Assembly: GCF_009834535.1 (NCBI RefSeq)
Contig: NC_045732.1
Coordinates: 79,980,001 to 80,044,000, forward strand
Reading direction: 5' to 3'
DNA length: 64,000 nucleotides
DNA from: Camelus ferus
Lineage: Eukaryota
Part shown: piece after piece, positions 1 to 64,000 of the stretch
How the letters are laid out: each line of letters begins with the position of its first letter
Position numbering within the stretch: position 1 is the first letter of the stretch
The notes under the pieces: model-generated
The model's database searches: none
What the model saw: only the letters and a program-made list of their open reading frames with translations
What the model was told of the DNA's origin: nothing
Position numbers and translations under genes: made by a program

Positions 1-1389
1 GAGAGGAGGTGACCGAGAGACCAAGCTAAACCGTGGCACGGTCAGCTCGCCGTCACGCCCTGGACGTGCTCCCCTGGTTCGCTCTGAATCGGCGCCGCCC
101 TGGAGGGCGCTCCCCACTCTGTGCTGTTCCCGGAAACAGATGTGTCCACCGGGACGCGGGGACGGGGGAGCGGGACCCCTGCAGGGAGATGCCTCCCTGG
201 GCTCGGTGACAGAGTCTCAAGGACTTTGGACCTCTAGGACAAGGGGAAGCGGCCTTGCAGGCCGCTGCTCATTCTGGCCCTGCTGATTCTGGATTGTGTA
301 GAGAAATGTGTTTTGAGAGAGCTGGTGAGTGTTCTCCCCGCCTTTGTTCTGGTCAAAACCCCTAGAGGGTCTGAAGAGCATCCAGGAGACGATGTGGGAC
401 GGCTGGAGCGGGCGCTGAGTGCTTGCCAGGGAGTCACCAGCCAGCGACGGCCTGACTCCCGGGCAAGAGGACGTCGGACTCAGAAAGAGCACCGTCTGCC
501 TCGCAGATGACTCTCGCCCTGTTGTAAAGTGTCCCTTGGCTCACGGAGCCGGTGTGTTAGACGTGCCGCACGGCCGCTTCACGTCCCAAGAAAGGGTCCT
601 AACTACAGCCCTGATGGAAGTGAGCAGTGCTGGTGTTCGCTGGGTGGGAGATCTTTTATACATTTGTTGGGGGGGGGGTTGGTCACTTGAGAGTAGGGTT
701 TCCAGTGGTTGCTACCTTCGAGGGTGACGGGCCTCCCCCCAGGCGTTTGACTGCAACCCCCCGTCTCTTCGGAGCCAGGCTGCAGTGCTCTCAGCCCTTG
801 GTGGAGGGGGTGGCCCTACTTTTCGGCGGGCCTCCGTGGGGGGCCCCTGGATCGTGAGCTGGAGACGCTGAGCTGCTGATCAGAAACTTCTGGCATCCTT
901 GGGGGACCCAGGAGGAAGACCCTCCTGCTCCGCGATGCATGAGTAATGGGGGGGAGACACCCCCGAGGTCAGAAGCCAGGCTGTCTGTCCCCTGACGGGC
1001 AGGCCCGGCCCAGCGGACCAGACCTTCCTGGGCTCGCCTCAGTGCTCGCTCCCCACCTCCTTGGGCGGGTGTCCGAGATGCCACAGCTTCAGATGCAAGA
1101 GGCCGATGGGGACCAAAGCCTGCCCCCGGCCGGGGTCTCCAGCCTCCGCGGGCTTATCTGGTGAGAGGTGTGCGGAATCGAACGCGAGAAAGAACACGGA
1201 CCCGCGGGTCTCGCAGATTGTTTATTTAGTCCCGGGGAGTTTTGCTTTTCTTTATTAAAGCCCAAAATGTTCATGGTTACAGGACGGTGCTCTTCGTGTG
1301 TCTCTAGTGGTCTGTGAGCTCAGCGCTTTGGGTTGTTCTGGAACTGTTCGCAGAGAGCACACTTGTAATCTGAAGAGCCCTCGGGCTCT

Positions 1390-1914
1390 TCATCGGCCTC
1401 GGGCCTCCTGGTTGGGGGCCATGAGCAGAAGGGCCGCGAGCAGCATGCAGTAACCCGTGTTGCACGTGGACACCACCGAGCTGGGATCGGGGCAAACGGG
1501 GGGGCTTCTGGGCAGCTCCCCTGCACCGTCCCTTCCGGCAGTAGCCGGGGGCACTAGCGTGACATTCCTGGAGGTGCCCTCCCCACTCGGGCCGCCCTGC
1601 TCGCTGGAGGGACGCTGCACTACCACCAACCTGGCCACCCGGCCGGCAGACAAGACGCCAGGGAGCACGAAGGCCCGGAAGCCGCTGGGCACCTGAGCAC
1701 GGGGGGCTTCCCTCTGGGTCTTCCTGTCGGCATCATTGGTGGAGTCATTCTGATGGAAAAATTGGGTGCATCTCATAGGTGGGACGGCTTGCTTCTTTCT
1801 CTTTGGGGTGGTTGTGCTGGAAGCGGGCCGAGCAGTTGCTCTCGGGTCACCTTTTCTCCGCATGTTCTCGATCAGCAGGGGCTTCTCTCTCTGAAAGTTG
1901 CAGTTGTGGTAGAT
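1390..1914 (-). CDS. HSFX3/HSFX4: HSFX3/HSFX4-type coding exon 2 (left copy); spliced product 339 aa
   Basis: Acceptor tcctttcag|ATC in phase 0. IYHNCNFQREKPLLIENMRRK completes the HSF domain. TGA at 1390-1392; intron 416 nt; AATAAA on - strand at 1251-1256 and 1221-1226. Confidence 0.9.
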   Translation of the reverse strand: MYHNCNFQREKPLLIENMRRKGDPRATARPASSTTTPKRKKQAVPPMRCTQFFHQNDSTNDADRKTQREAPRAQVPSGFRAFVLPGVLSAGRVARLVVVQRPSSEQGGPSGEGTSRNVTLVPPATAGRDGAGELPRSPPVCPDPSSVVSTCNTGYCMLLAALLLMAPNQEARGR

Positions 1915-2330
1915 CTGAAAGGACAAGAATCATTCTCGTCATTTCGGGGGAAATATTCACTCCTCCCCGCCCACCTCCGTCATAAAGGTCTTGTTTGACT
2001 GTGGAGAAAAGGTCTTTTTAAATTCCTGGCAAGTTTTGTTTCGCCCTGGAGTGTGCGCTCACTAAAGCTACGTGGTGCCTGGGCTGAGGTGTCACTCTAG
2101 CTCCCTGACGTGAAGTGGCCCCTGGGTCTTCGGTCACACCCGCAGGGCATCTCTAAGGGGCGAGCCTTCCATGACACGCCGGACTGCCTCAGCCTTCATT
2201 CAGTACTGGCTCACAGGAAAAAAGTCCCCCTCGGGAATGAACCCCGCCCAGCACATCACTCATCCGCTCAGGACTAGGAAGCTGTTCCAGGAACAGAGAA
2301 CTCGGGAGACGGAAGGGCTGTCTACGTTAC

Positions 2331-2825
2331 CATCAGCCTTTTCTTCCCCGGAGAGCGACCCAGAGTGCCGGGCAGGTGTATTTTCCTGAACCCATAGAGG
2401 TTCAGTTGGCGGATGAAGCTCTTCAAGCTGTCTGTTTCAAAGATCCTGTCTGCGCCGCGCCGGCGAAGAACCTCCCGCTGGAAAAGGTCTTCCTCGATGA
2501 TCAGCATGTCTCCCTTGTCGTTCCAGCGCACGGACGTGAAGGCCTCGTCCTCCACTATCATCCAGAGCTTTCTCGGGAAGGAGAGCCCAAGAACACCATG
2601 GGTTCCGTCCACGTTGGCGGGACCTGGGTTTGGGTCCTGTGGTGGCTGGTTGTCTTGGGAGCCTGGATCTTGGCTCTCGGCCTGGTCGCCGGGCCTCTCC
2701 AAAATCTCCCTCGAATCCACCTTTGGATCCGGGGATGAACCCGATGGGGCCCCCGCTGGGGGCTCTCCATCAGCTGCGGGGGCCGCCGTGGCCGTATATT
2801 CCTCGTCGGGGCTCTGACTCGCCAT
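2331..2825 (-). CDS. HSFX3/HSFX4: HSFX3/HSFX4-type heat shock transcription factor, coding exon 1 (left copy)
   Basis: MASQSPDEEY...LSFPRKLWMIVEDEAFTSVRWND...DSLKSFIRQLNLYGFRK is an HSF winged-helix DNA-binding domain with an HSFX3/4-like N-terminus. Donor ATG|gtaacg at 2331/2330; 165 codons. Confidence 0.93.
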
Positions 2826-4668
2826 GCAGCTAGTCTAGACCAGGCACACGCTCTCCCTGAGACCAGATCACTGAGCTCTCAGGGCAGAAGTGCCTTCAAT
2901 CTGAGCAGGGACGCCCAGTAAATAGTGTCCGCAGAATTCTAGAATCTCGGTAGCAGGGCAACCAGCGACTTTGGTCATCGTCCTCTTTATGTGTCACGTG
3001 AGGTCACAGAGTTGGTCTGGACAGGGAGCCCTGGCCGAGGGGAGGGGAGGGGAGGGGAGGGAGGGAGGCGAGGGGTACAGAGCCCCCAGCTTCTCTGTTT
3101 TCTAAAAGTGTAGGAAGGTATGTTCAAGTTCCCGGGAGAAGGCTCCCATCTGCTGCCAGGCACCTTTTTCCCAGGGGCCAGGCCCTGAGTGGGCGGACAG
3201 ACATGATCCTGTTTCCATCCCCAAAGGTTGGGGAGGCCTGTTGCCAGCCTCCGATTTGTTCAAGGGCCAGGCCCTGGCTGGCCCTGGCTTGGCTACCACC
3301 AAGGCGGCAGGGGTGAGATGGGCCCCGGGCGACTGCACCTCCCGGAAGTGGTGGTCCGAGTGGGCTGGTTGGCCAGGGCTGGCTGGCAGCGCCCCCCCCG
3401 CCCCCGCCACCAGCTCCTGCCTTGGTCTCTTCCAGCTGTTCCTCCTGGCTGGTCGGTCCAGCTCTGATGGGCCGTAAGGAAGTGTTCCGTTCTCCTGCCC
3501 CTGGGTCGAGCTGACCCCAGAGTGGGGCTGTGTGGGAGCGTGTGGGGGCACTCCCCACGTCCCACTTCAGTGTCACCAAAGCACCTGGCACATAGGGTTC
3601 CCCCCGTGCCGCGTGAGTGGATGGCCGCATCCTCCCCTGTGCTTTGGAGCCTCCTTTTGAGCTCCGCTGTCCGCAGCCCCACCCCTCTCCAGAGCACATG
3701 GGATCCTCTTTAGTGTCCATTTCTTGCCATAGAAACTCCTCGTGGCCCGAGAGCACTCACTTTCAGAACACCGGCCTTAGCCCGTGCCAGAGCACCTCCC
3801 TCAGACCTCGGATTCAGCCTCCCCTGAGGCTGCTCTAAGGCCCTCTTCCCTCTGTCACTGGGGGGGGGTTAGGCTCCTGCCCTGCCAGATTGCTGGCCTT
3901 CCGCTTCCAACTCGGCTCTGCCCCTGCTTCTTCCCCTTTGCAGTCCTTGATCTGGGGGTTCAGCATGTATTCTGATGTGTTGAGAGCAAGCATTTCCCTG
4001 GTCTGCTCCCAGGCCTGCCCTGCTGGCCTTCCCCGAGCCAGCCCCACCCCCAGCCCTGGGTCCCCGTCCCGCCGTCACCTCGGTGGCAGGTACACTGAAT
4101 AATTTTGCCTGCTCTGGGTGCGGTACTTCTCAAGGGGCCTACTCTACAGACTCACTCCCAAGGACAATTCCTACTTGTTGAGCTGGACGTGACCAACGGA
4201 AAGCCCGTCCACGTGTGACTGAAAATAGATGAGGCTCTGGGTGTGGGATGGGACAAATCCCGCCCGAGAGCCGTCTTCACCACGGATGGCAGGACAGACA
4301 GGACAGTGGTCTGGGGGGACACGTGTTCTGTAGCCGCTGTGGTGGCTGTTCTTCCTAGTCACTGCACAGGGAGAGACAATGGGACCTGGAAAGGCCCGTC
4401 TGCCAGGCTCCTAGGTCCTCATCCCAGCTCTGCCGCTAAGGAGAGGCGTCTGTCCTCTCTGAGGGCCACTCCCTGTTCCAGAAGGGGAGGGCAAGGGGTT
4501 CGAAAGAGATTCTCCCAAGGGGCCCTCGAGTCTGAGGACTGTCAGCCTTCGTGGAGCTCCTAGGCCGAGACTAGAGCTTGGGCTCAGGTCTTTGTGCCTC
4601 TAAACAGGTTTACAGAGCACTTGTTCGGGTCACTCCCTCCTGCAGGGACGTGTCCTTAGAGTTCGAAC

Positions 4669-4768
4669 NNNNNNNNNNNNNNNNNNNNNNNNNNNNNNNN
4701 NNNNNNNNNNNNNNNNNNNNNNNNNNNNNNNNNNNNNNNNNNNNNNNNNNNNNNNNNNNNNNNNNNNN
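4669..4768. other. 100-N gap of unknown size
   Basis: Exactly 100 N. Confidence 0.99.
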
Positions 4769-6330
4769 AGCCCTGGGAGGGCCTGGGTGGGATGAGCACT
4801 CGTGGGGTCCTGACTTCCTGACATCCGGGTCTCGGAGGGACTGGGGTCCTGGGATGAGGGGCGGGGCCTCGGGTGGTCCAAGGGGAGGCCAGTGCTGCCT
4901 GAGTGAAAGTGAGGACCCTGAGGGAGAACAGGGGATCCCGCACCCCGGGACAGTGTTGGTCCTTGGAGACCTTAGGGCAGGGTGACCAGCGGCGGCATTT
5001 CCTGACATCCGGGTCTCACAGGGTCTGGGGTCCTGGGATGAGGGGTGGGGCTTCGAGGGTTCCAAGGGGAGGCTACATACCGCCTGAGTCAAAGTGAGGA
5101 CCCCGAGGGAGAACGGATGGATCCTGCACCCCGGGACAGCGTTGGACCTTGGAGGCCTTGGGGCAGGGTGACCACCGGTGGCATTTCCTGACATCCGGGT
5201 CTCAGAGGGACTAGGGTCCTGATATGACGGGCGGGGCCTCGGGTTGCCAGAAGGTAGACCACATGCTGCCTGAGTCAAAGTGAGGACCCTGAGGGAGGAA
5301 GGAAGGGCCCCGGAACCCAGAAAACAGACCATCCACAGACAGGGAACCTTACTATCAGCTGCCCGGAGGCCCGAGGGCAGGACAGGCCCACGTGTCGTGT
5401 CATGACTGCGGCACCCTGGTCTCAGAGAGACCGGGGACTTTGTGTGAGATGGGGGGACCCTCAGATATTCAGAGGAGAGAATCCGATGTCCCACTGGGAG
5501 TGAAGGTGACGACTGCGAGCGAGCAGTGAGGGACCCTGGACCCTAAAACATAATGAGTCCTGGGAAGCCATAGGTCGGAATAACCAGAGGCGGCATTTCC
5601 TGACATCCGGGTCTCACAGGGACTGGGGTCCTGGGATGAGGGGCGGGGCCACGGGTGGGCAGAGGGGAGACGACATGCCGCCTGAGTGACGACGCTGAGG
5701 GAGAACTGAGGGGACCCGGGATCCAGAAGATAGGCCACCCCACAGAAAGGCGCCCTTGCTATCAGCTGTCCGGAGGCCCGAGGGGAGGACAGGCCCACGA
5801 GGTTTGTCCTGACTTCCGCATCCGGGTCTCAGAGAGACTGGGGACATAGAGAAAGGGAGGCGGGGGGCTCAGGTCTGCGGAGGAGAGAATCTCAGGGCCG
5901 CCTGGGAGTGAAGGTGACGACCGCGAGTTAGCACTCAGGGACCCTGCACCCCAGAAGAGAGTCAGTCCTGGGAGGCCATAGGGCGGGAGGACCTCAGGCA
6001 GCAGTTCCTGAAATGCGGGTCTCAGAGGGACTGGCGTCCTGGTATGACGGGCGGGGCCTCAGGTGGGCTGAGAGGGGAATCTCAACTCCTGCCAAGAGTC
6101 AAGGTGAGGACCCCGAGGGAGGAGTGAGGGGACCCGAGACCCCAGAACAGGGGGACGCAACCGATCCTGCCCCTGCTGGCAGCCCTGGGAGGCCCCCAGG
6201 CAGGATGAGCACACGTGGTGCGTCCTGACTTCCGCATCCAGGTCTCAGAGAGACCTCGGACTGATTATAAGGAGGGCCCCTCAGGTGGTTGGAGAGCCGA
6301 ATCCCAGGTCCCGCTTGGAGTCACGGTGAG
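4769..6330 (+). promoter_or_regulatory. MAGE promoter/first-exon module array upstream of S1 (8 cores, ~200-bp spacing)
   Basis: Repeated TTCCTGACATCCGGGTCTC or GACTTCCGCATCCGGGTCTC (paired ETS GGA cores), GGGGCGGGG GC boxes and GAGTCAA(G/A)|GTGAGG donors. Confidence 0.75.
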
Positions 6331-6701
6331 GACCCTGAGCTAGCGCGGAGAGGGCCTCCCGTGCTAGAAGAGTGGGAACCTGCCAGAGCCCAGGCCTCCC
6401 GCCACCACGCGGGTCCAGGGCTGTACCACAGTGTAGACCCGAGGTCTCCCCTCCTTTCTCTTCCAGGGTCTCCAGACACCGGGATGTGAAAGCCTAGGTC
6501 TGAGACACGTGTCCTCGGGTCACAGAGCACAGGAGGCCGGCAGTGCCGGGTGAGGTGTGGGCCCTGAGTGTGTACCCGGGGGCTCCCGGAACAGACGGGA
6601 ACCCACAAGGCCAACGTCCACTCCACACACCCCCTGTCGCCCCCAGAACCTCGGGCTGGTGCCGGCAGCACCCTGAGGAGTTGCCTCACTTCCCCCGTCA
6701 G

Positions 6702-6770
6702 GTTCACAGACGACCGTCCACCAGGAGGAGAGCCCCTGTGAGGCCGAGGGCACCCCTGAAGAGGAGACCT
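6702..6770 (+). other. Non-coding penultimate exon of MAGE S1 (69 nt), then a 74-nt intron 6771-6844. Homologs at 38115-38183, 26069-26137 and 60746-60814 (all -).
   Basis: ccccgtcag|GTTCAC...GAGACCT|gtaagt and ctctccccag|GCCC; canonical MAGE-A gene architecture. Confidence 0.8.
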
Positions 6771-6922
6771 GTAAGTCGCCTTTGTCAGAGCCCCTCAGGG
6801 TGGGTTTCTCAGCCCAGCCTGCTGACACACCCTCTCTCCCCCAGGCCCTTGGGTCTCCATTTGTCACCCCTTCCCTCGCTCCTCTCGGCTGCCCGACACC
6901 ACTCATCGTGCCCCCCGTTGAG

Positions 6923-7723
6923 ATGAGTGAGCTCCGCAAGGCTGCGGAAGACCTTCAGGACCCCAGAGACTCCCGGGGCCTCATGGATGTTCAGCAGATG
7001 GAGGCTGAGCAGGAGGGGGGCGCATCCCCCTGGTCCTCCTCCTCCTCAGTCTCCTCTTCCTACTCTGCCTGTGCCGTGTCCCTGCTCCATGATGCACAGC
7101 CTTCGATGGTGACTGACCTGGTGGGCTTCCTGCTCCTCAAGTATCACAGGAAGCAGCCGACCACCAGGGCAGAAATGCTGAGTATCTTCCTCAGAGAATA
7201 CCAGCACCACTTCCCTGCGGTCTTCAGCCAGGCCTCTGAGTACATGCAGCTGGTCTTTGGGGTGGATGTGAAGGAGGTGGATCCCGGGGGCCACTGGTAT
7301 GTCCTGGTCCCCACCCTGGGCCTCACCTGTGATGGGATGCTGGGCGATGGGCAGAGCATGCCCAAGAACGGCCTCCTGGTGATGCTCCTTTGCATGATCC
7401 ACCTGGAGGGAGAGCGCCTCCCTGAGGAGGAGGTGTGGGGAGCACTGAGCAAGCTGGGGCTGCGTGCTGGGAGGGAGCACTTCATCTACGGGGAGCCCAG
7501 GGAGCTCATCACCAAAGCGTGGGTGCAGGAGGGGTACCTGGAGTACCGGCAGGTGGCCAACAGCGATCCCGCTCGCTTCGAGTTCCTGTGGGGCCCCCGG
7601 GCCCACGCGGAGATCAGCAAGTTGCAAGTCCTGGAGCATGTACACAGGGCCAGTAGACGGGGTCCCAGTTCCTTCCCATCCCTGTCAGATGAGGCTGCTA
7701 GCGATGAGGAAGAGGAGGCCTGA
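6923..7723 (+). CDS. MAGEA: MAGE-A family protein, short form S1 (266 aa)
   Basis: Complete MAGE homology domain (LVGFLLLKY...FGVDVKEVDP...MPKNGLL...YGEPRELIT...LWGPRAHAE) with acidic tail. First true ATG at 6923 (the upstream homologous start is GTG). AATAAA at 8199-8204. Confidence 0.93.
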   Translation: MSELRKAAEDLQDPRDSRGLMDVQQMEAEQEGGASPWSSSSSVSSSYSACAVSLLHDAQPSMVTDLVGFLLLKYHRKQPTTRAEMLSIFLREYQHHFPAVFSQASEYMQLVFGVDVKEVDPGGHWYVLVPTLGLTCDGMLGDGQSMPKNGLLVMLLCMIHLEGERLPEEEVWGALSKLGLRAGREHFIYGEPRELITKAWVQEGYLEYRQVANSDPARFEFLWGPRAHAEISKLQVLEHVHRASRRGPSSFPSLSDEAASDEEEEA

Positions 7724-10700
7724 GCCAGACTTGCAGCCGGGCTCCTCCAGGCCCCTGTCCAGCAGCTTCTCCTGCCGGGCAGGAAGGGAGTCCATCCTTC
7801 ACTCTGTGTTTGCAGAGCGAGCAGTCAGCCTTGGAAGGAGTGAGGGCCCGGGCCAGCTCGGGGGGCACGGCGTACAGCATCTCTGGGCTCCTCCCGTCCT
7901 TTATGGTGACGTGGAAATTGATCTTTGTTTCCTGTAGGTGTTTTTCAGTGCTGTTCCTATTAATAGAAGATTTAATAAGCTTCAGTATCTAACTTTGTGA
8001 ATGACATTGATCACAACGTGTGTGTGCTTATCCAGTTCAAACACAACAGTTTTCCTCTTCTGTAAAGGAGACTGAAATCTCTCTCTTTTTTTTTTTTTTT
8101 TCTGTCATCCTGGATGACATAATATGGAATTGCAATTCGAATTGTTCGGGAAATGTGAGAGTAATTAGCAATAATATAGATGAGGGAAGATTTAGAACAA
8201 TAAAAGTAAAAATATTAACTCGCTTCTTATCCCTTCTTGTTTGTCATTTTATACGTGTAATATCCCTATGTTTAATTGGATTTCCACGGGTTATTTAAGA
8301 AAGTAGGAGAAAATCAGTCTGAATCAATAGGATCCCCGCTCACCGTCTCACTTCATCCGCACACATTCACCGAGCCTCTGCTCTTCTCTTTGGGAAGCTG
8401 GGGTTGGGGGCGGGGGTCCTTCTGTGGGAGGTGATGGTAATGAAGCTGGGTGGTGGCGGCAGGCAGACGTGCAGACTGGCACTTTTAGTGGTGAGAGGAA
8501 CGTGTCAGGTGGGAGGTTGCTGTGAGCAGTCCCTCTGGGATCGTGGATACATCTCCTGGGCGAGGGGGGAAGATGCACTTTGTTCAGGGATGCTTAGAGA
8601 CCTGGTTATCCTGCCTGAGCTGCTAGGACACTCAGAATGCTCCAACTGCAGGGAGGAGTGGCGTTTGACGTGGCTCACAGTGTACTCCGTCCTGGCATAT
8701 ATAGTTGAAGAGGTTTGGTAACCGCCCCAAACGCGGGGTAGGATTTACTGGGGTGTGTTCTTGGAAACGGTCTGCTGGACACTTACACTGATGGCTCAGC
8801 TCCCCTCGATGGTCAGACTCCAAAGCCATAGGTGCGGAATGGTCCTGGAATTCGCAGGGAGGGAACGCCCGCCGAGGCTGAATACAAAACAGCTCAGAAT
8901 CCTCCTCGGAGATGAAAGATGGTTCTTGGTGGGTATTCTAGCCTGATTTGTAAAGAGAAACTAGTTAACCATCCTTCCTCTGTGTCTAGTCTGCTGCCTG
9001 CCGCACAGGAAGGTCCTGGCTTTCAGGGTCCCTGATGCCACCTGAGCAGGTGCTCGGGCACTTCCGGTCCCGTGGAGGGCTGCTGAGTTTCCGAGGCTGA
9101 GCCTGTGTCCTGGCTTCAGGGCCAGAGAGCACGTTGCCAGCCCGCCGGCCTTGTGGGCGTTACTGCAGAGGGCAGGGCAGGAACGTGCTGTGGAGCCAGC
9201 GGGGTGAACCCTCCCTGCGGACAGGTACTAGGTCCTGCGAGAGCACATCGAATGTTGTATTTGAAAGGACGTGTCACAGGCAAGTGATTAGAGAACGTTG
9301 GAGGATTTCGAGGCACATGTGGCTTCTCAGAAGCTCCTCCAGCGGATGAAGGGAACTGCTTTCATCCCCAATTACACTAGCTGCTTTTCGTCGAGCACCT
9401 AGTACCCAGCGCTGTTCCGGAGAGACCTTGAGTGTGGCCCATGTCTTGTCTTCCTCTCCTTCCTGGACGCTGAGTGGAGGGAATATGAGATTCTTCGTGT
9501 AAACCTACAAATATTTTGTAGTAAAAAGGTGTTAAAGATCACTTTAGTAAATCCGAAGACGGAAAATAAAGTCCGTTTAAGAATCAATAGCACATTGGCC
9601 GGCAAAAAGATACCACGTGCCCTGGCTGCTGGGTTATGTGGAAAGGTATTTGGGGTCCAGGCGGTCCTTACTCCAGGGGCTGAGCTCCCAAAGAAGCAGG
9701 AAATGCTCCTGAGAGACTGTTTGATGCAACCTCGGACCAGGCAAAGTCCCTTCAGGGCCAAGGGGAGGAGCCAGACAGCTCCTCCCAATGGCACAGTCGC
9801 AAGGTGTGTGTGTCTCCTTGGACTGCTGTCTTCCTAGAGCCTTCCAGGACAGCTGTGATGTAGAGACGGGGGAGGAGGGAGGAGCATTTTGGACTGTGGG
9901 CACTGCAGAAGCTGTCTTGGGGGTGGTACGGCAGAGGGACCAGGGAGGGGCCAAGACCCCTGGGAGCAGGAGGCAGGGACACAGCACAGGAGTCTGTAGC
10001 TGAGCTGAAAGGCAAGAACTGCACGAGGACGGTGCACTCCTCTCCCCACTGCCCTCCTCCCGGGATCCACCCCTCTCTCCCTGTTCCCTTACCCACGGGG
10101 CAGGTCAGGCCTGGCCAGGAGGAGGGGATTGACGCGGATGGGGGTCCGGTGCCTGATCTGCTGGGGATGGTGAGAAGAACCTGGATCCAGGAAGCTGTGT
10201 GAGGCAGCAGCCCCAATGGCTCTGTAGAGATTGGAGTGCCCTGTGCCTGGGGTTCAACCCAGGGCTTCCCTGACCCCTGTGGTATATAGCACCTTGGCCC
10301 CACCCTCTCGAACTTGGCCTCACTCTGCCCAGCTTGGGGTTTTATCCTTCCTGTCCATTTACCGACAAGCGCTCAGCCCACGATGGGACCCAGTGGTGAA
10401 GGTTGTCTGCAATCATCTGTAAGTGAAAGTCCCCGGATAGGAATCTTCTTTCACAATCACAAATGATTCAGGTAAGTTGACAGGAGTCGATGTAGCCTGT
10501 TGGTGTCCCAGTGGCTGGTTAATAAGAACCCTTCGCTATGTGAGTAAGTGACAAAATGCTACAATTATCAATCATTCTTCAGATGATTCCCCATGTGATT
10601 CCCAAACTTTGATGAAACTGGTCACCTTGGCTGGGTAACGATGAGAGTTCCTTTCTGAGATTTTTCCTGAAAAGTGGTGCAGGGTTGACCCTTCAGCCAC

Positions 10701-11899
10701 CCATCAAGCCAGCTAGGCCTTAGTGTCCTCAAACAGGCAGTTGGAGCAAACAAAAGGTGGGAGCAGATGGCAGGAATGGTCACCAGGGTGCCCCCCAGAC
10801 CCCAGACATCCTTGGACTCAGACGAGGATGGAATGAGCTGCCTTCATCCCTTGGAGCATTTTATGCCTGTGCAGGTCACAGGCACTTCCTCACTGAGCCT
10901 TGAAGTCACCCAGCTGTTTTGACTGCAGGGTGCAGTGCCTGTGCGTGACCACACGGACTTACTGTGGGATGCGGAAACTTTGTTCTCCTCATACTAACGG
11001 TACCTGCTTACCAGTACTGTCCCATTTATTCACGGGGTCGAGGAGATGATCTCATTTGCTAAAGCAAGAGACAGGATACAGTTGCCTTGAGATTCTGGCT
11101 TTTGATAGAGTTCCATTCATACACCTGGGGAACATCACTCCTGGAATTTCTGACAGATGGCAGCGATTGCCCCTGTCCACGTCTTACGCCTCCGATAGCT
11201 GAGTTTCCGTGTCTGACTTGCGCTTGACTCTTTCGTTCGCTTCTGCTGCCATTTCAGAGCCCAGTGGTCTTAGTAATTTTTGGAAAACAGACATCCCCTG
11301 GTACCCCTGCAGAGACAAGCCTAATCAAAGCAGCAGTGTCAGGCCTCTTTATCCTCCCCTTTGATCCCATGACTAGTCTTTCAAAGGAGCTGACCCTGGG
11401 GAGGCAGGTCCCTTCGACAGAGGGCCATTCTGGAGAAGCTCTTCACTGTGGGTCATCATCCACCATCACCCGTAGCAGCTGGGCGAACGAGTGCCTTAGT
11501 CATGACGAGGAGATCTGGGCAGGTAGCACCCCATCCGTTGTAATCCGTCCCTGGCAACACTCATCTGGCAAGTTCACCTCATTTGAGGATGGCTCCTTGA
11601 GGATTCTGGTTGGTCTCTTCCTAAAGAATCATAGACGACAAGGATCGTGGACAAATAATGGGCCCTCTGTGGCAGCAGGCTGCTAAGCCACAACTGCTGG
11701 TCACTCTCTTCTGCCTCCTGTCCATTCTAGAGTCCCCGTAGTCTCGGCCAGGACCTCTGCTGTCTTCGGTGGCCCTTACTTGGTGAGGTAATGCAGACTT
11801 CTGTCCCTGAGGGCTCTGAGCCCCTGGTCCGATGCCCTTCTCAGGCTGTTGCTCTTGCACTTGAGCATTTACAGAGAAAGTAAGCAGGGACACCAAGAC

Positions 11900-14640
11900 A
11901 CATTCAAGTGCGCCACCTGGGCATTCGGCATGTCACTCTCTGTTCCCGTTGTGCCCGAGTAACCCTGCCCCCTCCTTGTGATCAGGGTCAACTATCCCCG
12001 GCAGGATGGCGACTCCTCTGTGCGCCTGCTGGTCCCCAAGTAGGAGGAGCCCAGTGTGCCCTGGGAGGACCCATGGCTTCTAGGTCAATAGGATTCTTAT
12101 CTTGCCTCCTGGTGGAAACATTCTCACTTTTTGAACAATATGTCTAGCCAGCACTGACCAGTATCCACATGAGGCTGAGTATGAGTACTGAAATGTGCCT
12201 AGAGTGTCCGATGGCCTAAACGTTTAACTTAAGATAATACAGTGAAATGTACATAGGTACATGTGGCTAAAGGCTAGACAGCACAGGAGTGGACCTACAG
12301 AACCTAAACTTGGGGGACACGAAGCACAGATTCCCATGAAGGTCACAGGGAGTGATGGCAAGTGGGGGCACTCAACCCTCTGGTTCATGGATCATGTATT
12401 TGATCTCTTGCTGGGAAATGATGATGATATATTTAGAGTGTGTCCAGTAACCTGGAGGATGACACCCCATCCTCCGGGGCTGTCGTCTCCCACTTGGCAC
12501 CTCGTTTGTGCTTGGAAGAGGCCATTTCACTGCTCCAGAAGACCAGCAGCTTCTGGAAGGTGCGGGCTGAGGTAGCAGCTTTGGATCTCATGGCCTCCCT
12601 CTGAGCACCTCGTTCGCTGTAAGAGAGTCTCTTGGTCCCAGGTGGTCAAAGGAGACATCCTGTTAGTCAATTGGGCATTCTGTGAGCCCTCAGTTAGTAG
12701 CACCAGACAAGGCACTACAAGTAGGAAAGTCAAAGCCATACCTAGAATGTGTATAAATTTCAGTAAACTTGAACTTCTCCCCCTTCAAGGATGGAAGTGA
12801 GATGTTGTCAACAAGTAGCCATATTGGCTCATTGGTCTACTTGAGCAGTGGTGCAACACTGGAGATTAGGCATTAGCGTCTGTACTGGCAGGGTCAACAT
12901 GTGGCAGCAGCAGTAGCTAATCTGCCTTGGGTGGGTGGGTATGCTGTTGAACGCATACCTAGCATCTGCCCCCGCCACCATGGCTACTCCGTGTATCAGA
13001 ACATTGTGCAGCAACGATGTGGCCACTTACAGAGGCTGGCTGCTGTCAATTAGTCAGGCCATTCTGTCTTCTTCACCGTTTAGTGCCTCCACTGTGGTGG
13101 ATGCTTCTGTGAGCATTAAGGTGTCATATACATATCTTCACGTCCAGTGCCCCTTGCAATAAGTCCGTTGATATAGCCCTTCTCCGAACCTACTTGCTGC
13201 AATCTCCAAATAGTTCTCATTCTAGGTCCCTGACCAACTGGCCAATCCCTTTCCCGTCGTCTTTAAGTCCATGTATATTCTTAGCTTGGGCCACTTCTTT
13301 TATCCATACAACGTGGATCACTAGATGCACCATGTGAGGCTCTGCCCACTGGGAGAATGCTTCTGCTCACCACTGCCTTTCAAGGTCACTCTTGATTAAG
13401 GCAGTATTGCAGCAGGAGTCCATTTTCACCTTGTACCTGAAATTCAAGCAACCCGCTGATCAACTATGCTCAGCATTTCTACCCCTCCTGTAGCTGGTCA
13501 TGAAAGAAGTTCCTGGTCCGTTAAGCTACAGGAATGAGCTGAGGGGCAGGTGCTGGTGCAACATCTACAGGTGCTGTTGGGTCTAGGTCACCTTCTTGTA
13601 ATCCATGGCCCTGCTTGTGTCTGGTCCCAGACACACCACTTCCATTTGATGGTGGATGACTGTTGCAATCACCTCACTTTGTGGTTCTGGCAGAACCGAC
13701 CTCATGAGGACCGATGGCTGCATGTCAGATGCCGAGGCTGTTCTGATCTGTTCTAGCAAAGATAACAAATCTGGTAAAGCAGTAGCCATTGAGTATGCGG
13801 TAGTCTGTAGTCCTCCTTTAGCATCCATCCGGTTTCAGTAGGGTCCAGACTGCTGAGGAGGTATGATGGGGACCACCAGCCCTGCATCCTGTTGGTCTTA
13901 AGGGTGTCATTAATATTTGGCATCTCCCCACATGAAATCTTGGTTTCTGTTTACTCTCATGGTCAAGGTACCAGGAGTACACTCAGCCTTCCCCACTCTA
14001 ATAGCTCTTATAATAACGGCCCCAGACCCAGGCGGGACTTGTGCCCATCATCAAGCCAGTCCATTTTAATTACACATTTGGAGACTGCAGGCACAAGTGC
14101 TCTGGGTCAGACCTAGGGCAAAACGCCACATACTCCTGGTCTACACATGCTTCCACTCTACCAGGGGGCCTTGATGAAGCTAAAGGTACAGAGTATCAGG
14201 GCCAAAGCACATCCTGTTTCCAGGAGTTCTCACAGCGTTTCGATATTGCCTCTTTCCCCAGTGTTCGGTTGCCAAGGTGAATGGACGTGGGTCTCTTTGT
14301 GCGATAGACTTGGGGAACCATTACTATAGAAATTTGCCACGATGTTTTGGGGTCTTTCCTCAGAGGGGCCCCTCCTACCCTTCAGTCAATGGATTCTGCC
14401 TCTGACAGTTGGCTCAGGTCTGGAAACCAGGGAGGAGATCTCGACTTTGGTTGGAGCGGTTTACCCCAGCCTCTTGCTGACACACCCTTGATTTCTTTTG
14501 TTTATACAAGTTAAGCAACATACTTGTTGGCTGTCCATCTGTCTTGACAATAAAAATACTGTGTCCTGTTGACAATCTCTATACCTCTCTGCAGGTCAGA
14601 GCCCCAGATGCTGTCAACTTTGTTGCTTATCACAATCATT
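11900..14640 (-). mobile_element. Decayed ERVL (class III) internal region: gag C-terminus, RT, integrase and dUTPase-like segments; probably resumes at about 18337-18700 after the L1
   Basis: Minus-strand remnants: DGQPTSMLLNLYKQK (gag, about 14450-14530), ATALPDLLSLLEQIRT (RT, about 13740-13790), SHGGGG...RYAFN (integrase HH region, about 12950-13000), GWGVILQ (about 12450), FPPGG...PGHTGLLL (dUTPase-like, about 12030-12125). Confidence 0.75.
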
Positions 14641-14661
14641 GTGACCACTTTTTGTTTGAAC

Positions 14662-17600
14662 ATTTTTTTATTGAGTTACAGTCATTTTACAATGTTGTGT
14701 CAATTTCCAGTGTAGATGGCAATTTTTCAGTTATACATGAACATACATATATTCATTGTCACATTCTTTTTCACTGTGAGCTAACACAAGATCTTGTATA
14801 TATTCCCCTGTGCTGTACAGTACAATCTTGTTTATCTATTCTGCATATGCCTGTCAGTATCTACAGATTTCGAACTCCCAGTCTGTCCCTTCTCACCCCA
14901 CTCCCGCTTGGCAACCACAAGTTTGTATTCTATGTCTATGAGTCTGTTTATGTTTTGTATTTATGTTCATTTTTGTTTGTTTTAGATTCCACATATGAGC
15001 GACCTCATATGGTATTTTTCTTTCTCTTTCCGGCTTACTTCACTCCAAATGACATCCTCCAGGGACATCCATGTTGCTGCAAATGGCGTTATGTTGTCGG
15101 TTTTTATGGCTGAATAGTATTCCATTGTATAATATACCACCATTTCTTTATCCAGTCATCTGTCGATGGACATTTAGGCTGTTTCCGTGTCTTGGCTACT
15201 GTAAATCGTGCTGCTATGAACATTGAGGTGCAGGAGTGTTTTTGAAGTAGGGTTCCTTCTGGATATTTCCCAGGAGCAGGATTACTGGGTCATAGGGTAA
15301 GTGTATTGCTATTCTTTTGGTGGAAACTCTATACTGTTTTCCGCGGTGGNNNNNNNNNNNNNNNNNNNNNNNNNNNNNNNNNNNNNNNNNNNNNNNNNNN
15401 NNNNNNNNNNNNNNNNNNNNNNNNNNNNNNNNNNNNNNNNNNNNNNNNNNNNNNNNNNNNNNNNNNNNNNNNNNNNNNNNNNNNNNNNNNNNNNNNNNNN
15501 NNNNNNNNNNNNNNNNNNNNNNNNNNNNNNNNNNNNNNNNNNNNNNNNNNNNNTTCCTTGGAGAATTGCTTGTTTAGGTCTTCTGCCCATGTTTGGATTG
15601 GGTTGTTTGTGTCTTTCTTATTAAGTCGTATGAGCTGCTTATATATTCTGGAGATCAAGCCTTTGTTGGTTTCATTGTTTGCAAACATTTTCTCGCATTT
15701 CGTAGGTTGTCATTTTGTTTTGCTTATGGTTTCCTTTGCCGTGCAGAAGCATGTAAGTTTCATTAGGTCCCATTGGTTTATTCTTGCTTTTATTTCTATT
15801 GCTTGGGTAGACTGCCCTAGGAGCACATTTCTGAAATATATGTCAGATAATGTTTTGCCTATGTTTTCTTCTAGGAAGTTTATTGTATCTTGTCTTATGT
15901 TTAAGTCCTTGATCCATTTTGAGCTTATTTTTGTGTATGGTGTAAGGGAGTGTTCTAGCTTCATTGATTTACATGCTCCTGTCCAGTTTTCCCAAACTAT
16001 TTGCTGAAGAGACTGTCTTTATTCCGTTGCATATTCTTGCCTCCTTTCTCGAAGATGAGTTAACCAAAAGTTTGTGGGTTCATTTCTGGGCTCTATGTTC
16101 TGTTCCATTGGTCTATATGTGTGTTTTTGTACTAATACCATGCTGTCTTGATGACTGTAGCTCTGTAGTATTGTCTGAAGTCCGGGAGAGTTATTCCTCC
16201 AGCCTCTTTCTTTCTCTTCAGTAATGCTTTGGCAATTCTAGGTCTTTTGTGGTTCCATATAAATTTTATTATGATTTTTTCTAGTTCTGTGAAANNNNNN
16301 NNNNNNNNNNNNNNNNNNNNNNNNNNNNNNNNNNNNNNNNNNNNNNNNNNNNNNNNNNNNNNNNNNNNNNNNNNNNNNNNNNNNNNNNNNNNNNNNNNNN
16401 NNNNNNNNNNNNNNNNNNNNNNNNNNNNTTCCTTAATCAGTGTTTTACAGTTCTCCTTGTATAAGTCTTTCACCTCCTTGGTTAGATTTATTGCTAGGTA
16501 TTTTTTTACTTTGGGTGCTATTTTAAAGGGGATTGTTTCTTTATTTTCTTTTCCTGTTGATTCATCGTTAGCATAAAGAAATGCAACTGATTTTTGAACT
16601 TCAATCTTGTAACCTGCTACCTTGCTGAAGTCTTCGCTCAGCTCTAGTAGTTTTTGTGTGGACCTTTTAGGGTTTTCTGTATATAGAATCATGTCATGTG
16701 CATCGAGTGACACTTTTACCTCGTCTTTTCCAATTTGGATCCCTCTTATTTCTCTCTCTTGCCTGATTGCTATGGCCAAGACTTCCAAGACTACGTTGAA
16801 TAGGACTGGTGATAGTTGGCAGCCTTGTCTTGTCCCAGATTTTAGTGGGAAGCTTTTGAGTTTTTCACCGTTGAGTACTATGCTGGCTGTAGTTTTGTCA
16901 TATATAGCTTTTACTATGTTGAGATATGTTCCCTCTATACCCACTTTGGTGANNNNNNNNNNNNNNNNNNNNNNNNNNNNNNNNNNNNNNNNNNNNNNNN
17001 NNNNNNNNNNNNNNNNNNNNNNNNNNNNNNNNNNNNNNNNNNNNNNNNNNNNNNNNNNNNNNNNNNNNNNNNNNNNNNNNNNNNNNNNNNNNNNNNNNNN
17101 NNNNNNNNNNNCCTGGTCATGATGTATAATCTGTTTTATGTGCTGTTGGATTCTATTTGCTAAGAATGTGGTAAGGATTTTTGCATCTTTCTTCATCAGG
17201 GATATTGGTCTGTAATTCTCTTTTTTGCTAGTGTCTTTGCCTGGTTTTGGTATCAGGGTGATGGTGGTTTCATAGAATGAATTTGGGAGTATTTCCTCCT
17301 TTTCAATCTTCTGGAAGACTTTGAGAAGGACTGGTATGAGTTCTTCTTTGTATGTTTGATAAAATTCCCTGGTGAAGCCGTGTGGTCGTGGACTTTTATT
17401 TGTAGGGAGGTTTTTTTATTTGCTAAATTGGTTTCATTTCTAGTGATCGGTTTGTTCAAGTGGTCGGTTTCTTCTTGGTTCAGTCGTGGTGGACTGTATG
17501 TTTCCAGTAACTTGTCCATCTCCTCTAGGTTATCCATTTTGGTTCCATATAGTTTTTCATAATATTCTCATATGATATTCTGTATTTCTATGTTATTTGT

Positions 17601-18313
17601 TGTAATTTCTCCATTTTCCTTTCTTATTTTGCTTATTTATGCTCTCTTTTTTTTCTTCTTTGTGAGTTTGGCCAGAGGTTTGTCGATCTTATTTACTTTT
17701 TCAAAAAACCAGCTTATGGTTTGATTGATTTTTTTCTATTGTTTTTTTAGTCTCTATTTTGTTTCTTTCCTCCCTGATCTTTCTTATTTCCTTCCTTCTG
17801 CTGCCTTTTGGGGGGTTTTTTGCTCTTCTTTTTCTAATTCTTTTAGTTGGTGGGTTAGATTGTTTATTTGAGATTGTGCTTCTTTTTTGAGGAAAGCCTG
17901 TATCGCTATAAACTTCCCTTGTAACACTGCCTTTGCTGCATCCCATAAATTTTGTGTGATTGTGTTTTCATTTTCATTCGTCTCAAGGTATTTTTTAATT
18001 TCAACTTTGATTTCATCATTGACCCATTGGTTTTTTAATAGCATGCTGTTTAATCTCCATCTTCCAAACAGAAAATAAATGAGGCAACAGAGAAATTAAA
18101 TGATACAATATAAAAATTAGATTTGGTGGATATTTTGAGAGCATTACACCCCCCAAAAATAGAATATACATTCTTTTCAAGTGCACATGGAACATTTTCT
18201 AGGTTTGCTTATGTACTTGGACACAAAAGAAGCCTCAACAATTTTAAGAAGATAGAAATTATCTCAAGCATCTTTACTGACCACAATGCCAGTGAAACTT
18301 GAAATCAACTACA
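14662..18313 (-). mobile_element. Young lineage-specific L1 (camelid-like), 5'-truncated, with a 5' inversion at 18061-18313
   Basis: Poly(A) end at about 14662; ORF2 fragments ([44 protein letters not shown]); degenerate TSD at 14641-14665 and 18314-18336. Confidence 0.92.
15350..17111. other. Three sized gaps inside the young L1 (15350-15553, 16295-16428, 16953-17111)
   Basis: N runs of 204, 134 and 159 nt, typical of short-read assembly across a high-copy L1. Confidence 0.95.
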
Positions 18314-18699
18314 GTGACCACTTTCTTTTGAAATTTAAGACGCACCTCCTGAACTGAAGGGCCACATGATCAAAAACTTCTACTTCTTTTTTTTTTTAAT
18401 GACATTGCAAGAAATGGGGACTCTGAAGTCAGCACCTGCACATCACTAACACCAGAATGCACTGACCACAGGTGCTGCTGTGGGCACCACCCTCCTGTGT
18501 CTTCCCACGATCTGAACCAGGGGAGTATGAATACATTGGATTCAGGCACTACTCGTGAGCACACAGGAGGCAGCTCCAGGAATTCTACAAAATCACCTGG
18601 TCATGATTTTCAGAGGTTAGAGATGCCATATCAGGCGAGTGTGAGTGCAACTGGTGAAGTTTAAATTGTTACCGTTAACACAATTCCTAAGGAAAAGGG

Positions 18700-19480
18700 A
18701 GAACTGATTATCATTTGTAGTCAATATGATCTTGTATATAGAAAATTCTAGTGAACACCCCCCCCCAAAGAAAAACCTATAGAAACTATTAAACGAGTTC
18801 ATCAAGGATGTAGAACACAAGATCAATGTTTCAGAAAATGAATTGCATTTCCATGTACTAGCAGTGTATAATCCCAAGGTGAAATTCTGAAAACCAGTCC
18901 TTTCACAATAGCATCAAAGAAGAGATATTTGGAAGAAGACAATAAATCACATGAATTATTCACTAAATACTGCAAAACATTGCTGAAAGGAGTTTTTCAC
19001 AACAACAACAAAAACAACCTAAAAGAGAGAGATGAACTCTGCTCATGAGTCAGGAGATGCAATGTTGTTAAATGCCAGGTTGCTCCAAATCGATGTATGG
19101 ATTCTACACCGTCCCTATCCAAATTCCAGCAGAGTTTTGTGTAGAAATTGATGAGCTGATGTGAAATTCATCTTATGATGCAAAATGCCCAGCATAGCCA
19201 CAAAATGTTTGAAAAAAAAAGCTAGAGGACTTCCTTGCACTTGGTGATATCAAAACCTAAAGTAATGATATAGGAACCATGACAATACAATTGTGTTGTA
19301 AGGTTAGGCGTATAGACCAACAGAACAGAATGGAGGTTTCCTAGATAAACTCATTTACCTGTGGTTAATGGATTTTTAAAAGGTGCTTATATGGTAAATA
19401 CACAGGGATAGGATCATCGTTTCAACAATTGGTGCTGGGAAAAGTCGGTATCCACCTGCAAGAATGTAAATTTATAGCAT
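18700..19480 (+). mobile_element. Old L1M ORF2 fragments
   Basis: Matches such as gatatgatcttgtatatagaaaattc, atagcatcaaa and ttcaacaattggtgctggga to L1 ORF2. Confidence 0.65.
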
Positions 19481-21839
19481 TTCCTCAGATCACACTCAAA
19501 AATTCTTCAAGTACAGCTGAAATCTTCAACCCCATTACCGCCTGCAAGGGTGGTTTCTGCATCTGCGCTTCTGCTCTGTAAGCTGCCATTGTCTCTATCT
19601 GCCTGTCTGTCTCTTCCACTTGGGGGAGCAGTGGTTTTGCCTGCCACCTCCATTCTCTCATGGATCTGAGAAGAGTCACTGATTTTCAATGTGCTCACCT
19701 GTTTTCTCTCTGTGAGGATGGGTTGTGCTGACTTCCAAGCTCCTCACATGCCTGACCAGAAACCACAAGTCTCCAGTAAATGTTTGGTTCTTGAAAGGTG
19801 GTATTAAGACCCCTTGTATGCCAGCAGGAGTGATCAGGTCGAGAGCAAGGGTTAAATGATGCAAGAAAAAAAGGGGCAGAATTTAAAGAGAAAAGTGCTT
19901 GGGAAAGAGTGGGCTTCTGGTCTTAAATAGGTGCCTGGAAGTTTGTAACCCTTTAAGGGATCGGGGCAGAGAATGCAGGCATCTGGGTGGGGTCATGAGA
20001 AGAGGGAGAAAACAGGTGGCAACGTGACCAGGTACAGAAGTAGACCCGCACACATATGCAGGCACGGACAACCGCTCATCAGTAACACGACAAAACTCCG
20101 AGGTGAAAACGTAATCTTATCAACAATTAGGTCTGGAACAACCGGATAGCCACGTGCCAGAAATAAAGCTTAATCTGTACCTTGCTCCATATAACAAATA
20201 ACACAAAATGGATGGTAGAAGTCCATGTCAAAAGTAAAAGTGTGATGCTTCCTGGAGAACACCTCGGAGACGATCTTTGTCACCTTTGGTGAGTGTGGTA
20301 AGTTTGAAGATATCGAGGTTGATCAAGGAAGAGCCCGGGCCAGGAGAGGCAGGAACACACAAGCATCGTGGAGCAGCACTTGGATGCGGTTGCCTGAGAG
20401 GAGAGTCCCTCCCAGGAAGGACCTTCGAGAGGCAGAGGCACCAGGCCACCTCCCAGAAGGGGCATAACGCCAGGGACCTCCCAGGAGAGAAGGGGAATCG
20501 GACGGGGGCTTCACACATCTGGAAGGTGCTGCTCGGCAGCAAGGTGGCAGTCTCTGGGCTAGAGAGCTCCAGGGGGCGCTGGCAGTCACAGACCTTTACC
20601 GCTGCAGGGTTTGTCTTCTGGAGGGTTAGTGACGGTGGGACGGCGGGTGCCGTTTGCGGCGCCTGCGAAGTGGGGAGGTTCTAAGTAGCTGCGTAGCACA
20701 GGACTGGATTTCAACTTTCAAAGAAATGTCTTCCTCGACCTCCCATTGTCCTTGTGTTTCGTGGCTCACTCCAGAACTTAGTAAAATTCTTTGCAGAACT
20801 GTCCAGGTGTTGGGCTCCAAATGCTACCTTCGTCAGCTCCCATCAGACAACTCCCCCCACAGCTGCATGGGAGCAGCTCCTCTCAAGGTCACCAGTTACC
20901 TACATTTTCACCAACTAACAGTAAATTCTCACCGGCACTCAGCAGAGCTGACCACGTGCTCCCAGAGACTGTTCCACACTTGCATTTCCTTCACTCTCAC
21001 TGACTCTTCCTTCCCAGCTCCTTTCCCTGAAGACCTAGCCAAATGGCTCCAAGTGGCTCACAGCCTTGAACTTGGTCTTGGTCGCCGTCTCTCTCACCTG
21101 GTGATCATGTGTCCAGTCCCGTGGCTTCACATGCCATCTGTCCCCTGGGAACTCTCAGTTTCTACCAATAGCGAACTCTTTCCTGAGTTCCAGACTCCTC
21201 TATACATCCTCTGGGTTGCCTAGCAAATTCACAGACAGAGCTCGGGTTCATTAGAGCTCTTTCCGTCCTCCCGCCCCTCCCCAGTCTGGTTCCACTTGCA
21301 TCTTCGGAACGTCCATCCATGGAAACTCTGGTTTCCAGGTGTTCGAGCCCAAATTGCCATAGTCTTTCTGGGCCACCTGCTTTCCCTCGCATTCAGCATC
21401 CAAACAGCCAGTGAGGCCTGGATGGCTCTCACTCCAATTGCTTCAGGACCGCAAAGGAGGCAGGGATCACTGGGAAGCATCGTGGAGACTGCTCCTCTAG
21501 GCAGGGACTCTGTTGTTCACGGCTGCTTTGCTGGTGCCAAGCACAGTGCCTGGAACACAGAAGAGTAGCCCTTAGTGCCTGCTGACCTCCCGATGGTTCA
21601 CATCTCCTAGGAGCCTTCTGTTCTGAAGAATAGAGGTTGTGAAACACCAGCTGAAACATGTTCGTCTCCACTGCTTGGAACAGAGTTCTTCAGAACAAGT
21701 CTTCTTTTTTGTTCCAAAGGGTATTCGTACAACCTTGCACAGTGTCTGGCATGTGGTAGGTGCTCAGTACAGGAAGAGATGCATAAAGGAATAATGAATC
21801 CTTGACTGAGTGATTATACACATGGAACCAAATCTATGG

Positions 21840-22650
21840 GTACAACAGAATCATTTTTAAGGCTTTATTGACATATCATTTAAATACCATAAAATTTTCC
21901 CATTTAAAGTGGTCAGTTAAATATGGGTATTAAATGTCCTGAGTTGTACAGCCATCATCAAAGGCAAAGGCTCGAAAATGTCCGCCACCTTCGTAAGATC
22001 CCTCGTGCCACCTGTAGGTAAACCCTGCTCTCGCCCTCCACCGCAGGCAAACGCTGCTCCACTGTCTGTCTCTAAGGGTGTGATTGTCTCCGAGCTTGTT
22101 ATGAACGGGCTCCTGTCTCACGGCTTACTGGGCCCATCCTGGTTAGCACATGCAGCGGGGGTTGTTTTGGCTTCCTTGTATTCACTTTATCTTCGAATAC
22201 TATGTCATTACATCGCACGGACTGATCACATGTTGCTTATTCACTCACCAGTTGAGGGACATTTGGGTTGCTTCCCTTTGCAGTTACCCTGACTATCGTC
22301 CTAGTCACAGTCACGTGGCAGTCTTAAGACGAGCACGTATTTCCTTTTTCCTCAGGTAGTGGAATTGCTGGTCATAGGGTAATTTTATGGTGAAAACTTT
22401 CAGTATTGGATTGTCTTTATTTTTGAGTTGCAGAGGGCTTTTTTGGTTTGTTCTGTTTCATTGGCTAATCTGGAAATGAGTCCCTCATCAGGGTCAGGGA
22501 CATGATTTGCATATATTTTCTCCTCGACTGTGGTTTTCATTTTCTTAGTTGTGCCTTTTACTATGAAAAAGTATTTATTAATTTTTTTTCATTCAGGGAT
22601 GGTGGTTTTGGTGTCTTACTTAAGAATTCTTTACTAAATCCAAGGTTGTG
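21840..22650 (-). mobile_element. Old L1M 3' fragments
   Basis: T-rich sequence with L1 3' motifs (cccatttaaagt, cacctgttgagggacatttgggttg-like, ggaattgctggtcata). Confidence 0.6.
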
Positions 22651-24925
22651 AAGATTTTTTCCTATGACGGATCCCTTCCCGTGGGCCAGCACAGACCCCA
22701 GGACTGGCCGCACACCCCCCTGTGGGCGAGCACCAGCCGGGACTCCCTGGGCTCCGCCCCGCCCCCCTACCAGCAGGTCAACAGCAACACCGGAAGCCCT
22801 AGAGCCCTGAAGCCAGCACCCCAGGGACCCAGCTGCCTACTGGGCGGCCCGCACCTGCAGGAAGCAGAGATGGATGGAGGGGCCCACGGGGGAAGACCAG
22901 GCAAGGGCACCTGGGCAACGTCAGCTCTCAAGGACCCGGGGACTCGGGCAGGAGGACCCTAGATTCATAAAGCCCACAGACAGTCCCCAAATTCTGTCTG
23001 ATGTGCCTTGTCACTTTCTGTCGTTAAGCCTGCTTTTGTATTTTGGAAATAGAGTCCTGCCGTTTGTTCCTTTAGCACATCATGAAGTCGTGAGAATAGA
23101 AATGAATGAAGTCACGGAAGTTTGGTCTCAGCTAGAAAGAGGGGAACAGGGCAGCGTGGACACATTCAGAGCAGCCTGATCTTTACTAAAAGGCTCTACA
23201 ATCGTGGGACCAGTACCAAGCACCACGTAGGGTTCTACATCTGTAACATGGGTTTCACAACCTGCACTTTGTGATGCTGTTGGAATGGAGGCCATGTAGT
23301 AAAACACCTGGCTCAATGCCTGGTGTGTATTGGATCTTTAGTGGCTGGTACATATTTCTAGTATTATTTTCACCCCAGACCCTACCACTCCCTCTCTGGA
23401 AATGATTTTGCTCCCATGACATCTCTGAGAACTTCTAACTCAGTAGGAAACAGAAAGGAAATTCAGCCGAATGGCCACTCTACATATTTCCCTCCTGGAG
23501 GATACATTATACAATTTGGCTGTGTGTGAGCTGAGGTCTTCCCCGGCTGGGAGTAACGAGCTCAAAGCTCCAGAATTTCAGTTAAAAACCAGCTCCTTCC
23601 CTGTTTTGCAGCTTCTCTTCCATCCAAACCATTATTTTACTCATTTCATCCCCACAAAAATCTAGATCTTGCTTAAAATTGGCTAAATGGCACTCAAGGT
23701 AACAAAGATTTTCTCAGCTCAGTGGAATCGATCCTGGCTTTCTGAGACCGGGAAGAAGACTTCCTGCCCAGTGGGTTCTGGGCCTCACTTCAGGGAAGTT
23801 TCACTCTGGTCCTAAGGAAACCCTTGGGAGATGATGGATTATAAAACACCTAGCTCGTAAGTGCATTCGAGTGCAATGTGACAGGACCCCAGAATGACTT
23901 CCTTCTTTCCCCAAGAGGAGCGCTCTCTTTGCTTTCTTCAGGATCCAGAAGGATCCTCTCAGTGCCTCATGTCCGATTGTCCTCTCAGCCTTAACACATG
24001 CTCTTTGATTCTAGCCGCCGCCACGCCGCCACCACCCAGCTACTTTACCAACACCTCCCACAGAAGGACCCCCAGCTTCCCAAGGCCCCCAACTGCCCAG
24101 GCTCCTGGCACCTATACTTGAGTGCTCATTCCCAGACTCCCACCGCCTCACCCCATTTTTACTTGCTCTATGGGACTTAAGGGACATCTCACCATCTTCC
24201 TGATGTGACTGCGGCTCCGAGACTATCATTGTAGGTGTGGGGCGTCCTGCTTTTCCTAGTGTCCCCACTACTAACACAGGGTCCACCAGAGAGCAGAGGC
24301 TCAGTGAATGTCTGTGGAATAAATAAGATGGGGAGCAGGGATCCTACTGATTCAGATTGATTTTCTCCACGTTCTTCAATAGCCCATGCAAATCCAACTC
24401 AACATGGATATCTTAGTTTTACAGAATGACAGACACAATGGGATAAGAAGCTAGAAATTGATGGGGAATGCTTAACCCCATCAAATTTATTCTTACATTT
24501 TCTTCTCATTGCTCCCCCAAATTCTAATTCCATGTTATCTTGTTCAGGATGACACAATAAGATGGGAGATTTACAACTTGTTTTACAAAACAGCAAAACT
24601 CTTGTGTTTGAACTGGATAAGGATACAGACATTGTGATTAATGTCATTGACAAAGTTAGATAGTGAAGCTTATTAAATCTTCTGATACAAGGAACACCAC
24701 TGAAAAATTTCTACAGGAAACAAAGATCAATTTCCATGTCATCATAAGGGATGGGAGGAGCCCAGAGATGCTGTACACCGTGTCCCCCCAACTGGCCCAG
24801 GCTGTCACCCCTTAGGAGGCTGCCTGCTCGCTCTCCAAACACACAGTGAAGGATGGACTCACTTCCGGCCCGACAGGAGAAGCTGCCGGACAGGGGCCTG
24901 GAAGGAGCCCGGCTGCAAGCCTGGC

Positions 24926-25933
24926 TCAGGGCCACTCTTCCTCATCACTCAACACCTCTTCAGACAGGGACAGGAAGGAACTGAGATTCCTTGTATTGAC
25001 CCTGAGCAAATGCTCCAGGACTTGCAGCTTGCTGGTCTCCGCGTGGGCCCGGGGCCCCCACAGGAGCTCGTAGCGAGGGGGATCGCTGTTGGGCACCTGC
25101 AGGTACTCCACGTACTCCTCCCGCACCCACACGTTGGTGATGAGCTCCCTGGGCTCCCCGTAGATGCAGTGCTCCCTCCCGGGATACACCCCCATGACAC
25201 TCAGTGCTTCCCACATCTTCTCCTCAGTGGCGCACTCTCCCTCCAGGAGGATCACACCCAGGAGCATCACCAGGAGGCCGTTCTTGGGCATGCTCTGCCC
25301 ATCGCCCAGCATCCCGTCACAGGTGAGGCCCAGGGTGGGGACCAGGACATACGAGTGCTCCCTGGGGTCCACCTCCTTCACATCCACCCCAAAGACCAGC
25401 TGCAGACACTCAGAGGCTTGGCTCAAGATCACAGGGAAGTGGTCCTGGTCATCTCTGAGGACCGCATTCAGCATGTCTTCCTTTGTGGTCGGCTCCTTTG
25501 AGCGGTACTTCAGGAGCAGGAAGCTCACCAGTTCAGCCACCTTCAAATGGAGTGGGTCTGGGTGTGAGGACTCGGCATCTGCGGGGTCCTGGCCGGTGCT
25601 GGGCCTCTCCTCATCTTGGCTGCTGGAGGTGCTGTCTTCCGACTGGCTCCATGGAGGGGCGGCGTCGTCAGCAGCGGGGAAGAAGCAGACACCCCGAGGG
25701 CTCTGCGGGGCACTGGGTGTCCCAGAATCATCCACCTCCTCCAGGGTGTCCAGGAACAGGACGGAGGAGGAGGGGGAGGGGGAGGAGGAGGAAGAGGATG
25801 AGGGAGACATGGGGGATGCATCCGCCACCTCCTCAGCCCCAATCTCCTGCGCAACCACCACATCCTCAGCCTCTCTTGGGTCCTGAAAGTCGGCTTCAGT
25901 CTGGTGGAGGTCACTCATCTGAACCCCAGGCAT
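24926..25933 (-). CDS. MAGEA: MAGE-A family protein, long form L1 (335 aa)
   Basis: gtcATGCCTGGGGTTCAGATG start; MAGE-N region (PQSPRG...WSQSED...EERPST) plus intact MAGE homology domain; AATAAA on - strand at 24486-24491. Confidence 0.93.
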   Translation of the reverse strand: MPGVQMSDLHQTEADFQDPREAEDVVVAQEIGAEEVADASPMSPSSSSSSSPSPSSSVLFLDTLEEVDDSGTPSAPQSPRGVCFFPAADDAAPPWSQSEDSTSSSQDEERPSTGQDPADAESSHPDPLHLKVAELVSFLLLKYRSKEPTTKEDMLNAVLRDDQDHFPVILSQASECLQLVFGVDVKEVDPREHSYVLVPTLGLTCDGMLGDGQSMPKNGLLVMLLGVILLEGECATEEKMWEALSVMGVYPGREHCIYGEPRELITNVWVREEYVEYLQVPNSDPPRYELLWGPRAHAETSKLQVLEHLLRVNTRNLSSFLSLSEEVLSDEEEWP

Positions 25934-26499
25934 GACGACTGGTGTCCGCGCCGACAGGAGTGGAGGCAGGGATGACAGATGGGGACCCACGGGCCTGGGG
26001 AAGAAAGGGAATGCCAGTGGCTCGGGCTGAGAAACCCACCCTGAGGGGCTCTGACAAAGGCGACTTACAGGTCTCCTCTTCAGGGGTGCCCTCGGCCTCA
26101 CAGGGGCTCTCCTCCTGGTGGACGGTTGCCTGTGAACCTGACGGGGGAAGTGAGGCAACTCCTCAGGGTGCAGCCGGCACAGCCTGAGGTTCTGGGGGCG
26201 ACAGGGGGTGTGTGGAGTGGATGTTGGCCTTGTAGGGTCCCCTCTGTTCCGGGAGCCCCCGGGTACACACTCAGGGCCCACACCTCACCCGGCACTGCCG
26301 GCCTCCTGTGCTCTGTGACCCGAGGACACGTGTCTCAGACCTAGGCCTTCACCTCCCGGTGTCTGGAGCCCCTGGAAGAGAAAGGAGGGGAGACCTCGGG
26401 TCTACACTGTGGTACAGCCCTGGACCCGCGTGCTGGCAGGAGGCCTGGGCTCTGGCAGGTTCCCACTCTTCTAGGGTGGGAGGTTCTGTCCGCGCTAGC

Positions 26500-29400
26500 T
26501 CAGGGTCCTCACCTTGACTCCAAGCGCGACCTGGGATTCTGCTCTCCAAGGACCTGAGGGCCCCTCCTTATAGCAAGTCCCCGGCCTCTCTCAGCCCTGG
26601 ATGCGTAAGTCAGGACACACCACGTGTGCTCATCCTGCCTGGGGGCCTCCCAGGACTGACAGCAGGGGCAGGATCAGTTTTGCATCCCCTCTGTTCTGGG
26701 GTCTCGGGTCCCCTCACTCCTCCCTCGGGGTCCTCACCTTGACTCCTGGCAGGACCTGGGATTCCCCTCTCAGCCCACCTGAGGCCTCGCCCGTCATACC
26801 AGGACGCCAGTCCCTCTGTGACCCGCATTTCAGGAACTGCTGCCTGAGGTCATCCCGCCCTATGGCCTCCCAGGACTGACTCTGTTCTGGGGTCCAGGGT
26901 CCCTCAGTGCTCCCTCGCGGTCGTCTCCTTCACTCCCACTGGCACCTCAGATTCTCTTTTCCACAGACCTAGGACCTCCCCCACCCCTCCTCACACTATG
27001 TCCCGAGTCTCTCTGACCGAGTTGCGGAAGTCAGGACACTCCGATTGGGCTCATCCCGCCCTGGGCCCTCAAGACGGCTGACAGCAGGGGCACATTTATG
27101 TGGAATGGCCTCTTTTCTGGGGTCTTGGGTCCCCTCCCTCTTCCCTCAGGGACCTCAATTTGAGTCAGGCGGCATGTAGTCTCCCCTCTGCCCACTGCAG
27201 GCCCCGCCCCTCATACCAGGACCCTACTCTCTAAGAGACTGGGATGTCAGGAAATGTCACCTGTGGTCATCCTGCCCTATGACCTCCCAGGACTGACTCT
27301 TTTCTGGGATCCAGGGTCCCCTGAGTCCTCCCTCCGCGACCTCACCTTGACTCTCGGCAGGAACTGGGATTCCCCCCTCAGCTCACCTGAGGCCCCGCCC
27401 CTGAAATCTGGTCCAGTTTCTCTGAAGCCTGGATGTCAAGAAATGCTGCCAAAGGTGATCCCGACCTATGACGTCCCAGGACCGACTCTGTTCTAGGGTC
27501 CAAGGTTACCGCAGTCCTCCCTCACAGTCCTCGCGTTCTGTCCTGACAGGTCCTCAGCTTCGCATTTCCGACCTGAGGCTTCGCTCCTCATACCAGCGCC
27601 CCAGTCCCCAGTCCCCAGTCCCTCTGAGGCCCAGTTGTGGAAGTCAGGGCACGCTGCCATGTGCTCGTCCGCCCGGGGCCTCCAAGGGCTGACTGCTGGG
27701 GTAGATATCTTGGGGTCCCCTCTCTTCTGGAGTCCTGGGCCTCAGTCCTCCCTCAGGGTCCTCACTGTGACTCCCGCCAGGAACCGGGATTCCCCGCTCA
27801 GCCCACTTGAGGCCCCGCCCCTCATACCAGGTCCCCAGTCTCTCTGAGTACGGGATGTTCAGGGAAATGCGACTGTGGTCATTCCACCCTACTGCCTCCC
27901 AGGACAGACTCCGTTGTGGGGTCTAGGGTCACCTCAGTCCTCCCTCGGGGTCCTCACCTTGACTGCCGGCGGCCCTGGGATTTTCCCCTCGGCCGACCTG
28001 AGGCCCCGCCCCTCCAACAAGGACCCCAGTCCCTCTGAGTCTCGGACCCGGATGTCAGGAAATGCCGCCTGTGGGCATCCCGCCATATGGCCTCCCAGGA
28101 CTGACTCTGTTCTGGGGTCCAGGGTCCCTCAGTGCTCCCTCGCTGTCGTCACCTTCACACCCAGCGGGACCTGAGATTCTCTCCTCCGCAGACCTGAGCG
28201 CCCCTCTTCCCTTACACCCGGTCCCCAGTCTCTCTGAGACCGGGTAGCGGAAGTCAGGACCCTCTAAGCAGGCTCATTCTGCCCTGGGGTCTCTGGACGG
28301 CTGAAAGTAGGGGCGCATTTATGTGGGATGGCCTCTTTTCTGGGGCCCTGAGTCCCCTCTGTTTTCCCTCAGGGTCCTCACCTTGACTCAGGCGGCATGT
28401 GGTCTCCCCTCTGCCCACCTGAGGCCCCGCGCCTCATCCCAGGACCCCCGTCTCTCCGAGACAAGACCGTGATGTCAGGAAATGCGGCCTGGGGTGATCC
28501 CGCCCTATGACCTTCCAGGACCGATTCTCTTCTGGGGTCCAGGGTCCCCTCAGTCCTCCCTCCGGGTCCCCACTTTGATGCCTGGCAGGAACTGGGATTC
28601 TCACCTCGGCCCACCTGAGGCCCCGCCCCTCAAACCAGGACCCCAGTCTCTCTGAGACCCTGATGTCAGGAAATGCGGCCTGGGGTGATCCCGCCCTATG
28701 ACCTTCCAGGACCGACTCTGTTCTGAGGTCCAGGGTCCCGCAGTCCTCCCTCACAGTCCTTGCTTACTGTCCTGACAGGCCCTCAGCTCCGCATTCCCGA
28801 CCTGAGGCTTCGCCCCCCATACCAGCGCCCCAGTCCCTCCGAGGCCCGGATGCGGAAGTCCCGGCACGCTGCCATGTGCTCGTCCAGCCGGGGCCTGCCG
28901 AGGTAGAAATCGTGGGGTCCCCTCTCTTCCGGTGTCCAGGGTCTCGGCAGTCCTCCCTGAGGTTCCTCATTGTGCCTCCCGCCAGGAACTGGGTTTCTGC
29001 CCTCAGCGCACCCGAGGCCCCGCCCCTCATACCAGGTCCCCGCTCGCTCTGAGACGCGGACCCGGATGTGAGGAAACGCTGCCCGAGGTGATCCCGCTCT
29101 ACGACCTCCCGGGACCGACTCTGTTCTGGGGTCCAGGGTCACCGCAGTCGTCCCTTTGGGTCCTCACTTTGACTCCGGTGGCTTGTAGTCTCTCCTCTGC
29201 CCACCTGAGGCCCCGCCCCTCATACCAGGTCCCCAGTGCCTCTGAGAGCCCGGACGTCAGGAAATGTGCCTGTGGTCATTCCACCCTATGGCCTCCCAGG
29301 ACAGACTCTGTTCTGGGGTCCAGGGTCACCGCAGTCCTCCCTCAGAGTGCTCACCTTGACTCCTGGCAGGACTTGCGAGTCTCCGCTCTGCCCCCTTGAG

Positions 29401-29520
29401 GTCCCCCTCTCTAAATTAAGTCCCCCCTCCCTCTGAGACCCGGATGCGGAAGTCAGGGCTCGCTGCCATGTGCCTCCTAGGGCTTTCAGCAGGGCAGGTT
29501 TCTCTGGGTCACCCCACCCC
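26500..29520 (-). promoter_or_regulatory. MAGE promoter/first-exon module array upstream of L1 (15 cores)
   Basis: Recurrent GGATGTCAGGAAATG and GCGGAAGTCAGG cores, GCCCCGCCCC boxes and CCTCACCTTGACTC (reverse donor). Confidence 0.75.
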
Positions 29521-30590
29521 ACGCCCTCATTTCTCCATCCGCATGCTCACCTTGGGTCCTATCAGGCCCTGGGCCCTACCTCTGCCCACTTGAATTGCCT
29601 TCCCTGAGAACCAGGCCCTCCTCCTCCTAGTCCCCCGAGAAGCCTGGCCAGGATCCCCTAGGGCGGAGACGGATCCTGTGGGGCCTTCGTCCTCCCTCAG
29701 GCCCCTACCTTGACTCCCTGTAGGGCTGGGCTTCCTCTGTGCCAGTCTGGAGCCTCCTCCCAGACCCAGGCCCGTACCTTTCTCAGACCTCCCAGGCAGA
29801 AGTCAGGGCACATCACATCCAGACGCCATGCCTCGGGGTCTCCCAGGGCTGAAATCAGGTCCAGGCTGGATTCCTCGGACCCCCTGGGGAAGATGCCCCT
29901 CCCCATTACTCGCTCCTGAAGTTCCTAACTTGGCTCCTGGGTCCTTGATGAAATGCTGGTTGGGCCGGCTCCCTCCCTGTCAGCTCTGAGCTTGTGTCTC
30001 AGATGCACCCCTTGCAGAAAATGACTCTGAGTCCTAGACTCCATGCTGGGTGGGGAGCTGCAGCGCCCCTGACCGCCGCGGAGGGTCAGAGAAGAAGCAC
30101 CAGCCAGCCAGACTTCGGAAACGTTTCCCTCTAAAAGGCAGCGGCTGAGCAGCCGGACTTGGGGACGTCCTGCTCTTTCGAGGTTATCTAACATTTCATA
30201 GTTCAGAGCACTGATTTTCATTCTCTGAAGCCTCATTCAGAGTCAGAAATACATTTTACATCTCACCAAGTTTCCGGAAAGCATAGCCACTCTTAGGCTG
30301 CCTGATTCACTCCGATGCTCCATACTCTTGTTTCTTGTCCAGACTTCCTCTGCTATTTAAATGGTCAATTTTGAAAAGGACAGGCCTCATCCACTAAGGT
30401 GATTTCAGGTGGTTATTAGCACAAATTCCGCTGCCCTTAATCATCCCATCCTTCACACTGCCCTGATATTTCCCCATGGCTTCTGGCCTCTGTGGCCAGA
30501 GATGCTGAGCTCTCTCCCAATTTTCACAGTGAAACAAGGGTAGAAGTTTAAACTTTTCCTCTTACCCATCCTGCCATCTGCTTTTATCCA

Positions 30591-30599
30591 ACACACACA

Positions 30600-30636
<37 letters not shown>

Positions 30637-30656
30637 ACACACACACACACACACAC
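30591..30656 (+). repeat. (CA)n microsatellite
   Basis: Seen directly. Confidence 0.95.
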
Positions 30657-31547
30657 TTAATTTCATTCTCCCGTGTAATTTTTTCCGGGGTTGATTTTGG
30701 AAACGGAAGACAAAATCTCAAGATTGACTGTCATCTTGGCAGATAAACTTATAGCACTAAATCTGTGGGGGGAAAAAGACAGAAAGAAGAAAAGAAAGAG
30801 AGAAAGAGAAAGAAAAGAAAAAGGGGAATTGATACGGTCACAACAGTTTATTCCCCATCAGTGGATATGGCATACTGCTCTTTTGGGGAGCTCTTCAGCC
30901 TGAATCTACCAGGAAACTTGTATAACGCCTCCGTCAAGACCTTGTATACATATTTGTTAGGCTTCTTTTTAGGTAACATTTAACTTTTATTGCAGTTATA
31001 AATTGAGGTATTTTTCTGTTACATGTTCTAAATAGTCATTGCTTTTGTATGGCAAGGCTCTTGGTTTTGCTGTGGTGATCTTCCATCCACTATTCCTCTG
31101 AAACCTCATATTCATTTGACTCTTCCATGGGCCCATTCCTTTGAATCTGCTTAGATACGTCATCATGTTGTGACGAGGAACATTCATTCTTTCTTTTCAA
31201 TATATGTATTTCTTATTTATTTTGATATCCATAGCTCTGGCTTTCCGTTTCAGGGCAGCTTCAGAAATCGGAGGTGATCACATCTTTTTAGGACCTGTTC
31301 ATGACAAGAATGCTTCTAACATTTCACATTTCTGTATGCTTGCTGCCAACTGTAGGAAAGGAAATTTACCTTCCAATCTTACCTTGCTAAAGTTCCTACC
31401 ATGAACTTGTGCTGAATATCTTTCAAAGGCTTTTCTGTCTCCGTTGACCTGATCAAAACTTTTTTTCTCTGCGGATTTGTTAACACAGGGATTTACACAT
31501 GGAAGTATTTTTATAATGTTCAGTGTTCACGTCTTGAACACAGCCTG

Positions 31548-31898
31548 TGCTCTGGTCTGTCTTATGTCCCTCTGAATTCATATGCTAAAATTCTAACGCC
31601 TGATGTGATCGTACTAGGATGTGTGACCTTTGAGCTTTGAGAAGTATTAATTTCACAAAGGAAGAACCCTCCTGAAAGGGATTAGTGCCTTATCAAAGGG
31701 ACTCAGAGAGGTCCCTCACCCTTTCTGTCACGGGAGATACCAGGAAAAGTCTATTACCCTGAAGAGGGACCTCACCCAACCATGCTGGCACCCTGAACTT
31801 GGACTTCCAGCCCGAGGACGGTGAGAAAGAAATTCCTATCTTTTATAAGGTCTGCAGTCTATGATAATTTGTCACAGCAGCCCAAACAGACTAAGACA
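31548..31898 (+). mobile_element. MLT1A-type MaLR solo LTR
   Basis: TG start; gggattagtgccttat; ccatgctggcaccctga..ttggacttccagcc; ends gcagcccaaacagactaagaca. Confidence 0.88.
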
Positions 31899-32029
31899 GA
31901 CTGTCTGTTTATTTCACTGCTATGTTGACTATGTTTTTCATTTGATTTGGGTCTTTTTCTGTGTGAGTGACTTTGGCCTGGATGTTTATACAGCTTTCAC
32001 GCCTTGATTCAAATACCAAAACAAACACA

Positions 32030-33260
32030 CAAACAACGAATCCTACAGCTAACCTCATACTTAATAGTAAAAGCCTGAATGACTTCCTTCTAAGACTTAC
32101 AAAAGCCCAGGGTGTACATTCTTAAGCAAATTCTTTCGAGGCGTAGAAGACATGGAAGTCTAGACCAATGTAATGAAGCAGGTATAAGAAAAAAAAAGAT
32201 AAACAGATAGGAGAAGGAAAAACAAAACAGTCCCTATTAGAAAATGACATCAACATCTGCCTAGAAAATTCCTAAGTGCGTTTAGCAAGGTCACTGGACA
32301 TGAGAACAATACAGAAATGTTAATTATATATTTTTGTACACTATCATTGTTCTTAAAATTGAAAATTGGAAAAAAAGATCAATGTCACTTATAACTAAGA
32401 ACTGAGAAACGTGGAACGAAATCCTTAGTATAAGTCCAACAAAATATGTGTGAGATATGTATGCTGAACACCACAAAACACTGATGAAAGTCATCAAGAA
32501 AGAGATAAATAGAGAGATGTGTGGTTTTCATGAATCATGAGTCAATATTGTCACGATGTTAATTATCCTCACGTTGTTCTATAGAATCATCACGATCACA
32601 AGGAAAATCCCAGCAGGAAGAAAACAGTTTGGTAGTTCTTCAAAAGCTAAACGTAGAAATGAACATATGACCCCTTAATTCCATTCTTAGGTATCTACCA
32701 AAAAGGCTTGAAACTAGATACTCAAACAAGTACGTGTACACGCATGCTCATTGCAACTCTTCACAAGAGCCAAGAAGTGGAAACAGCCCAAAAGTCCATC
32801 AGTGGAGGAATGAATAAACAAATTGTGTCATGTATCTATATCTATAGCTATAGCTATATATCTATCTATATGTATGTATGTATGTATGTATATGTATGTG
32901 TATATAGATACATATGTACCGTGGAATCATATCCAGCCATAAAAAGGAATGAAGTCTGGTATATGCTATGATATGGTCATATCCTCAAAAACATGATACC
33001 AAGTGAAATAAAGCAGACACAAAAGGTCATATATTGTATGATTCCATGTGTACGAAATATTGAAACTAGAGAAATCCATGGAGACAGAAGTTAGATTACT
33101 AGTTGCCAGGGGCTTGGGACAGGGAGAAGCTGCTTAATGGGCAAGAATTTTCCATTTGGGGTGATGGGAATGTTTTGGAAATGGGTAGATGTCTTGGTTG
33201 CACAACTAAATGCCACTGAAGTGTTCACTTTAAATGGGTTAATTTTGTATGAATTTTACC
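32030..33260 (+). mobile_element. Old L1M (L1MB-like) ORF2-to-3' fragments
   Basis: acagctaacctcatacttaatagtaaaagc, ccagccataaaaaggaatgaag, atgccactgaa.tgttcacttt. Confidence 0.7.
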
Positions 33261-33441
33261 ACAGTATATTTTTTAAATTCCAGCAGGATTTTTTCCTAAA
33301 TATAAATGTCTGATTCCCAAATGTATTATGAGTAACGTCTTTATGTAAAGTCAAAGAACTAGAACAGTCTAAACAACTATGAAAAGAGAGTATCAGTATC
33401 AAAGGTCCCACACAATTTAATGTCAAGACTTTACTACATAA

Positions 33442-33650
33442 CAGGGGGTGCAATCTTTTCATGTGGTTTTGGTAGATTTTGTGTGTCATATAGCTTCTGT
33501 TGCAACTATTCAACTCTGCTGTTGTAGTGCAGAAACAGGCATAGGTAACGTGTAAATGAAGAGGCATTGCTGTGTTCCAATATGAACTTTGCTTACAGAA
33601 ATAGGTGGCAGAAGGAGTTTGGACTATTAGCCATACTTGGCCAGTCCCTA
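33442..33650 (-). mobile_element. MER58A-like hAT/Charlie MITE
   Basis: The reverse strand reads ...ttggaacacagc...ctacaacagcagagttgaatagttgcaacaga..., with CAGGG/CCCT-like termini. Confidence 0.75.
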
Positions 33651-33760
33651 GTGTTATTAGCAAAGGGCCAGTCAAATGGGCCAAATGAACATAACAGAAA
33701 GTCCAGAATAGACCTAACAAAAGTTGCAAAGCAATCCAATTATGCTAGAATAATTGGACA

Positions 33761-33804
33761 TGTATGTGTGTCTGTGTGTGTGTGTGTCTGAGATGTGTGT
33801 GTAC

Positions 33805-33842
<38 letters not shown>
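33761..33842 (+). repeat. (TG)n microsatellite
   Basis: Seen directly. Confidence 0.93.
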
Positions 33843-33846
<4 letters not shown>

Positions 33847-34329
33847 CACTGAGAAACAAAAACCAGAGATCTCAACCCACACCTCAAAAATGAAGATAGG
33901 CTTAACTGTATGGATGAAAACTAGAATGCTTATAGAAGAAACCATAAGAGAAAATCTTTGTGATTTTGGTTCTCTAAGATTTTTGTAAAATTTATAGAGT
34001 CAAATCGGAATGATGAAAATGTTCTGGAATTAGATAGCAGTGATGGATACAAAAATGTGTGCAGTTCCTAAAAGCCGCTCTGAACTGTACACTTTAGAAG
34101 GGTGATGGTAAGGTATGTCAATTATTTCTCAGTAAGACAAAAGTGCCCCAGACTCTAACGATTTCTGACAATCTATGTCTTGCCCAGTATACACCAGAGA
34201 TGTCTATCAGAGAATAGAAAAAAGTCACTCAAAGGTTCGAAATCTTTCACTCTCCACACTGCAAGTTACAGCAGATGGCAACTTCATTAACCCATCTACC
34301 TTAGAAGTGCATTGTTATGAACATGCTTG

Positions 34330-35320
34330 CAAAAGCTGCGTCTGCTCTTACAGTCCCATAGATTTTGGATGGTTGTGTTTTCATTTTCATTTACCTCCAG
34401 GTATTTTTGATTTCCTCTCTGATTTCTTCAGTGACCCACTGGCTGTTCAATAGCATATTGTTTAGCGTCCACCAGTCTGTGGGTTTTGCAGGGGTTTATT
34501 TGTATATGACTTCTAGTCTCAAAGAACTGTGATGGGAAAAGTTGCTTGATGTGATTTCAATCTTCTTAAGTTTGCTGAGACTTTTTTTGTGATCTAGCTT
34601 GTAATGTATCCTGGGAATGTTCCATGCACACTTTGAAAGAATATCTATTCTGCTGCTTTGGGATGAAGTGTGTGTGTGTGTGTGTGTGTGTGTGTCTGTG
34701 TGTCTGTGTCTCTGTGTGTGTGTGTGTGTGTGTGTGTAAATACACATACAGTTATTTATAACATAGATATATAAAGTCCATCAGGTCTGAAGTGTCATTA
34801 AGGCCAGTGTTTCCACATGGATTTTTTTGTCTGGATGATCGATTCATTCATAGAAGTGGGGTGTTCCAGTCTCCTACCATTATTGTGTTACTGCCGATTT
34901 TTCTCTTCATGTCTGTTAATAATTGCTTTCTGTATTTAGGTGCTCCTGTGTTGGGTGCACATATACTTATAATGTTATATCTTCTTTTTGGATGGATCCC
35001 TTCATCACTTTGTAATTCTTTGTGTCTTGTTACAGTCTTTGTTTTAAATTCTGTTTTGTCTGATACAAGTATTGCTACCCTGGCTTAGTTTTTATTTCCA
35101 TTTGCATGGAATAACATTTTCAATCCCCTCACTTTTAATCTATGTATGTCTTTAGATCTCAGTTGAGCCTCTTGTAGGCAGCATATATACATGAGCCTTC
35201 TTTTGTAGCCATTCAGCCAGTCTATGTCTATGATTGGAGTATTTAGTTCTTGCACAATTAAAGAGGTTATCAATCAGTAGATTCTTATTGTCCTTTTGTT
35301 AATTGTTTGGGAATTTTTCC
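34330..35320 (-). mobile_element. Older L1 fragment (endonuclease region)
   Basis: Minus-strand EN peptides (WLNGYK...CCLQEAQLRSKDIHRLKVRG...FHANGN; LDHKKSLSKLKKIEI). Confidence 0.75.
34668..34737 (+). repeat. (TG)n microsatellite
   Basis: Seen directly. Confidence 0.93.
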
Positions 35321-35323
35321 ATA

Positions 35324-35695
35324 TTTTTTATTGAGTTCTAGTCATTTTACAATATTGTGTCAAATTCCAGTGTAGAGCACAATTTTTCAGTTATACATGA
35401 ACACACATATATTCATTGTCACATTTTTTTTTCGCTGTGAGCTGCCACAAGATCTTGCATATATTTCCCTGCGCTATACAGTATAATCTTGTTTATCTAT
35501 GCTATATATGCCTGTCAAGATCTACAAATTTTGAAATCCCAGTCTGTCCCTTCCCACCCCCCGCCCCCTTGGCAACCACAAGTATGTATTCTATGTCTAT
35601 GAGTCTGTTTCTGTTTTGAATTTATGTTCTTTTTTTAGATTCCATATACGAGCAACCTCATATGGTATTTTTCTTTCTCTTTCTGGCTTACTCCA
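35324..35695 (-). mobile_element. Young L1 3' end (same family as 14662-15050), truncated at the arm-B boundary
   Basis: ttttttattgagttctagtcattttacaat...ggtatttttctttctctttctggcttact matches 14665-15040. Confidence 0.9.
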
Positions 35696-38600
35696 CAGCA
35701 CGTTCCTGCCCTGCCCTCTGCAGTAACGCCCACAAGGCCGGCGGGCTGGCAACGTGCTCTCTGGCCCTGAAGCCAGGACACAGGCTCAGCCTCGGAAACT
35801 CAGCAGCCCTCCACGGGACCGGAAGTGCCCGAGCACCTGCTCAGGTGGCATCAGGGACCCTGAAAGCCAGGACCTTCCTGTGCGGCAGGCAGCAGACTAG
35901 ACACAGAGGAAGGATGGTTAACTAGTTTCTCTTTACAAATCAGGCTAGAATACCCACCAAGAACCATCTTTCATCTCCGAGGAGGATTCTGAGCTGTTTT
36001 GTATTCAGCCTCGGCGGGCGTTCCCTCCCTGCGAATTCCAGGACCATTCCGCACCTATGGCTTTGGAGTCTGACCATCGAGGGGAGCTGACCCATCAGTG
36101 TAAGTGTCCAGCAGACCGTTTCCAAGAACACACCCCAGTAAATCCTACCCCAAGTTTGGGGCGGTTACCAAACCTCTTCAACTATATATGCCAGGACGGA
36201 GTACACTGTGAGCCACGTCAAACGCCACTCCTCCCTGCAGTTGGAGCATTCTGAGTGTCCTAGCAGCTCAGGCAGGATAACCAGGTCTCTAAGCATCCCT
36301 GAACAAAGTGCACCTTCCCCCCTCGCCCAGGAGATGTATCCACGATCCCAGAGGGACTGCTCACAGCAACCTCCCACCTGACACGTTCCTCTCACCACTA
36401 AAAGTGCCGTCTGCACGTCTGCCTGCCGCCACCACCCAGCTTCATTACCATCACCTCCCACAGAAGGACCCCCGCCCCCAACCCCAGCTTCCCAAAGAGA
36501 AGAGCAGAGGCTCGGTGAATGTGTGCGGATGAAGTGAGACGGTGAGCGGGGATCCTATTGATTCAGACTGATTTTCTCCTACTTTCTTAAATAACCCGTG
36601 GAAATCCAATTAAACATAGGGATATTACACGTATAAAATGACAAACAAGAAGGGATAAGAAGCGAGTTAATATTTTTACTTTTATTGTTCTAAATCTTCC
36701 CTCATCTATATTATTGCTAATTACTCTCACATTTCCCGAACAATTCGAATTGCAATTCCATATTATGTCATCCAGGATGACAGAAAAAAAAAAAAAAGAG
36801 AGACAGATTTCAGTCTCCTTTACAGAAGAGGAAAACTGTTGTGTTTGAACTGGATAAGCACACACACGTTGTGATCAATGTCATTCACAAAGTTAGATAC
36901 TGAAGCTTATTAAATCTTCTATTAATAGGAACAGCACTGAAAAACACCTACAGGAAACAAAGATCAATTTCCACGTCACCATAAAGGACGGGAGGAGCCC
37001 AGAGATGCTGTACGCCGTGCCCCCCGAGCTGGCCCGGGCCCTCACTCCTTCCAAGGCTGACTGCTCGCTCTGCAAACACAGAGTGAAGGATGGACTCCCT
37101 TCCTGCCCGGCAGGAGAAGCTGCTGGACAGGGGCCTGGAGGAGCCCGGCTGCAAGTCTGGCTCAGGCCTCCTCTTCCTCATCGCTAGCAGCCTCATCTGA
37201 CAGGGATGGGAAGGAACTGGGACCCCGTCTACTGGCCCTGTGTACATGCTCCAGGACTTGCAACTTGCTGATCTCCGCGTGGGCCCGGGGGCCCCACAGG
37301 AACTCGAAGCGAGCGGGATCGCTGTTGGCCACCTGCCGGTACTCCAGGTACCCCTCCTGCACCCACGCTTTGGTGATGAGCTCCCTGGGCTCCCCGTAGA
37401 TGAAGTGCTCCCTCCCAGCACGCAGCCCCAGCTTGCTCAGTGCTCCCCACACCTCCTCCTCAGGGAGGCGCTCTCCCTCCAGGTGGATCATGCAAAGGAG
37501 CATCACCAGGAGGCCGTTCTTGGGCATGCTCTGCCCATCGCCCAGCATCCCATCACAGGTGAGGCCCAGGGTGGGGACCAGGACATACCAGTGGCCCCCG
37601 GGATCCACCTCCTTCACATCCACCCCAAAGACCAGCTGCATGTACTCAGAGGCCTGGCTGAAGACCGCAGGGAAGTGGTGCTGGTATTCTCTGAGGAAGA
37701 TACTCAGCATTTCTGCCCTGGTGGTCGGCTGCTTCCTGTGATACTTGAGGAGCAGGAAGCCCACCAGGTCAGTCACCATCGAAGGCTGTGCATCATGGAG
37801 CAGGGACACGGCACAGGCAGAGTAGGAAGAGGAGACTGAGGAGGAGGAGGACCAGGGGGATGCGCCCCCCTCCTGCTCAGCCTCCATCTGCTGAACATCC
37901 ATGAGGCCCCGGGAGTCTCTGGGGTCCTGAAGGTCTTCCGCAGCCTTGCGGAGCTCACTCATCTCAACGGGGGGCACGATGAGTGGTGTCGGGCAGCCGA
38001 GAGGAGCGAGGGAAGGGGTGACAAATGGAGACCCAAGGGCCTGGGGGAGAGAGGGTGTGTCAGCAGGCTGGGCTGAGAAACCCACCCTGAGGGGCTCTGA
38101 CAAAGGCGACTTACAGGTCTCCTCTTCAGGGGTGCCCTCGGCCTCACAGGGGCTCTCCTCCTGGTGGACGGTCGTCTGTGAACCTGACGGGGGAAGTGAG
38201 GCAACTCCTCAGGGTGCTGCCGGCACCAGCCCGAGGTTCTGGGGGCGACAGGGGGTGTGTGGAGTGGACGTTGGCCTTGTGGGTTCCCGTCTGTTCCGGG
38301 AGCCCCCGGGTACACACTCAGGGCCCACACCTCACCCGGCACTGCCGGCCTCCTGTGCTCTGTGACCCGAGGACACGTGTCTCAGACCTAGGCTTTCACA
38401 TCCCGGTGTCTGGAGACCCTGGAAGAGAAAGGAGGGGAGACCTCGGGTCTACACTGTGGTACAGCCCTGGACCCGCGTGGTGGCGGGAGGCCTGGGCTCT
38501 GGCAGGTTCCCACTCTTCTAGCACGGGAGGCCCTCTCCGCGCTAGCTCAGGGTCCTCACCGTGACTCCAAGCGGGACCTGGGATTCGGCTCTCCAACCAC

Positions 38601-40116
38601 CTGAGGGGCCCTCCTTATAATCAGTCCGAGGTCTCTCTGAGACCTGGATGCGGAAGTCAGGACGCACCACGTGTGCTCATCCTGCCTGGGGGCCTCCCAG
38701 GGCTGCCAGCAGGGGCAGGATCGGTTGCGTCCCCCTGTTCTGGGGTCTCGGGTCCCCTCACTCCTCCCTCGGGGTCCTCACCTTGACTCTTGGCAGGAGT
38801 TGAGATTCCCCTCTCAGCCCACCTGAGGCCCCGCCCGTCATACCAGGACGCCAGTCCCTCTGAGACCCGCATTTCAGGAACTGCTGCCTGAGGTCCTCCC
38901 GCCCTATGGCCTCCCAGGACTGACTCTCTTCTGGGGTGCAGGGTCCCTGAGTGCTAACTCGCGGTCGTCACCTTCACTCCCAGGCGGCCCTGAGATTCTC
39001 TCCTCCGCAGACCTGAGCCCCCCGCCTCCCTTTCTCTATGTCCCCAGTCTCTCTGAGACCCGGATGCGGAAGTCAGGACAAACCTCGTGGGCCTGTCCTC
39101 CCCTCGGGCCTCCGGACAGCTGATAGCAAGGGCGCCTTTCTGTGGGGTGGCCTATCTTCTGGATCCCGGGTCCCCTCAGTTCTCCCTCAGCGTCGTCACT
39201 CAGGCGGCATGTCGTCTCCCCTCTGCCCACCCGTGGCCCCGCCCCTCATCCCAGGACCCCAGTCCCTGTGAGACCCGGATGTCAGGAAATGCCGCCTCTG
39301 GTTATTCCGACCTATGGCTTCCCAGGACTCATTATGTTTTAGGGTCCAGGGTCCCTCACTGCTCGCTCGCAGTCGTCACCTTCACTCCCAGTGGGACATC
39401 GGATTCTCTCCTCTGAATATCTGAGGGTCCCCCCATCTCACACAAAGTCCCCGGTCTCTCTGAGACCAGGGTGCCGCAGTCATGACACGACACGTGGGCC
39501 TGTCCTGCCCTCGGGCCTCCGGGCAGCTGATAGTAAGGTTCCCTGTCTGTGGATGGTCTGTTTTCTGGGTTCCGGGGCCCTTCCTTCCTCCCTCAGGGTC
39601 CTCACTTTGACTCAGGCAGCATGTGGTCTACCTTCTGGCAACCCGAGGCCCCGCCCGTCATATCAGGACCCTAGTCCCTCTGAGACCCGGATGTCAGGAA
39701 ATGCCACCGGTGGTCACCCTGCCCCAAGGCCTCCAAGGTCCAACGCTGTCCCGGGGTGCAGGATCCATCCGTTCTCCCTCGGGGTCCTCACTTTGACTCA
39801 GGCGGTATGTAGCCTCCCCTTGGAACCCTCGAAGCCCCACCCCTCATCCCAGGACCCCAGACCCTGTGAGACCCGGATGTCAGGAAATGCCGCCGCTGGT
39901 CACCCTGCCCTAAGGTCTCCAAGGACCAACACTGTCCCGGGGTGCGGGATCCCCTGTTCTCCCTCAGGGTCCTCACTTTCACTCAGGCAGCACTGGCCTC
40001 CCCTTGGACCACCCGAGGCCCCGCCCCTCATCCCAGGACCCCAGTCCCTCCGAGACCCGGATGTCAGGAAGTCAGGACCCCACGAGTGCTCATCCCACCC
40101 AGGCCCTCCCAGGGCT
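35691..40116. repeat. Inverted repeat arm B-right
   Basis: Reverse-complement match to 4769-9195. Confidence 0.97.
37162..37962 (-). CDS. MAGEA: MAGE-A family protein, short form S1' (identical protein to S1)
   Basis: Inverted copy of 6923-7723; AATAAA on - strand at 36681-36686. Confidence 0.93.
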   Translation of the reverse strand: MSELRKAAEDLQDPRDSRGLMDVQQMEAEQEGGASPWSSSSSVSSSYSACAVSLLHDAQPSMVTDLVGFLLLKYHRKQPTTRAEMLSIFLREYQHHFPAVFSQASEYMQLVFGVDVKEVDPGGHWYVLVPTLGLTCDGMLGDGQSMPKNGLLVMLLCMIHLEGERLPEEEVWGALSKLGLRAGREHFIYGEPRELITKAWVQEGYLEYRQVANSDPARFEFLWGPRAHAEISKLQVLEHVHRASRRGPSSFPSLSDEAASDEEEEA

Positions 40117-40900
40117 GACAGCAGGGGCGGGGATCTGTGGGGCCCCTTCTGTCCTCCCTCAGCGTCCTCAGCTTCAGCCCTGGCGGGTCCTGGGACGCCC
40201 CCTTGTTGACCCGAGCCCACACCCTCACACCAAGGCCCTCACTGCCCTGACACCCCCAGGGGAGTCTGTGGACGCACATCAGGCCAACAGGCCCAGGGCT
40301 TCCCAGGACTGTGGACGCCAGGGGCTGAGATGGATTCCCCGGGGATCCCGCAGCCCTCCCTCTGCTCCCCACCTGGGCTCCAGGCTGGGCCTGGGCCCCT
40401 CCCTCTGCCCACCTGAGTTTGATCCCATTGTACTCAGACCCTCCCCAGGCAGGACCCCCGAGAGGGGAGTGGGGATGAGGGGGTGGGGATCTGATCCTCG
40501 CAACCCTGCCTGGGGTCTCCCAGGGGTGACCGCAAAACCGACCTGGATGCCTGCCCCCGCCCCCCAAGTCCCCTCACACGGTTTTACCTTGACTCCTGGC
40601 AGCGCTGGGCTCCTTCCCAGTGCAGACCTGAAGCCGGCCTCCCTCACCCAGGCGCTCACCTCTCTCACCTCGCAAGGGTGGGGCATCAGTGCACGTGACA
40701 TCCGGACCCACTGCCCTGGAGTCTCCCAGGGCTGTCGGGGGCGGGTGGGGGTGCCGGAGGTGGATTCCCTGGGGTCCTCAGGCTCCTGTGTCCTCACCTG
40801 GACTCCTGACAGGATCTGGGAGCCACCCTCTGCCCTCCTGAGACTGCGTCTCTCAGACCCAGCCTCTGACTCCCCGAGTTCGCTGAGGAGGTGGGGGCCG
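38555..40900 (-). promoter_or_regulatory. MAGE promoter module array upstream of S1'
   Basis: Inverted copy of 4769-6330, continuing into more diverged units. Confidence 0.72.
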
Positions 40901-41924
40901 GGGACTGCTCAGCCTGACAGCCCCGTCCGGGGGCCCCCAGGATTCCCGCGCGGGGCCGATTTGCGTTCTTAGGGTCCCTCTGTTGCGGGGTGGTTGGACC
41001 CCTTTGTCCTCATCCAGGAAGGTCCTCAGCCACCCTCGCACACAAAGGCTGCAGTCCCAGCAAAGATGCTGGAGGGGACCTGCCTCCTGGTGACCGTGAA
41101 GGGGCAGAGAGCAACACACCTTCCCTCGGGGGCTCCTCGCCAGCCAGCCTGACTTCGGAGACGGTCTGTTCGAAAGACTTACCTTTTCCTGAAGAGGCTG
41201 AGCAGTGGCAGGGGAGTTGCGGATCCCTTGCGTTGATGACTAGGTAATAGTACCTGTTCCAGAGCCGTGACTTTCACTTGTTAATTCTCATGCATAGTAA
41301 GAACTACATTTCTCATCTGCACCTACTGTGCGTGTATGTATGACACGTGTGCAGGCTGTGTGTGCTTATGTACACGTACGTCCACGCACCACCTGTGTAC
41401 GTACTAGCGCGTGTATCTCGGTGCGTGTTTATATTTTACGAGGGCTCGTATGTACGTGCAGACGGTATACATACCCAAGGCGCAAAAGTGTGCCTGCTAT
41501 AACCACGTGTGAGGTGCTCTGGTACCGCCACCTTATTGTCCGTCTCTCCCTTACGTTCTGTTTAAGTGATGTGTTTTGCACAGGCCAGTCCTCACGCAGG
41601 TTTGATGTCAGGTGGGTATTAGCAGAGACTCAGGAGGGAAATGCCTCAGCTGACCCATCTTTCTTGCTGTCCTGGTAGAGCCCCAGGGCTGAGGCACGTG
41701 TGTCCGGGGCCCTGCCCCAGCTGTAGGCACGAAACCGCTCAGAAGCGGGAGATCTTCTCTCCTACCTGTCCTGCCCTCTGCGTCTGTGCGGCCCACAGCC
41801 CCTCCCCCACTCCCTGCTGCCCCCCACCCCCACCCCGCAACGGACGAGTCAGCTCCCCAGTCAGCAGTCTTCCCCTCGGGTGTCCTCACGTTTTGTTGTT
41901 CACCTAGCGTTGTTCATACCGTGT

Positions 41925-42780
41925 GTTATTTTAAAGTCTTTATTTTTATAGCACCTTTAGGTGCACAGAACAACAAAGAGAAGGTACAGAGATTTCCCAT
42001 TTACTTCCCGCCCCCACACCTACGTAGCCTGCCTCCTTATCAGCAACCCACCAGAGTCGTCCATGTGTCAGAATTGATGGACCTACGCTGTCACCTAGAA
42101 ATTAGAGTTTCCCTTGGGGTTCACTCTTGGTGCTGCACCTTCCCTGGGTTTGGGCAAACGTGTATGACATGCCCTCATCACTGGGGTATCATGCAGACTA
42201 TTTCACGTCACTAACCACCCTCTGCTGTACAGCGCCTATTCATTCCTCTCCCCACAGCGCCTGCAGACACTCATCTTCTTAGCGTCTCCATCATTTTGCC
42301 TTCACAGAATGTCACATAGTTGAAATAATACCGTATGTTGCCTTTTCAGAATCACTCAGTTTGTAATTGCATCGAAGGTTCTTCATGTCTATTCCTTGCT
42401 TGATAACTCATTTCTTTTTTGCACTGGGTGATACTCCATTTCCTGCACATACCAAAGTGTATTTATTCACCGACTTAAGGACCTCTTGTTTGCATCTATA
42501 GTTTGGCAATTCTAAGTAAAGCTGCTATAAACATCCACGTGTAGGTTTCTGTGCGGACACAAGTTTTCAACTTCTTTGGGTAAATACCCATATGGTTTCT
42601 GGATCATACAGTAAGAGTTTGTTTACTTTTATAAGATCCTGCCAAGCTGTTCCAATGTAACTGTACCATCTTGTATTCCCACCAGCAATGAATGGGAGTT
42701 CCTGCTGCTCCAAATCCTCCCCAGCATTTGGTGTTGTCACTGTACCAGATTTTCCCAATTGCAATACGTGTCTAGTTACG
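41925..42780 (-). mobile_element. Old L1MA/L1MB-type 3' end
   Basis: gaaggtacagagatttcccat...gggttcactcttggtg...gtaaagctgctataaacatcc...tgggtaaatacc. Confidence 0.7.

Positions 42781-42781
<1 letters not shown>

Positions 42782-42812
<31 letters not shown>
42782..42812 (+). repeat. (TG)n microsatellite
   Basis: Seen directly. Confidence 0.93.
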
Positions 42813-42814
<2 letters not shown>

Positions 42815-43619
42815 TCATCAAGTGACTCCTCACACCTGTTGATCACTAGGTATCAAGCTGGGAAAGGCACAGTCAAGCTAAAGATTTGGAGAATCCTGCC
42901 CAAAGCATCAGGAGGCAGCTTCAGTCACGCTGTGTGTGCGCAAGATTTTGTCCTCTGGACATCATTCCTAGTCCTCTTTCTAGGAGGAAAAGCAGAAGAG
43001 GAAACTGGAAAGTTCAGAGGAAAAGAACTTTAGGATGGCTCTAGGTAACTCAGATTGGTTCCCACCTTCAGAGACCGTGTGTGAGCCCAAACGCTTCTGA
43101 AGCAACCACGTGGCGGGCACATCCTCCAAGTCCGAGCTGTGACCGGGAGAACTTGGAATGTGGCTCTGGGTGAGGAAACGTTTCCTCGGGGGGCCAGGGG
43201 AAAGGCCCACGGCAGAAACTTTCCCTCACACTCAGAGAGTCCCAGAACACCCTCGCTCACAGAGCTCTGTGGTGGGCTGTGTGGATCAGGACGGAGCACG
43301 TGCAGAGGTCCTGATGCCTCCTCCCCAGGGCCAAGCCCCTCAGCACAGTCCATTCCCCTGCGCTGGTCCAGGGCCCCTGAGCGTCACCCATGCTGGGTCT
43401 AGAACAAGCTATGTCATGTCTAAGCACTTCTGGCACGCGAGGGGTCCCATCCCCAATAACAGAGTGCCGGTGAGAAGAGGAAACCCACCTGAGTCAGTGG
43501 ACCGGGAGGATACACACTGGTTCAGAAGCCCCACAGTGTGGGGAAGGCACATCGTACACGCACAGTGACAACAGCTGCATCTACTGTCCACGTCCTTGGC
43601 CCAGACATTGTAGAGACAG

Positions 43620-43740
43620 GTCGCATCGTGTATAAACTCGCACCGGTGCTTTCAACGGGTACGACTACTATGCCCATTTGACGGGCAGAAATCGAGGCAC
43701 AGACGGTTTCCATGACTGGCTCAGCTTAGCGGCCGCAGGA
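43620..43740 (+). mobile_element. MIR SINE fragment
   Basis: tatgcccatttgacgggcagaaatcgaggcacaga resembles the MIR core. Confidence 0.55.
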
Positions 43741-44899
43741 CACACATTCAGTCTGAGCTTTGTGTGGGTCGAAAGCCCTGTGCCCCACTGGTCTGAGCCG
43801 ACTCGCCAACACTCACGGGGGCCCCGGCTGTCCTGCACGCTGTCCTACCACCTGGTGCCTCATGCCACGTAGCTGAGAACACAGGGAAGCCAGGCATCGG
43901 TGCTCAGGAGAGCCTGACACCGGATTCTGCCCACGTGGCCTGTCCCAGCCCCGCGGGATCACCATCCATCCTGAAATGGAGACGGGGCCCCAGGAGGCGG
44001 GTCTGGGTCTAGGAGAGAGGGTGTGAGGATGGAGAAGGCTCCTGGATGTGGGGGTAAAGGCTCGGCCCTCTGAAGTCTGCTCTTCTGTTCGGGCTGGGGC
44101 CCTGCTCCCACTTCCTCCTGCCCACTCTGCTCGGCTTCTCTCCCAGCTGACTGGGGGGCCCACGTTCTCCTGCAGGCTCACTGCCCTGGGCACATGGGGT
44201 GTCAGGCAGGCGGCAGGCCTGTAGTTCAAAGCATGGTGCCCTTGGGTCCGGTGGGCTCTCAGGGCTCCCGCAAGGGGGCGGGGATCCGCGCCTCAGGGCC
44301 CTGGGCAGGCACCTGTGTCTGGGGACGGCCCAGGTTTCCACATGCGGCACACGTGGCATGTTTGGTCCATGTGTGCGGTGTGTGGATGTACGTGTACTTA
44401 AGCACATACAGTCTAGACATGTGATACAGATACACGCACAGTAGGTGCAGATGAGAATTGTGGTTCTTACTATGGATGAGAATTGACAAGTGAAAGTCAC
44501 GGCTCTGGAACAGATACTATTATCTAGTCATCAACGCAAGGGATCCGCAGCTCCCCTGCCACTGCTCAGCCTCTTCAGGAAAAGGTAAGTCTTTCGAACA
44601 GACCGTCCCCGAGGTCAGGCTGGTTGTCAGCGAGTCGCCGAGGGAAGGTGTGTTGCTCTCTGCCCCTTCACGGTCACCAGGAGGCAGGTCCCCTCCAGCA
44701 TCTTTGCTGGGACTGCAGCCTTTGTGTGCGAGGGTGGGTGAGGGCCCTCCAGGGTAAGGACAGAGGGGTCCAACCACCCGACAACACAGGGACCCTAAGA
44801 ATGCAAATCGGCCCCGTGCGGGAATCCTGGGGGCCCCCGGACGGGGCTGTCAGGCTGAGCAGTCCCCGGCCCCCACTTCCTCAGCGAACTCGGGGAGTC

Positions 44900-47800
44900 A
44901 GAGGCTGGGTGTGAGAGACACACTCTCAGGAGGGCAGAGGGCGAATCCCAAGTCCTGTCAGGAGTCAAGGTGAGGACACAGGAGACTGAGGCCCGCAGGG
45001 AATCCACCTCCGGCCCCCCCCGACAGCCCTCGGAAACCCCTGGGCTCAGGGTCCAGATGTGACGGGCACTGATGCCCCACCCTTGGGAGGTGAGAGAGGT
45101 GAGGGCCTGGGTGAGGGAGGCCGGCTTCAGGTCTGCAGAGGGAAGGAGCCCAGCGTTGCCAGGAGTCAAGGTAGAACCGTGTGTGGGGACTCGGTTTGCA
45201 GGCATCCAGGTCGGTTCTGCGGTCACCCCTGGGAGACCCAAGGCAGGGTTGCAAGGATCAGATCCCCACCCCCTCATCCCCGCTTCCCTCTCTGGTGTCC
45301 TGGCTCTGGAGGGTCCGAGTCCAAGGGGACCAAGCTCAGGTGGGCAGAGGGAGGCACCCAGGCCCAGCCGGGAGCCCAGGTGAGGAGCAGAGGGAGGGCT
45401 GAGGGAACCCATGGAATCCATCTCAGCCCCTGGCGTGCCACAGTCCTGGGAAGCCCTGGGCCTGGTGGCCTGATGTGAGTCCAGAGGCTCCCCTGGGGGT
45501 CTCAGGGCAGTAAGGGCCTTGGTGTGAGGGTGTGGGCTCGGGTCAACAAGGGGGCGTCCCAGGACCTGCCGGGGCTCAAGCTGAGGACGCTGAGGGAGGA
45601 CCGAAGGGGCCCCACAGATCCCCGCCCCTGCTGCCAGCCCTGGGAGGGCCTGGGTGGGATGAGCACTCGTGGGGTCCTGACTTCCTGACATCCGGGTCTC
45701 GGAGGGACTGGGGTCCTGGGATGAGGGGCGGGGCCTCGGGTGGCCAGAGGGGAGACCACATGCCGCCTGAGTCAAGGTGAGGACCCCGAGGGAGAACGGA
45801 GGGATCCTGCACCCGGGACAGCGTTGCACCTTGGAGACCATAGGGCAAGGTGACCACTGGCGGCATTTCCTGACATCCGGGTCTCTGAGGGACTGGGGTT
45901 CCTGGGATGAGGGGTGGGTCCTCGGGTGGCCAGAGGCTAGACGACATGACGCCTAAGTGACGACCCTGAGGGAGAACTGAGGGGACCCCGAACTCGGAAA
46001 AGTGGTCATCCAACACAAAGGGGCCCTTGCTAGCTGCTGTCCGGAGGCCCGAGGGCAGGACAGGCCCACGTGTCGTGTCATGACCGCGGCATCCTGGTCT
46101 CAGAGAGACCTGGCACTTAGTGTGTGATGGGGGTGGGGGGAAACCCTCAGATCTGCAGAGGAGAGAATCCCAGGTCCCACTGGGAGTGAAGGTGACGACC
46201 GCGAGCCAGCAGTGAGGGACCCTGGACCCGAAAACACAGTCGGTCCTGGGACGTGATAGGGCGGCATCACCTCAGGCAGCATTTCCTGACATCCGGGTCT
46301 CGGAGGGACTGGGGTCCTGGTTTGAGGGGCGGGGCCTCGGGTGGGCTGAGGAGAGAATCCCAGGTCCTGCCGGGCGTCAAGGTGAGGACCCTGGGGGAGG
46401 ACTGAGGGGGCCAGAGACCCCAGAACACAGTGGGTCCCGGGAGGTCATGGGGCGGCATCACCTCAGGCAGCATTTCCTGACATCCGGGTCTCAGAGGGAC
46501 TGGGGACCGGGTTTGAGGGGCGGGGCCTCGGGTGCGCTGAGGAGAGAATCCCGGTTCCTGCCGGGCGTCAAGGCGAGGGCCCTGAGGAAGGACTGGGGAC
46601 ACCCTGGACTCCAGAATCGAGGGGACCCCAAGATATCTACCCCGGCAGGCAGCCCTCGGAGGCCTCAGGCCGGACGAGCCCATGGCAGCGTGCCGGGACT
46701 TCCGCGTCCGGGCCTCGGAGGGACTGGGGCGCTGGTGTGGGGAGCGAAGCCTCAGGTTGGGAAACGCGGGGCTGAGGGCCTGTCAGGACAGTAAGCAAGG
46801 ACTGTGAGGGAGGACTGCGGGACCCTGGACCCCAGTACAGAGTCGGTCCTGGGAGATCATAGGGTGGCATGACCACAGGCACATTTCCTGACATCCGCGT
46901 CTCAGAGGGACTGGGGACCGGGTTTGAGGGGCGGGGCCTCAGATGGGCTGAGGTGGGAATCCCCGTTCCTGCCTGGCGCCACGGTGAGGATCCTGAGGGA
47001 GGACTGAGGGGACCAGAGACCCCAGATCAGTGGGGACCCGCCGAACCGATCCTGCCCCTGCTTTTCTCCCTGGGAGGCCCCAGGGCGAGATGAGCACACG
47101 TTGGTGTCTCGACTTCCCCATCCGGGTCTCAGAGAGACTGGGGCCTTAATATAAGGAGGGGGACCTCAGGTATGCAGAGGAGGGTATCCCCGGTCCCCCC
47201 GGTAGTCAAGGTGAGGACCCTGAGGGAGGACTAAGAGACCCTGCACCCCGGAACAGAGTCGGCCATGGGGGGCTATAGGGCAGGATGGCCAAAGGCAGCA
47301 TTTCCTGACATCGCGGTCTCAGAGGGGACAGGGATCCTGGTATGAGGGGGCGGGGCGTCAGATGGGCAGAGGACAGAATCCTAAATTACCAGGAGGCAAT
47401 GTGAGGACCGTGAGGGAGCCTTTGCCCTTGTGCTGGGTCTTGGAGGCCCCAGAGCAGGGTGACCAGGTGAGATGCTTTCTGACCTCTTAACTCAGAGGTC
47501 CTTGGGAGGTGAAGTCCCTGGTCTGAGGAGTGTGGCTCAGATGTGCAGAGGGTGGTCTCCCCGGAACCCCCAGTAGGACTGGGCAGACCCCCTCCCCAGG
47601 TAGAGGGGGCCTCAACAGAAACTTGCTCCTCTGCTCCTTCCTGGGAGGCCCGGGTGTGAGTCAGGAGGCATCACCTCCCCACTTTATCCTCAAACTCAGT
47701 GCGATGGTGGTGTCGGCCTGCAGGGGACAACCTCATGTTAGCTGAGGGGAGGGTCCCAGGACTTGCTGGGAGTAAATGTGAATATCTTGATACTGAGAGT

Positions 47801-48600
47801 AGAGAGTGAGCCCACAGAATCCGGCCCTGCCCCCTGTCATCCCTGAAGTCCCTGGGCAGGAGTGGCCAGTGGTGCTGCCCCCTCACCTCTGCCCCAGGCT
47901 CTCAGGGAATTCAGACCTAGTTCTGAGGTTGGCAGAAGGAGCCACAACCGGTCAGCAGCAGAAGGACTCACAGGATGTGCCAGGACTCAGGAGAAGGACC
48001 CTTTGGGTGGATGCAGGGCGTGAGGAGACCCTCACCCCAAAAGAGATGGGAACTTACAGTGTCCGGCTTGAGCTGTTTCAGCCCTAGGAGTCCCCGGTCA
48101 GGTCTGGCCGGATGGGGCCTGCCATCACTTCCGTCACGTGGTTGGGGGTGGGGTATCTCAGGGTGTGAGGACCTTGGTCTGAGGGGAAACATCAGGCCAG
48201 CAGAGGGAGGAGTCCTAGGATATCCCACGTGTCAAGGCAAGGACTCTTCATGAGGACCAAATGTACCCCGCCATCTCAGGAGAGGAAGGACCCCACCGGC
48301 TCCAGCTGACCCCTGTTCCCAGCCCTGGAAGGAACAGTCAGTGGTGGCCCTAAGTGCCGTGCTCACTTCCATCCTGGGTGGGAAGGTGGGAGTCTTCAGG
48401 GAGTTGAGGTCTGGGTCTGAAGGGCAGATGTCAACTCATCATCCCAGGTGGGGGCAGGGGGGAAGAGCAGGCCCTGGCGGGAGTAAAGATGCATGGCCTC
48501 CAGGCACTGAGGGCACCTCCGCCCAGGGCAGAGGGGCCGATCCCCGCTGCCAGTGCTTCTGGGTTTTTCGGGGGGAGCTGGGGGTGGATGTTGTGTAAAT
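44900..48600 (+). promoter_or_regulatory. MAGE promoter module array upstream of S2 (9 clear cores at 45681-47299, decayed units to about 48600)
   Basis: Cores at 45681, 45864, 46081, 46280, 46471, 46697, 46882, 47111 and 47299, with GC boxes and GTCAAG|GTGAGG donors. Confidence 0.72.
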
Positions 48601-48629
48601 GGATCCTGGGACCAATTTCCACGTAGGGG

Positions 48630-49505
48630 AGAGGTTCCCCAGACCAACGACAGTTCTCAGACAGCAGCAGAGTGTTCAGGAATTCAACTGCGTTCTGACA
48701 CTGTCTAGCCAGAGATGGCATCGGACCCTCTGGTTCAGGCCCAGTCCTCCAAGACTGCCCTCCCCCCACCACTTCAGAAGCCCACCGCAAGGCAAGGTTC
48801 TTGCCTGTGCTGCTAAATGGCCAGCTGTAGGTTGGGGATTCCAACTCCCTCCTCCTTGGGTTTCCAACGCTGGTGACAAGTCGAGGCTGTTACGTGTCCT
48901 TCTGAAAGACCTGTCCTTCTGAAAGACCTTCAGGGGTTGCCACGCCCTCCTCCTCAGGTTTGGTTGATTTGCTAGAGTGGCTCACAGGTCTCTGACAAAC
49001 ATACTACTTCCTAGATCACCAGCTGAACATAAAGGGCATGAGTCACGAAGAGCCAGATGGAAGAGGTGCTAGGGCCAAGGTGTGCGGGAGCGGGGCCGAC
49101 TTCCCCGCTCTCTCAGACAGCGCCACTTGCCCCAGCTCTCTACCTGCTCGCCAACCCAGAAGCTCTCCAAACCCATCCTTTTGGGGTTTGACGGAGGCTT
49201 CATTACATAAGCACGATTGGTTAAATCATTGGCCATTGGCAACTGAACTCAAATCTCCAGCCTTTCTCCCCTCCCTGGTGGTGCTGGGGAGGGGCCAAAA
49301 GATCCAAACTTTTAATCACATGATTGGCTCTTCTGGCAACCAGCCCCATTTTAGGTGCTTTGCAAACACATCTCATTCACATAAAAAACAAAAAAAGCAC
49401 ATTCATCACTCTCAACACTGAGGACATCCCAAGGGCTTTGGGAGCTGTGAACAAGGAACTGTGCCCAGAAACCAAAGTCAATGACCAGAGGTATCCTTGT
49501 CCTGA
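48630..49505 (-). mobile_element. MER21-family LTR, antisense, inside the S2 promoter array
   Basis: The reverse strand contains cacagctcccaaagcccttgg, ccaatggccaatgatttaaccaatc, atgtaatgaagcctcc and tgtgagccactctagcaaa. Confidence 0.75.
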
Positions 49506-49833
49506 ATCACAGCAGGAAAGGGGCCTCCTCTCCTTTCTCTCCCGCCTTTCAGGGAGGTGAGGACCTTGGTGTGAGAGGACGGGTCAGATCATCTGAAGGA
49601 ACCACGCCTTGGCAACAGAGAGAAGAGTCCCGGGTCCTCCCAGGAGTCAAGGTGAGGGCCCGAGGGAAGGGTGAGGGGACCCGCACGCCCACAACAAAGA
49701 TGGGACACCAAAGGAAACCTCGTTCAGCCCTAGAAACCCTGGGAAGGTCGATAAGCTTGTCCTCCCACAAGGCCACTGGGTCCCCACCTGTCACCCCGGC
49801 CCAGACTCCTGTCAGCTGCCAACACCTGTCATT

Positions 49834-50664
49834 ATGTCCCTGGTTCAGATGAGTGAGCTCCGCCAGGCTGTGGAAGACCTTCAGGACCCAAGAGACGCCC
49901 AGGGCCTGGTGGATGTGCAGCAGCTGGAGGCTGAGCAGGAGGGGGCCGCATCCCCCCGGTCCTCCTCGTCCTCCTCCTCCTCCTCCTCCTCAGTCTCCTC
50001 TTCCTACTCTGCCGGTGCCGAGTCCCTGCGCCAAGGGGCAGAGCTTTCAATGATGGCTGACCTGGTGAGCTTCCTGCTCCTCAAGTATCGCAGGAAGCAG
50101 CCGACCACCAGGGCAGAAATGCTGAGTATCCTCAGAGCATACCAGCACCACTTCCCTGTGGTCTTCAGCCAGGCCTCTGAGTGCATGCAGCTGGTCTTTG
50201 GGGTGGATGTGAAGGAGGTGGACCCCAAGGAGCACTTGTACATCCTGGTCCCCACCCTGGGCCTCACCTGTGATGGGATGCAGGGTGATGAGCGGAGCAT
50301 GCCCAAGAACGGCCTCCTGGTGATACTTCTGGGTGTCATCGTCCTGGGGGGAGAGGGGGCGCCTGAGGAAGAGGTGTGGGGAGCACTCGGTGTCATGGGG
50401 GTGCATCCTGGGAGGGAGCACTTCATCTATGGGGAGCCCAGGGAGCTCATCACCAAAGCGTGGGTGCAGGAGGGGTACCTGGAGTACCGGCAGGTGGCCG
50501 ACAGCGATCCCGCTCGCCACGAGTTCCTGTGGGGGCCCCGGGCCCACGCGGAGACCAGCAAGTTGCAAGTCCTGGAGCATTTGTTTAGACTCAACAGTAA
50601 GGGTCCCATTTCCTTCCCGTCCCTGTCTGAGGAGGCCGTGAGCAATGAGGAAGAGGGGGCCTGA
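49834..50664 (+). CDS. MAGEA: MAGE-A family protein, short form S2 (276 aa)
   Basis: MSLVQMSELR start, poly-Ser tract, intact MAGE homology domain; AATAAA at 51144-51149. Confidence 0.93.
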   Translation: MSLVQMSELRQAVEDLQDPRDAQGLVDVQQLEAEQEGAASPRSSSSSSSSSSSVSSSYSAGAESLRQGAELSMMADLVSFLLLKYRRKQPTTRAEMLSILRAYQHHFPVVFSQASECMQLVFGVDVKEVDPKEHLYILVPTLGLTCDGMQGDERSMPKNGLLVILLGVIVLGGEGAPEEEVWGALGVMGVHPGREHFIYGEPRELITKAWVQEGYLEYRQVADSDPARHEFLWGPRAHAETSKLQVLEHLFRLNSKGPISFPSLSEEAVSNEEEGA

Positions 50665-52019
50665 GCCAGACTTGCAGCCGCGCTCCTTCCAGGCCCCTGT
50701 CCAGCAGCTTCTCCTGCCGGGCAGGAAGGGAGTCCATCCTTCACTCTGTGTTTGCAGAGCGAGCGGTCAGCCTTGGAAGGAGTGAGGGCCCGGGCCAGCT
50801 CGGGGGGCACGGCGTACAGCATCTCTGGGCTCCTCCCGTCCTTTATGGTGACGTGGAAATTGATCTTTGTTTCCTGTAGGTGTTTTTCAGTGCTGTTCCT
50901 ATTAATAGAAGATTTAATAAGCTTCAGTATCTAACTTTGTGAATGACATTGATCACAACGTGTGTGTGCTTATCCAGTTCAAACACAACAGTTTTCCTCT
51001 TCTGTAAAGGAGACTGAAATCTCTCTCTTTTTTTTTTTTTTTTTTCCTGTCATCCTGGATGACATAATATGGAATTGCAATTAGAATTGTTCGGGAAATG
51101 TGAGAGTAATTAGCAATAATATAGATGAGGGAAGATTTAGAACAATAAAAGTAAAAATATTAACTCGCTTCTTATCCCTTCTTGTTTGTCATTTTATACG
51201 TGTAATATCCCTATGTTTAATTGGATTTCCACGGGTTATTTAAGAAAGTAGGAGAAAATCAGTCTGAATCAACAGGATCCCCGCTCACCGTCTCACTTCA
51301 TCCGCACACATTCACCGAGCCTCTGCTCTCCGGAGGGCTCTGTGTTAGTGGGGACACTAGGAAAAGCAAGACACACCCCACACCTAGAAGGACAGGCTAG
51401 GAGCCCAGTCACATCAGGAAGATGGTGACATGTCCCTGAAGTCCCACAGAACAAGGGAAAGAAGCGGCGAGGCGGAGGGGGTCCGGGAGAGAGCACCCAA
51501 GTGCAAGTGCGCAGAGCCAGGGCAGGTGGGGGCTTTGGGAAGCTGGGCTTCCTTCCGTGGGAGGTGACGGTAATGAAGCTGGGTGGTGGCGGCGGCCAGA
51601 CTTGAAGAAGGCGTGTTTTGGGTTTCAGAAGCCACAGTTCGGATGGAAGGGCGGCTGGGAGGGGGCAAAGGTTGTTCCTTGACTCCCTTCCTAGGAGCTC
51701 GGTGTTGAGTCCAGCTGGGAACGCTCCCCCACCCCTCAGTGTAACCTAGCCTCTAATCGGGAGAATTTACTTAGTTCCATTTACGAGGCATGCTTTTTGG
51801 CTGATTAGCTCTTCCACATCCTACTGAGCTGCGTGTTCTCTAACATGACCTGGATAACAAACCAACCAGCCAAGTCCCAGAGGAGGGAGTGGAAGGGTCT
51901 GGGGCCAAAGAAAATCAGAAGCAACTGCCAATCATCGCGGTTCCAACAGGCAGCGCGCCCCGCGCGAGGTGCTTGGCGCACATCGCACGCACCCCTGCAG
52001 TCCTGCGGGCCGGGCCTCC

Positions 52020-52140
52020 TCACACCCGCCCACTGCACAGATGAAGACCCTGGGGTCGTGGGGCTCGGGAACCTTCCCAGGATCACGTGCTAGTAAGTGA
52101 CGGGGTGGGGCCGAGACCCCTGGTCTGAATTCATCTAGAG
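52020..52140 (+). mobile_element. MIR SINE fragment
   Basis: cccactgcacagatgaagaccctgggg...cccaggatcacgtgctagtaagtg. Confidence 0.55.
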
Positions 52141-52487
52141 CCCACGCTGCGCCCACCCATCGCAGCCTGCGGCCCGCCTCCTGACCCAGAGTCCACTTGT
52201 CTCCTCAGTGTCCTCATGGAGTCTGTCGGGTGACAGAAAGTAGGATCCTGAGGCCCAGGTAGTAAAAGCTGGACCAAGAAAGGAAGGTGACTGTGACAAT
52301 CAAAGCCAGGGTGAGGACTGTCTGCGGTTTCTTGAGAGCTGACCCTGCCAGGTGGTGGCACTGCTGTCCAGTCCCAGCCCTTATCCCACACGACAGCACC
52401 CTGCCCTGGTCTCCTCCTTCCTCGGGGCCCTCCTGGCCAACTCGAACCTGACCTGCTGACTTGGTCATCACGGGGGGTGGGGGTGTG

Positions 52488-52590
52488 GAGAGAGAGAGAG
52501 GGAGAGACAGAGACAGAGAGAGAGAGAGACACAGAGAGACGGAGACAGACAGAGACAGAGACAGAGAGACAGTCACGGAGACAGACACAG
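52488..52590 (+). repeat. (GA)n/(GAGACA)n simple repeat
   Basis: Seen directly. Confidence 0.9.
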
Positions 52591-55500
52591 GGACAGAGCG
52601 AGAGCCAGAGCGCGAGACTGGGCTTGAGACTGGGATTGGGATTGTGGTTGACTGCGTCTGGAAGGCCACATTCCTTATGGGATAACATCCCTAACGTAGA
52701 CTTTTCAGAAGCTGGAGAAAAGGTAACACTAGGGAACATCCTGACACCGTCTCCCCGACCCCAGTGGGGGAGGGGTGCGGCTGTAACAGAGCTTGCCTGG
52801 GGCTCCTTTGGAAAGTGCATTGCACCCGACGGCCCCTGTGCCATTTGAGCTTCTAAGGATGGCTTTCCCGGGTCTCCTTGGCCTTGGACAACTACGAAAT
52901 GAGTCATCACTGGACAAGGAAGACTCCCCTTTGCTGCTGTCCCTGCGGGGTGCAGGTGGCTTCCGGGCAGACACAAGGCCCCCAGTCTGGGCTGAGGCCG
53001 TGGGCTCGGGCGTCCGCAGTGGACCACAGGCCGGCTCTACTTCTCCGTCGGGCGGATCCTAGGCCCACGACTCCACCTTCCCCGGCCCGGCCCGGGCCTT
53101 CCCTGCCACCTGCCCCGGGTCAGACGGGAAGAGTCCACGGCGCTGCACCGCAGAGCGCTCAGCACCGCCAAGGGAATGCAGGCGCCCTCCCACCTGCTCG
53201 AGCTGTCGCAGTGACCGTGCACAGCTGCTTTCAAGGACACTAAAGCCAGCTCCTGGGGGACATACAAATTTGTTCGTTCCAAGATAGGCTGGGGACCCCG
53301 TTCACATCCTAGTCTGCTGTCCTCAAGGACCTCTTTCCTGGTCTGGAGGGGGAGGCAGATACACCCAAGGTCTCAGGGAGACAGGAGCACCCCATCTTGG
53401 GACTGGACATGCAAGGCGGGCTGTGGGAGCCTTGGGAGGGAGCCTGGGACCGGAGGAAGCCCTGACTGCCGAGGTGGCCTGGAAGCCGGGCCGGCCTTGA
53501 AGCCGGGCCCCAACATGCAGAGCGGCCTCTGGATAGAGACGGGCATCGCCACCCGACGAGGCAGCTTGAGGACACGCCCAGACAGGGGAGTTCTTGGCGG
53601 GTCCCAGAGCAGCTGGGGACTGGGTGCGGGTCTGGCCCAGGGCCCATGGATGGTGACGGAGAGCGCTTGGGTGGTCCTCTGGGCTGGCGGACACCAGGGG
53701 CTAAGGCAGGTGCAGCGGCCGGCGGGCCAGGCTGGGAAAGGCAGGCCTTGGACGTCGTGAGGGCTGGTATCGAGTAACAAGTGTCCTGAGCCATGGCTGA
53801 GAGCGACCCCTGGGGCGCTACACGTAGCCACGGCCCAGCCGGCCCCCCCACTGGGGGGGGGCAGGGGTGCGTGGGAGGGAGGGAGGCCGACCTGTGAGGG
53901 GGCAGGCCCACCAGACCCAGGGTGTGAGGGAGGGCTGGAAGGAGCGGGCGGCAGGCGAGGCCACAGGGCTGGGATCGGCCCACCGATGTCCCAGCCTTTG
54001 GGCCCCCTTCTGAGACGCCCCCATGGCCTCCACTGAAGTTCGAACTCTAAGGACACGTCCCTGCAGGAGGGAGTGACCCGAACAAGTGCTCTGTAAACCT
54101 GTTTAGAGGCACAAAGACCTGAGCCCAAGCTCTAGTCTCGGCCTAGGAGCTCCACGAAGGCTGACAGTCCTCAGACTCGAGGGCCCCTTGGGAGAATCTC
54201 TTTCGAACCCCTTGCCCTCCCCTTCTGGAACAGGGAGTGGCCCTCAGAGAGGACAGACGCCTCTCCTTAGCGGCAGAGCTGGGATGAGGACCTAGGAGCC
54301 TGGCAGACGGGCCTTTCCAGGTCCCATTGTCTCTCCCTGTGCAGTGACTAGGAAGAACAGCCACCACAGCGGCTACAGAACACGTGTCCCCCCAGACCAC
54401 TGTCCTGTCTGTCCTGCCATCCGTGGTGAAGACGGCTCTCGGGCGGGATTTGTCCCATCCCACACCCAGAGCCTCATCTATTTTCAGTCACACGTGGACG
54501 GGCTTTCCGTTGGTCACGTCCAGCTCAACAAGTAGGAATTGTCCTTGGGAGTGAGTCTGTAGAGTAGGCCCCTTGAGAAGTACCGCACCCAGAGCAGGCA
54601 AAATTATTCAGTGTACCTGCCACCGAGGTGACGGCGGGACGGGGACCCAGGGCTGGGGGTGGGGCTGGCTCGGGGAAGGCCAGCAGGGCAGGCCTGGGAG
54701 CAGACCAGGGAAATGCTTGCTCTCAACACATCAGAATACATGCTGAACCCCCAGATCAAGGACTGCAAAGGGGAAGAAGCAGGGCAGAGCCGAGTTGGAA
54801 GCGGAAGGCCAGCAATCTGGCAGGGCAGGAGCCTAACCCCCCCCAGTGACAGAGGGAAGAGGGCCTTAGAGCAGCCTCAGGGGAGGCTGAATCCGAGGTC
54901 TGAGGGAGGTGCTCTGGCGCGGACTAAGGCCGGTGTTCTGAAAGTGAGTGCTCTCGGGCCACGAGGAGTTTCTATGGCAAGAAATGGACACTAAAGAGGA
55001 TCCCATGTGCTCTGGAGAGGGGTGGGGCTGCGGACAGCGGAGCTCAAAAGGAGGCTCCAAAGCACAGGGGAGGATGCGGCCATCCACTCACGCGGCACGG
55101 GGGGAACCCTATGTGCCAGGTGCTTTGGTGACACTGAAGTGGGACGTGGGGAGTGCCCCCACACGCTCCCACACACAGCCCCACTCTGGGGACAGCTCGA
55201 CCCAGGGGCAGGAGAACGGAACACTTCCTTACGGCCCATCAGAGCTGGACCGACCAGCCAGCAGGAACAGCTGGAAGAGACCAAGGCAGGAGCTGGTGGC
55301 GGGGTGGGGGGAGGGGGCGCTGCCAGCCAGCCCGGGCCAACCAGCCCACTCGGACCACCACTTCCGGGAGGTGCAGTCGCCCGGGGCCCATCTCACCCCT
55401 GCCGCCTTGGTGGTAGCCAAGCCAGGGCCAGCCAGGGCCTGGCCCTTGAACAAATCGGAGGCTGGCAACAGGCCTCCCCAACCTTTGGGGATGGAAACAG

Positions 55501-55704
55501 GATCATGTCTGTCCGCCCACTCAGGGCCTGGCCCCTGGGAAAAAGGTGCCTGGCAGCAGATGGGAGCCTTCTCCCGGGAACTTGAACATACCTTCCTACA
55601 CTTTTAGAAAACAGAGAAGCTGGGGGCTCTGTACCCCTCGCCTCCCCTCCCCTCCCCTCCCCTCCCCTCCGCCAGGGCTCCCTGTCCAGACCAACTCTGT
55701 GACC

Positions 55705-55720
55705 TCACGTGACACATAAA
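55705..55720 (+). promoter_or_regulatory. Putative HSFX core promoter: TCACGTGA E-box next to a CATAAA TATA-like box (mirror at about 2986-3001)
   Basis: ctcacgtgacacataaagag lies about 165 bp upstream of the ATG in both copies. Motif-only evidence. Confidence 0.35.
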
Positions 55721-55880
55721 GAGGACGATGACCAAAGTCGCTGGTTGCCCTGCTACCGAGATTCTAGAATTCTGCGGACACTATTTACTGGGCGTCCCTG
55801 CTCAGATTGAAGGCACTTCTGCCCTGAGAGCTCAGTGATCTGGTCTCAGGGAGAGCGTGTGCCTGGTCTAGACTAGCTGC

Positions 55881-56375
55881 ATGGCGAGTCAGAGCCCCGA
55901 CGAGGAATATACGGCCACGGCGGCCCCCGCAGCTGATGGAGAGCCCCCAGCGGGGGCCCCATCGGGTTCATCCCCGGATCCAAAGGTGGATTCGAGGGGG
56001 ATTTTGGAGAGGCCCGGCGACCAGGCCGAGAGCCAAGATCCAGGCTCCCAAGACAACCAGCCACCACAGGACCCAAACCCAGGTCCCGCCAACGTGGACG
56101 GAACCCATGGTGTTCTTGGGCTCTCCTTCCCGAGAAAGCTCTGGATGATAGTGGAGGACGAGGCCTTCACGTCCGTGCGCTGGAACGACAAGGGAGACAT
56201 GCTGATCATCGAGGAAGACCTTTTCCAGCGGGAGGTTCTTCGCCGGCGCGGCGCAGACAGGATCTTTGAAACAGACAGCTTGAAGAGCTTCATCCGCCAA
56301 CTGAACCTCTATGGGTTCAGGAAAATACACCTGCCCGGCACTCTGGGTCGCTCTCCGGGGAAGAAAAGGCTGATG
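55881..56375 (+). CDS. HSFX3/HSFX4: HSFX3/HSFX4-type coding exon 1 (right copy)
   Basis: Inverted copy of 2331-2825 with one aa difference (DSRG vs DSRE). Donor ATG|gtaacg at 56375/56376. Confidence 0.93.
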
Positions 56376-56791
56376 GTAACGTAGACAGCCCTTCCGTCTC
56401 CCGAGTTCTCTGTTCCTGGAACAGCTTCCTAGTCCTGAGCGGATGAGTGATGTGCTGGGCGGGGTTCATTCCCGAGGGGGACTTTTTTCCTGTGAGCCAG
56501 TACTGAATGAAGGCTGAGGCAGTCCGGCGTGTCATGGAAGGCTCGCCCCTTAGAGATGCCCTGCGGGTGTGACCGAAGACCCAGGGGCCACTTCACGTCA
56601 GGGAGCTAGAGTGACACCTCAGCCCAGGCACCACGTAGCTTTAGTGAGCGCACACTCCAGGGCGAAACAAAACTTGCCAGGAATTTAAAAAGACCTTTTC
56701 TCCACAGTCAAACAAGACCTTTATGACGGAGGTGGGCGGGGAGGAGTGAATATTTCCCCCGAAATGACGAGAATGATTCTTGTCCTTTCAG

Positions 56792-57316
56792 ATCTACCAC
56801 AACTGCAACTTTCAGAGAGAGAAGCCCCTGCTGATCGAGAACATGCGGAGAAAAGGTGACCCGAGAGCAACTGCTCGGCCCGCTTCCAGCACAACCACCC
56901 CAAAGAGAAAGAAGCAAGCCGTCCCACCTATGAGATGCACCCAATTTTTCCATCAGAATGACTCCACCAATGATGCCGACAGGAAGACCCAGAGGGAAGC
57001 CCCCCGTGCTCAGGTGCCCAGCGGCTTCCGGGCCTTCGTGCTCCCTGGCGTCTTGTCTGCCGGCCGGGTGGCCAGGTTGGTGGTAGTGCAGCGTCCCTCC
57101 AGCGAGCAGGGCGGCCCGAGTGGGGAGGGCACCTCCAGGAATGTCACGCTAGTGCCCCCGGCTACTGCCGGAAGGGACGGTGCAGGGGAGCTGCCCAGAA
57201 GCCCCCCCGTTTGCCCCGATCCCAGCTCGGTGGTGTCCACGTGCAACACGGGTTACTGCATGCTGCTCGCGGCCCTTCTGCTCATGGCCCCCAACCAGGA
57301 GGCCCGAGGCCGATGA
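56792..57316 (+). CDS. HSFX3/HSFX4: HSFX3/HSFX4-type coding exon 2 (right copy)
   Basis: Acceptor tcctttcag|ATCTAC at 56791/56792; stop at 57314-57316; AATAAA at 57450-57455 and 57480-57485. Confidence 0.9.
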   Translation: MYHNCNFQREKPLLIENMRRKGDPRATARPASSTTTPKRKKQAVPPMRCTQFFHQNDSTNDADRKTQREAPRAQVPSGFRAFVLPGVLSAGRVARLVVVQRPSSEQGGPSGEGTSRNVTLVPPATAGRDGAGELPRSPPVCPDPSSVVSTCNTGYCMLLAALLLMAPNQEARGR

Positions 57317-58723
57317 AGAGCCCGAGGGCTCTTCAGATTACAAGTGTGCTCTCTGCGAACAGTTCCAGAACAACCCAAAGCGCTGAGCTCACAGACCACT
57401 AGAGACACACGAAGAGCACCGTCCTGTAACCATGAACATTTTGGGCTTTAATAAAGAAAAGCAAAACTCCCCGGGACTAAATAAACAATCTGCGAGACCC
57501 GCGGGTCCGTGTTCTTTCTCGCGTTCGATTCCGCACACCTCTCACCAGATAAGCCCGCGGAGGCTGGAGACCCCGGCCGGGGGCAGGCTTTGGTCCCCAT
57601 CGGCCTCTTGCATCTGAAGCTGTGGCATCTCGGACACCCGCCCAAGGAGGTGGGGAGCGAGCACTGAGGCGAGCCCAGGAAGGTCTGGTCCGCTGGGCCG
57701 GGCCTGCCCGTCAGGGGACAGACAGCCTGGCTTCTGACCTCGGGGGTGTCTCCCCCCCATTACTCATGCATCGCGGAGCAGGAGGGTCTTCCTCCTGGGT
57801 CCCCCAAGGATGCCAGAAGTTTCTGATCAGCAGCTCAGCGTCTCCAGCTCACGATCCAGGGGCCCCCCACGGAGGCCCGCCGAAAAGTAGGGCCACCCCC
57901 TCCACCAAGGGCTGAGAGCACTGCAGCCTGGCTCCGAAGAGACGGGGGGTTGCAGTCAAACGCCTGGGGGGAGGCCCGTCACCCTCGAAGGTAGCAACCA
58001 CTGGAAACCCTACTCTCAAGTGACCAACCCCTCCCCCCCCAACAAATGTATAAAAGATCTCCCACCCAGCGAACACCAGCACTGCTCACTTCCATCAGGG
58101 CTGTAGTTAGGACCCTTTCTTGGGACGTGAAGCGGCCGTGCGGCACGTCTAACACACCGGCTCCGTGAGCCAAGGGACACTTTACAACAGGGCGAGAGTC
58201 ATCTGCGAGGCAGACGGTGCTCTTTCTGAGTCCGACGTCCTCTTGCCCGGGAGTCAGGCCGTCGCTGGCTGGTGACTCCCTGGCAAGCACTCAGCGCCCG
58301 CTCCAGCCGTCCCACATCGTCTCCTGGATGCTCTTCAGACCCTCTAGGGGTTTTGACCAGAACAAAGGCGGGGAGAACACTCACCAGCTCTCTCAAAACA
58401 CATTTCTCTACACAATCCAGAATCAGCAGGGCCAGAATGAGCAGCGGCCTGCAAGGCCGCTTCCCCTTGTCCTAGAGGTCCAAAGTCCTTGAGACTCTGT
58501 CACCGAGCCCAGGGAGGCATCTCCCTGCAGGGGTCCCGCTCCCCCGTCCCCGCGTCCCGGTGGACACATCTGTTTCCGGGAACAGCACAGAGTGGGGAGC
58601 GCCCTCCAGGGCGGCGCCGATTCAGAGCGAACCAGGGGAGCACGTCCAGGGCGTGACGGCGAGCTGACCGTGCCACGGTTTAGCTTGGTCTCTCGGTCAC
58701 CTCCTCTCAAGAGCCCACGCTGC

Positions 58724-59074
<351 letters not shown>

Positions 59075-59156
59075 TCAACTGGGTCGCGCTGGCTGAGCAC
59101 TTCCGAGGAACCGACGTCCCTCTTCAGGGCACTTGGGGCGAGGCCCAGGGAGGGAG

Positions 59157-61480
59157 ACATTTTCTTCTCATTGCTCCCCCAAATTCTAATTCCATGTTAT
59201 CTTGTTCAGGATGACACAATAAGATTGGAGATTTATAACTTGTTTTACAAAAGAGCAAATCTCTTGTGTTTGAACTCGATAAGGATACAGACATTGTGAT
59301 TAATGTCATTGACAAAGTTACATAGTGAAGCTTATTAAATCTTCTGATACAAGGAACACCACTGAAAAATTCCTACAGGAAACAAAGATCAATTTCCATG
59401 TCATCATAAGGGACGGGAGGAGCCCAGAGATGCTGTACACCGTGTACCCCCAACTGGCCCGGGCTGTCACCCCTTAGGAGGCTGCCTGCTCGCTCTCCAA
59501 ACACACAGTGAAGGATGGACTCACTTCCGGCCCGACAGGAGAAGCTGCCGGACAGGGGCCTGGAAGGAGCCCGGCTGCAAGTCTGGCTCAGGGCCACTCT
59601 TTCTCATCACTCAACACCTCTTCAGACAGGGACAGGAAGGAACTGAGATTCCTTGTATTGACCCTGAGCAAATGCTCCAGGACTTGCAGCTTGCTGGTCT
59701 CCGCGTGGTCCCGGGGCCCCCACAGGAGCTCGTAGCAAGGGGGATCGCTGTTGGGCACCTGCAGGTACTCCACATACCCCTCCCGCACCCACACGTTGGT
59801 GACGAGCTCCCTGGGCTCCCCGTAGATGCAGTGCTCCCTCCCGGGATACACCCCCATGACACTCAGTGCTTCCCACATCTTCTCCTCAGTGGCGCACTCT
59901 CCCTCCAGGAGGATCACACCCAGGAGCATCACCAGGAGGCCGTTCTTGGGCATGCTCTGCCCATCGCCCAGCATCCCGTCACAGGTGAGGCCCAGGGTGG
60001 GGACCAGGACATACGAGTGCTCCCTGGGGTCCACCTCCTTCACATCCACCCCAAAGACCAGCTGCACACACTCAGAGGCTTGGCTCAAGACCACAGGGAA
60101 GTGGTCCTGGTCATCTCTGAGGACCGCATTCAGCATGTCTTCCTTTGTGGTCGGCTCCTTTGAGTGGTACTTCAGGAGCAGGAAGCTCACCAGTTCAGCC
60201 ACCTTCAAATGGAGTGGGTCTGGGTGTGAGGACTCGGCATCTGCCGGGTCCTGCCCGGTGCTGGGCCCCTCCTCACCTTGGCTTCTGAGGCCATTGTCTT
60301 CCGACTGGCTCCAGGGAGGGGCTGCCACGGCTGTGGGGGAGGGGCAGACACCCTGAGGGCTCTGCGCGGGACTGGGTGTCCCAGAATCAGCCACCTCCTC
60401 CACTGCCCAGCAACAGGACTGAGTAGGAAGACGAGGAGGAGAAGGAGGAGGAGGAGGAGGAAGAGGAGGAGGAGGAGGGAGACAACGGGGATGCGCCCTC
60501 CTCCTCCTCAACCCAAATGTCCTGCTCATCCTCGGAATCCTCAGCCTCTCTTGGGTCGTGAAAGTCGGCTTCAGTGTGGTGGAGGTCACGCATCTGAACG
60601 GGAGGCACGGTGAGTGGTGTCGGGCAGCTGAGAGCAGCGAGGGCAGGGGTGACAGATGGGGACCCACGGGCCTGGGGGAGAAAGGGAGTGTCAGTGACCC
60701 GGGCTGAGAAACCCACCCTGAGGGGCTCTGACAAAGGCTACTTACAGGTCTCCTCTTCAGGGGTGCCCTCGGCCTCACAGGGGCTCTCCTCCTGGTGGAC
60801 GGTCGTCTGTGAATCTGACGGGGGAAGTGAGGCGGCTCCTCAGGGTGCAGCCGGCACAGCCCGAGGTTCTGAGGACGCCAGAGGGTGTGTGGAGTGGACG
60901 TAGGCCTTGTGGGGTCCCCTCTGTTCCCAGAGCCCCCGGGTACACACTCAGGGCCCACACCTCACCTTCAGTCCTGGCACTGCCGGCCTCCTGTGCTCTG
61001 TGACCCGAGGACACGTGTCTCAGACCTAGGCCTTCCCGGTGTCTGGAGCCCCTGGGAGAGAAAGGAGGGGAGATCCTCGGATCTACACTGTGGCACAGCC
61101 CTGGACCCGCGTGCTGGCAGGAGGCCTGGGCTCTGGCAGGTTCCCACTCTTCTAGAGTAGGAGGTCCTGTCCGCGCTAACTCAGGGTCCTCACCGGGACT
61201 CCAAGCGGGACCTGGGATTCTGCTCTCCAACCACCTGAGGGCCCCATCCTGATAGTAGGTCCCCGGTCTCTCTGAGCCCTGGATGCCGAAGTCAGGACAC
61301 ACCACGTGTGCTCATCCCGCATTGAGGCCTCCCAGGGCTGACAGCAGGGGCAGGATCGGTTGTGTCCCCTCTGTTCTAGGGTCTCAGGTCCCCTCACTCC
61401 TCCCTTAGGGTCCTCACCTTGACTGCTGGCGGGACCTGGGATTCCCCTCTCAGCCCACCCGAGGCCCCGCCCATCATACC
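59157..61480 (-). repeat. Direct repeat of 24495 to about 26880 (long MAGE 3'UTR, CDS and 5' region)
   Basis: Offset 34662 at the stop codons; 8 aa differences in the MAGE domain. Confidence 0.9.
59588..60593 (-). pseudogene. MAGEA: MAGE-A long form L2, frameshifted
   Basis: The ATG 60593 frame stops at TGA 60387-60389. A 2-nt loss near 60401-60406 relative to L1 (CTG GAC ACC CTG GAG vs CTG GGC AGT G GAG) separates it from the MAGE-domain frame. Also WGPRA to WGPRD. Confidence 0.8.
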
Positions 61481-62158
61481 AGGACCCCAGAACCTCCGAG
61501 ACCCGGATGTCAGGAAATGCCACCGGTGGTCACCCTGCCCCAAGGCCTCCAAGGTCCAACACTGTCCCGGGGTGCAGGATCCATCCGTTCTCCCTCGGGG
61601 TCCTCACTTTGACTCAGGCGGCATGTAGCCTCCCCTTGGAACCCCCGAAGCCCCACCCCTCATCCCAGGACCCCAGTCCCTCGGAGACCCGGATGTCAGG
61701 AAGTCAGGACCCCACGAGTGCTCATCCCACCCAGGCCCTCCCAGGGCTGACAGCAGGGGTGGGATGCTGTGAGGCACCTTCTGTCCTCCCTCAGCGTCCT
61801 CAGCTTGAGCCCCGGCAGGTCCTGGGACGCCCCCCTTGTTGACCCGAGCCCACACCCTCACACCAAGGCCCTCACTGCCCTGAGACCCCCAGGGGAGCCT
61901 CTGGACTCACATCAGGCCACCAGGCCCAGGGCTTCCCAGGACTGTGGACGCCAGGGGCTGAGATGGATTCCATGGGTTCCCTCAGCCCTCTCTCTGCTCC
62001 TCACCTGGGCTCCCGGCTGGGCCTGGGCCTCTCCCTGTGCCCACCTGAGCTTGGTCCCCTTGGACTCAGACCCTCCACAGCAAGGACACCCATGATGGAA
62101 CCGGAGGCGGAGGGGGGATGTCGCTGATCCCGCAGCCTACCAGGGGTCTCCCAGGTCT
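61170..62158 (-). promoter_or_regulatory. MAGE promoter module array upstream of L2, cut by an assembly gap
   Basis: Cores at about 61281, 61503 and 61690; same units as 39680-40520 and 45300-45750. Confidence 0.7.
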
Positions 62159-62258
62159 NNNNNNNNNNNNNNNNNNNNNNNNNNNNNNNNNNNNNNNNNN
62201 NNNNNNNNNNNNNNNNNNNNNNNNNNNNNNNNNNNNNNNNNNNNNNNNNNNNNNNNNN
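62159..62258. other. 100-N gap of unknown size
   Basis: Exactly 100 N. Confidence 0.99.
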
Positions 62259-64000
62259 TGGAGCTCCTCCCGAATCTTGCTTGAAGCAAGAGAACTTGCC
62301 CAGTGAGCCGGAGACGTTTGATATGTGGCTGCTGGTGGGGAACAGCTGTGATGGTGCTGCGTAAGGACCCCCTTTTCTGGCCCTCCCCTCTATGCTGAGA
62401 AGCAGGGTGCCCCAGGTCCCCGAGGAGGGGAACAGGAAAGGGAGGAGTGTGGTCTGATGTGGGGACAGTTGCAACGGTAGTGGCTGCCGGGCCGGTTCTC
62501 TGCCGGGTGTGTGGGCCCAGGAAGAGTGGCCTGGCCCTGTCGCAGGTGGGCGTGGGCTAGTATTCGCGGCTGTCCCTGTGAAAGGCAACCCGACTGCAAC
62601 TCAGTTTTGATTTTCCGTACAAGTCAGTGGGCGCCGATCCTTACTACAATCTGATGTCTGACTTCCCGGTGAGTTTCTTCACCTGCTCCTTCCCGTGTCC
62701 TCCACAAATGAAGTCCTGGAAGAGCGGGCCTCCTCCCCCTCCCTCTCTGGTCATCAGGGTGAGTCAGCCTCCCTCCCAGACTGGGCCTCCCGGCCTCCCC
62801 CTGCTTGCGGATCCTGCTCCCTCCCTGCCACTGCCCCTGGACCGCACCCCACGGGACAGGAGCGAGTCCCCTCCTCAAGCTCTGCTTCTTCCCCAGATGC
62901 ACCCAGTCTTCCCTGTTGGACGTCCTTGCTGTTTTTGCCATTGCCCTTTGGGGGTGACAGTGGCCCCGGGACATTGCCTGTTCTCTGGAGCTCAGGGCAC
63001 CTGTTCAGAGTCACCTTCCCTTTCTGGTCCCTCCTCCCCAGGGCACCTGTAGAGCTCGGTGTCTCGGGGGCCCTTCTGAGCACCTGCCTTTGCAGTTTCC
63101 CCTCCTTCTCATCCCCAGTGACCTTGGTCCATCCTGCCCCCCGGCTCAAGCCACCCCTGGGAACTCGCCACCGCTGTTCTGTCCTGCTCCTCTCCCTGGC
63201 TCCGCCATCCCTCTGTTTGCCCCAGAGGTCCTCCCAGCCGTCCTTTCTGCCCCCTGTGACTTCCCAGACCCCCGCCCCTTCTCTGTGCCGGGCACACGCC
63301 CCCCTTTTTCGCTGAGAGGCGCAAACCAGGCGCAGACCACGCCGCGGTAAGTGCCGCCCCACCGCACGCGGCCTCTCGCAGGCCTGAGCGGGTTCCAGTT
63401 TGTTCCTGTGGGCAGGTTTCGGGGCACCACAGGCCTGGGGCTGGCTGGGCCCAAATTCTCCGTTTCCCTCCTTCCCGGCAGGGCTGGTTTCCTCTGTGAA
63501 ATGCCTTTTGCCTGTCTGTCTACTTTGCTGCTTGTCCTTTTTGTGCTGAGTGTGTGGGGGGTCTTTTTGCAACCTGGGTGCTCATCCCGCCCTGGTTGTT
63601 GTGTTTCAGATGCCTCCTCCTGCCCCTCGGAGGCTGGTTTCCTCCTGTCTTCGTAGGCCAGCTTTGGACTCAGTATTGGCCTAGAGGCTCCAAACTGTAT
63701 GTGACCCCAAAGGTCAGGGAGTGTCCCGCCCCCCCCCCCCAGGCCGCCACCCACCCCCAGGCCCGCCACCTGGGGTGAGGATCCCTGAGGGGGAGGTGCC
63801 CCGGTGTCCAGGGCTCTGCCCGTGAGAAAGGGCTCCTTCCTGTCTGTGTAAGTCAGTCGGTTACCGCCTGGCTTCAGTTCCATGCCCTGGACTCACGCGG
63901 GAGAAGCCCGGGGCAGCCGTGCAGCTGTGGGAAGACAGCAAGCCTTGTTTCTTCTGCCCCAACTCTCCTGGTTTACCTCCCGCCCCTCTGGCCCGTCTCT

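What the first reader, a model, noticed from the sequence alone, without database searches (positions are those of the whole stretch)
1..58708. Probable >23-kb HSFX/MAGE-A palindrome whose left arm hides about 13.9 kb in a 100-N gap
Seen: 1-4668 mirrors 54038-58708 and 4769-9195 mirrors 35691-40116, and the two left blocks meet exactly at the 100-N gap. On the right they are joined by 13.9 kb (40117-54037) containing MAGE S2. Inference: one arm of at least 23 kb around a 26.5-kb spacer (9196-35690), with a sixth MAGE copy missing from the assembly. Established: human Xq28 has an inverted HSFX/MAGEA duplication, and X palindromes carry testis genes. Here the arm content (HSFX3/4-type, EOLA tail, short MAGEs) looks like an independent lineage-specific build.
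Basis: partly seen in the sequence, partly recalled or inferred. Interest (0 to 1): 0.8.

Follow-up and report, generated by a model that had tools for sequence, protein, structure and literature searches.

The report
Camelid X palindrome, one arm unassembled
This camel X-chromosome stretch is a real, old palindrome carrying HSFX and MAGE genes; the alpaca has the same palindrome complete, which indicates that the 100-N gap in the camel hides the missing middle of the left arm.

Summary
Bases 1-4668 mirror 54038-58708 (99.55%) and 4769-9195 mirror 35691-40116 (99.84%). Both left blocks stop at the 100-N run and are letter-identical to the right arm for 747 and 3,312 bases next to it.

The genome is Camelus, most likely C. 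bactrianus. I consulted no Camelus assembly. I compared a gapless alpaca X record instead.

An alpaca palindrome (P1) is colinear with the whole window, reversed. It reads [HSFX-S2-S1] spacer [S1-S2-HSFX]. Both inner junctions match the camel's to the base. In the alpaca arm that corresponds to the camel left arm, the mirror of 40117-48674 lies directly upstream of the S1 block, exactly where the camel has Ns.

Copies cluster by species: camel arms differ by 0.17%, camel and alpaca by about 8.6%. The duplication therefore predates the camel/alpaca split, and gene conversion keeps the arms alike.

- The palindrome is shared by camel and alpaca, not camel-specific.
- Its arms probably run beyond the window; they are at least 40 kb in alpaca.
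- The gap could hide more than 13.9 kb, because the alpaca carries about 18 S2-HSFX modules.

This is a new member of a known kind.

The parts
1..4668 (-). Left arm, outer block A' (mirror of 54038-58708). It holds HSFX copy 1. It is cut by the window's left edge.
   Evidence: 99.55% inverted match; 15 difference events; both arms carry derived states when polarised with alpaca.
1326..2825 (-). HSFX3-like gene, left copy. Exon 1 is about 2328-2825 and exon 2 about 1450-1920. The C-terminal tail is in another frame.
   Evidence: mirror ORF has Pfam HSF_DNA-bind. (tblastn of HSFX relatives). (one residue differs from the right copy, G40E).
4669..4768 (.). 100-N run, the conventional length for a gap of unknown size. 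It is the predicted site of the unassembled mirror of 40117-54037, which would include S2'.
   Evidence: matches run to both edges and are letter-identical next to it. (the alpaca ortholog has the mirrored block here).
4769..9195 (+). Left arm, inner block B' (mirror of 35691-40116). It holds tandem ~186/408-base arrays and MAGE S1'.
   Evidence: 99.84%. (arrays 4815-6078). (abrupt junction at 9195|9196, inside a contig, shared with alpaca).
6782..7723 (+). MAGE S1', left copy. The ORF starts at 6782. The 266-aa product from the first ATG starts at 6923.
   Evidence: Pfam MAGE 1.3e-19. (identical to the right copy). (100% to a C. ferus 'MAGE 8' isoform).
9196..35690 (.). Spacer of 26.5 kb, asymmetric. 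It holds a long MAGE (24926-26281, minus strand), a promoter-like array (about 26.5-29.5 kb) and a 5'-truncated L1 3' piece at its right end (about 35320-35690).
   Evidence: no inverted homology inside. (MAGE). (colinear with the alpaca spacers throughout).
35691..40116 (-). Right arm, inner block B, with MAGE S1 (37162-38103, minus strand).
   Evidence: (junction 35690|35691 conserved in alpaca).
40117..54037 (+). Right arm, middle block C (13.9 kb), present once in the assembly. Its parts are S1-side arrays, a centre (41391-44376), S2-side arrays (44377-47418), MAGE S2 (49834-50664, plus strand) and unique stretches at 47419-49755 and 51595-54037.
   Evidence: internal repeat map. (MAGE). 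(S2 identical to the C. ferus protein). (colinear with at least 7 alpaca places).
54038..58708 (+). Right arm, outer block A, with HSFX copy 2 (55881 to about 57380, plus strand).
58724..59062 (-). Last coding exon of an EOLA (CXorf40) gene, just outside the window-limited arm end.
   Evidence: residues 36-111 match chain 5y7d_A (CXorf40A) residues 83-158, E = 6e-36; the same HSFX/EOLA-tail adjacency is seen in sheep.
59157..62158 (-). Start of a second, diverged unit: a direct repeat of 24495-26935 at 91.5%. It holds a long MAGE (59588-60958) whose N-terminal part is out of frame, and it ends at the second 100-N run.

Best explanation
This is a real, evolutionarily old palindrome of a camel chromosome that is most likely the X. 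Each arm carries, from inside to outside, a short MAGE-A-like gene (S1), a second short MAGE (S2) head-to-head with it, and an HSFX3-like gene. The arms surround a 26.5-kb asymmetric spacer.

Shown:
- The inverted duplication existed before camels and alpacas split, because both arm/spacer junctions are the same to the base in the two species.
- The arms are nevertheless 99.6-99.8% alike within the camel and far from the alpaca copies. The explanation I draw from this is that recurrent arm-to-arm gene conversion keeps them alike, as in primate X and Y palindromes.

Inferred:
- The 100-N run at 4669-4768 is a gap of unknown size. The assembler could not place the second copy of the near-identical middle block there.
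- The left arm therefore really contains a mirror of 40117-54037, at least 13.9 kb, with a sixth MAGE (S2').
- The arm continues beyond window base 1.
For: Arms and junctions in the camel:
- The inverted blocks are 99.55% and 99.84% identical.
- Both inner junctions lie inside contigs and are abrupt. The left block's contig runs on into 6 kb of unique spacer, which rules out a haplotig.
- Both arms carry derived substitutions when polarised with alpaca. In the outer block 6 are derived in the left arm and 3 in the right. These are two real copies.
- The arms are letter-identical for 747 and 3,312 bases on either side of the gap. That is the condition under which assemblers drop one copy.

The alpaca palindrome P1:
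- P1 (record CM108756.1, about 104.19-104.27 Mb) is tiled by L003, L018, L016, L023 and L004. There is no N in any fetched locus, and 845 bases in the spacer were not fetched.
- It is colinear with the window reversed, from 60653 down to 4991 and then back out.
- L023 reads camel-equivalent 48674->39761, then 4991->9195, then 9196->17520 without a break.
- The two S2 genes are 58.5 kb apart in alpaca. A mirrored copy in the camel predicts 54.8 kb (coordinates).
- The junction alignment is identical on both sides in both species.
- Alpaca arms are 99.75% identical over 20.8 kb and mirror-symmetric out to at least 53 kb from the centre.

Concerted evolution: in the S1 block the camel left and right copies differ by 0.17%, camel and alpaca by 8.5-8.8%, and alpaca copies among themselves by 0.05-0.76%.

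Genes:
- Pfam finds MAGE and HSF_DNA-bind domains.
- The nearest named relatives of the HSF gene are 'HSFX member 3-like'.
- The EOLA tail matches solved CXorf40A.

Literature:
- X palindromes with arms over 8 kb and over 99% identity are often missing or misassembled in whole-genome assemblies (PMC8327919).
- HSFX3 sits in a palindrome in human and mouse (PMC9122934).
Against: - Nothing from this genome spans the gap. The hidden block is inferred from another species and from the pattern of identity.
- The evidence that the scaffolder used to place and orient the contig ending at 4668 is unknown.
- The second alpaca copy (P2) has 7.9 kb of extra sequence between the S1 arrays and the middle block in the corresponding arm, so arms are not always perfectly symmetric at this spot.
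- A camel-specific deletion of the middle block in the left arm cannot be excluded.
- The three odd-sized runs do stand one-for-one for real letters.
- X linkage and testis expression are inferred, not shown.
Confidence: 0.8

Rival explanations
1. The palindrome is real, but the camel locus is much more amplified than the assembly shows, as in alpaca. The gap, and perhaps the single-copy middle block, would then stand for several collapsed S2-HSFX or whole 34-kb units, not for one 13.9-kb mirror copy.
For: - The alpaca has the identical S2 protein at about 18 places over 575 kb, in both orientations. These include a 14.28-kb tandem unit (camel-equivalent 43776-58240) and units about 34.4 kb apart.
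- The camel window itself has the start of a second 34.66-kb unit (24495-26935 against 59157-61615).
- Dromedary annotation lists at least four accession numbers for one identical S1-type 266-aa protein (names only, no sequence fetched).
- The P2 arm in alpaca has 7.9 kb extra exactly at the gap's position.
Against: - Neither camel copy of the outer block shows the alpaca tandem junction. Both read straight through camel position 58240.
- The camel's second unit is 91.5% identical to the first, so it is old and not a collapsed near-identical copy.
- No read-depth data are available.
Confidence: 0.15
2. The left arm truly lacks the middle block. The gap is short, and the camel left arm is A' joined almost directly to B' after a 13.9-kb deletion, giving an asymmetric palindrome with five MAGE copies.
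For: - Rearrangements in primate X palindromes are concentrated around the spacer and inner arms (PMC8327919).
- The two arms of alpaca P2 differ by a 7.9-kb insertion or deletion at this place.
Against: - A deletion junction would be unique sequence that an assembler joins without a gap.
- Both matches run at 100% identity right up to both edges of a round 100-N run. The junction would therefore have to lie inside those 100 letters.
- In every alpaca copy examined, the HSFX block is preceded by S2 and the S1 arrays are followed by the centre block.
Confidence: 0.04
3. Assembly artefact: the left blocks are a misplaced second haplotype or a false duplication of the right-hand sequence, and there is no palindrome.
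For: Identity of 99.6-99.8% is in the range of allelic difference. The blocks abut a scaffold join.
Against: - The inner left block is continuous with 6 kb of unique spacer that has no counterpart next to the right block.
- That junction and the whole spacer are found in the same arrangement in a gapless alpaca assembly.
- Order and orientation of both left blocks are exactly those of the alpaca arm.
Confidence: 0.01

Closest known systems
Large palindromes of the primate X chromosome (Warburton 2004, from my own knowledge; Jackson et al. 2021, PMC8327919)
   Same: - Inverted arms over 99% identical with a unique spacer and protein-coding gene families in the arms.
- Conservation of the structure between species for tens of millions of years.
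- Arms kept alike by gene conversion.
- Frequently missing or incomplete in whole-genome assemblies.
   Different: - A different order of mammals.
- The 26.5-kb spacer is colinear between camel and alpaca, with base-identical boundaries. In contrast, 7 of 12 primate palindromes have lost spacer orthology.
- In alpaca the whole structure is embedded in a 575-kb array of tandem and inverted copies.
- Expression was not examined here.
HSFX3 / 4930567H17Rik palindrome of human and mouse (Kruger et al. 2022, PMC9122934)
   Same: An HSFX3-type two-exon gene, with the DNA-binding domain split across the splice site, lies in each arm of an X-linked palindrome. The gene diverges fast.
   Different: - Orthology of the palindromes themselves was not tested.
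- In sheep, HSFX lies in the spacer of a different, MAGE-only palindrome. This argues that placing HSFX in the arms is a change specific to the camel/alpaca lineage.
- The flanking genes named in that paper (IDS, TMEM185A) are outside this window.
HSFX amplification on the bovine X (Hughes et al. 2020, PMC7706723)
   Same: HSFX is multicopy with very high identity within the family, which was read there as ongoing gene conversion. The alpaca shows the same kind of amplification, with about 18 HSFX-S2 modules.
   Different: The bovine copies were not described as one palindrome. Co-amplification with HSFY was not examined in camelids.
Human Y-chromosome palindromes P1-P8 (Rozen et al. 2003, from my own knowledge; PMC8600007)
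   Same: Arm-to-arm gene conversion explains why arms are more alike within a species than orthologous arms are between species.
   Different: This is the X chromosome rather than the Y, the arms are much smaller, and the genes are different.

Membership tests
Large sex-chromosome palindrome (criteria of Jackson et al. 2021: arms >8 kb, arm-to-arm identity >99%) | Two copies in inverted orientation on one chromosome, separated by a spacer. | tested here: met
   The spacer is 9196-35690, and both junctions lie inside contigs.
Large sex-chromosome palindrome (criteria of Jackson et al. 2021: arms >8 kb, arm-to-arm identity >99%) | Arm-to-arm identity above 99%. | tested here: met
   99.55% and 99.84%. 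Substitutions alone are 0.16-0.19%.
Large sex-chromosome palindrome (criteria of Jackson et al. 2021: arms >8 kb, arm-to-arm identity >99%) | Arm longer than 8 kb. | tested here: inconclusive
   As assembled, the left arm is two blocks of 4.67 and 4.43 kb (9.1 kb together) on either side of a gap. The arm would be 23 kb if the gap holds the mirror block. The alpaca ortholog has arms of at least 40 kb.
Large sex-chromosome palindrome (criteria of Jackson et al. 2021: arms >8 kb, arm-to-arm identity >99%) | Arms evolve in concert, by gene conversion. | tested here: met
   The junctions are shared to the base by camel and alpaca, yet copies group by species. Distances are 0.17% within the camel and 8.5-8.8% between species.
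Large sex-chromosome palindrome (criteria of Jackson et al. 2021: arms >8 kb, arm-to-arm identity >99%) | Location on a sex chromosome, with arm genes expressed mainly in testis. | not testable with these tools
   The window's own protein lies on a 118.5-Mb record. MAGE-A, HSFX and EOLA are X-linked in other mammals (PMC9122934, PMC7706723). No expression data were available.
HSFX3 palindrome of human and mouse | An HSFX3-type gene in each arm. | tested here: met
   Pfam HSF_DNA-bind in the exon 1 ORF. Two exons in both copies. The nearest named relatives are 'HSFX member 3-like'.
HSFX3 palindrome of human and mouse | The same palindrome by descent: shared boundaries, and flanking IDS and TMEM185A. 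| not tested
   No human or mouse sequence was compared, and the flanking genes lie outside the window. The sheep locus has HSFX in the spacer of a different palindrome, which argues against shared descent of the arms.
False duplication / haplotig | The duplicate is allelic to its partner along the whole contig. | tested here: not met
   The contig 4769-15349 leaves the homology at 9195 and continues in unique spacer. The same arrangement is seen in alpaca.

The most novel reading that the evidence does not exclude
The camelid palindrome would be the same structure by descent as the HSFX3 palindromes of human and mouse. An HSFX/MAGE/EOLA palindromic state would then have persisted since the common ancestor of these orders (roughly 90 million years), far longer than any X palindrome shown to be conserved so far. 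The sheep locus speaks against this: HSFX there is single in the spacer of a MAGE-only palindrome. One sheep locus does not exclude it.
Probability: 0.1. Interest if true: 0.7.

Novelty: new member of a known kind. Interest (0 to 1): 0.45.

Why it matters
Few sex-chromosome palindromes are known to be conserved between species, and nearly all of those are from primates and mouse. This one has both boundaries preserved to the base between Old World and New World camelids, a colinear spacer, and clear concerted evolution of the arms. It offers a clean non-primate case for studying how gene conversion and selection keep such structures.

It also shows that this camel assembly under-represents an HSFX/MAGE gene cluster. 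At least one MAGE gene and 13.9 kb are missing. This affects gene counts, read mapping and any study of fertility genes in camels. The alpaca's expansion of the same module to about 18 copies points to rapid, lineage-specific amplification of germ-line genes.

Tried and rejected
1. Search for resumed homology beyond the L1 piece at 35690. If the L1 were a simple insertion into a longer arm, homology should resume. It does not, and the L1 junction is ancestral, so the L1 marks the true arm boundary.
2. Long ORFs in the middle block and spacer (40004-40972, 44795-45841, 52131-53027, 41786-42214, 43158-43568, 20654-21223, 62754-63572, 63146-63883). None has a Pfam match. I treat them as chance ORFs in GC-rich DNA.
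3. A young-duplication reading. Arm divergence is about 8% of the camel-alpaca divergence, which would date a duplication to roughly 1-1.5 million years. I rejected this because both junctions are shared with alpaca.
4. Look-ups of alpaca isoforms P0009 and P0121 found nothing on record. Other cluster members had to be used instead.
5. Rice's whale locus. It shows only two tandem 266-aa MAGE genes and no HSFX within 10 kb, so it says nothing about the palindrome.
6. Papers on camel assemblies did not let me identify which assembly the window comes from, or how the 100-N joins were made.
7. The text of PMC8327919 does not name HSFX, MAGEA or EOLA, so the human palindrome's number and content could not be taken from it.
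8. The search of earlier findings gave only notes on this same window and unrelated palindromes.


Full report
OBSERVATION. Bases 1-4668 are the reverse complement of 54038-58708 (99.55%), and 4769-9195 are the reverse complement of 35691-40116 (99.84%). The window has five N runs: 4669-4768 and 62159-62258 (100 each), and 15350-15553, 16295-16428 and 16953-17111 (204, 134, 159). The two left blocks end at the edges of the first 100-N run. On the right they are joined by 13,921 bases without N.

A base-by-base alignment finds 15 difference events in the outer block, 13 of them within 54781-55999. It finds 6 in the inner block, all within 8081-8795, near the spacer. There is no difference in the 747 bases left of the gap or the 3,312 bases right of it. 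The outer match starts at window base 1, so the repeat may continue to the left of the window.

JUNCTIONS AND GAPS. The inner ends of the repeat are abrupt, at 9195|9196 and 35690|35691, and both lie inside contigs. The left contig continues into about 6 kb that has no partner elsewhere in the window. The right block abuts a short interspersed-repeat piece on the minus strand. That piece reads like the last 17 codons and the 3' end of an L1 ORF2; this is my own reading of the letters, and a second copy lies at 14661-15043 at 88%. Homology does not resume beyond it.

The three odd-sized N runs in the spacer span exactly as many bases as the alpaca has between the same flanking aligned positions (205, 135 and 167). 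They therefore stand one-for-one for real letters, and the sequence around them is colinear. I used only lengths and did not inspect what the alpaca has in those intervals. The two 100-N runs have the length that is conventional for gaps of unknown size.

GENES. Pfam finds the MAGE homology domain in five ORFs:
- S1' at 6782-7723 (+) and S1 at 37162-38103 (-), which encode identical proteins.
- S2 at 49834-50664 (+), 79% identical to S1.
- A long MAGE in the spacer at 24926-26281 (-).
- A long MAGE outside the arm at 59588-60958 (-), with its N-terminal part out of frame.

An HSF DNA-binding domain lies in 55881-56384 (+) and its mirror 2322-2825 (-). tblastn with relatives shows two exons in both copies, with the C-terminal tail in another frame. 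The two copies differ by one residue. The nearest named relatives are 'HSFX member 3-like'. The ORF 58724-59062 (-) matches the C-terminal half of solved CXorf40A/EOLA1 (E = 6e-36).

S2 is 100% identical to a Camelus ferus protein, and the window's own product sits on a 118.5-Mb record that also carries C. bactrianus proteins. The genome is therefore a camel, most likely C. bactrianus. MAGEs of about 266 aa are also annotated in whales, hippo, deer and bears.

ANATOMY OF THE RIGHT ARM. S1 (-) and S2 (+) lie head-to-head and form an older, nested inverted repeat of about 90% identity (36501-41390 against 51329-44377). It has tandem ~190/410-base arrays and a 3-kb centre at 41391-44376. Three stretches of the 13.9-kb block are unique in the window: 41391-44376, 47419-49755 and 51595-54037. 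The left contig ends 46 bases beyond a tandem array on one side, and in unique sequence on the other (54038).

COMPARISON WITH ALPACA. I therefore consulted no Camelus assembly and used another species.

The alpaca S2 ortholog (P0003, 92% identical) is encoded at 10 listed and 8 further places on one record, CM108756.1, at 104.14-104.72 Mb, in both orientations. All fetched loci are free of N. Seven places are colinear with camel 39761-60653 at 92-96%. Others show a tandem junction, camel-equivalent 58240|43776, with a period of 14.28 kb.

I walked inward using other MAGE proteins. This tiles one palindrome, P1, almost completely: L003, L018, L016, 845 unfetched bases, L023 and L004. Read from left to right, it is the camel window reversed, as follows:
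- 60653 down to 39761.
- The S1 block.
- The right junction with the L1 piece.
- The whole spacer down to 9196.
- The left junction.
- The S1 block again (9195->4991).
- Without a break, 39761->48674 and on to 60654.

So in the alpaca arm that corresponds to the camel left arm, the mirror of the middle block lies exactly where the camel has the 100-N run. The two alpaca S2 genes are 58.5 kb apart. A mirrored S2' in the camel would be 54.8 kb from S2.

An alignment of the four junction types shows both junctions identical to the base in the two species. Alpaca P1 arms are 99.75% identical over 20.8 kb, and mirror symmetry about the same centre continues to at least 53 kb from it. The arms are therefore at least 40 kb.

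A second copy of the whole palindrome, P2 at 104.557-104.645 Mb, is 98.8-99.7% identical to P1. It has 7.9 kb of extra sequence between the S1 arrays and the middle block in the corresponding arm.

CONCERTED EVOLUTION. In the S1 block the two camel copies differ by 0.17%, the alpaca copies by 0.05-0.76%, and camel from alpaca by 8.5-8.8%. The tree groups copies by species with support 1.0. In the outer block, camel differs from alpaca by 2.5% and arm from arm by 0.19%. Since the junctions show that the duplication is older than the species split, the arms must have been homogenised repeatedly; gene conversion is the known mechanism. Both camel arms carry derived states, so they are two real sequences. 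Arm GC is 0.59-0.61 against 0.40-0.47 in the gene-free spacer. This fits GC-biased conversion but is confounded by gene content.

WHAT THE GAP HIDES. The existence of a gap, the perfect identity next to it, and the fact that both contig ends fall in the middle of a module that is continuous in every alpaca copy all point to an unplaced second copy of a near-identical block. I put 0.8 on a palindrome whose left arm holds at least the mirror of 40117-54037. Within that, its exact size is open: 13.9 kb if like P1, about 22 kb if like P2.

A larger collapsed array gets 0.15. In its favour are the alpaca amplification, the camel's own diverged second 34.66-kb unit (24495-26935 against 59157-61615, 91.5%), and at least four accession numbers for one S1-type protein in dromedary (names only). 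A true deletion in the left arm gets 0.04 and an artefact 0.01. No data from this genome cross the gap.

WIDER CONTEXT. A sheep X locus (L029) has the same gene order: S1-like (-), arrays, an S2-like remnant (+), HSFX (+), then an EOLA tail (-). Its palindrome is different, with 10.1-kb arms at 96.9% that hold only the MAGE, and HSFX single in a 44-kb spacer. A Rice's whale locus has two tandem 266-aa MAGEs and no HSFX nearby. The gene neighbourhood is thus old, while the palindrome that puts HSFX and both short MAGEs into the arms was seen only in camel and alpaca among the loci examined.

Known parallels:
- The HSFX3 palindrome of human and mouse (PMC9122934).
- HSFX amplification in cattle (PMC7706723).
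- HSFX expression after meiosis in primates (PMC13616518).

Whether the camelid structure shares descent with the human one was not tested.

VERDICT. This is a new member of a known kind, of moderate interest.

Noticed in passing
window 15350-15553, 16295-16428, 16953-17111: The three odd-sized N runs span exactly the number of bases the alpaca has between the same flanking aligned positions (205, 135, 167). They therefore stand one-for-one for real letters (masked, or very well sized), unlike the two 100-N runs. I used only lengths and did not look at the alpaca letters there.
   Followed up: partly
window 24495-26935 vs 59157-61615: A direct repeat at 91.5% defines a 34.66-kb unit: spacer-right part, S1, S2, HSFX, EOLA tail, long MAGE. 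The alpaca has the same unit in near-identical tandem copies spaced 34.3-34.5 kb apart on both sides of its palindrome.
   Followed up: partly
window 36501-41390 vs 44377-51329: S1 and S2 lie head-to-head and form an older nested inverted repeat (about 90%) around a 3-kb centre at 41391-44376. In alpaca the same centre is flanked at one place by two S1 genes, in a separate palindrome with arms at least 12.8 kb long at 99.64% (L012/L013). Sheep also has an S1-like/S2-like head-to-head pair.
   Followed up: partly
alpaca L001, L009, L010 (CM108756.1, 104.14 and 104.62-104.72 Mb): A 14.28-kb S2-HSFX unit (camel-equivalent 43776-58240) is tandemly repeated. The identical S2 protein is encoded at about 18 places over 575 kb. 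This is an ampliconic array that I did not find described in the papers searched.
   Followed up: partly
window 57174-57380 and mirror 1326-1532: In both camel HSFX copies the conserved acidic/Cys-x-x-Cys C-terminal tail is in a different frame from the rest of exon 2. The alpaca gene is called as an intact 339-aa product. The frame change is shared by both arms, as expected under gene conversion.
   Followed up: partly
window 54781-55999 and 8081-8795: Differences between the arms are clustered. 13 of 15 events in the outer block fall in 1.2 kb spanning the HSFX upstream region and the start of exon 1, including one amino-acid change (G40E). All inner-block differences lie within 1.1 kb of the spacer boundary. 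The alpaca arms also differ most in the last 50 bases before the boundary.
   Followed up: no
window 62159-64000: The second 100-N run falls in the array upstream of the outer long MAGE. The 1.7 kb to its right has no match in any fetched alpaca locus and no other copy in the window.
   Followed up: partly
sheep locus L029 (CM043025.1, 80.22-80.29 Mb): An inverted repeat of 10.1 kb at 96.9% holds one MAGE per arm. HSFX and two EOLA-tail pieces lie in the 44-kb spacer, together with a 24-kb block of degenerate tandem repeats (31.7-55.3 kb). A gene model there fuses HSF and MAGE domains.
   Followed up: partly

What the first reader, a model, noticed from the sequence alone, without database searches (positions are those of the whole stretch)
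27000..29520. Promoter array with nested higher-order periodicity (~200 bp, ~610 bp, ~1.2 kb)
Seen: type-II cores (GCGGAAGTCAGG) at 27024, 27637, 28247, 28852 and 29446 (spacing 613, 610, 605, 594). Each interval holds two type-I cores (GATGTCAGGAAATG at 27243/27432, 27854/28051, 28471/28662, 29065/29253). Alternate trimers share diagnostic linkers (cacatttatgtgg at 27091 and 28314; cacgctgccatgtgctcgtcc at 27650 and 28865), giving a hexamer. This is satellite-like higher-order organisation built from complete promoter-plus-donor units. Established: human MAGEA4 has tandem alternative promoters, and the MAGEA1 promoter depends on methylation-sensitive ETS sites. I do not know of a described higher-order structure.
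Basis: partly seen in the sequence, partly recalled or inferred. Interest (0 to 1): 0.75.

Follow-up and report, generated by a model that had tools for sequence, protein, structure and literature searches.

The report
Camel MAGE-A tandem promoter/first-exon array
Upstream of a camel X-linked MAGE-A gene lie about 16 diverged tandem copies of a roughly 200-bp promoter/first-exon module, whose 1.2-kb and weaker 610-bp periodicities record old block duplications, an ordinary variant of the tandem alternative promoters reported for human MAGEA4.

Summary
All stated cores and linkers are at the stated coordinates, with 1-2 mismatches in some. They belong to a tandem array of about 16 units of 188-223 bp (26225-29622).

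The 1.2-kb level is solid. A six-unit block is present twice (84% identity, K2P 0.18), and four of six positions pair with starred support. The 610-bp level is weaker: a long-short-short pattern, 73% against 67-71% on other diagonals, and only the type-II units group (88/90).

This is not satellite-like. There are barely 2.3-2.6 block copies, 16% diverged. Unit subtypes and their order are shared with four paralogous MAGE arrays in the window, and array-wide homogenisation is rejected (AU p 9e-9).

The units work on the minus strand, upstream of an intact MAGE-A-type coding exon (ATG 25933). In gene sense each unit holds two ETS cores, a GC box and GT donors, but only about half keep a strong donor or GC box.

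RNA contigs from three runs in two studies show one canonical intron, from the donor after 27387 to exon 2 at 26371. They run unspliced through units up to about 29235. Whether several units fire is untested.

Verdict: a new member of a known kind, of modest interest.

The parts
26225..29622 (-). Whole tandem array B: 16 consecutive units of 162-223 bp, upstream in gene sense of the MAGE-A coding exon
   Evidence: nhmmer profile hits; TRF period 187 at 28333-29446
26445..26829 (-). Proximal units B00 and B01, outside the hexamer. B01 belongs to the 'proximal' subtype shared with C01, E01 and D02.
   Evidence: ML tree clade 98/95
26830..28050 (-). Six-unit block, copy 1 (units B02-B07: short, long IIa, short, short, long IIb, short)
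   Evidence: 84.1% identity and K2P 0.18 to copy 2; starred pairs B02-B08, B03-B09, B05-B11, B06-B12
28051..29252 (-). Six-unit block, copy 2 (units B08-B13)
29253..29622 (-). Distal units B14 and degenerate B15. B15 has a type-II core with the IIb-type linker, out of hexamer phase.
   Evidence: 29419-29473 is 87% identical to 27610-27664
27024..27035 (+).
27243..27256 (+). Type-I ETS core (GATGTCAGGAAATG); further copies at 27432, 27854, 28051, 28471, 28662, 29065 and 29253. In gene sense, CCTGACATC is the slowest-evolving 9-mer of the unit.
   Evidence: 1.33 vs mean 3.5 parsimony steps; family-wise p 0.045
27385..27387 (-). Splice donor in use, in unit B04: last exon base 27387, GT at 27386-27385 (CAG|GTGAGC, directly after the GC box)
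   Evidence: Joint 26370->27386 with CT..AC ends on + (GT..AG on minus) in contigs of X2 and X3, and a matching loose end in X6; donor score 7.1
27387..29235 (-). Stretch covered by RNA contigs colinear with the genome (units B04-B13). It behaves as one long first exon or as nested first exons.
   Evidence: Contigs 27386-28115 (X6, 730 nt, 0 differences), 27386-27837, 27808-28128, 28170-28401 and 28758-29235 (X2). The intron bins 26502-27229 are near zero in X2.
26289..26371 (-). Exon 2 (5' UTR), with acceptor AG at 26373-26372
   Evidence: 96.4% identical to the A/C copies although the coding regions are 84% identical
26069..26137 (-). Exon 3 (5' UTR), inferred from canonical AG and GTAAGT sites
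   Evidence: 97% conserved in the A, C and E copies; the E-type exon 2 to exon 3 joint laid here
24926..25994 (-). Last exon with an intact 335-codon MAGE-A-type reading frame (ATG 25933-25931, stop 24928-24926)
   Evidence: Pfam MAGE_N + MAGE; translation; best solved relative is MAGE-A4, E 2e-75
38542..40872 (-). Paralogous array C, with a mirror copy A at 4824-6343 on +. Unit order is proximal, 6, 2, 6b, 2, 3, 3, giving a period of about 412 bp.
44904..49698 (+). Paralogous array D. It shares the colinear order 1, 4, u, 6, 2 with B05-B09 (82-84% identity).
60902..62072 (-). Paralogous array E: short, ending close to the N gap at 62159-62258, and lacking the six-unit block

Best explanation
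The segment is the core of a 3.4-kb tandem array of diverged MAGE-A promoter/first-exon modules. It forms the 5' region of a minus-strand MAGE-A-type gene on the camel X chromosome. In gene sense each roughly 200-bp unit reads: two ETS cores (CATTTCCTGACATCCGG, or TCCTGACTTCCGCATCCGG in the longer type-II units), then a GGGGCGGGG box, a CAG|GTGGGC site and a CAAG|GTGAGG donor. The periodicities are a historical record of unequal crossing-over and have no function of their own. Long and short unit subtypes in a fixed order already existed before the paralogous MAGE genes of this cluster separated. In this gene a six-unit, 1.2-kb block was then duplicated in tandem (K2P 0.18, as old as the paralogue split). 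The 610-bp signal is the long-short-short pattern inside that block. Shown: transcripts run in gene sense through at least units B04-B07, and probably to about 29235. They are spliced from one donor in unit B04 (27387) to exon 2 (26371). Inferred: the repeated ETS/Sp1-type modules act as a redundant, methylation-sensitive cluster of start sites and activator sites for germ-line expression, as in human MAGE-A promoters. Most internal donors are decayed or bypassed.
For: All five arrays in the window lie directly upstream of a MAGE coding exon, and their units have the same orientation relative to that gene. Donor-like CAAG|GTGAGG sites occur only on the gene strand. The GT..AG joint 27387->26371 appears in 3 runs from 2 studies, the intron is nearly uncovered, and contigs are colinear with the array for 452-730 nt with 0 differences. 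The hexamer is supported by lag-6 identity of 84% against 77-78% at non-multiple lags, the 1220 diagonal at 79.4%, four starred lag-6 pairs and block identity of 84.1%. Old age and lack of homogenisation are supported by subtypes shared among arrays B, C, D and E with support of 98-100, rejection of a B-only clade at p-AU 9e-9, the colinear B/D block at 82-84%, and paralogue coding regions at K2P 0.17-0.18. The ETS core is the slowest-evolving part of the unit. The human MAGE-A1 promoter depends on two Ets sites plus an Sp1 site blocked by CpG methylation (PMC4230356). Tandem alternative promoters of MAGE4a are on record by title only: De Plaen 1997, Genomics 40:305, cited in PMC5228337. Its content is quoted from my memory.
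Against: No transcription start was measured, because contigs cannot show starts, so multi-promoter use is an inference. Strong donors at 27958 and 28382 are read through in the contigs. Only 8 of 16 units keep a GC box, and CpG o/e is 0.43, so this is not a CpG island. The constraint signal on the ETS core is marginal (p 0.045), and the donor and GC box are not significantly conserved. The exon-2 letters attached to the array contigs are the E-copy version, which the assembly does not place downstream of this array. Reads of several paralogues are laid on this stretch, so depths are not gene-specific.
Confidence: 0.7

Rival explanations
1. One reading: a satellite-like higher-order repeat (monomer, trimer, hexamer) built from complete, independently firing promoter-plus-donor units and maintained as such.
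For: Diagonals exist at 610 and 1220. The type-II core recurs every third unit. Lag-6 pairs are starred and the type-II units group at 88/90. The ETS core is the most conserved element.
Against: There are only about 2.3-2.6 block copies, 16% diverged. Array-specific homogenisation is rejected at p 9e-9. Trimer positions of the short units are unresolved, and IIa and IIb are not sisters in the all-array tree. Half of the units lack a strong donor or GC box. RNA contigs read through units and show one donor. The fifth type-II unit breaks the phase.
Confidence: 0.1
2. Relic array: only one start region, near the distal end at about 29.24 kb just downstream of the ETS core at 29253, and one donor (27387) are functional. 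The units in between are merely a long repetitive 5' leader that is decaying neutrally.
For: Contig coverage runs from 27387 to 29235 and stops about 18 bp downstream of the core at 29253-29266 in X2. Internal strong donors are bypassed. The donor and GC box show no significant constraint. CpG is depleted.
Against: Contig ends are not transcript ends. The ETS core is conserved above background in units of all arrays. A 1.85-kb G-rich leader would be unusual for MAGE-A mRNAs. Unit subtypes have been retained in order in four paralogues over K2P of about 0.18.
Confidence: 0.2
3. The RNA signal over the array is not mature mRNA of this gene. It could be genomic DNA carry-over, nascent RNA, or cross-laid reads of paralogues, in which case the array would be a silent upstream repeat.
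For: Much of what is laid on exons 2-4 carries E-copy letters. The run labelled X1 may contain DNA and covers 29313-29898 as well.
Against: In X2 the intron bins 26502-27229 are nearly empty while 27412-29231 is covered, which DNA carry-over would not give. The junction has canonical GT..AG ends at the exon-2 acceptor, which is 96% conserved among paralogues. The array contigs match B with 0 differences, whereas the other arrays are no more than 84% identical.
Confidence: 0.07

Closest known systems
Human MAGEA4 (MAGE4a) tandem alternative promoters/first exons (De Plaen et al. 1997, Genomics 40:305; existence of the paper confirmed by citation, content from my memory: several homologous first exons, each with its own promoter, spread over about 5 kb)
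   Same: It is a MAGE-A-type gene with a multi-kilobase upstream run of mutually homologous promoter/first-exon copies in gene sense. Each copy has ETS- and Sp1-type motifs and a donor that can join a common downstream 5' UTR exon.
   Different: Here the units are packed head to tail at about 200 bp, and a six-unit block is duplicated. The RNA seen so far uses one donor and reads through the other units. No start site has been mapped.
Human MAGE-A1 core promoter (two Ets sites overlapping an Sp1 site, silenced by CpG methylation; PMC4230356)
   Same: Each camel unit has two adjacent ETS cores, one of them with a CpG (CCGGAT or GCGGAAGT), followed by a GGGGCGGGG box and a CAAG|GTGAG exon-1 donor.
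   Different: The module is repeated about 16 times. Methylation and factor binding are untested.
Alpha-satellite-type higher-order repeats
   Same: Diverged monomers (16-30% apart) lie in a fixed order that recurs as a multi-monomer block, and units group by position in the block.
   Different: Block copies are 84% identical, not 95-100%, and there are only 2-3 of them. There is no array-specific homogenisation. The unit is a gene-regulatory module in single-copy context and not a satellite.

Membership tests
MAGE-A tandem alternative promoter/first-exon array (MAGEA4 type) | Lies upstream of a MAGE-A coding exon with its units in gene sense | tested here: met
   The coding exon 24926-25933(-) has Pfam MAGE_N + MAGE and its best solved relative is MAGE-A4. 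The array is at 26225-29622 with donors on the minus strand. The same layout holds at all five genes in the window.
MAGE-A tandem alternative promoter/first-exon array (MAGEA4 type) | Units are homologous copies of one promoter/exon-1 module with ETS and Sp1-type sites | tested here: met
   Alignment of 32 units. GGAART core present in 11 of 16 units and a GC box in 8 of 16 units of array B.
MAGE-A tandem alternative promoter/first-exon array (MAGEA4 type) | Each unit supplies its own start site and a donor joined to a common downstream exon | tested here: inconclusive
   One canonical joint (27387->26371) in 3 runs; the other joints are single-run and non-canonical. Contigs cannot show starts. 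Only 8 strong donors remain.
MAGE-A tandem alternative promoter/first-exon array (MAGEA4 type) | Germ-line/tumour-restricted activity controlled by CpG methylation | not testable with these tools
   The RNA holders include 'reproductive system' libraries, but there are no methylation data.
Satellite-type higher-order repeat | Units group by position within the higher-order block | tested here: met
   Four of six hexamer positions form starred pairs; the other two are unresolved but not rejected.
Satellite-type higher-order repeat | Block copies are much more alike (about 95-100%) than the units within a block | tested here: not met
   Blocks are 84.1% identical against units at 70-88%.
Satellite-type higher-order repeat | Many block copies homogenised within the array (concerted evolution) | tested here: not met
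   There are 2 full copies plus a partial, out-of-phase third. A clade of all B units is rejected at p-AU 9e-9.
CpG-island promoter | CpG observed/expected of at least about 0.6 at high G+C | tested here: not met
   G+C is 0.627 and CpG o/e is 0.43 over 26445-29622.

The most novel reading that the evidence does not exclude
The array is a working homotypic cluster. Many methylation-sensitive ETS modules jointly drive germ-line transcription from several nested starts into one long, G-skewed, repeat-built 5' leader that is spliced from a single GC-box-adjacent donor. Under this reading, block duplications and deletions of units (16 units here, 7-8 in the paralogues, 3-4 in copy E) tune the output of individual MAGE-A paralogues.
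Probability: 0.15. Interest if true: 0.5.

Novelty: new member of a known kind. Interest (0 to 1): 0.3.

Why it matters
MAGE-A genes are the textbook case of promoters switched by DNA methylation. An array of about 16 natural variants of the same ETS/Sp1 module, with paralogous arrays of different length beside it, is a ready-made series for asking how unit number and unit type affect germ-line expression. The nested periodicity itself only documents how such arrays grow, by unequal crossing-over of multi-unit blocks. It does not point to a new mechanism.

Tried and rejected
- **Plus-strand reading of the units.** Rejected. There is no MAGE exon downstream on the plus strand, strong donors occur only on the minus strand, and the RNA joint is GT..AG on the minus strand.
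- **Trimer as a true duplication level.** AU tests for the three trimer positions neither show nor reject them. Among the 15 possible pairings of the six positions the trimer pairing scores best, but only by about 4 points, which corresponds to about 1 in 15.
- **Long (type-II-like) units as one clade across all arrays.** Not recovered, and not rejected (p-AU 0.33).
- **Joints 26373->29927 and 26376->26730.** Each is seen in one run with non-canonical ends, and the first contig leaves the window sequence at 29947. I treat both as paralogue or alignment artefacts.
- **Joint 26139->26291 with 8 letters between.** This turned out to be the E-copy exon 2 to exon 3 splice laid on B.
- **Dating the block against the 34.5-kb duplication.** Abandoned, because B-E identity is mosaic, ranging from 65% to 100%.
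- **Literature.** The De Plaen 1997 text is not held. No open paper describing higher-order structure in MAGE promoters was found.
- **Cross-species comparison.** None of the tools holds mammalian genomes.

Full report
**1. Observation**

- GCGGAAGTCAGG is exact at 27024, 28247 and 29446. It has one mismatch at 27637 and reads GCGGAAGTCCCG at 28852.
- GATGTCAGGAAATG is exact at 27243, 28051, 28471 and 28662. It has 1-2 mismatches at 27432, 29065 and 29253, and two inserted bases at 27854.
- Dinucleotide shuffles give about 0.5 matches per window, against 12 and 24 found.
- Both linker pairs are present.

A profile built from the units finds 16 consecutive copies from 26225 to 29622. It also finds four further arrays in the window.

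**2. Periodicity**

| Measure | Result |
|---|---|
| Self-BLAST, shift 1220 | 79.4% over 1597 bp |
| Self-BLAST, shift 608 | 73.0% over 2244 bp |
| Self-BLAST, shift 1836 | 71.9% |
| Self-BLAST, shifts 192 / 805 / 423 / 1036 | 71.3 / 70.5 / 67.7 / 67.0% |
| Mean unit identity, lags 1 / 2 / 3 / 6 | 78 / 77 / 81 / 84% |

- In a tree of the 14 full units of this array, B02-B08, B03-B09, B05-B11 and B06-B12 (all lag 6) are starred pairs.
- The four type-II units form a group at 88/90. The remaining short units are unresolved.
- AU tests neither show nor reject the trimer positions (p 0.27-0.42).
- The two six-unit blocks (26830-28050 and 28051-29252) are 84.1% identical (K2P 0.18). Adjacent trimers are 77-79% identical (K2P 0.25-0.28).
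- The fifth type-II unit (29446) carries the IIb linker where the phase predicts IIa.

So the 200-bp and 1.2-kb levels are solid. The 610-bp level is a long-short-short pattern with weak phylogenetic support.

**3. What it is**

- Pfam finds MAGE_N + MAGE in five reading frames. Each has one of the arrays directly upstream, and its units have the same orientation relative to the gene.
- For this array the gene is on the minus strand. It has an intact 335-codon frame (ATG 25933, stop 24926) whose best solved relative is MAGE-A4, E 2e-75.
- In gene sense the unit consensus reads as follows: ETS cores (CATTTCCTGACATCCGG), about 35 nt, GGGGCGGGG, CCTCAG|GTGGGC, about 35 nt, GTCAAG|GTGAGGAC, then about 100 nt to the next core.
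- The longer type-II units have an extra TTCCGC in the core and an insert of about 30 bp.
That is compatible with ETS sites but reverses the direction of the 'promoter plus donor'.

**4. History**

- In a tree of 32 units from arrays B, C, D and E, six subtypes with support of 96-100 each contain units from several arrays.
- Read from the gene outwards, B is: proximal, 6, 2, u, 1, 4, u, 6, 2, u, 1, 4, u, 6'.
- D has u, proximal, 1, 4, u, 6b, 2, 3.
- C has proximal, 6, 2, 6b, 2, 3, 3.
- The order 1-4-u-6-2 is colinear in B and D at 82-84% identity.
- Holding all B units as one clade costs 326 log-likelihood units (p-AU 9e-9).
- Arrays C and D have their own dominant period of about 412-415 bp.

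The differentiated units and their order therefore predate the paralogue split (coding regions K2P 0.17-0.18). Different block duplications or deletions then gave each array its own period. There is no sign of ongoing homogenisation. This is the expected product of unequal crossing-over, not a satellite.

**5. Function: what is shown**

Logan contigs of RNA libraries were laid on 24500-29950. X2 and X3 are 'reproductive system' libraries from one study. X6 comes from a second study. X1 may contain DNA.

- A joint from 26370 to 27386 has CT..AC ends on the plus strand, that is GT..AG on the minus strand. It is seen in X2 and X3, and X6 shows it as a loose end.
- The donor is CAG|GTGAGC in unit B04, directly after the GC box (score 7.1).
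- The acceptor is the polypyrimidine-AG before 26371.
- In X2 the intron bins 26502-27229 are nearly empty, while 27412-29231 is covered.
- Contigs follow the genome without a difference from 27386 to 27837 (X2, X3) and to 28115 (X6). X2 continues to 29235.
- Strong donors at 27958 and 28382 are read through.
- Only eight strong minus-strand donors remain in the array. Eight of 16 units keep a GC box, and CpG o/e is 0.43.
- Across all 32 units the ETS core is the slowest-evolving 9-mer: 1.33 against a mean of 3.5 parsimony steps, family-wise p 0.045. The donor and GC box are not significantly conserved.

**6. Function: what is inferred**

The human MAGE-A1 promoter is driven by two Ets sites and an Sp1 site that are blocked by CpG methylation (PMC4230356). 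By analogy, I infer that the units form a redundant cluster of ETS/Sp1 modules supplying start sites and activation for germ-line expression. Most internal donors would be decayed or bypassed. No start site was measured, and contigs cannot show one. The rival reading, a single distal start with the units as a passive 1.85-kb leader, remains open.

**7. Caveat on the RNA**

- The exon-2 letters attached to the array contigs in X2 and X6 are the 5-nt-shorter version. The window shows that version only in copy E.
- The high-depth joint 26139->26291 is the E-copy exon 2 to exon 3 splice laid on B.
- On the minus strand E lies upstream of B, so the array cannot be spliced to E's own exon 2.
- There are three possibilities: the sampled animals' B gene has an E-type exon 2; the reference is wrong there; or the contig switches transcripts at a shared 30-mer.
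- In every case the contig requires k-mers that join B04-specific letters to the start of exon 2, so the splice stands. Which exon 2 follows is unresolved.

**8. Comparison and verdict**

The closest known case is the set of tandem alternative promoters of human MAGE4a/MAGEA4 (De Plaen 1997). The paper's existence is confirmed through a citation, the text is not held, and its content is quoted from memory. I found no open paper describing a higher-order pattern in such arrays.

The finding is real but ordinary. It is a new member of a known kind, and the 'satellite-like' and 'complete units' parts of the interpretation are not supported.

Noticed in passing
window 26289-26371 vs 60976-61051; RNA contigs: RNA contigs join the array-B first exon (0 differences over 452-730 nt) to an exon 2 carrying the 5-nt deletion. 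In the assembly that version exists only in copy E, which lies upstream of B on the coding strand. This points to a polymorphism or gene conversion, a reference error, or a contig switch at a shared 30-mer.
   Followed up: partly
window 24500-27100 vs 59162-61770 and 36710-39150: Gene B is a mosaic. It is 96-100% identical to copy E over 24500-25522, and 81-90% over the 5' part of the coding region. Beyond 26692 it is closer to copy C (84-96%) than to E (65-88%).
   Followed up: partly
window 26289-26371 and 26069-26137 (copies at 6467-6549, 38336-38418, 60976-61051; 6702-6769, 38116-38183, 60747-60813): The two small 5' UTR exons are 94-97% identical among paralogues whose coding regions are only about 84% identical. 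This suggests constraint or gene conversion on the leader exons.
   Followed up: no
window 4769-9195 vs 40116-35691; 1-4668 vs 58708-54038: There are inverted duplicates at 99.8% and 99.6% identity, that is palindrome arms carrying a MAGE gene plus its array, interrupted by the N gap 4669-4768.
   Followed up: no
window 60902-62158, N gap 62159-62258: Array E has only 3-4 units and stops close to an N gap. Its distal part resembles the distal part of array C (87%) and not array B. The sequence after the gap has no array similarity.
   Followed up: partly
every unit, e.g. window 27315-27335 (minus strand): The intronic motif GAGGGAGGA, about 10 nt after the CAAG|GTGAGG donor, is the second most conserved 9-mer of the unit: 1.67 steps against a mean of 3.5, not significant family-wise.
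   Followed up: no
window 26500-30000: The coding-sense strand is G-rich and A-rich throughout the array (plus-strand GC skew -0.15 to -0.25). This is the skew typical of R-loop-prone promoter-proximal DNA.
   Followed up: no
window 16132-17196 (-): A reading frame with a reverse-transcriptase domain (Pfam RVT_1), lying among three N gaps. It is probably a LINE fragment.
   Followed up: no
window 49546-49698 and 49834-50664: Gene D has array-like units reaching to within about 140 bp of its coding frame, and no BLAST match to the exon 2 and exon 3 leaders of the other copies. Its 5' structure appears to be different.
   Followed up: no
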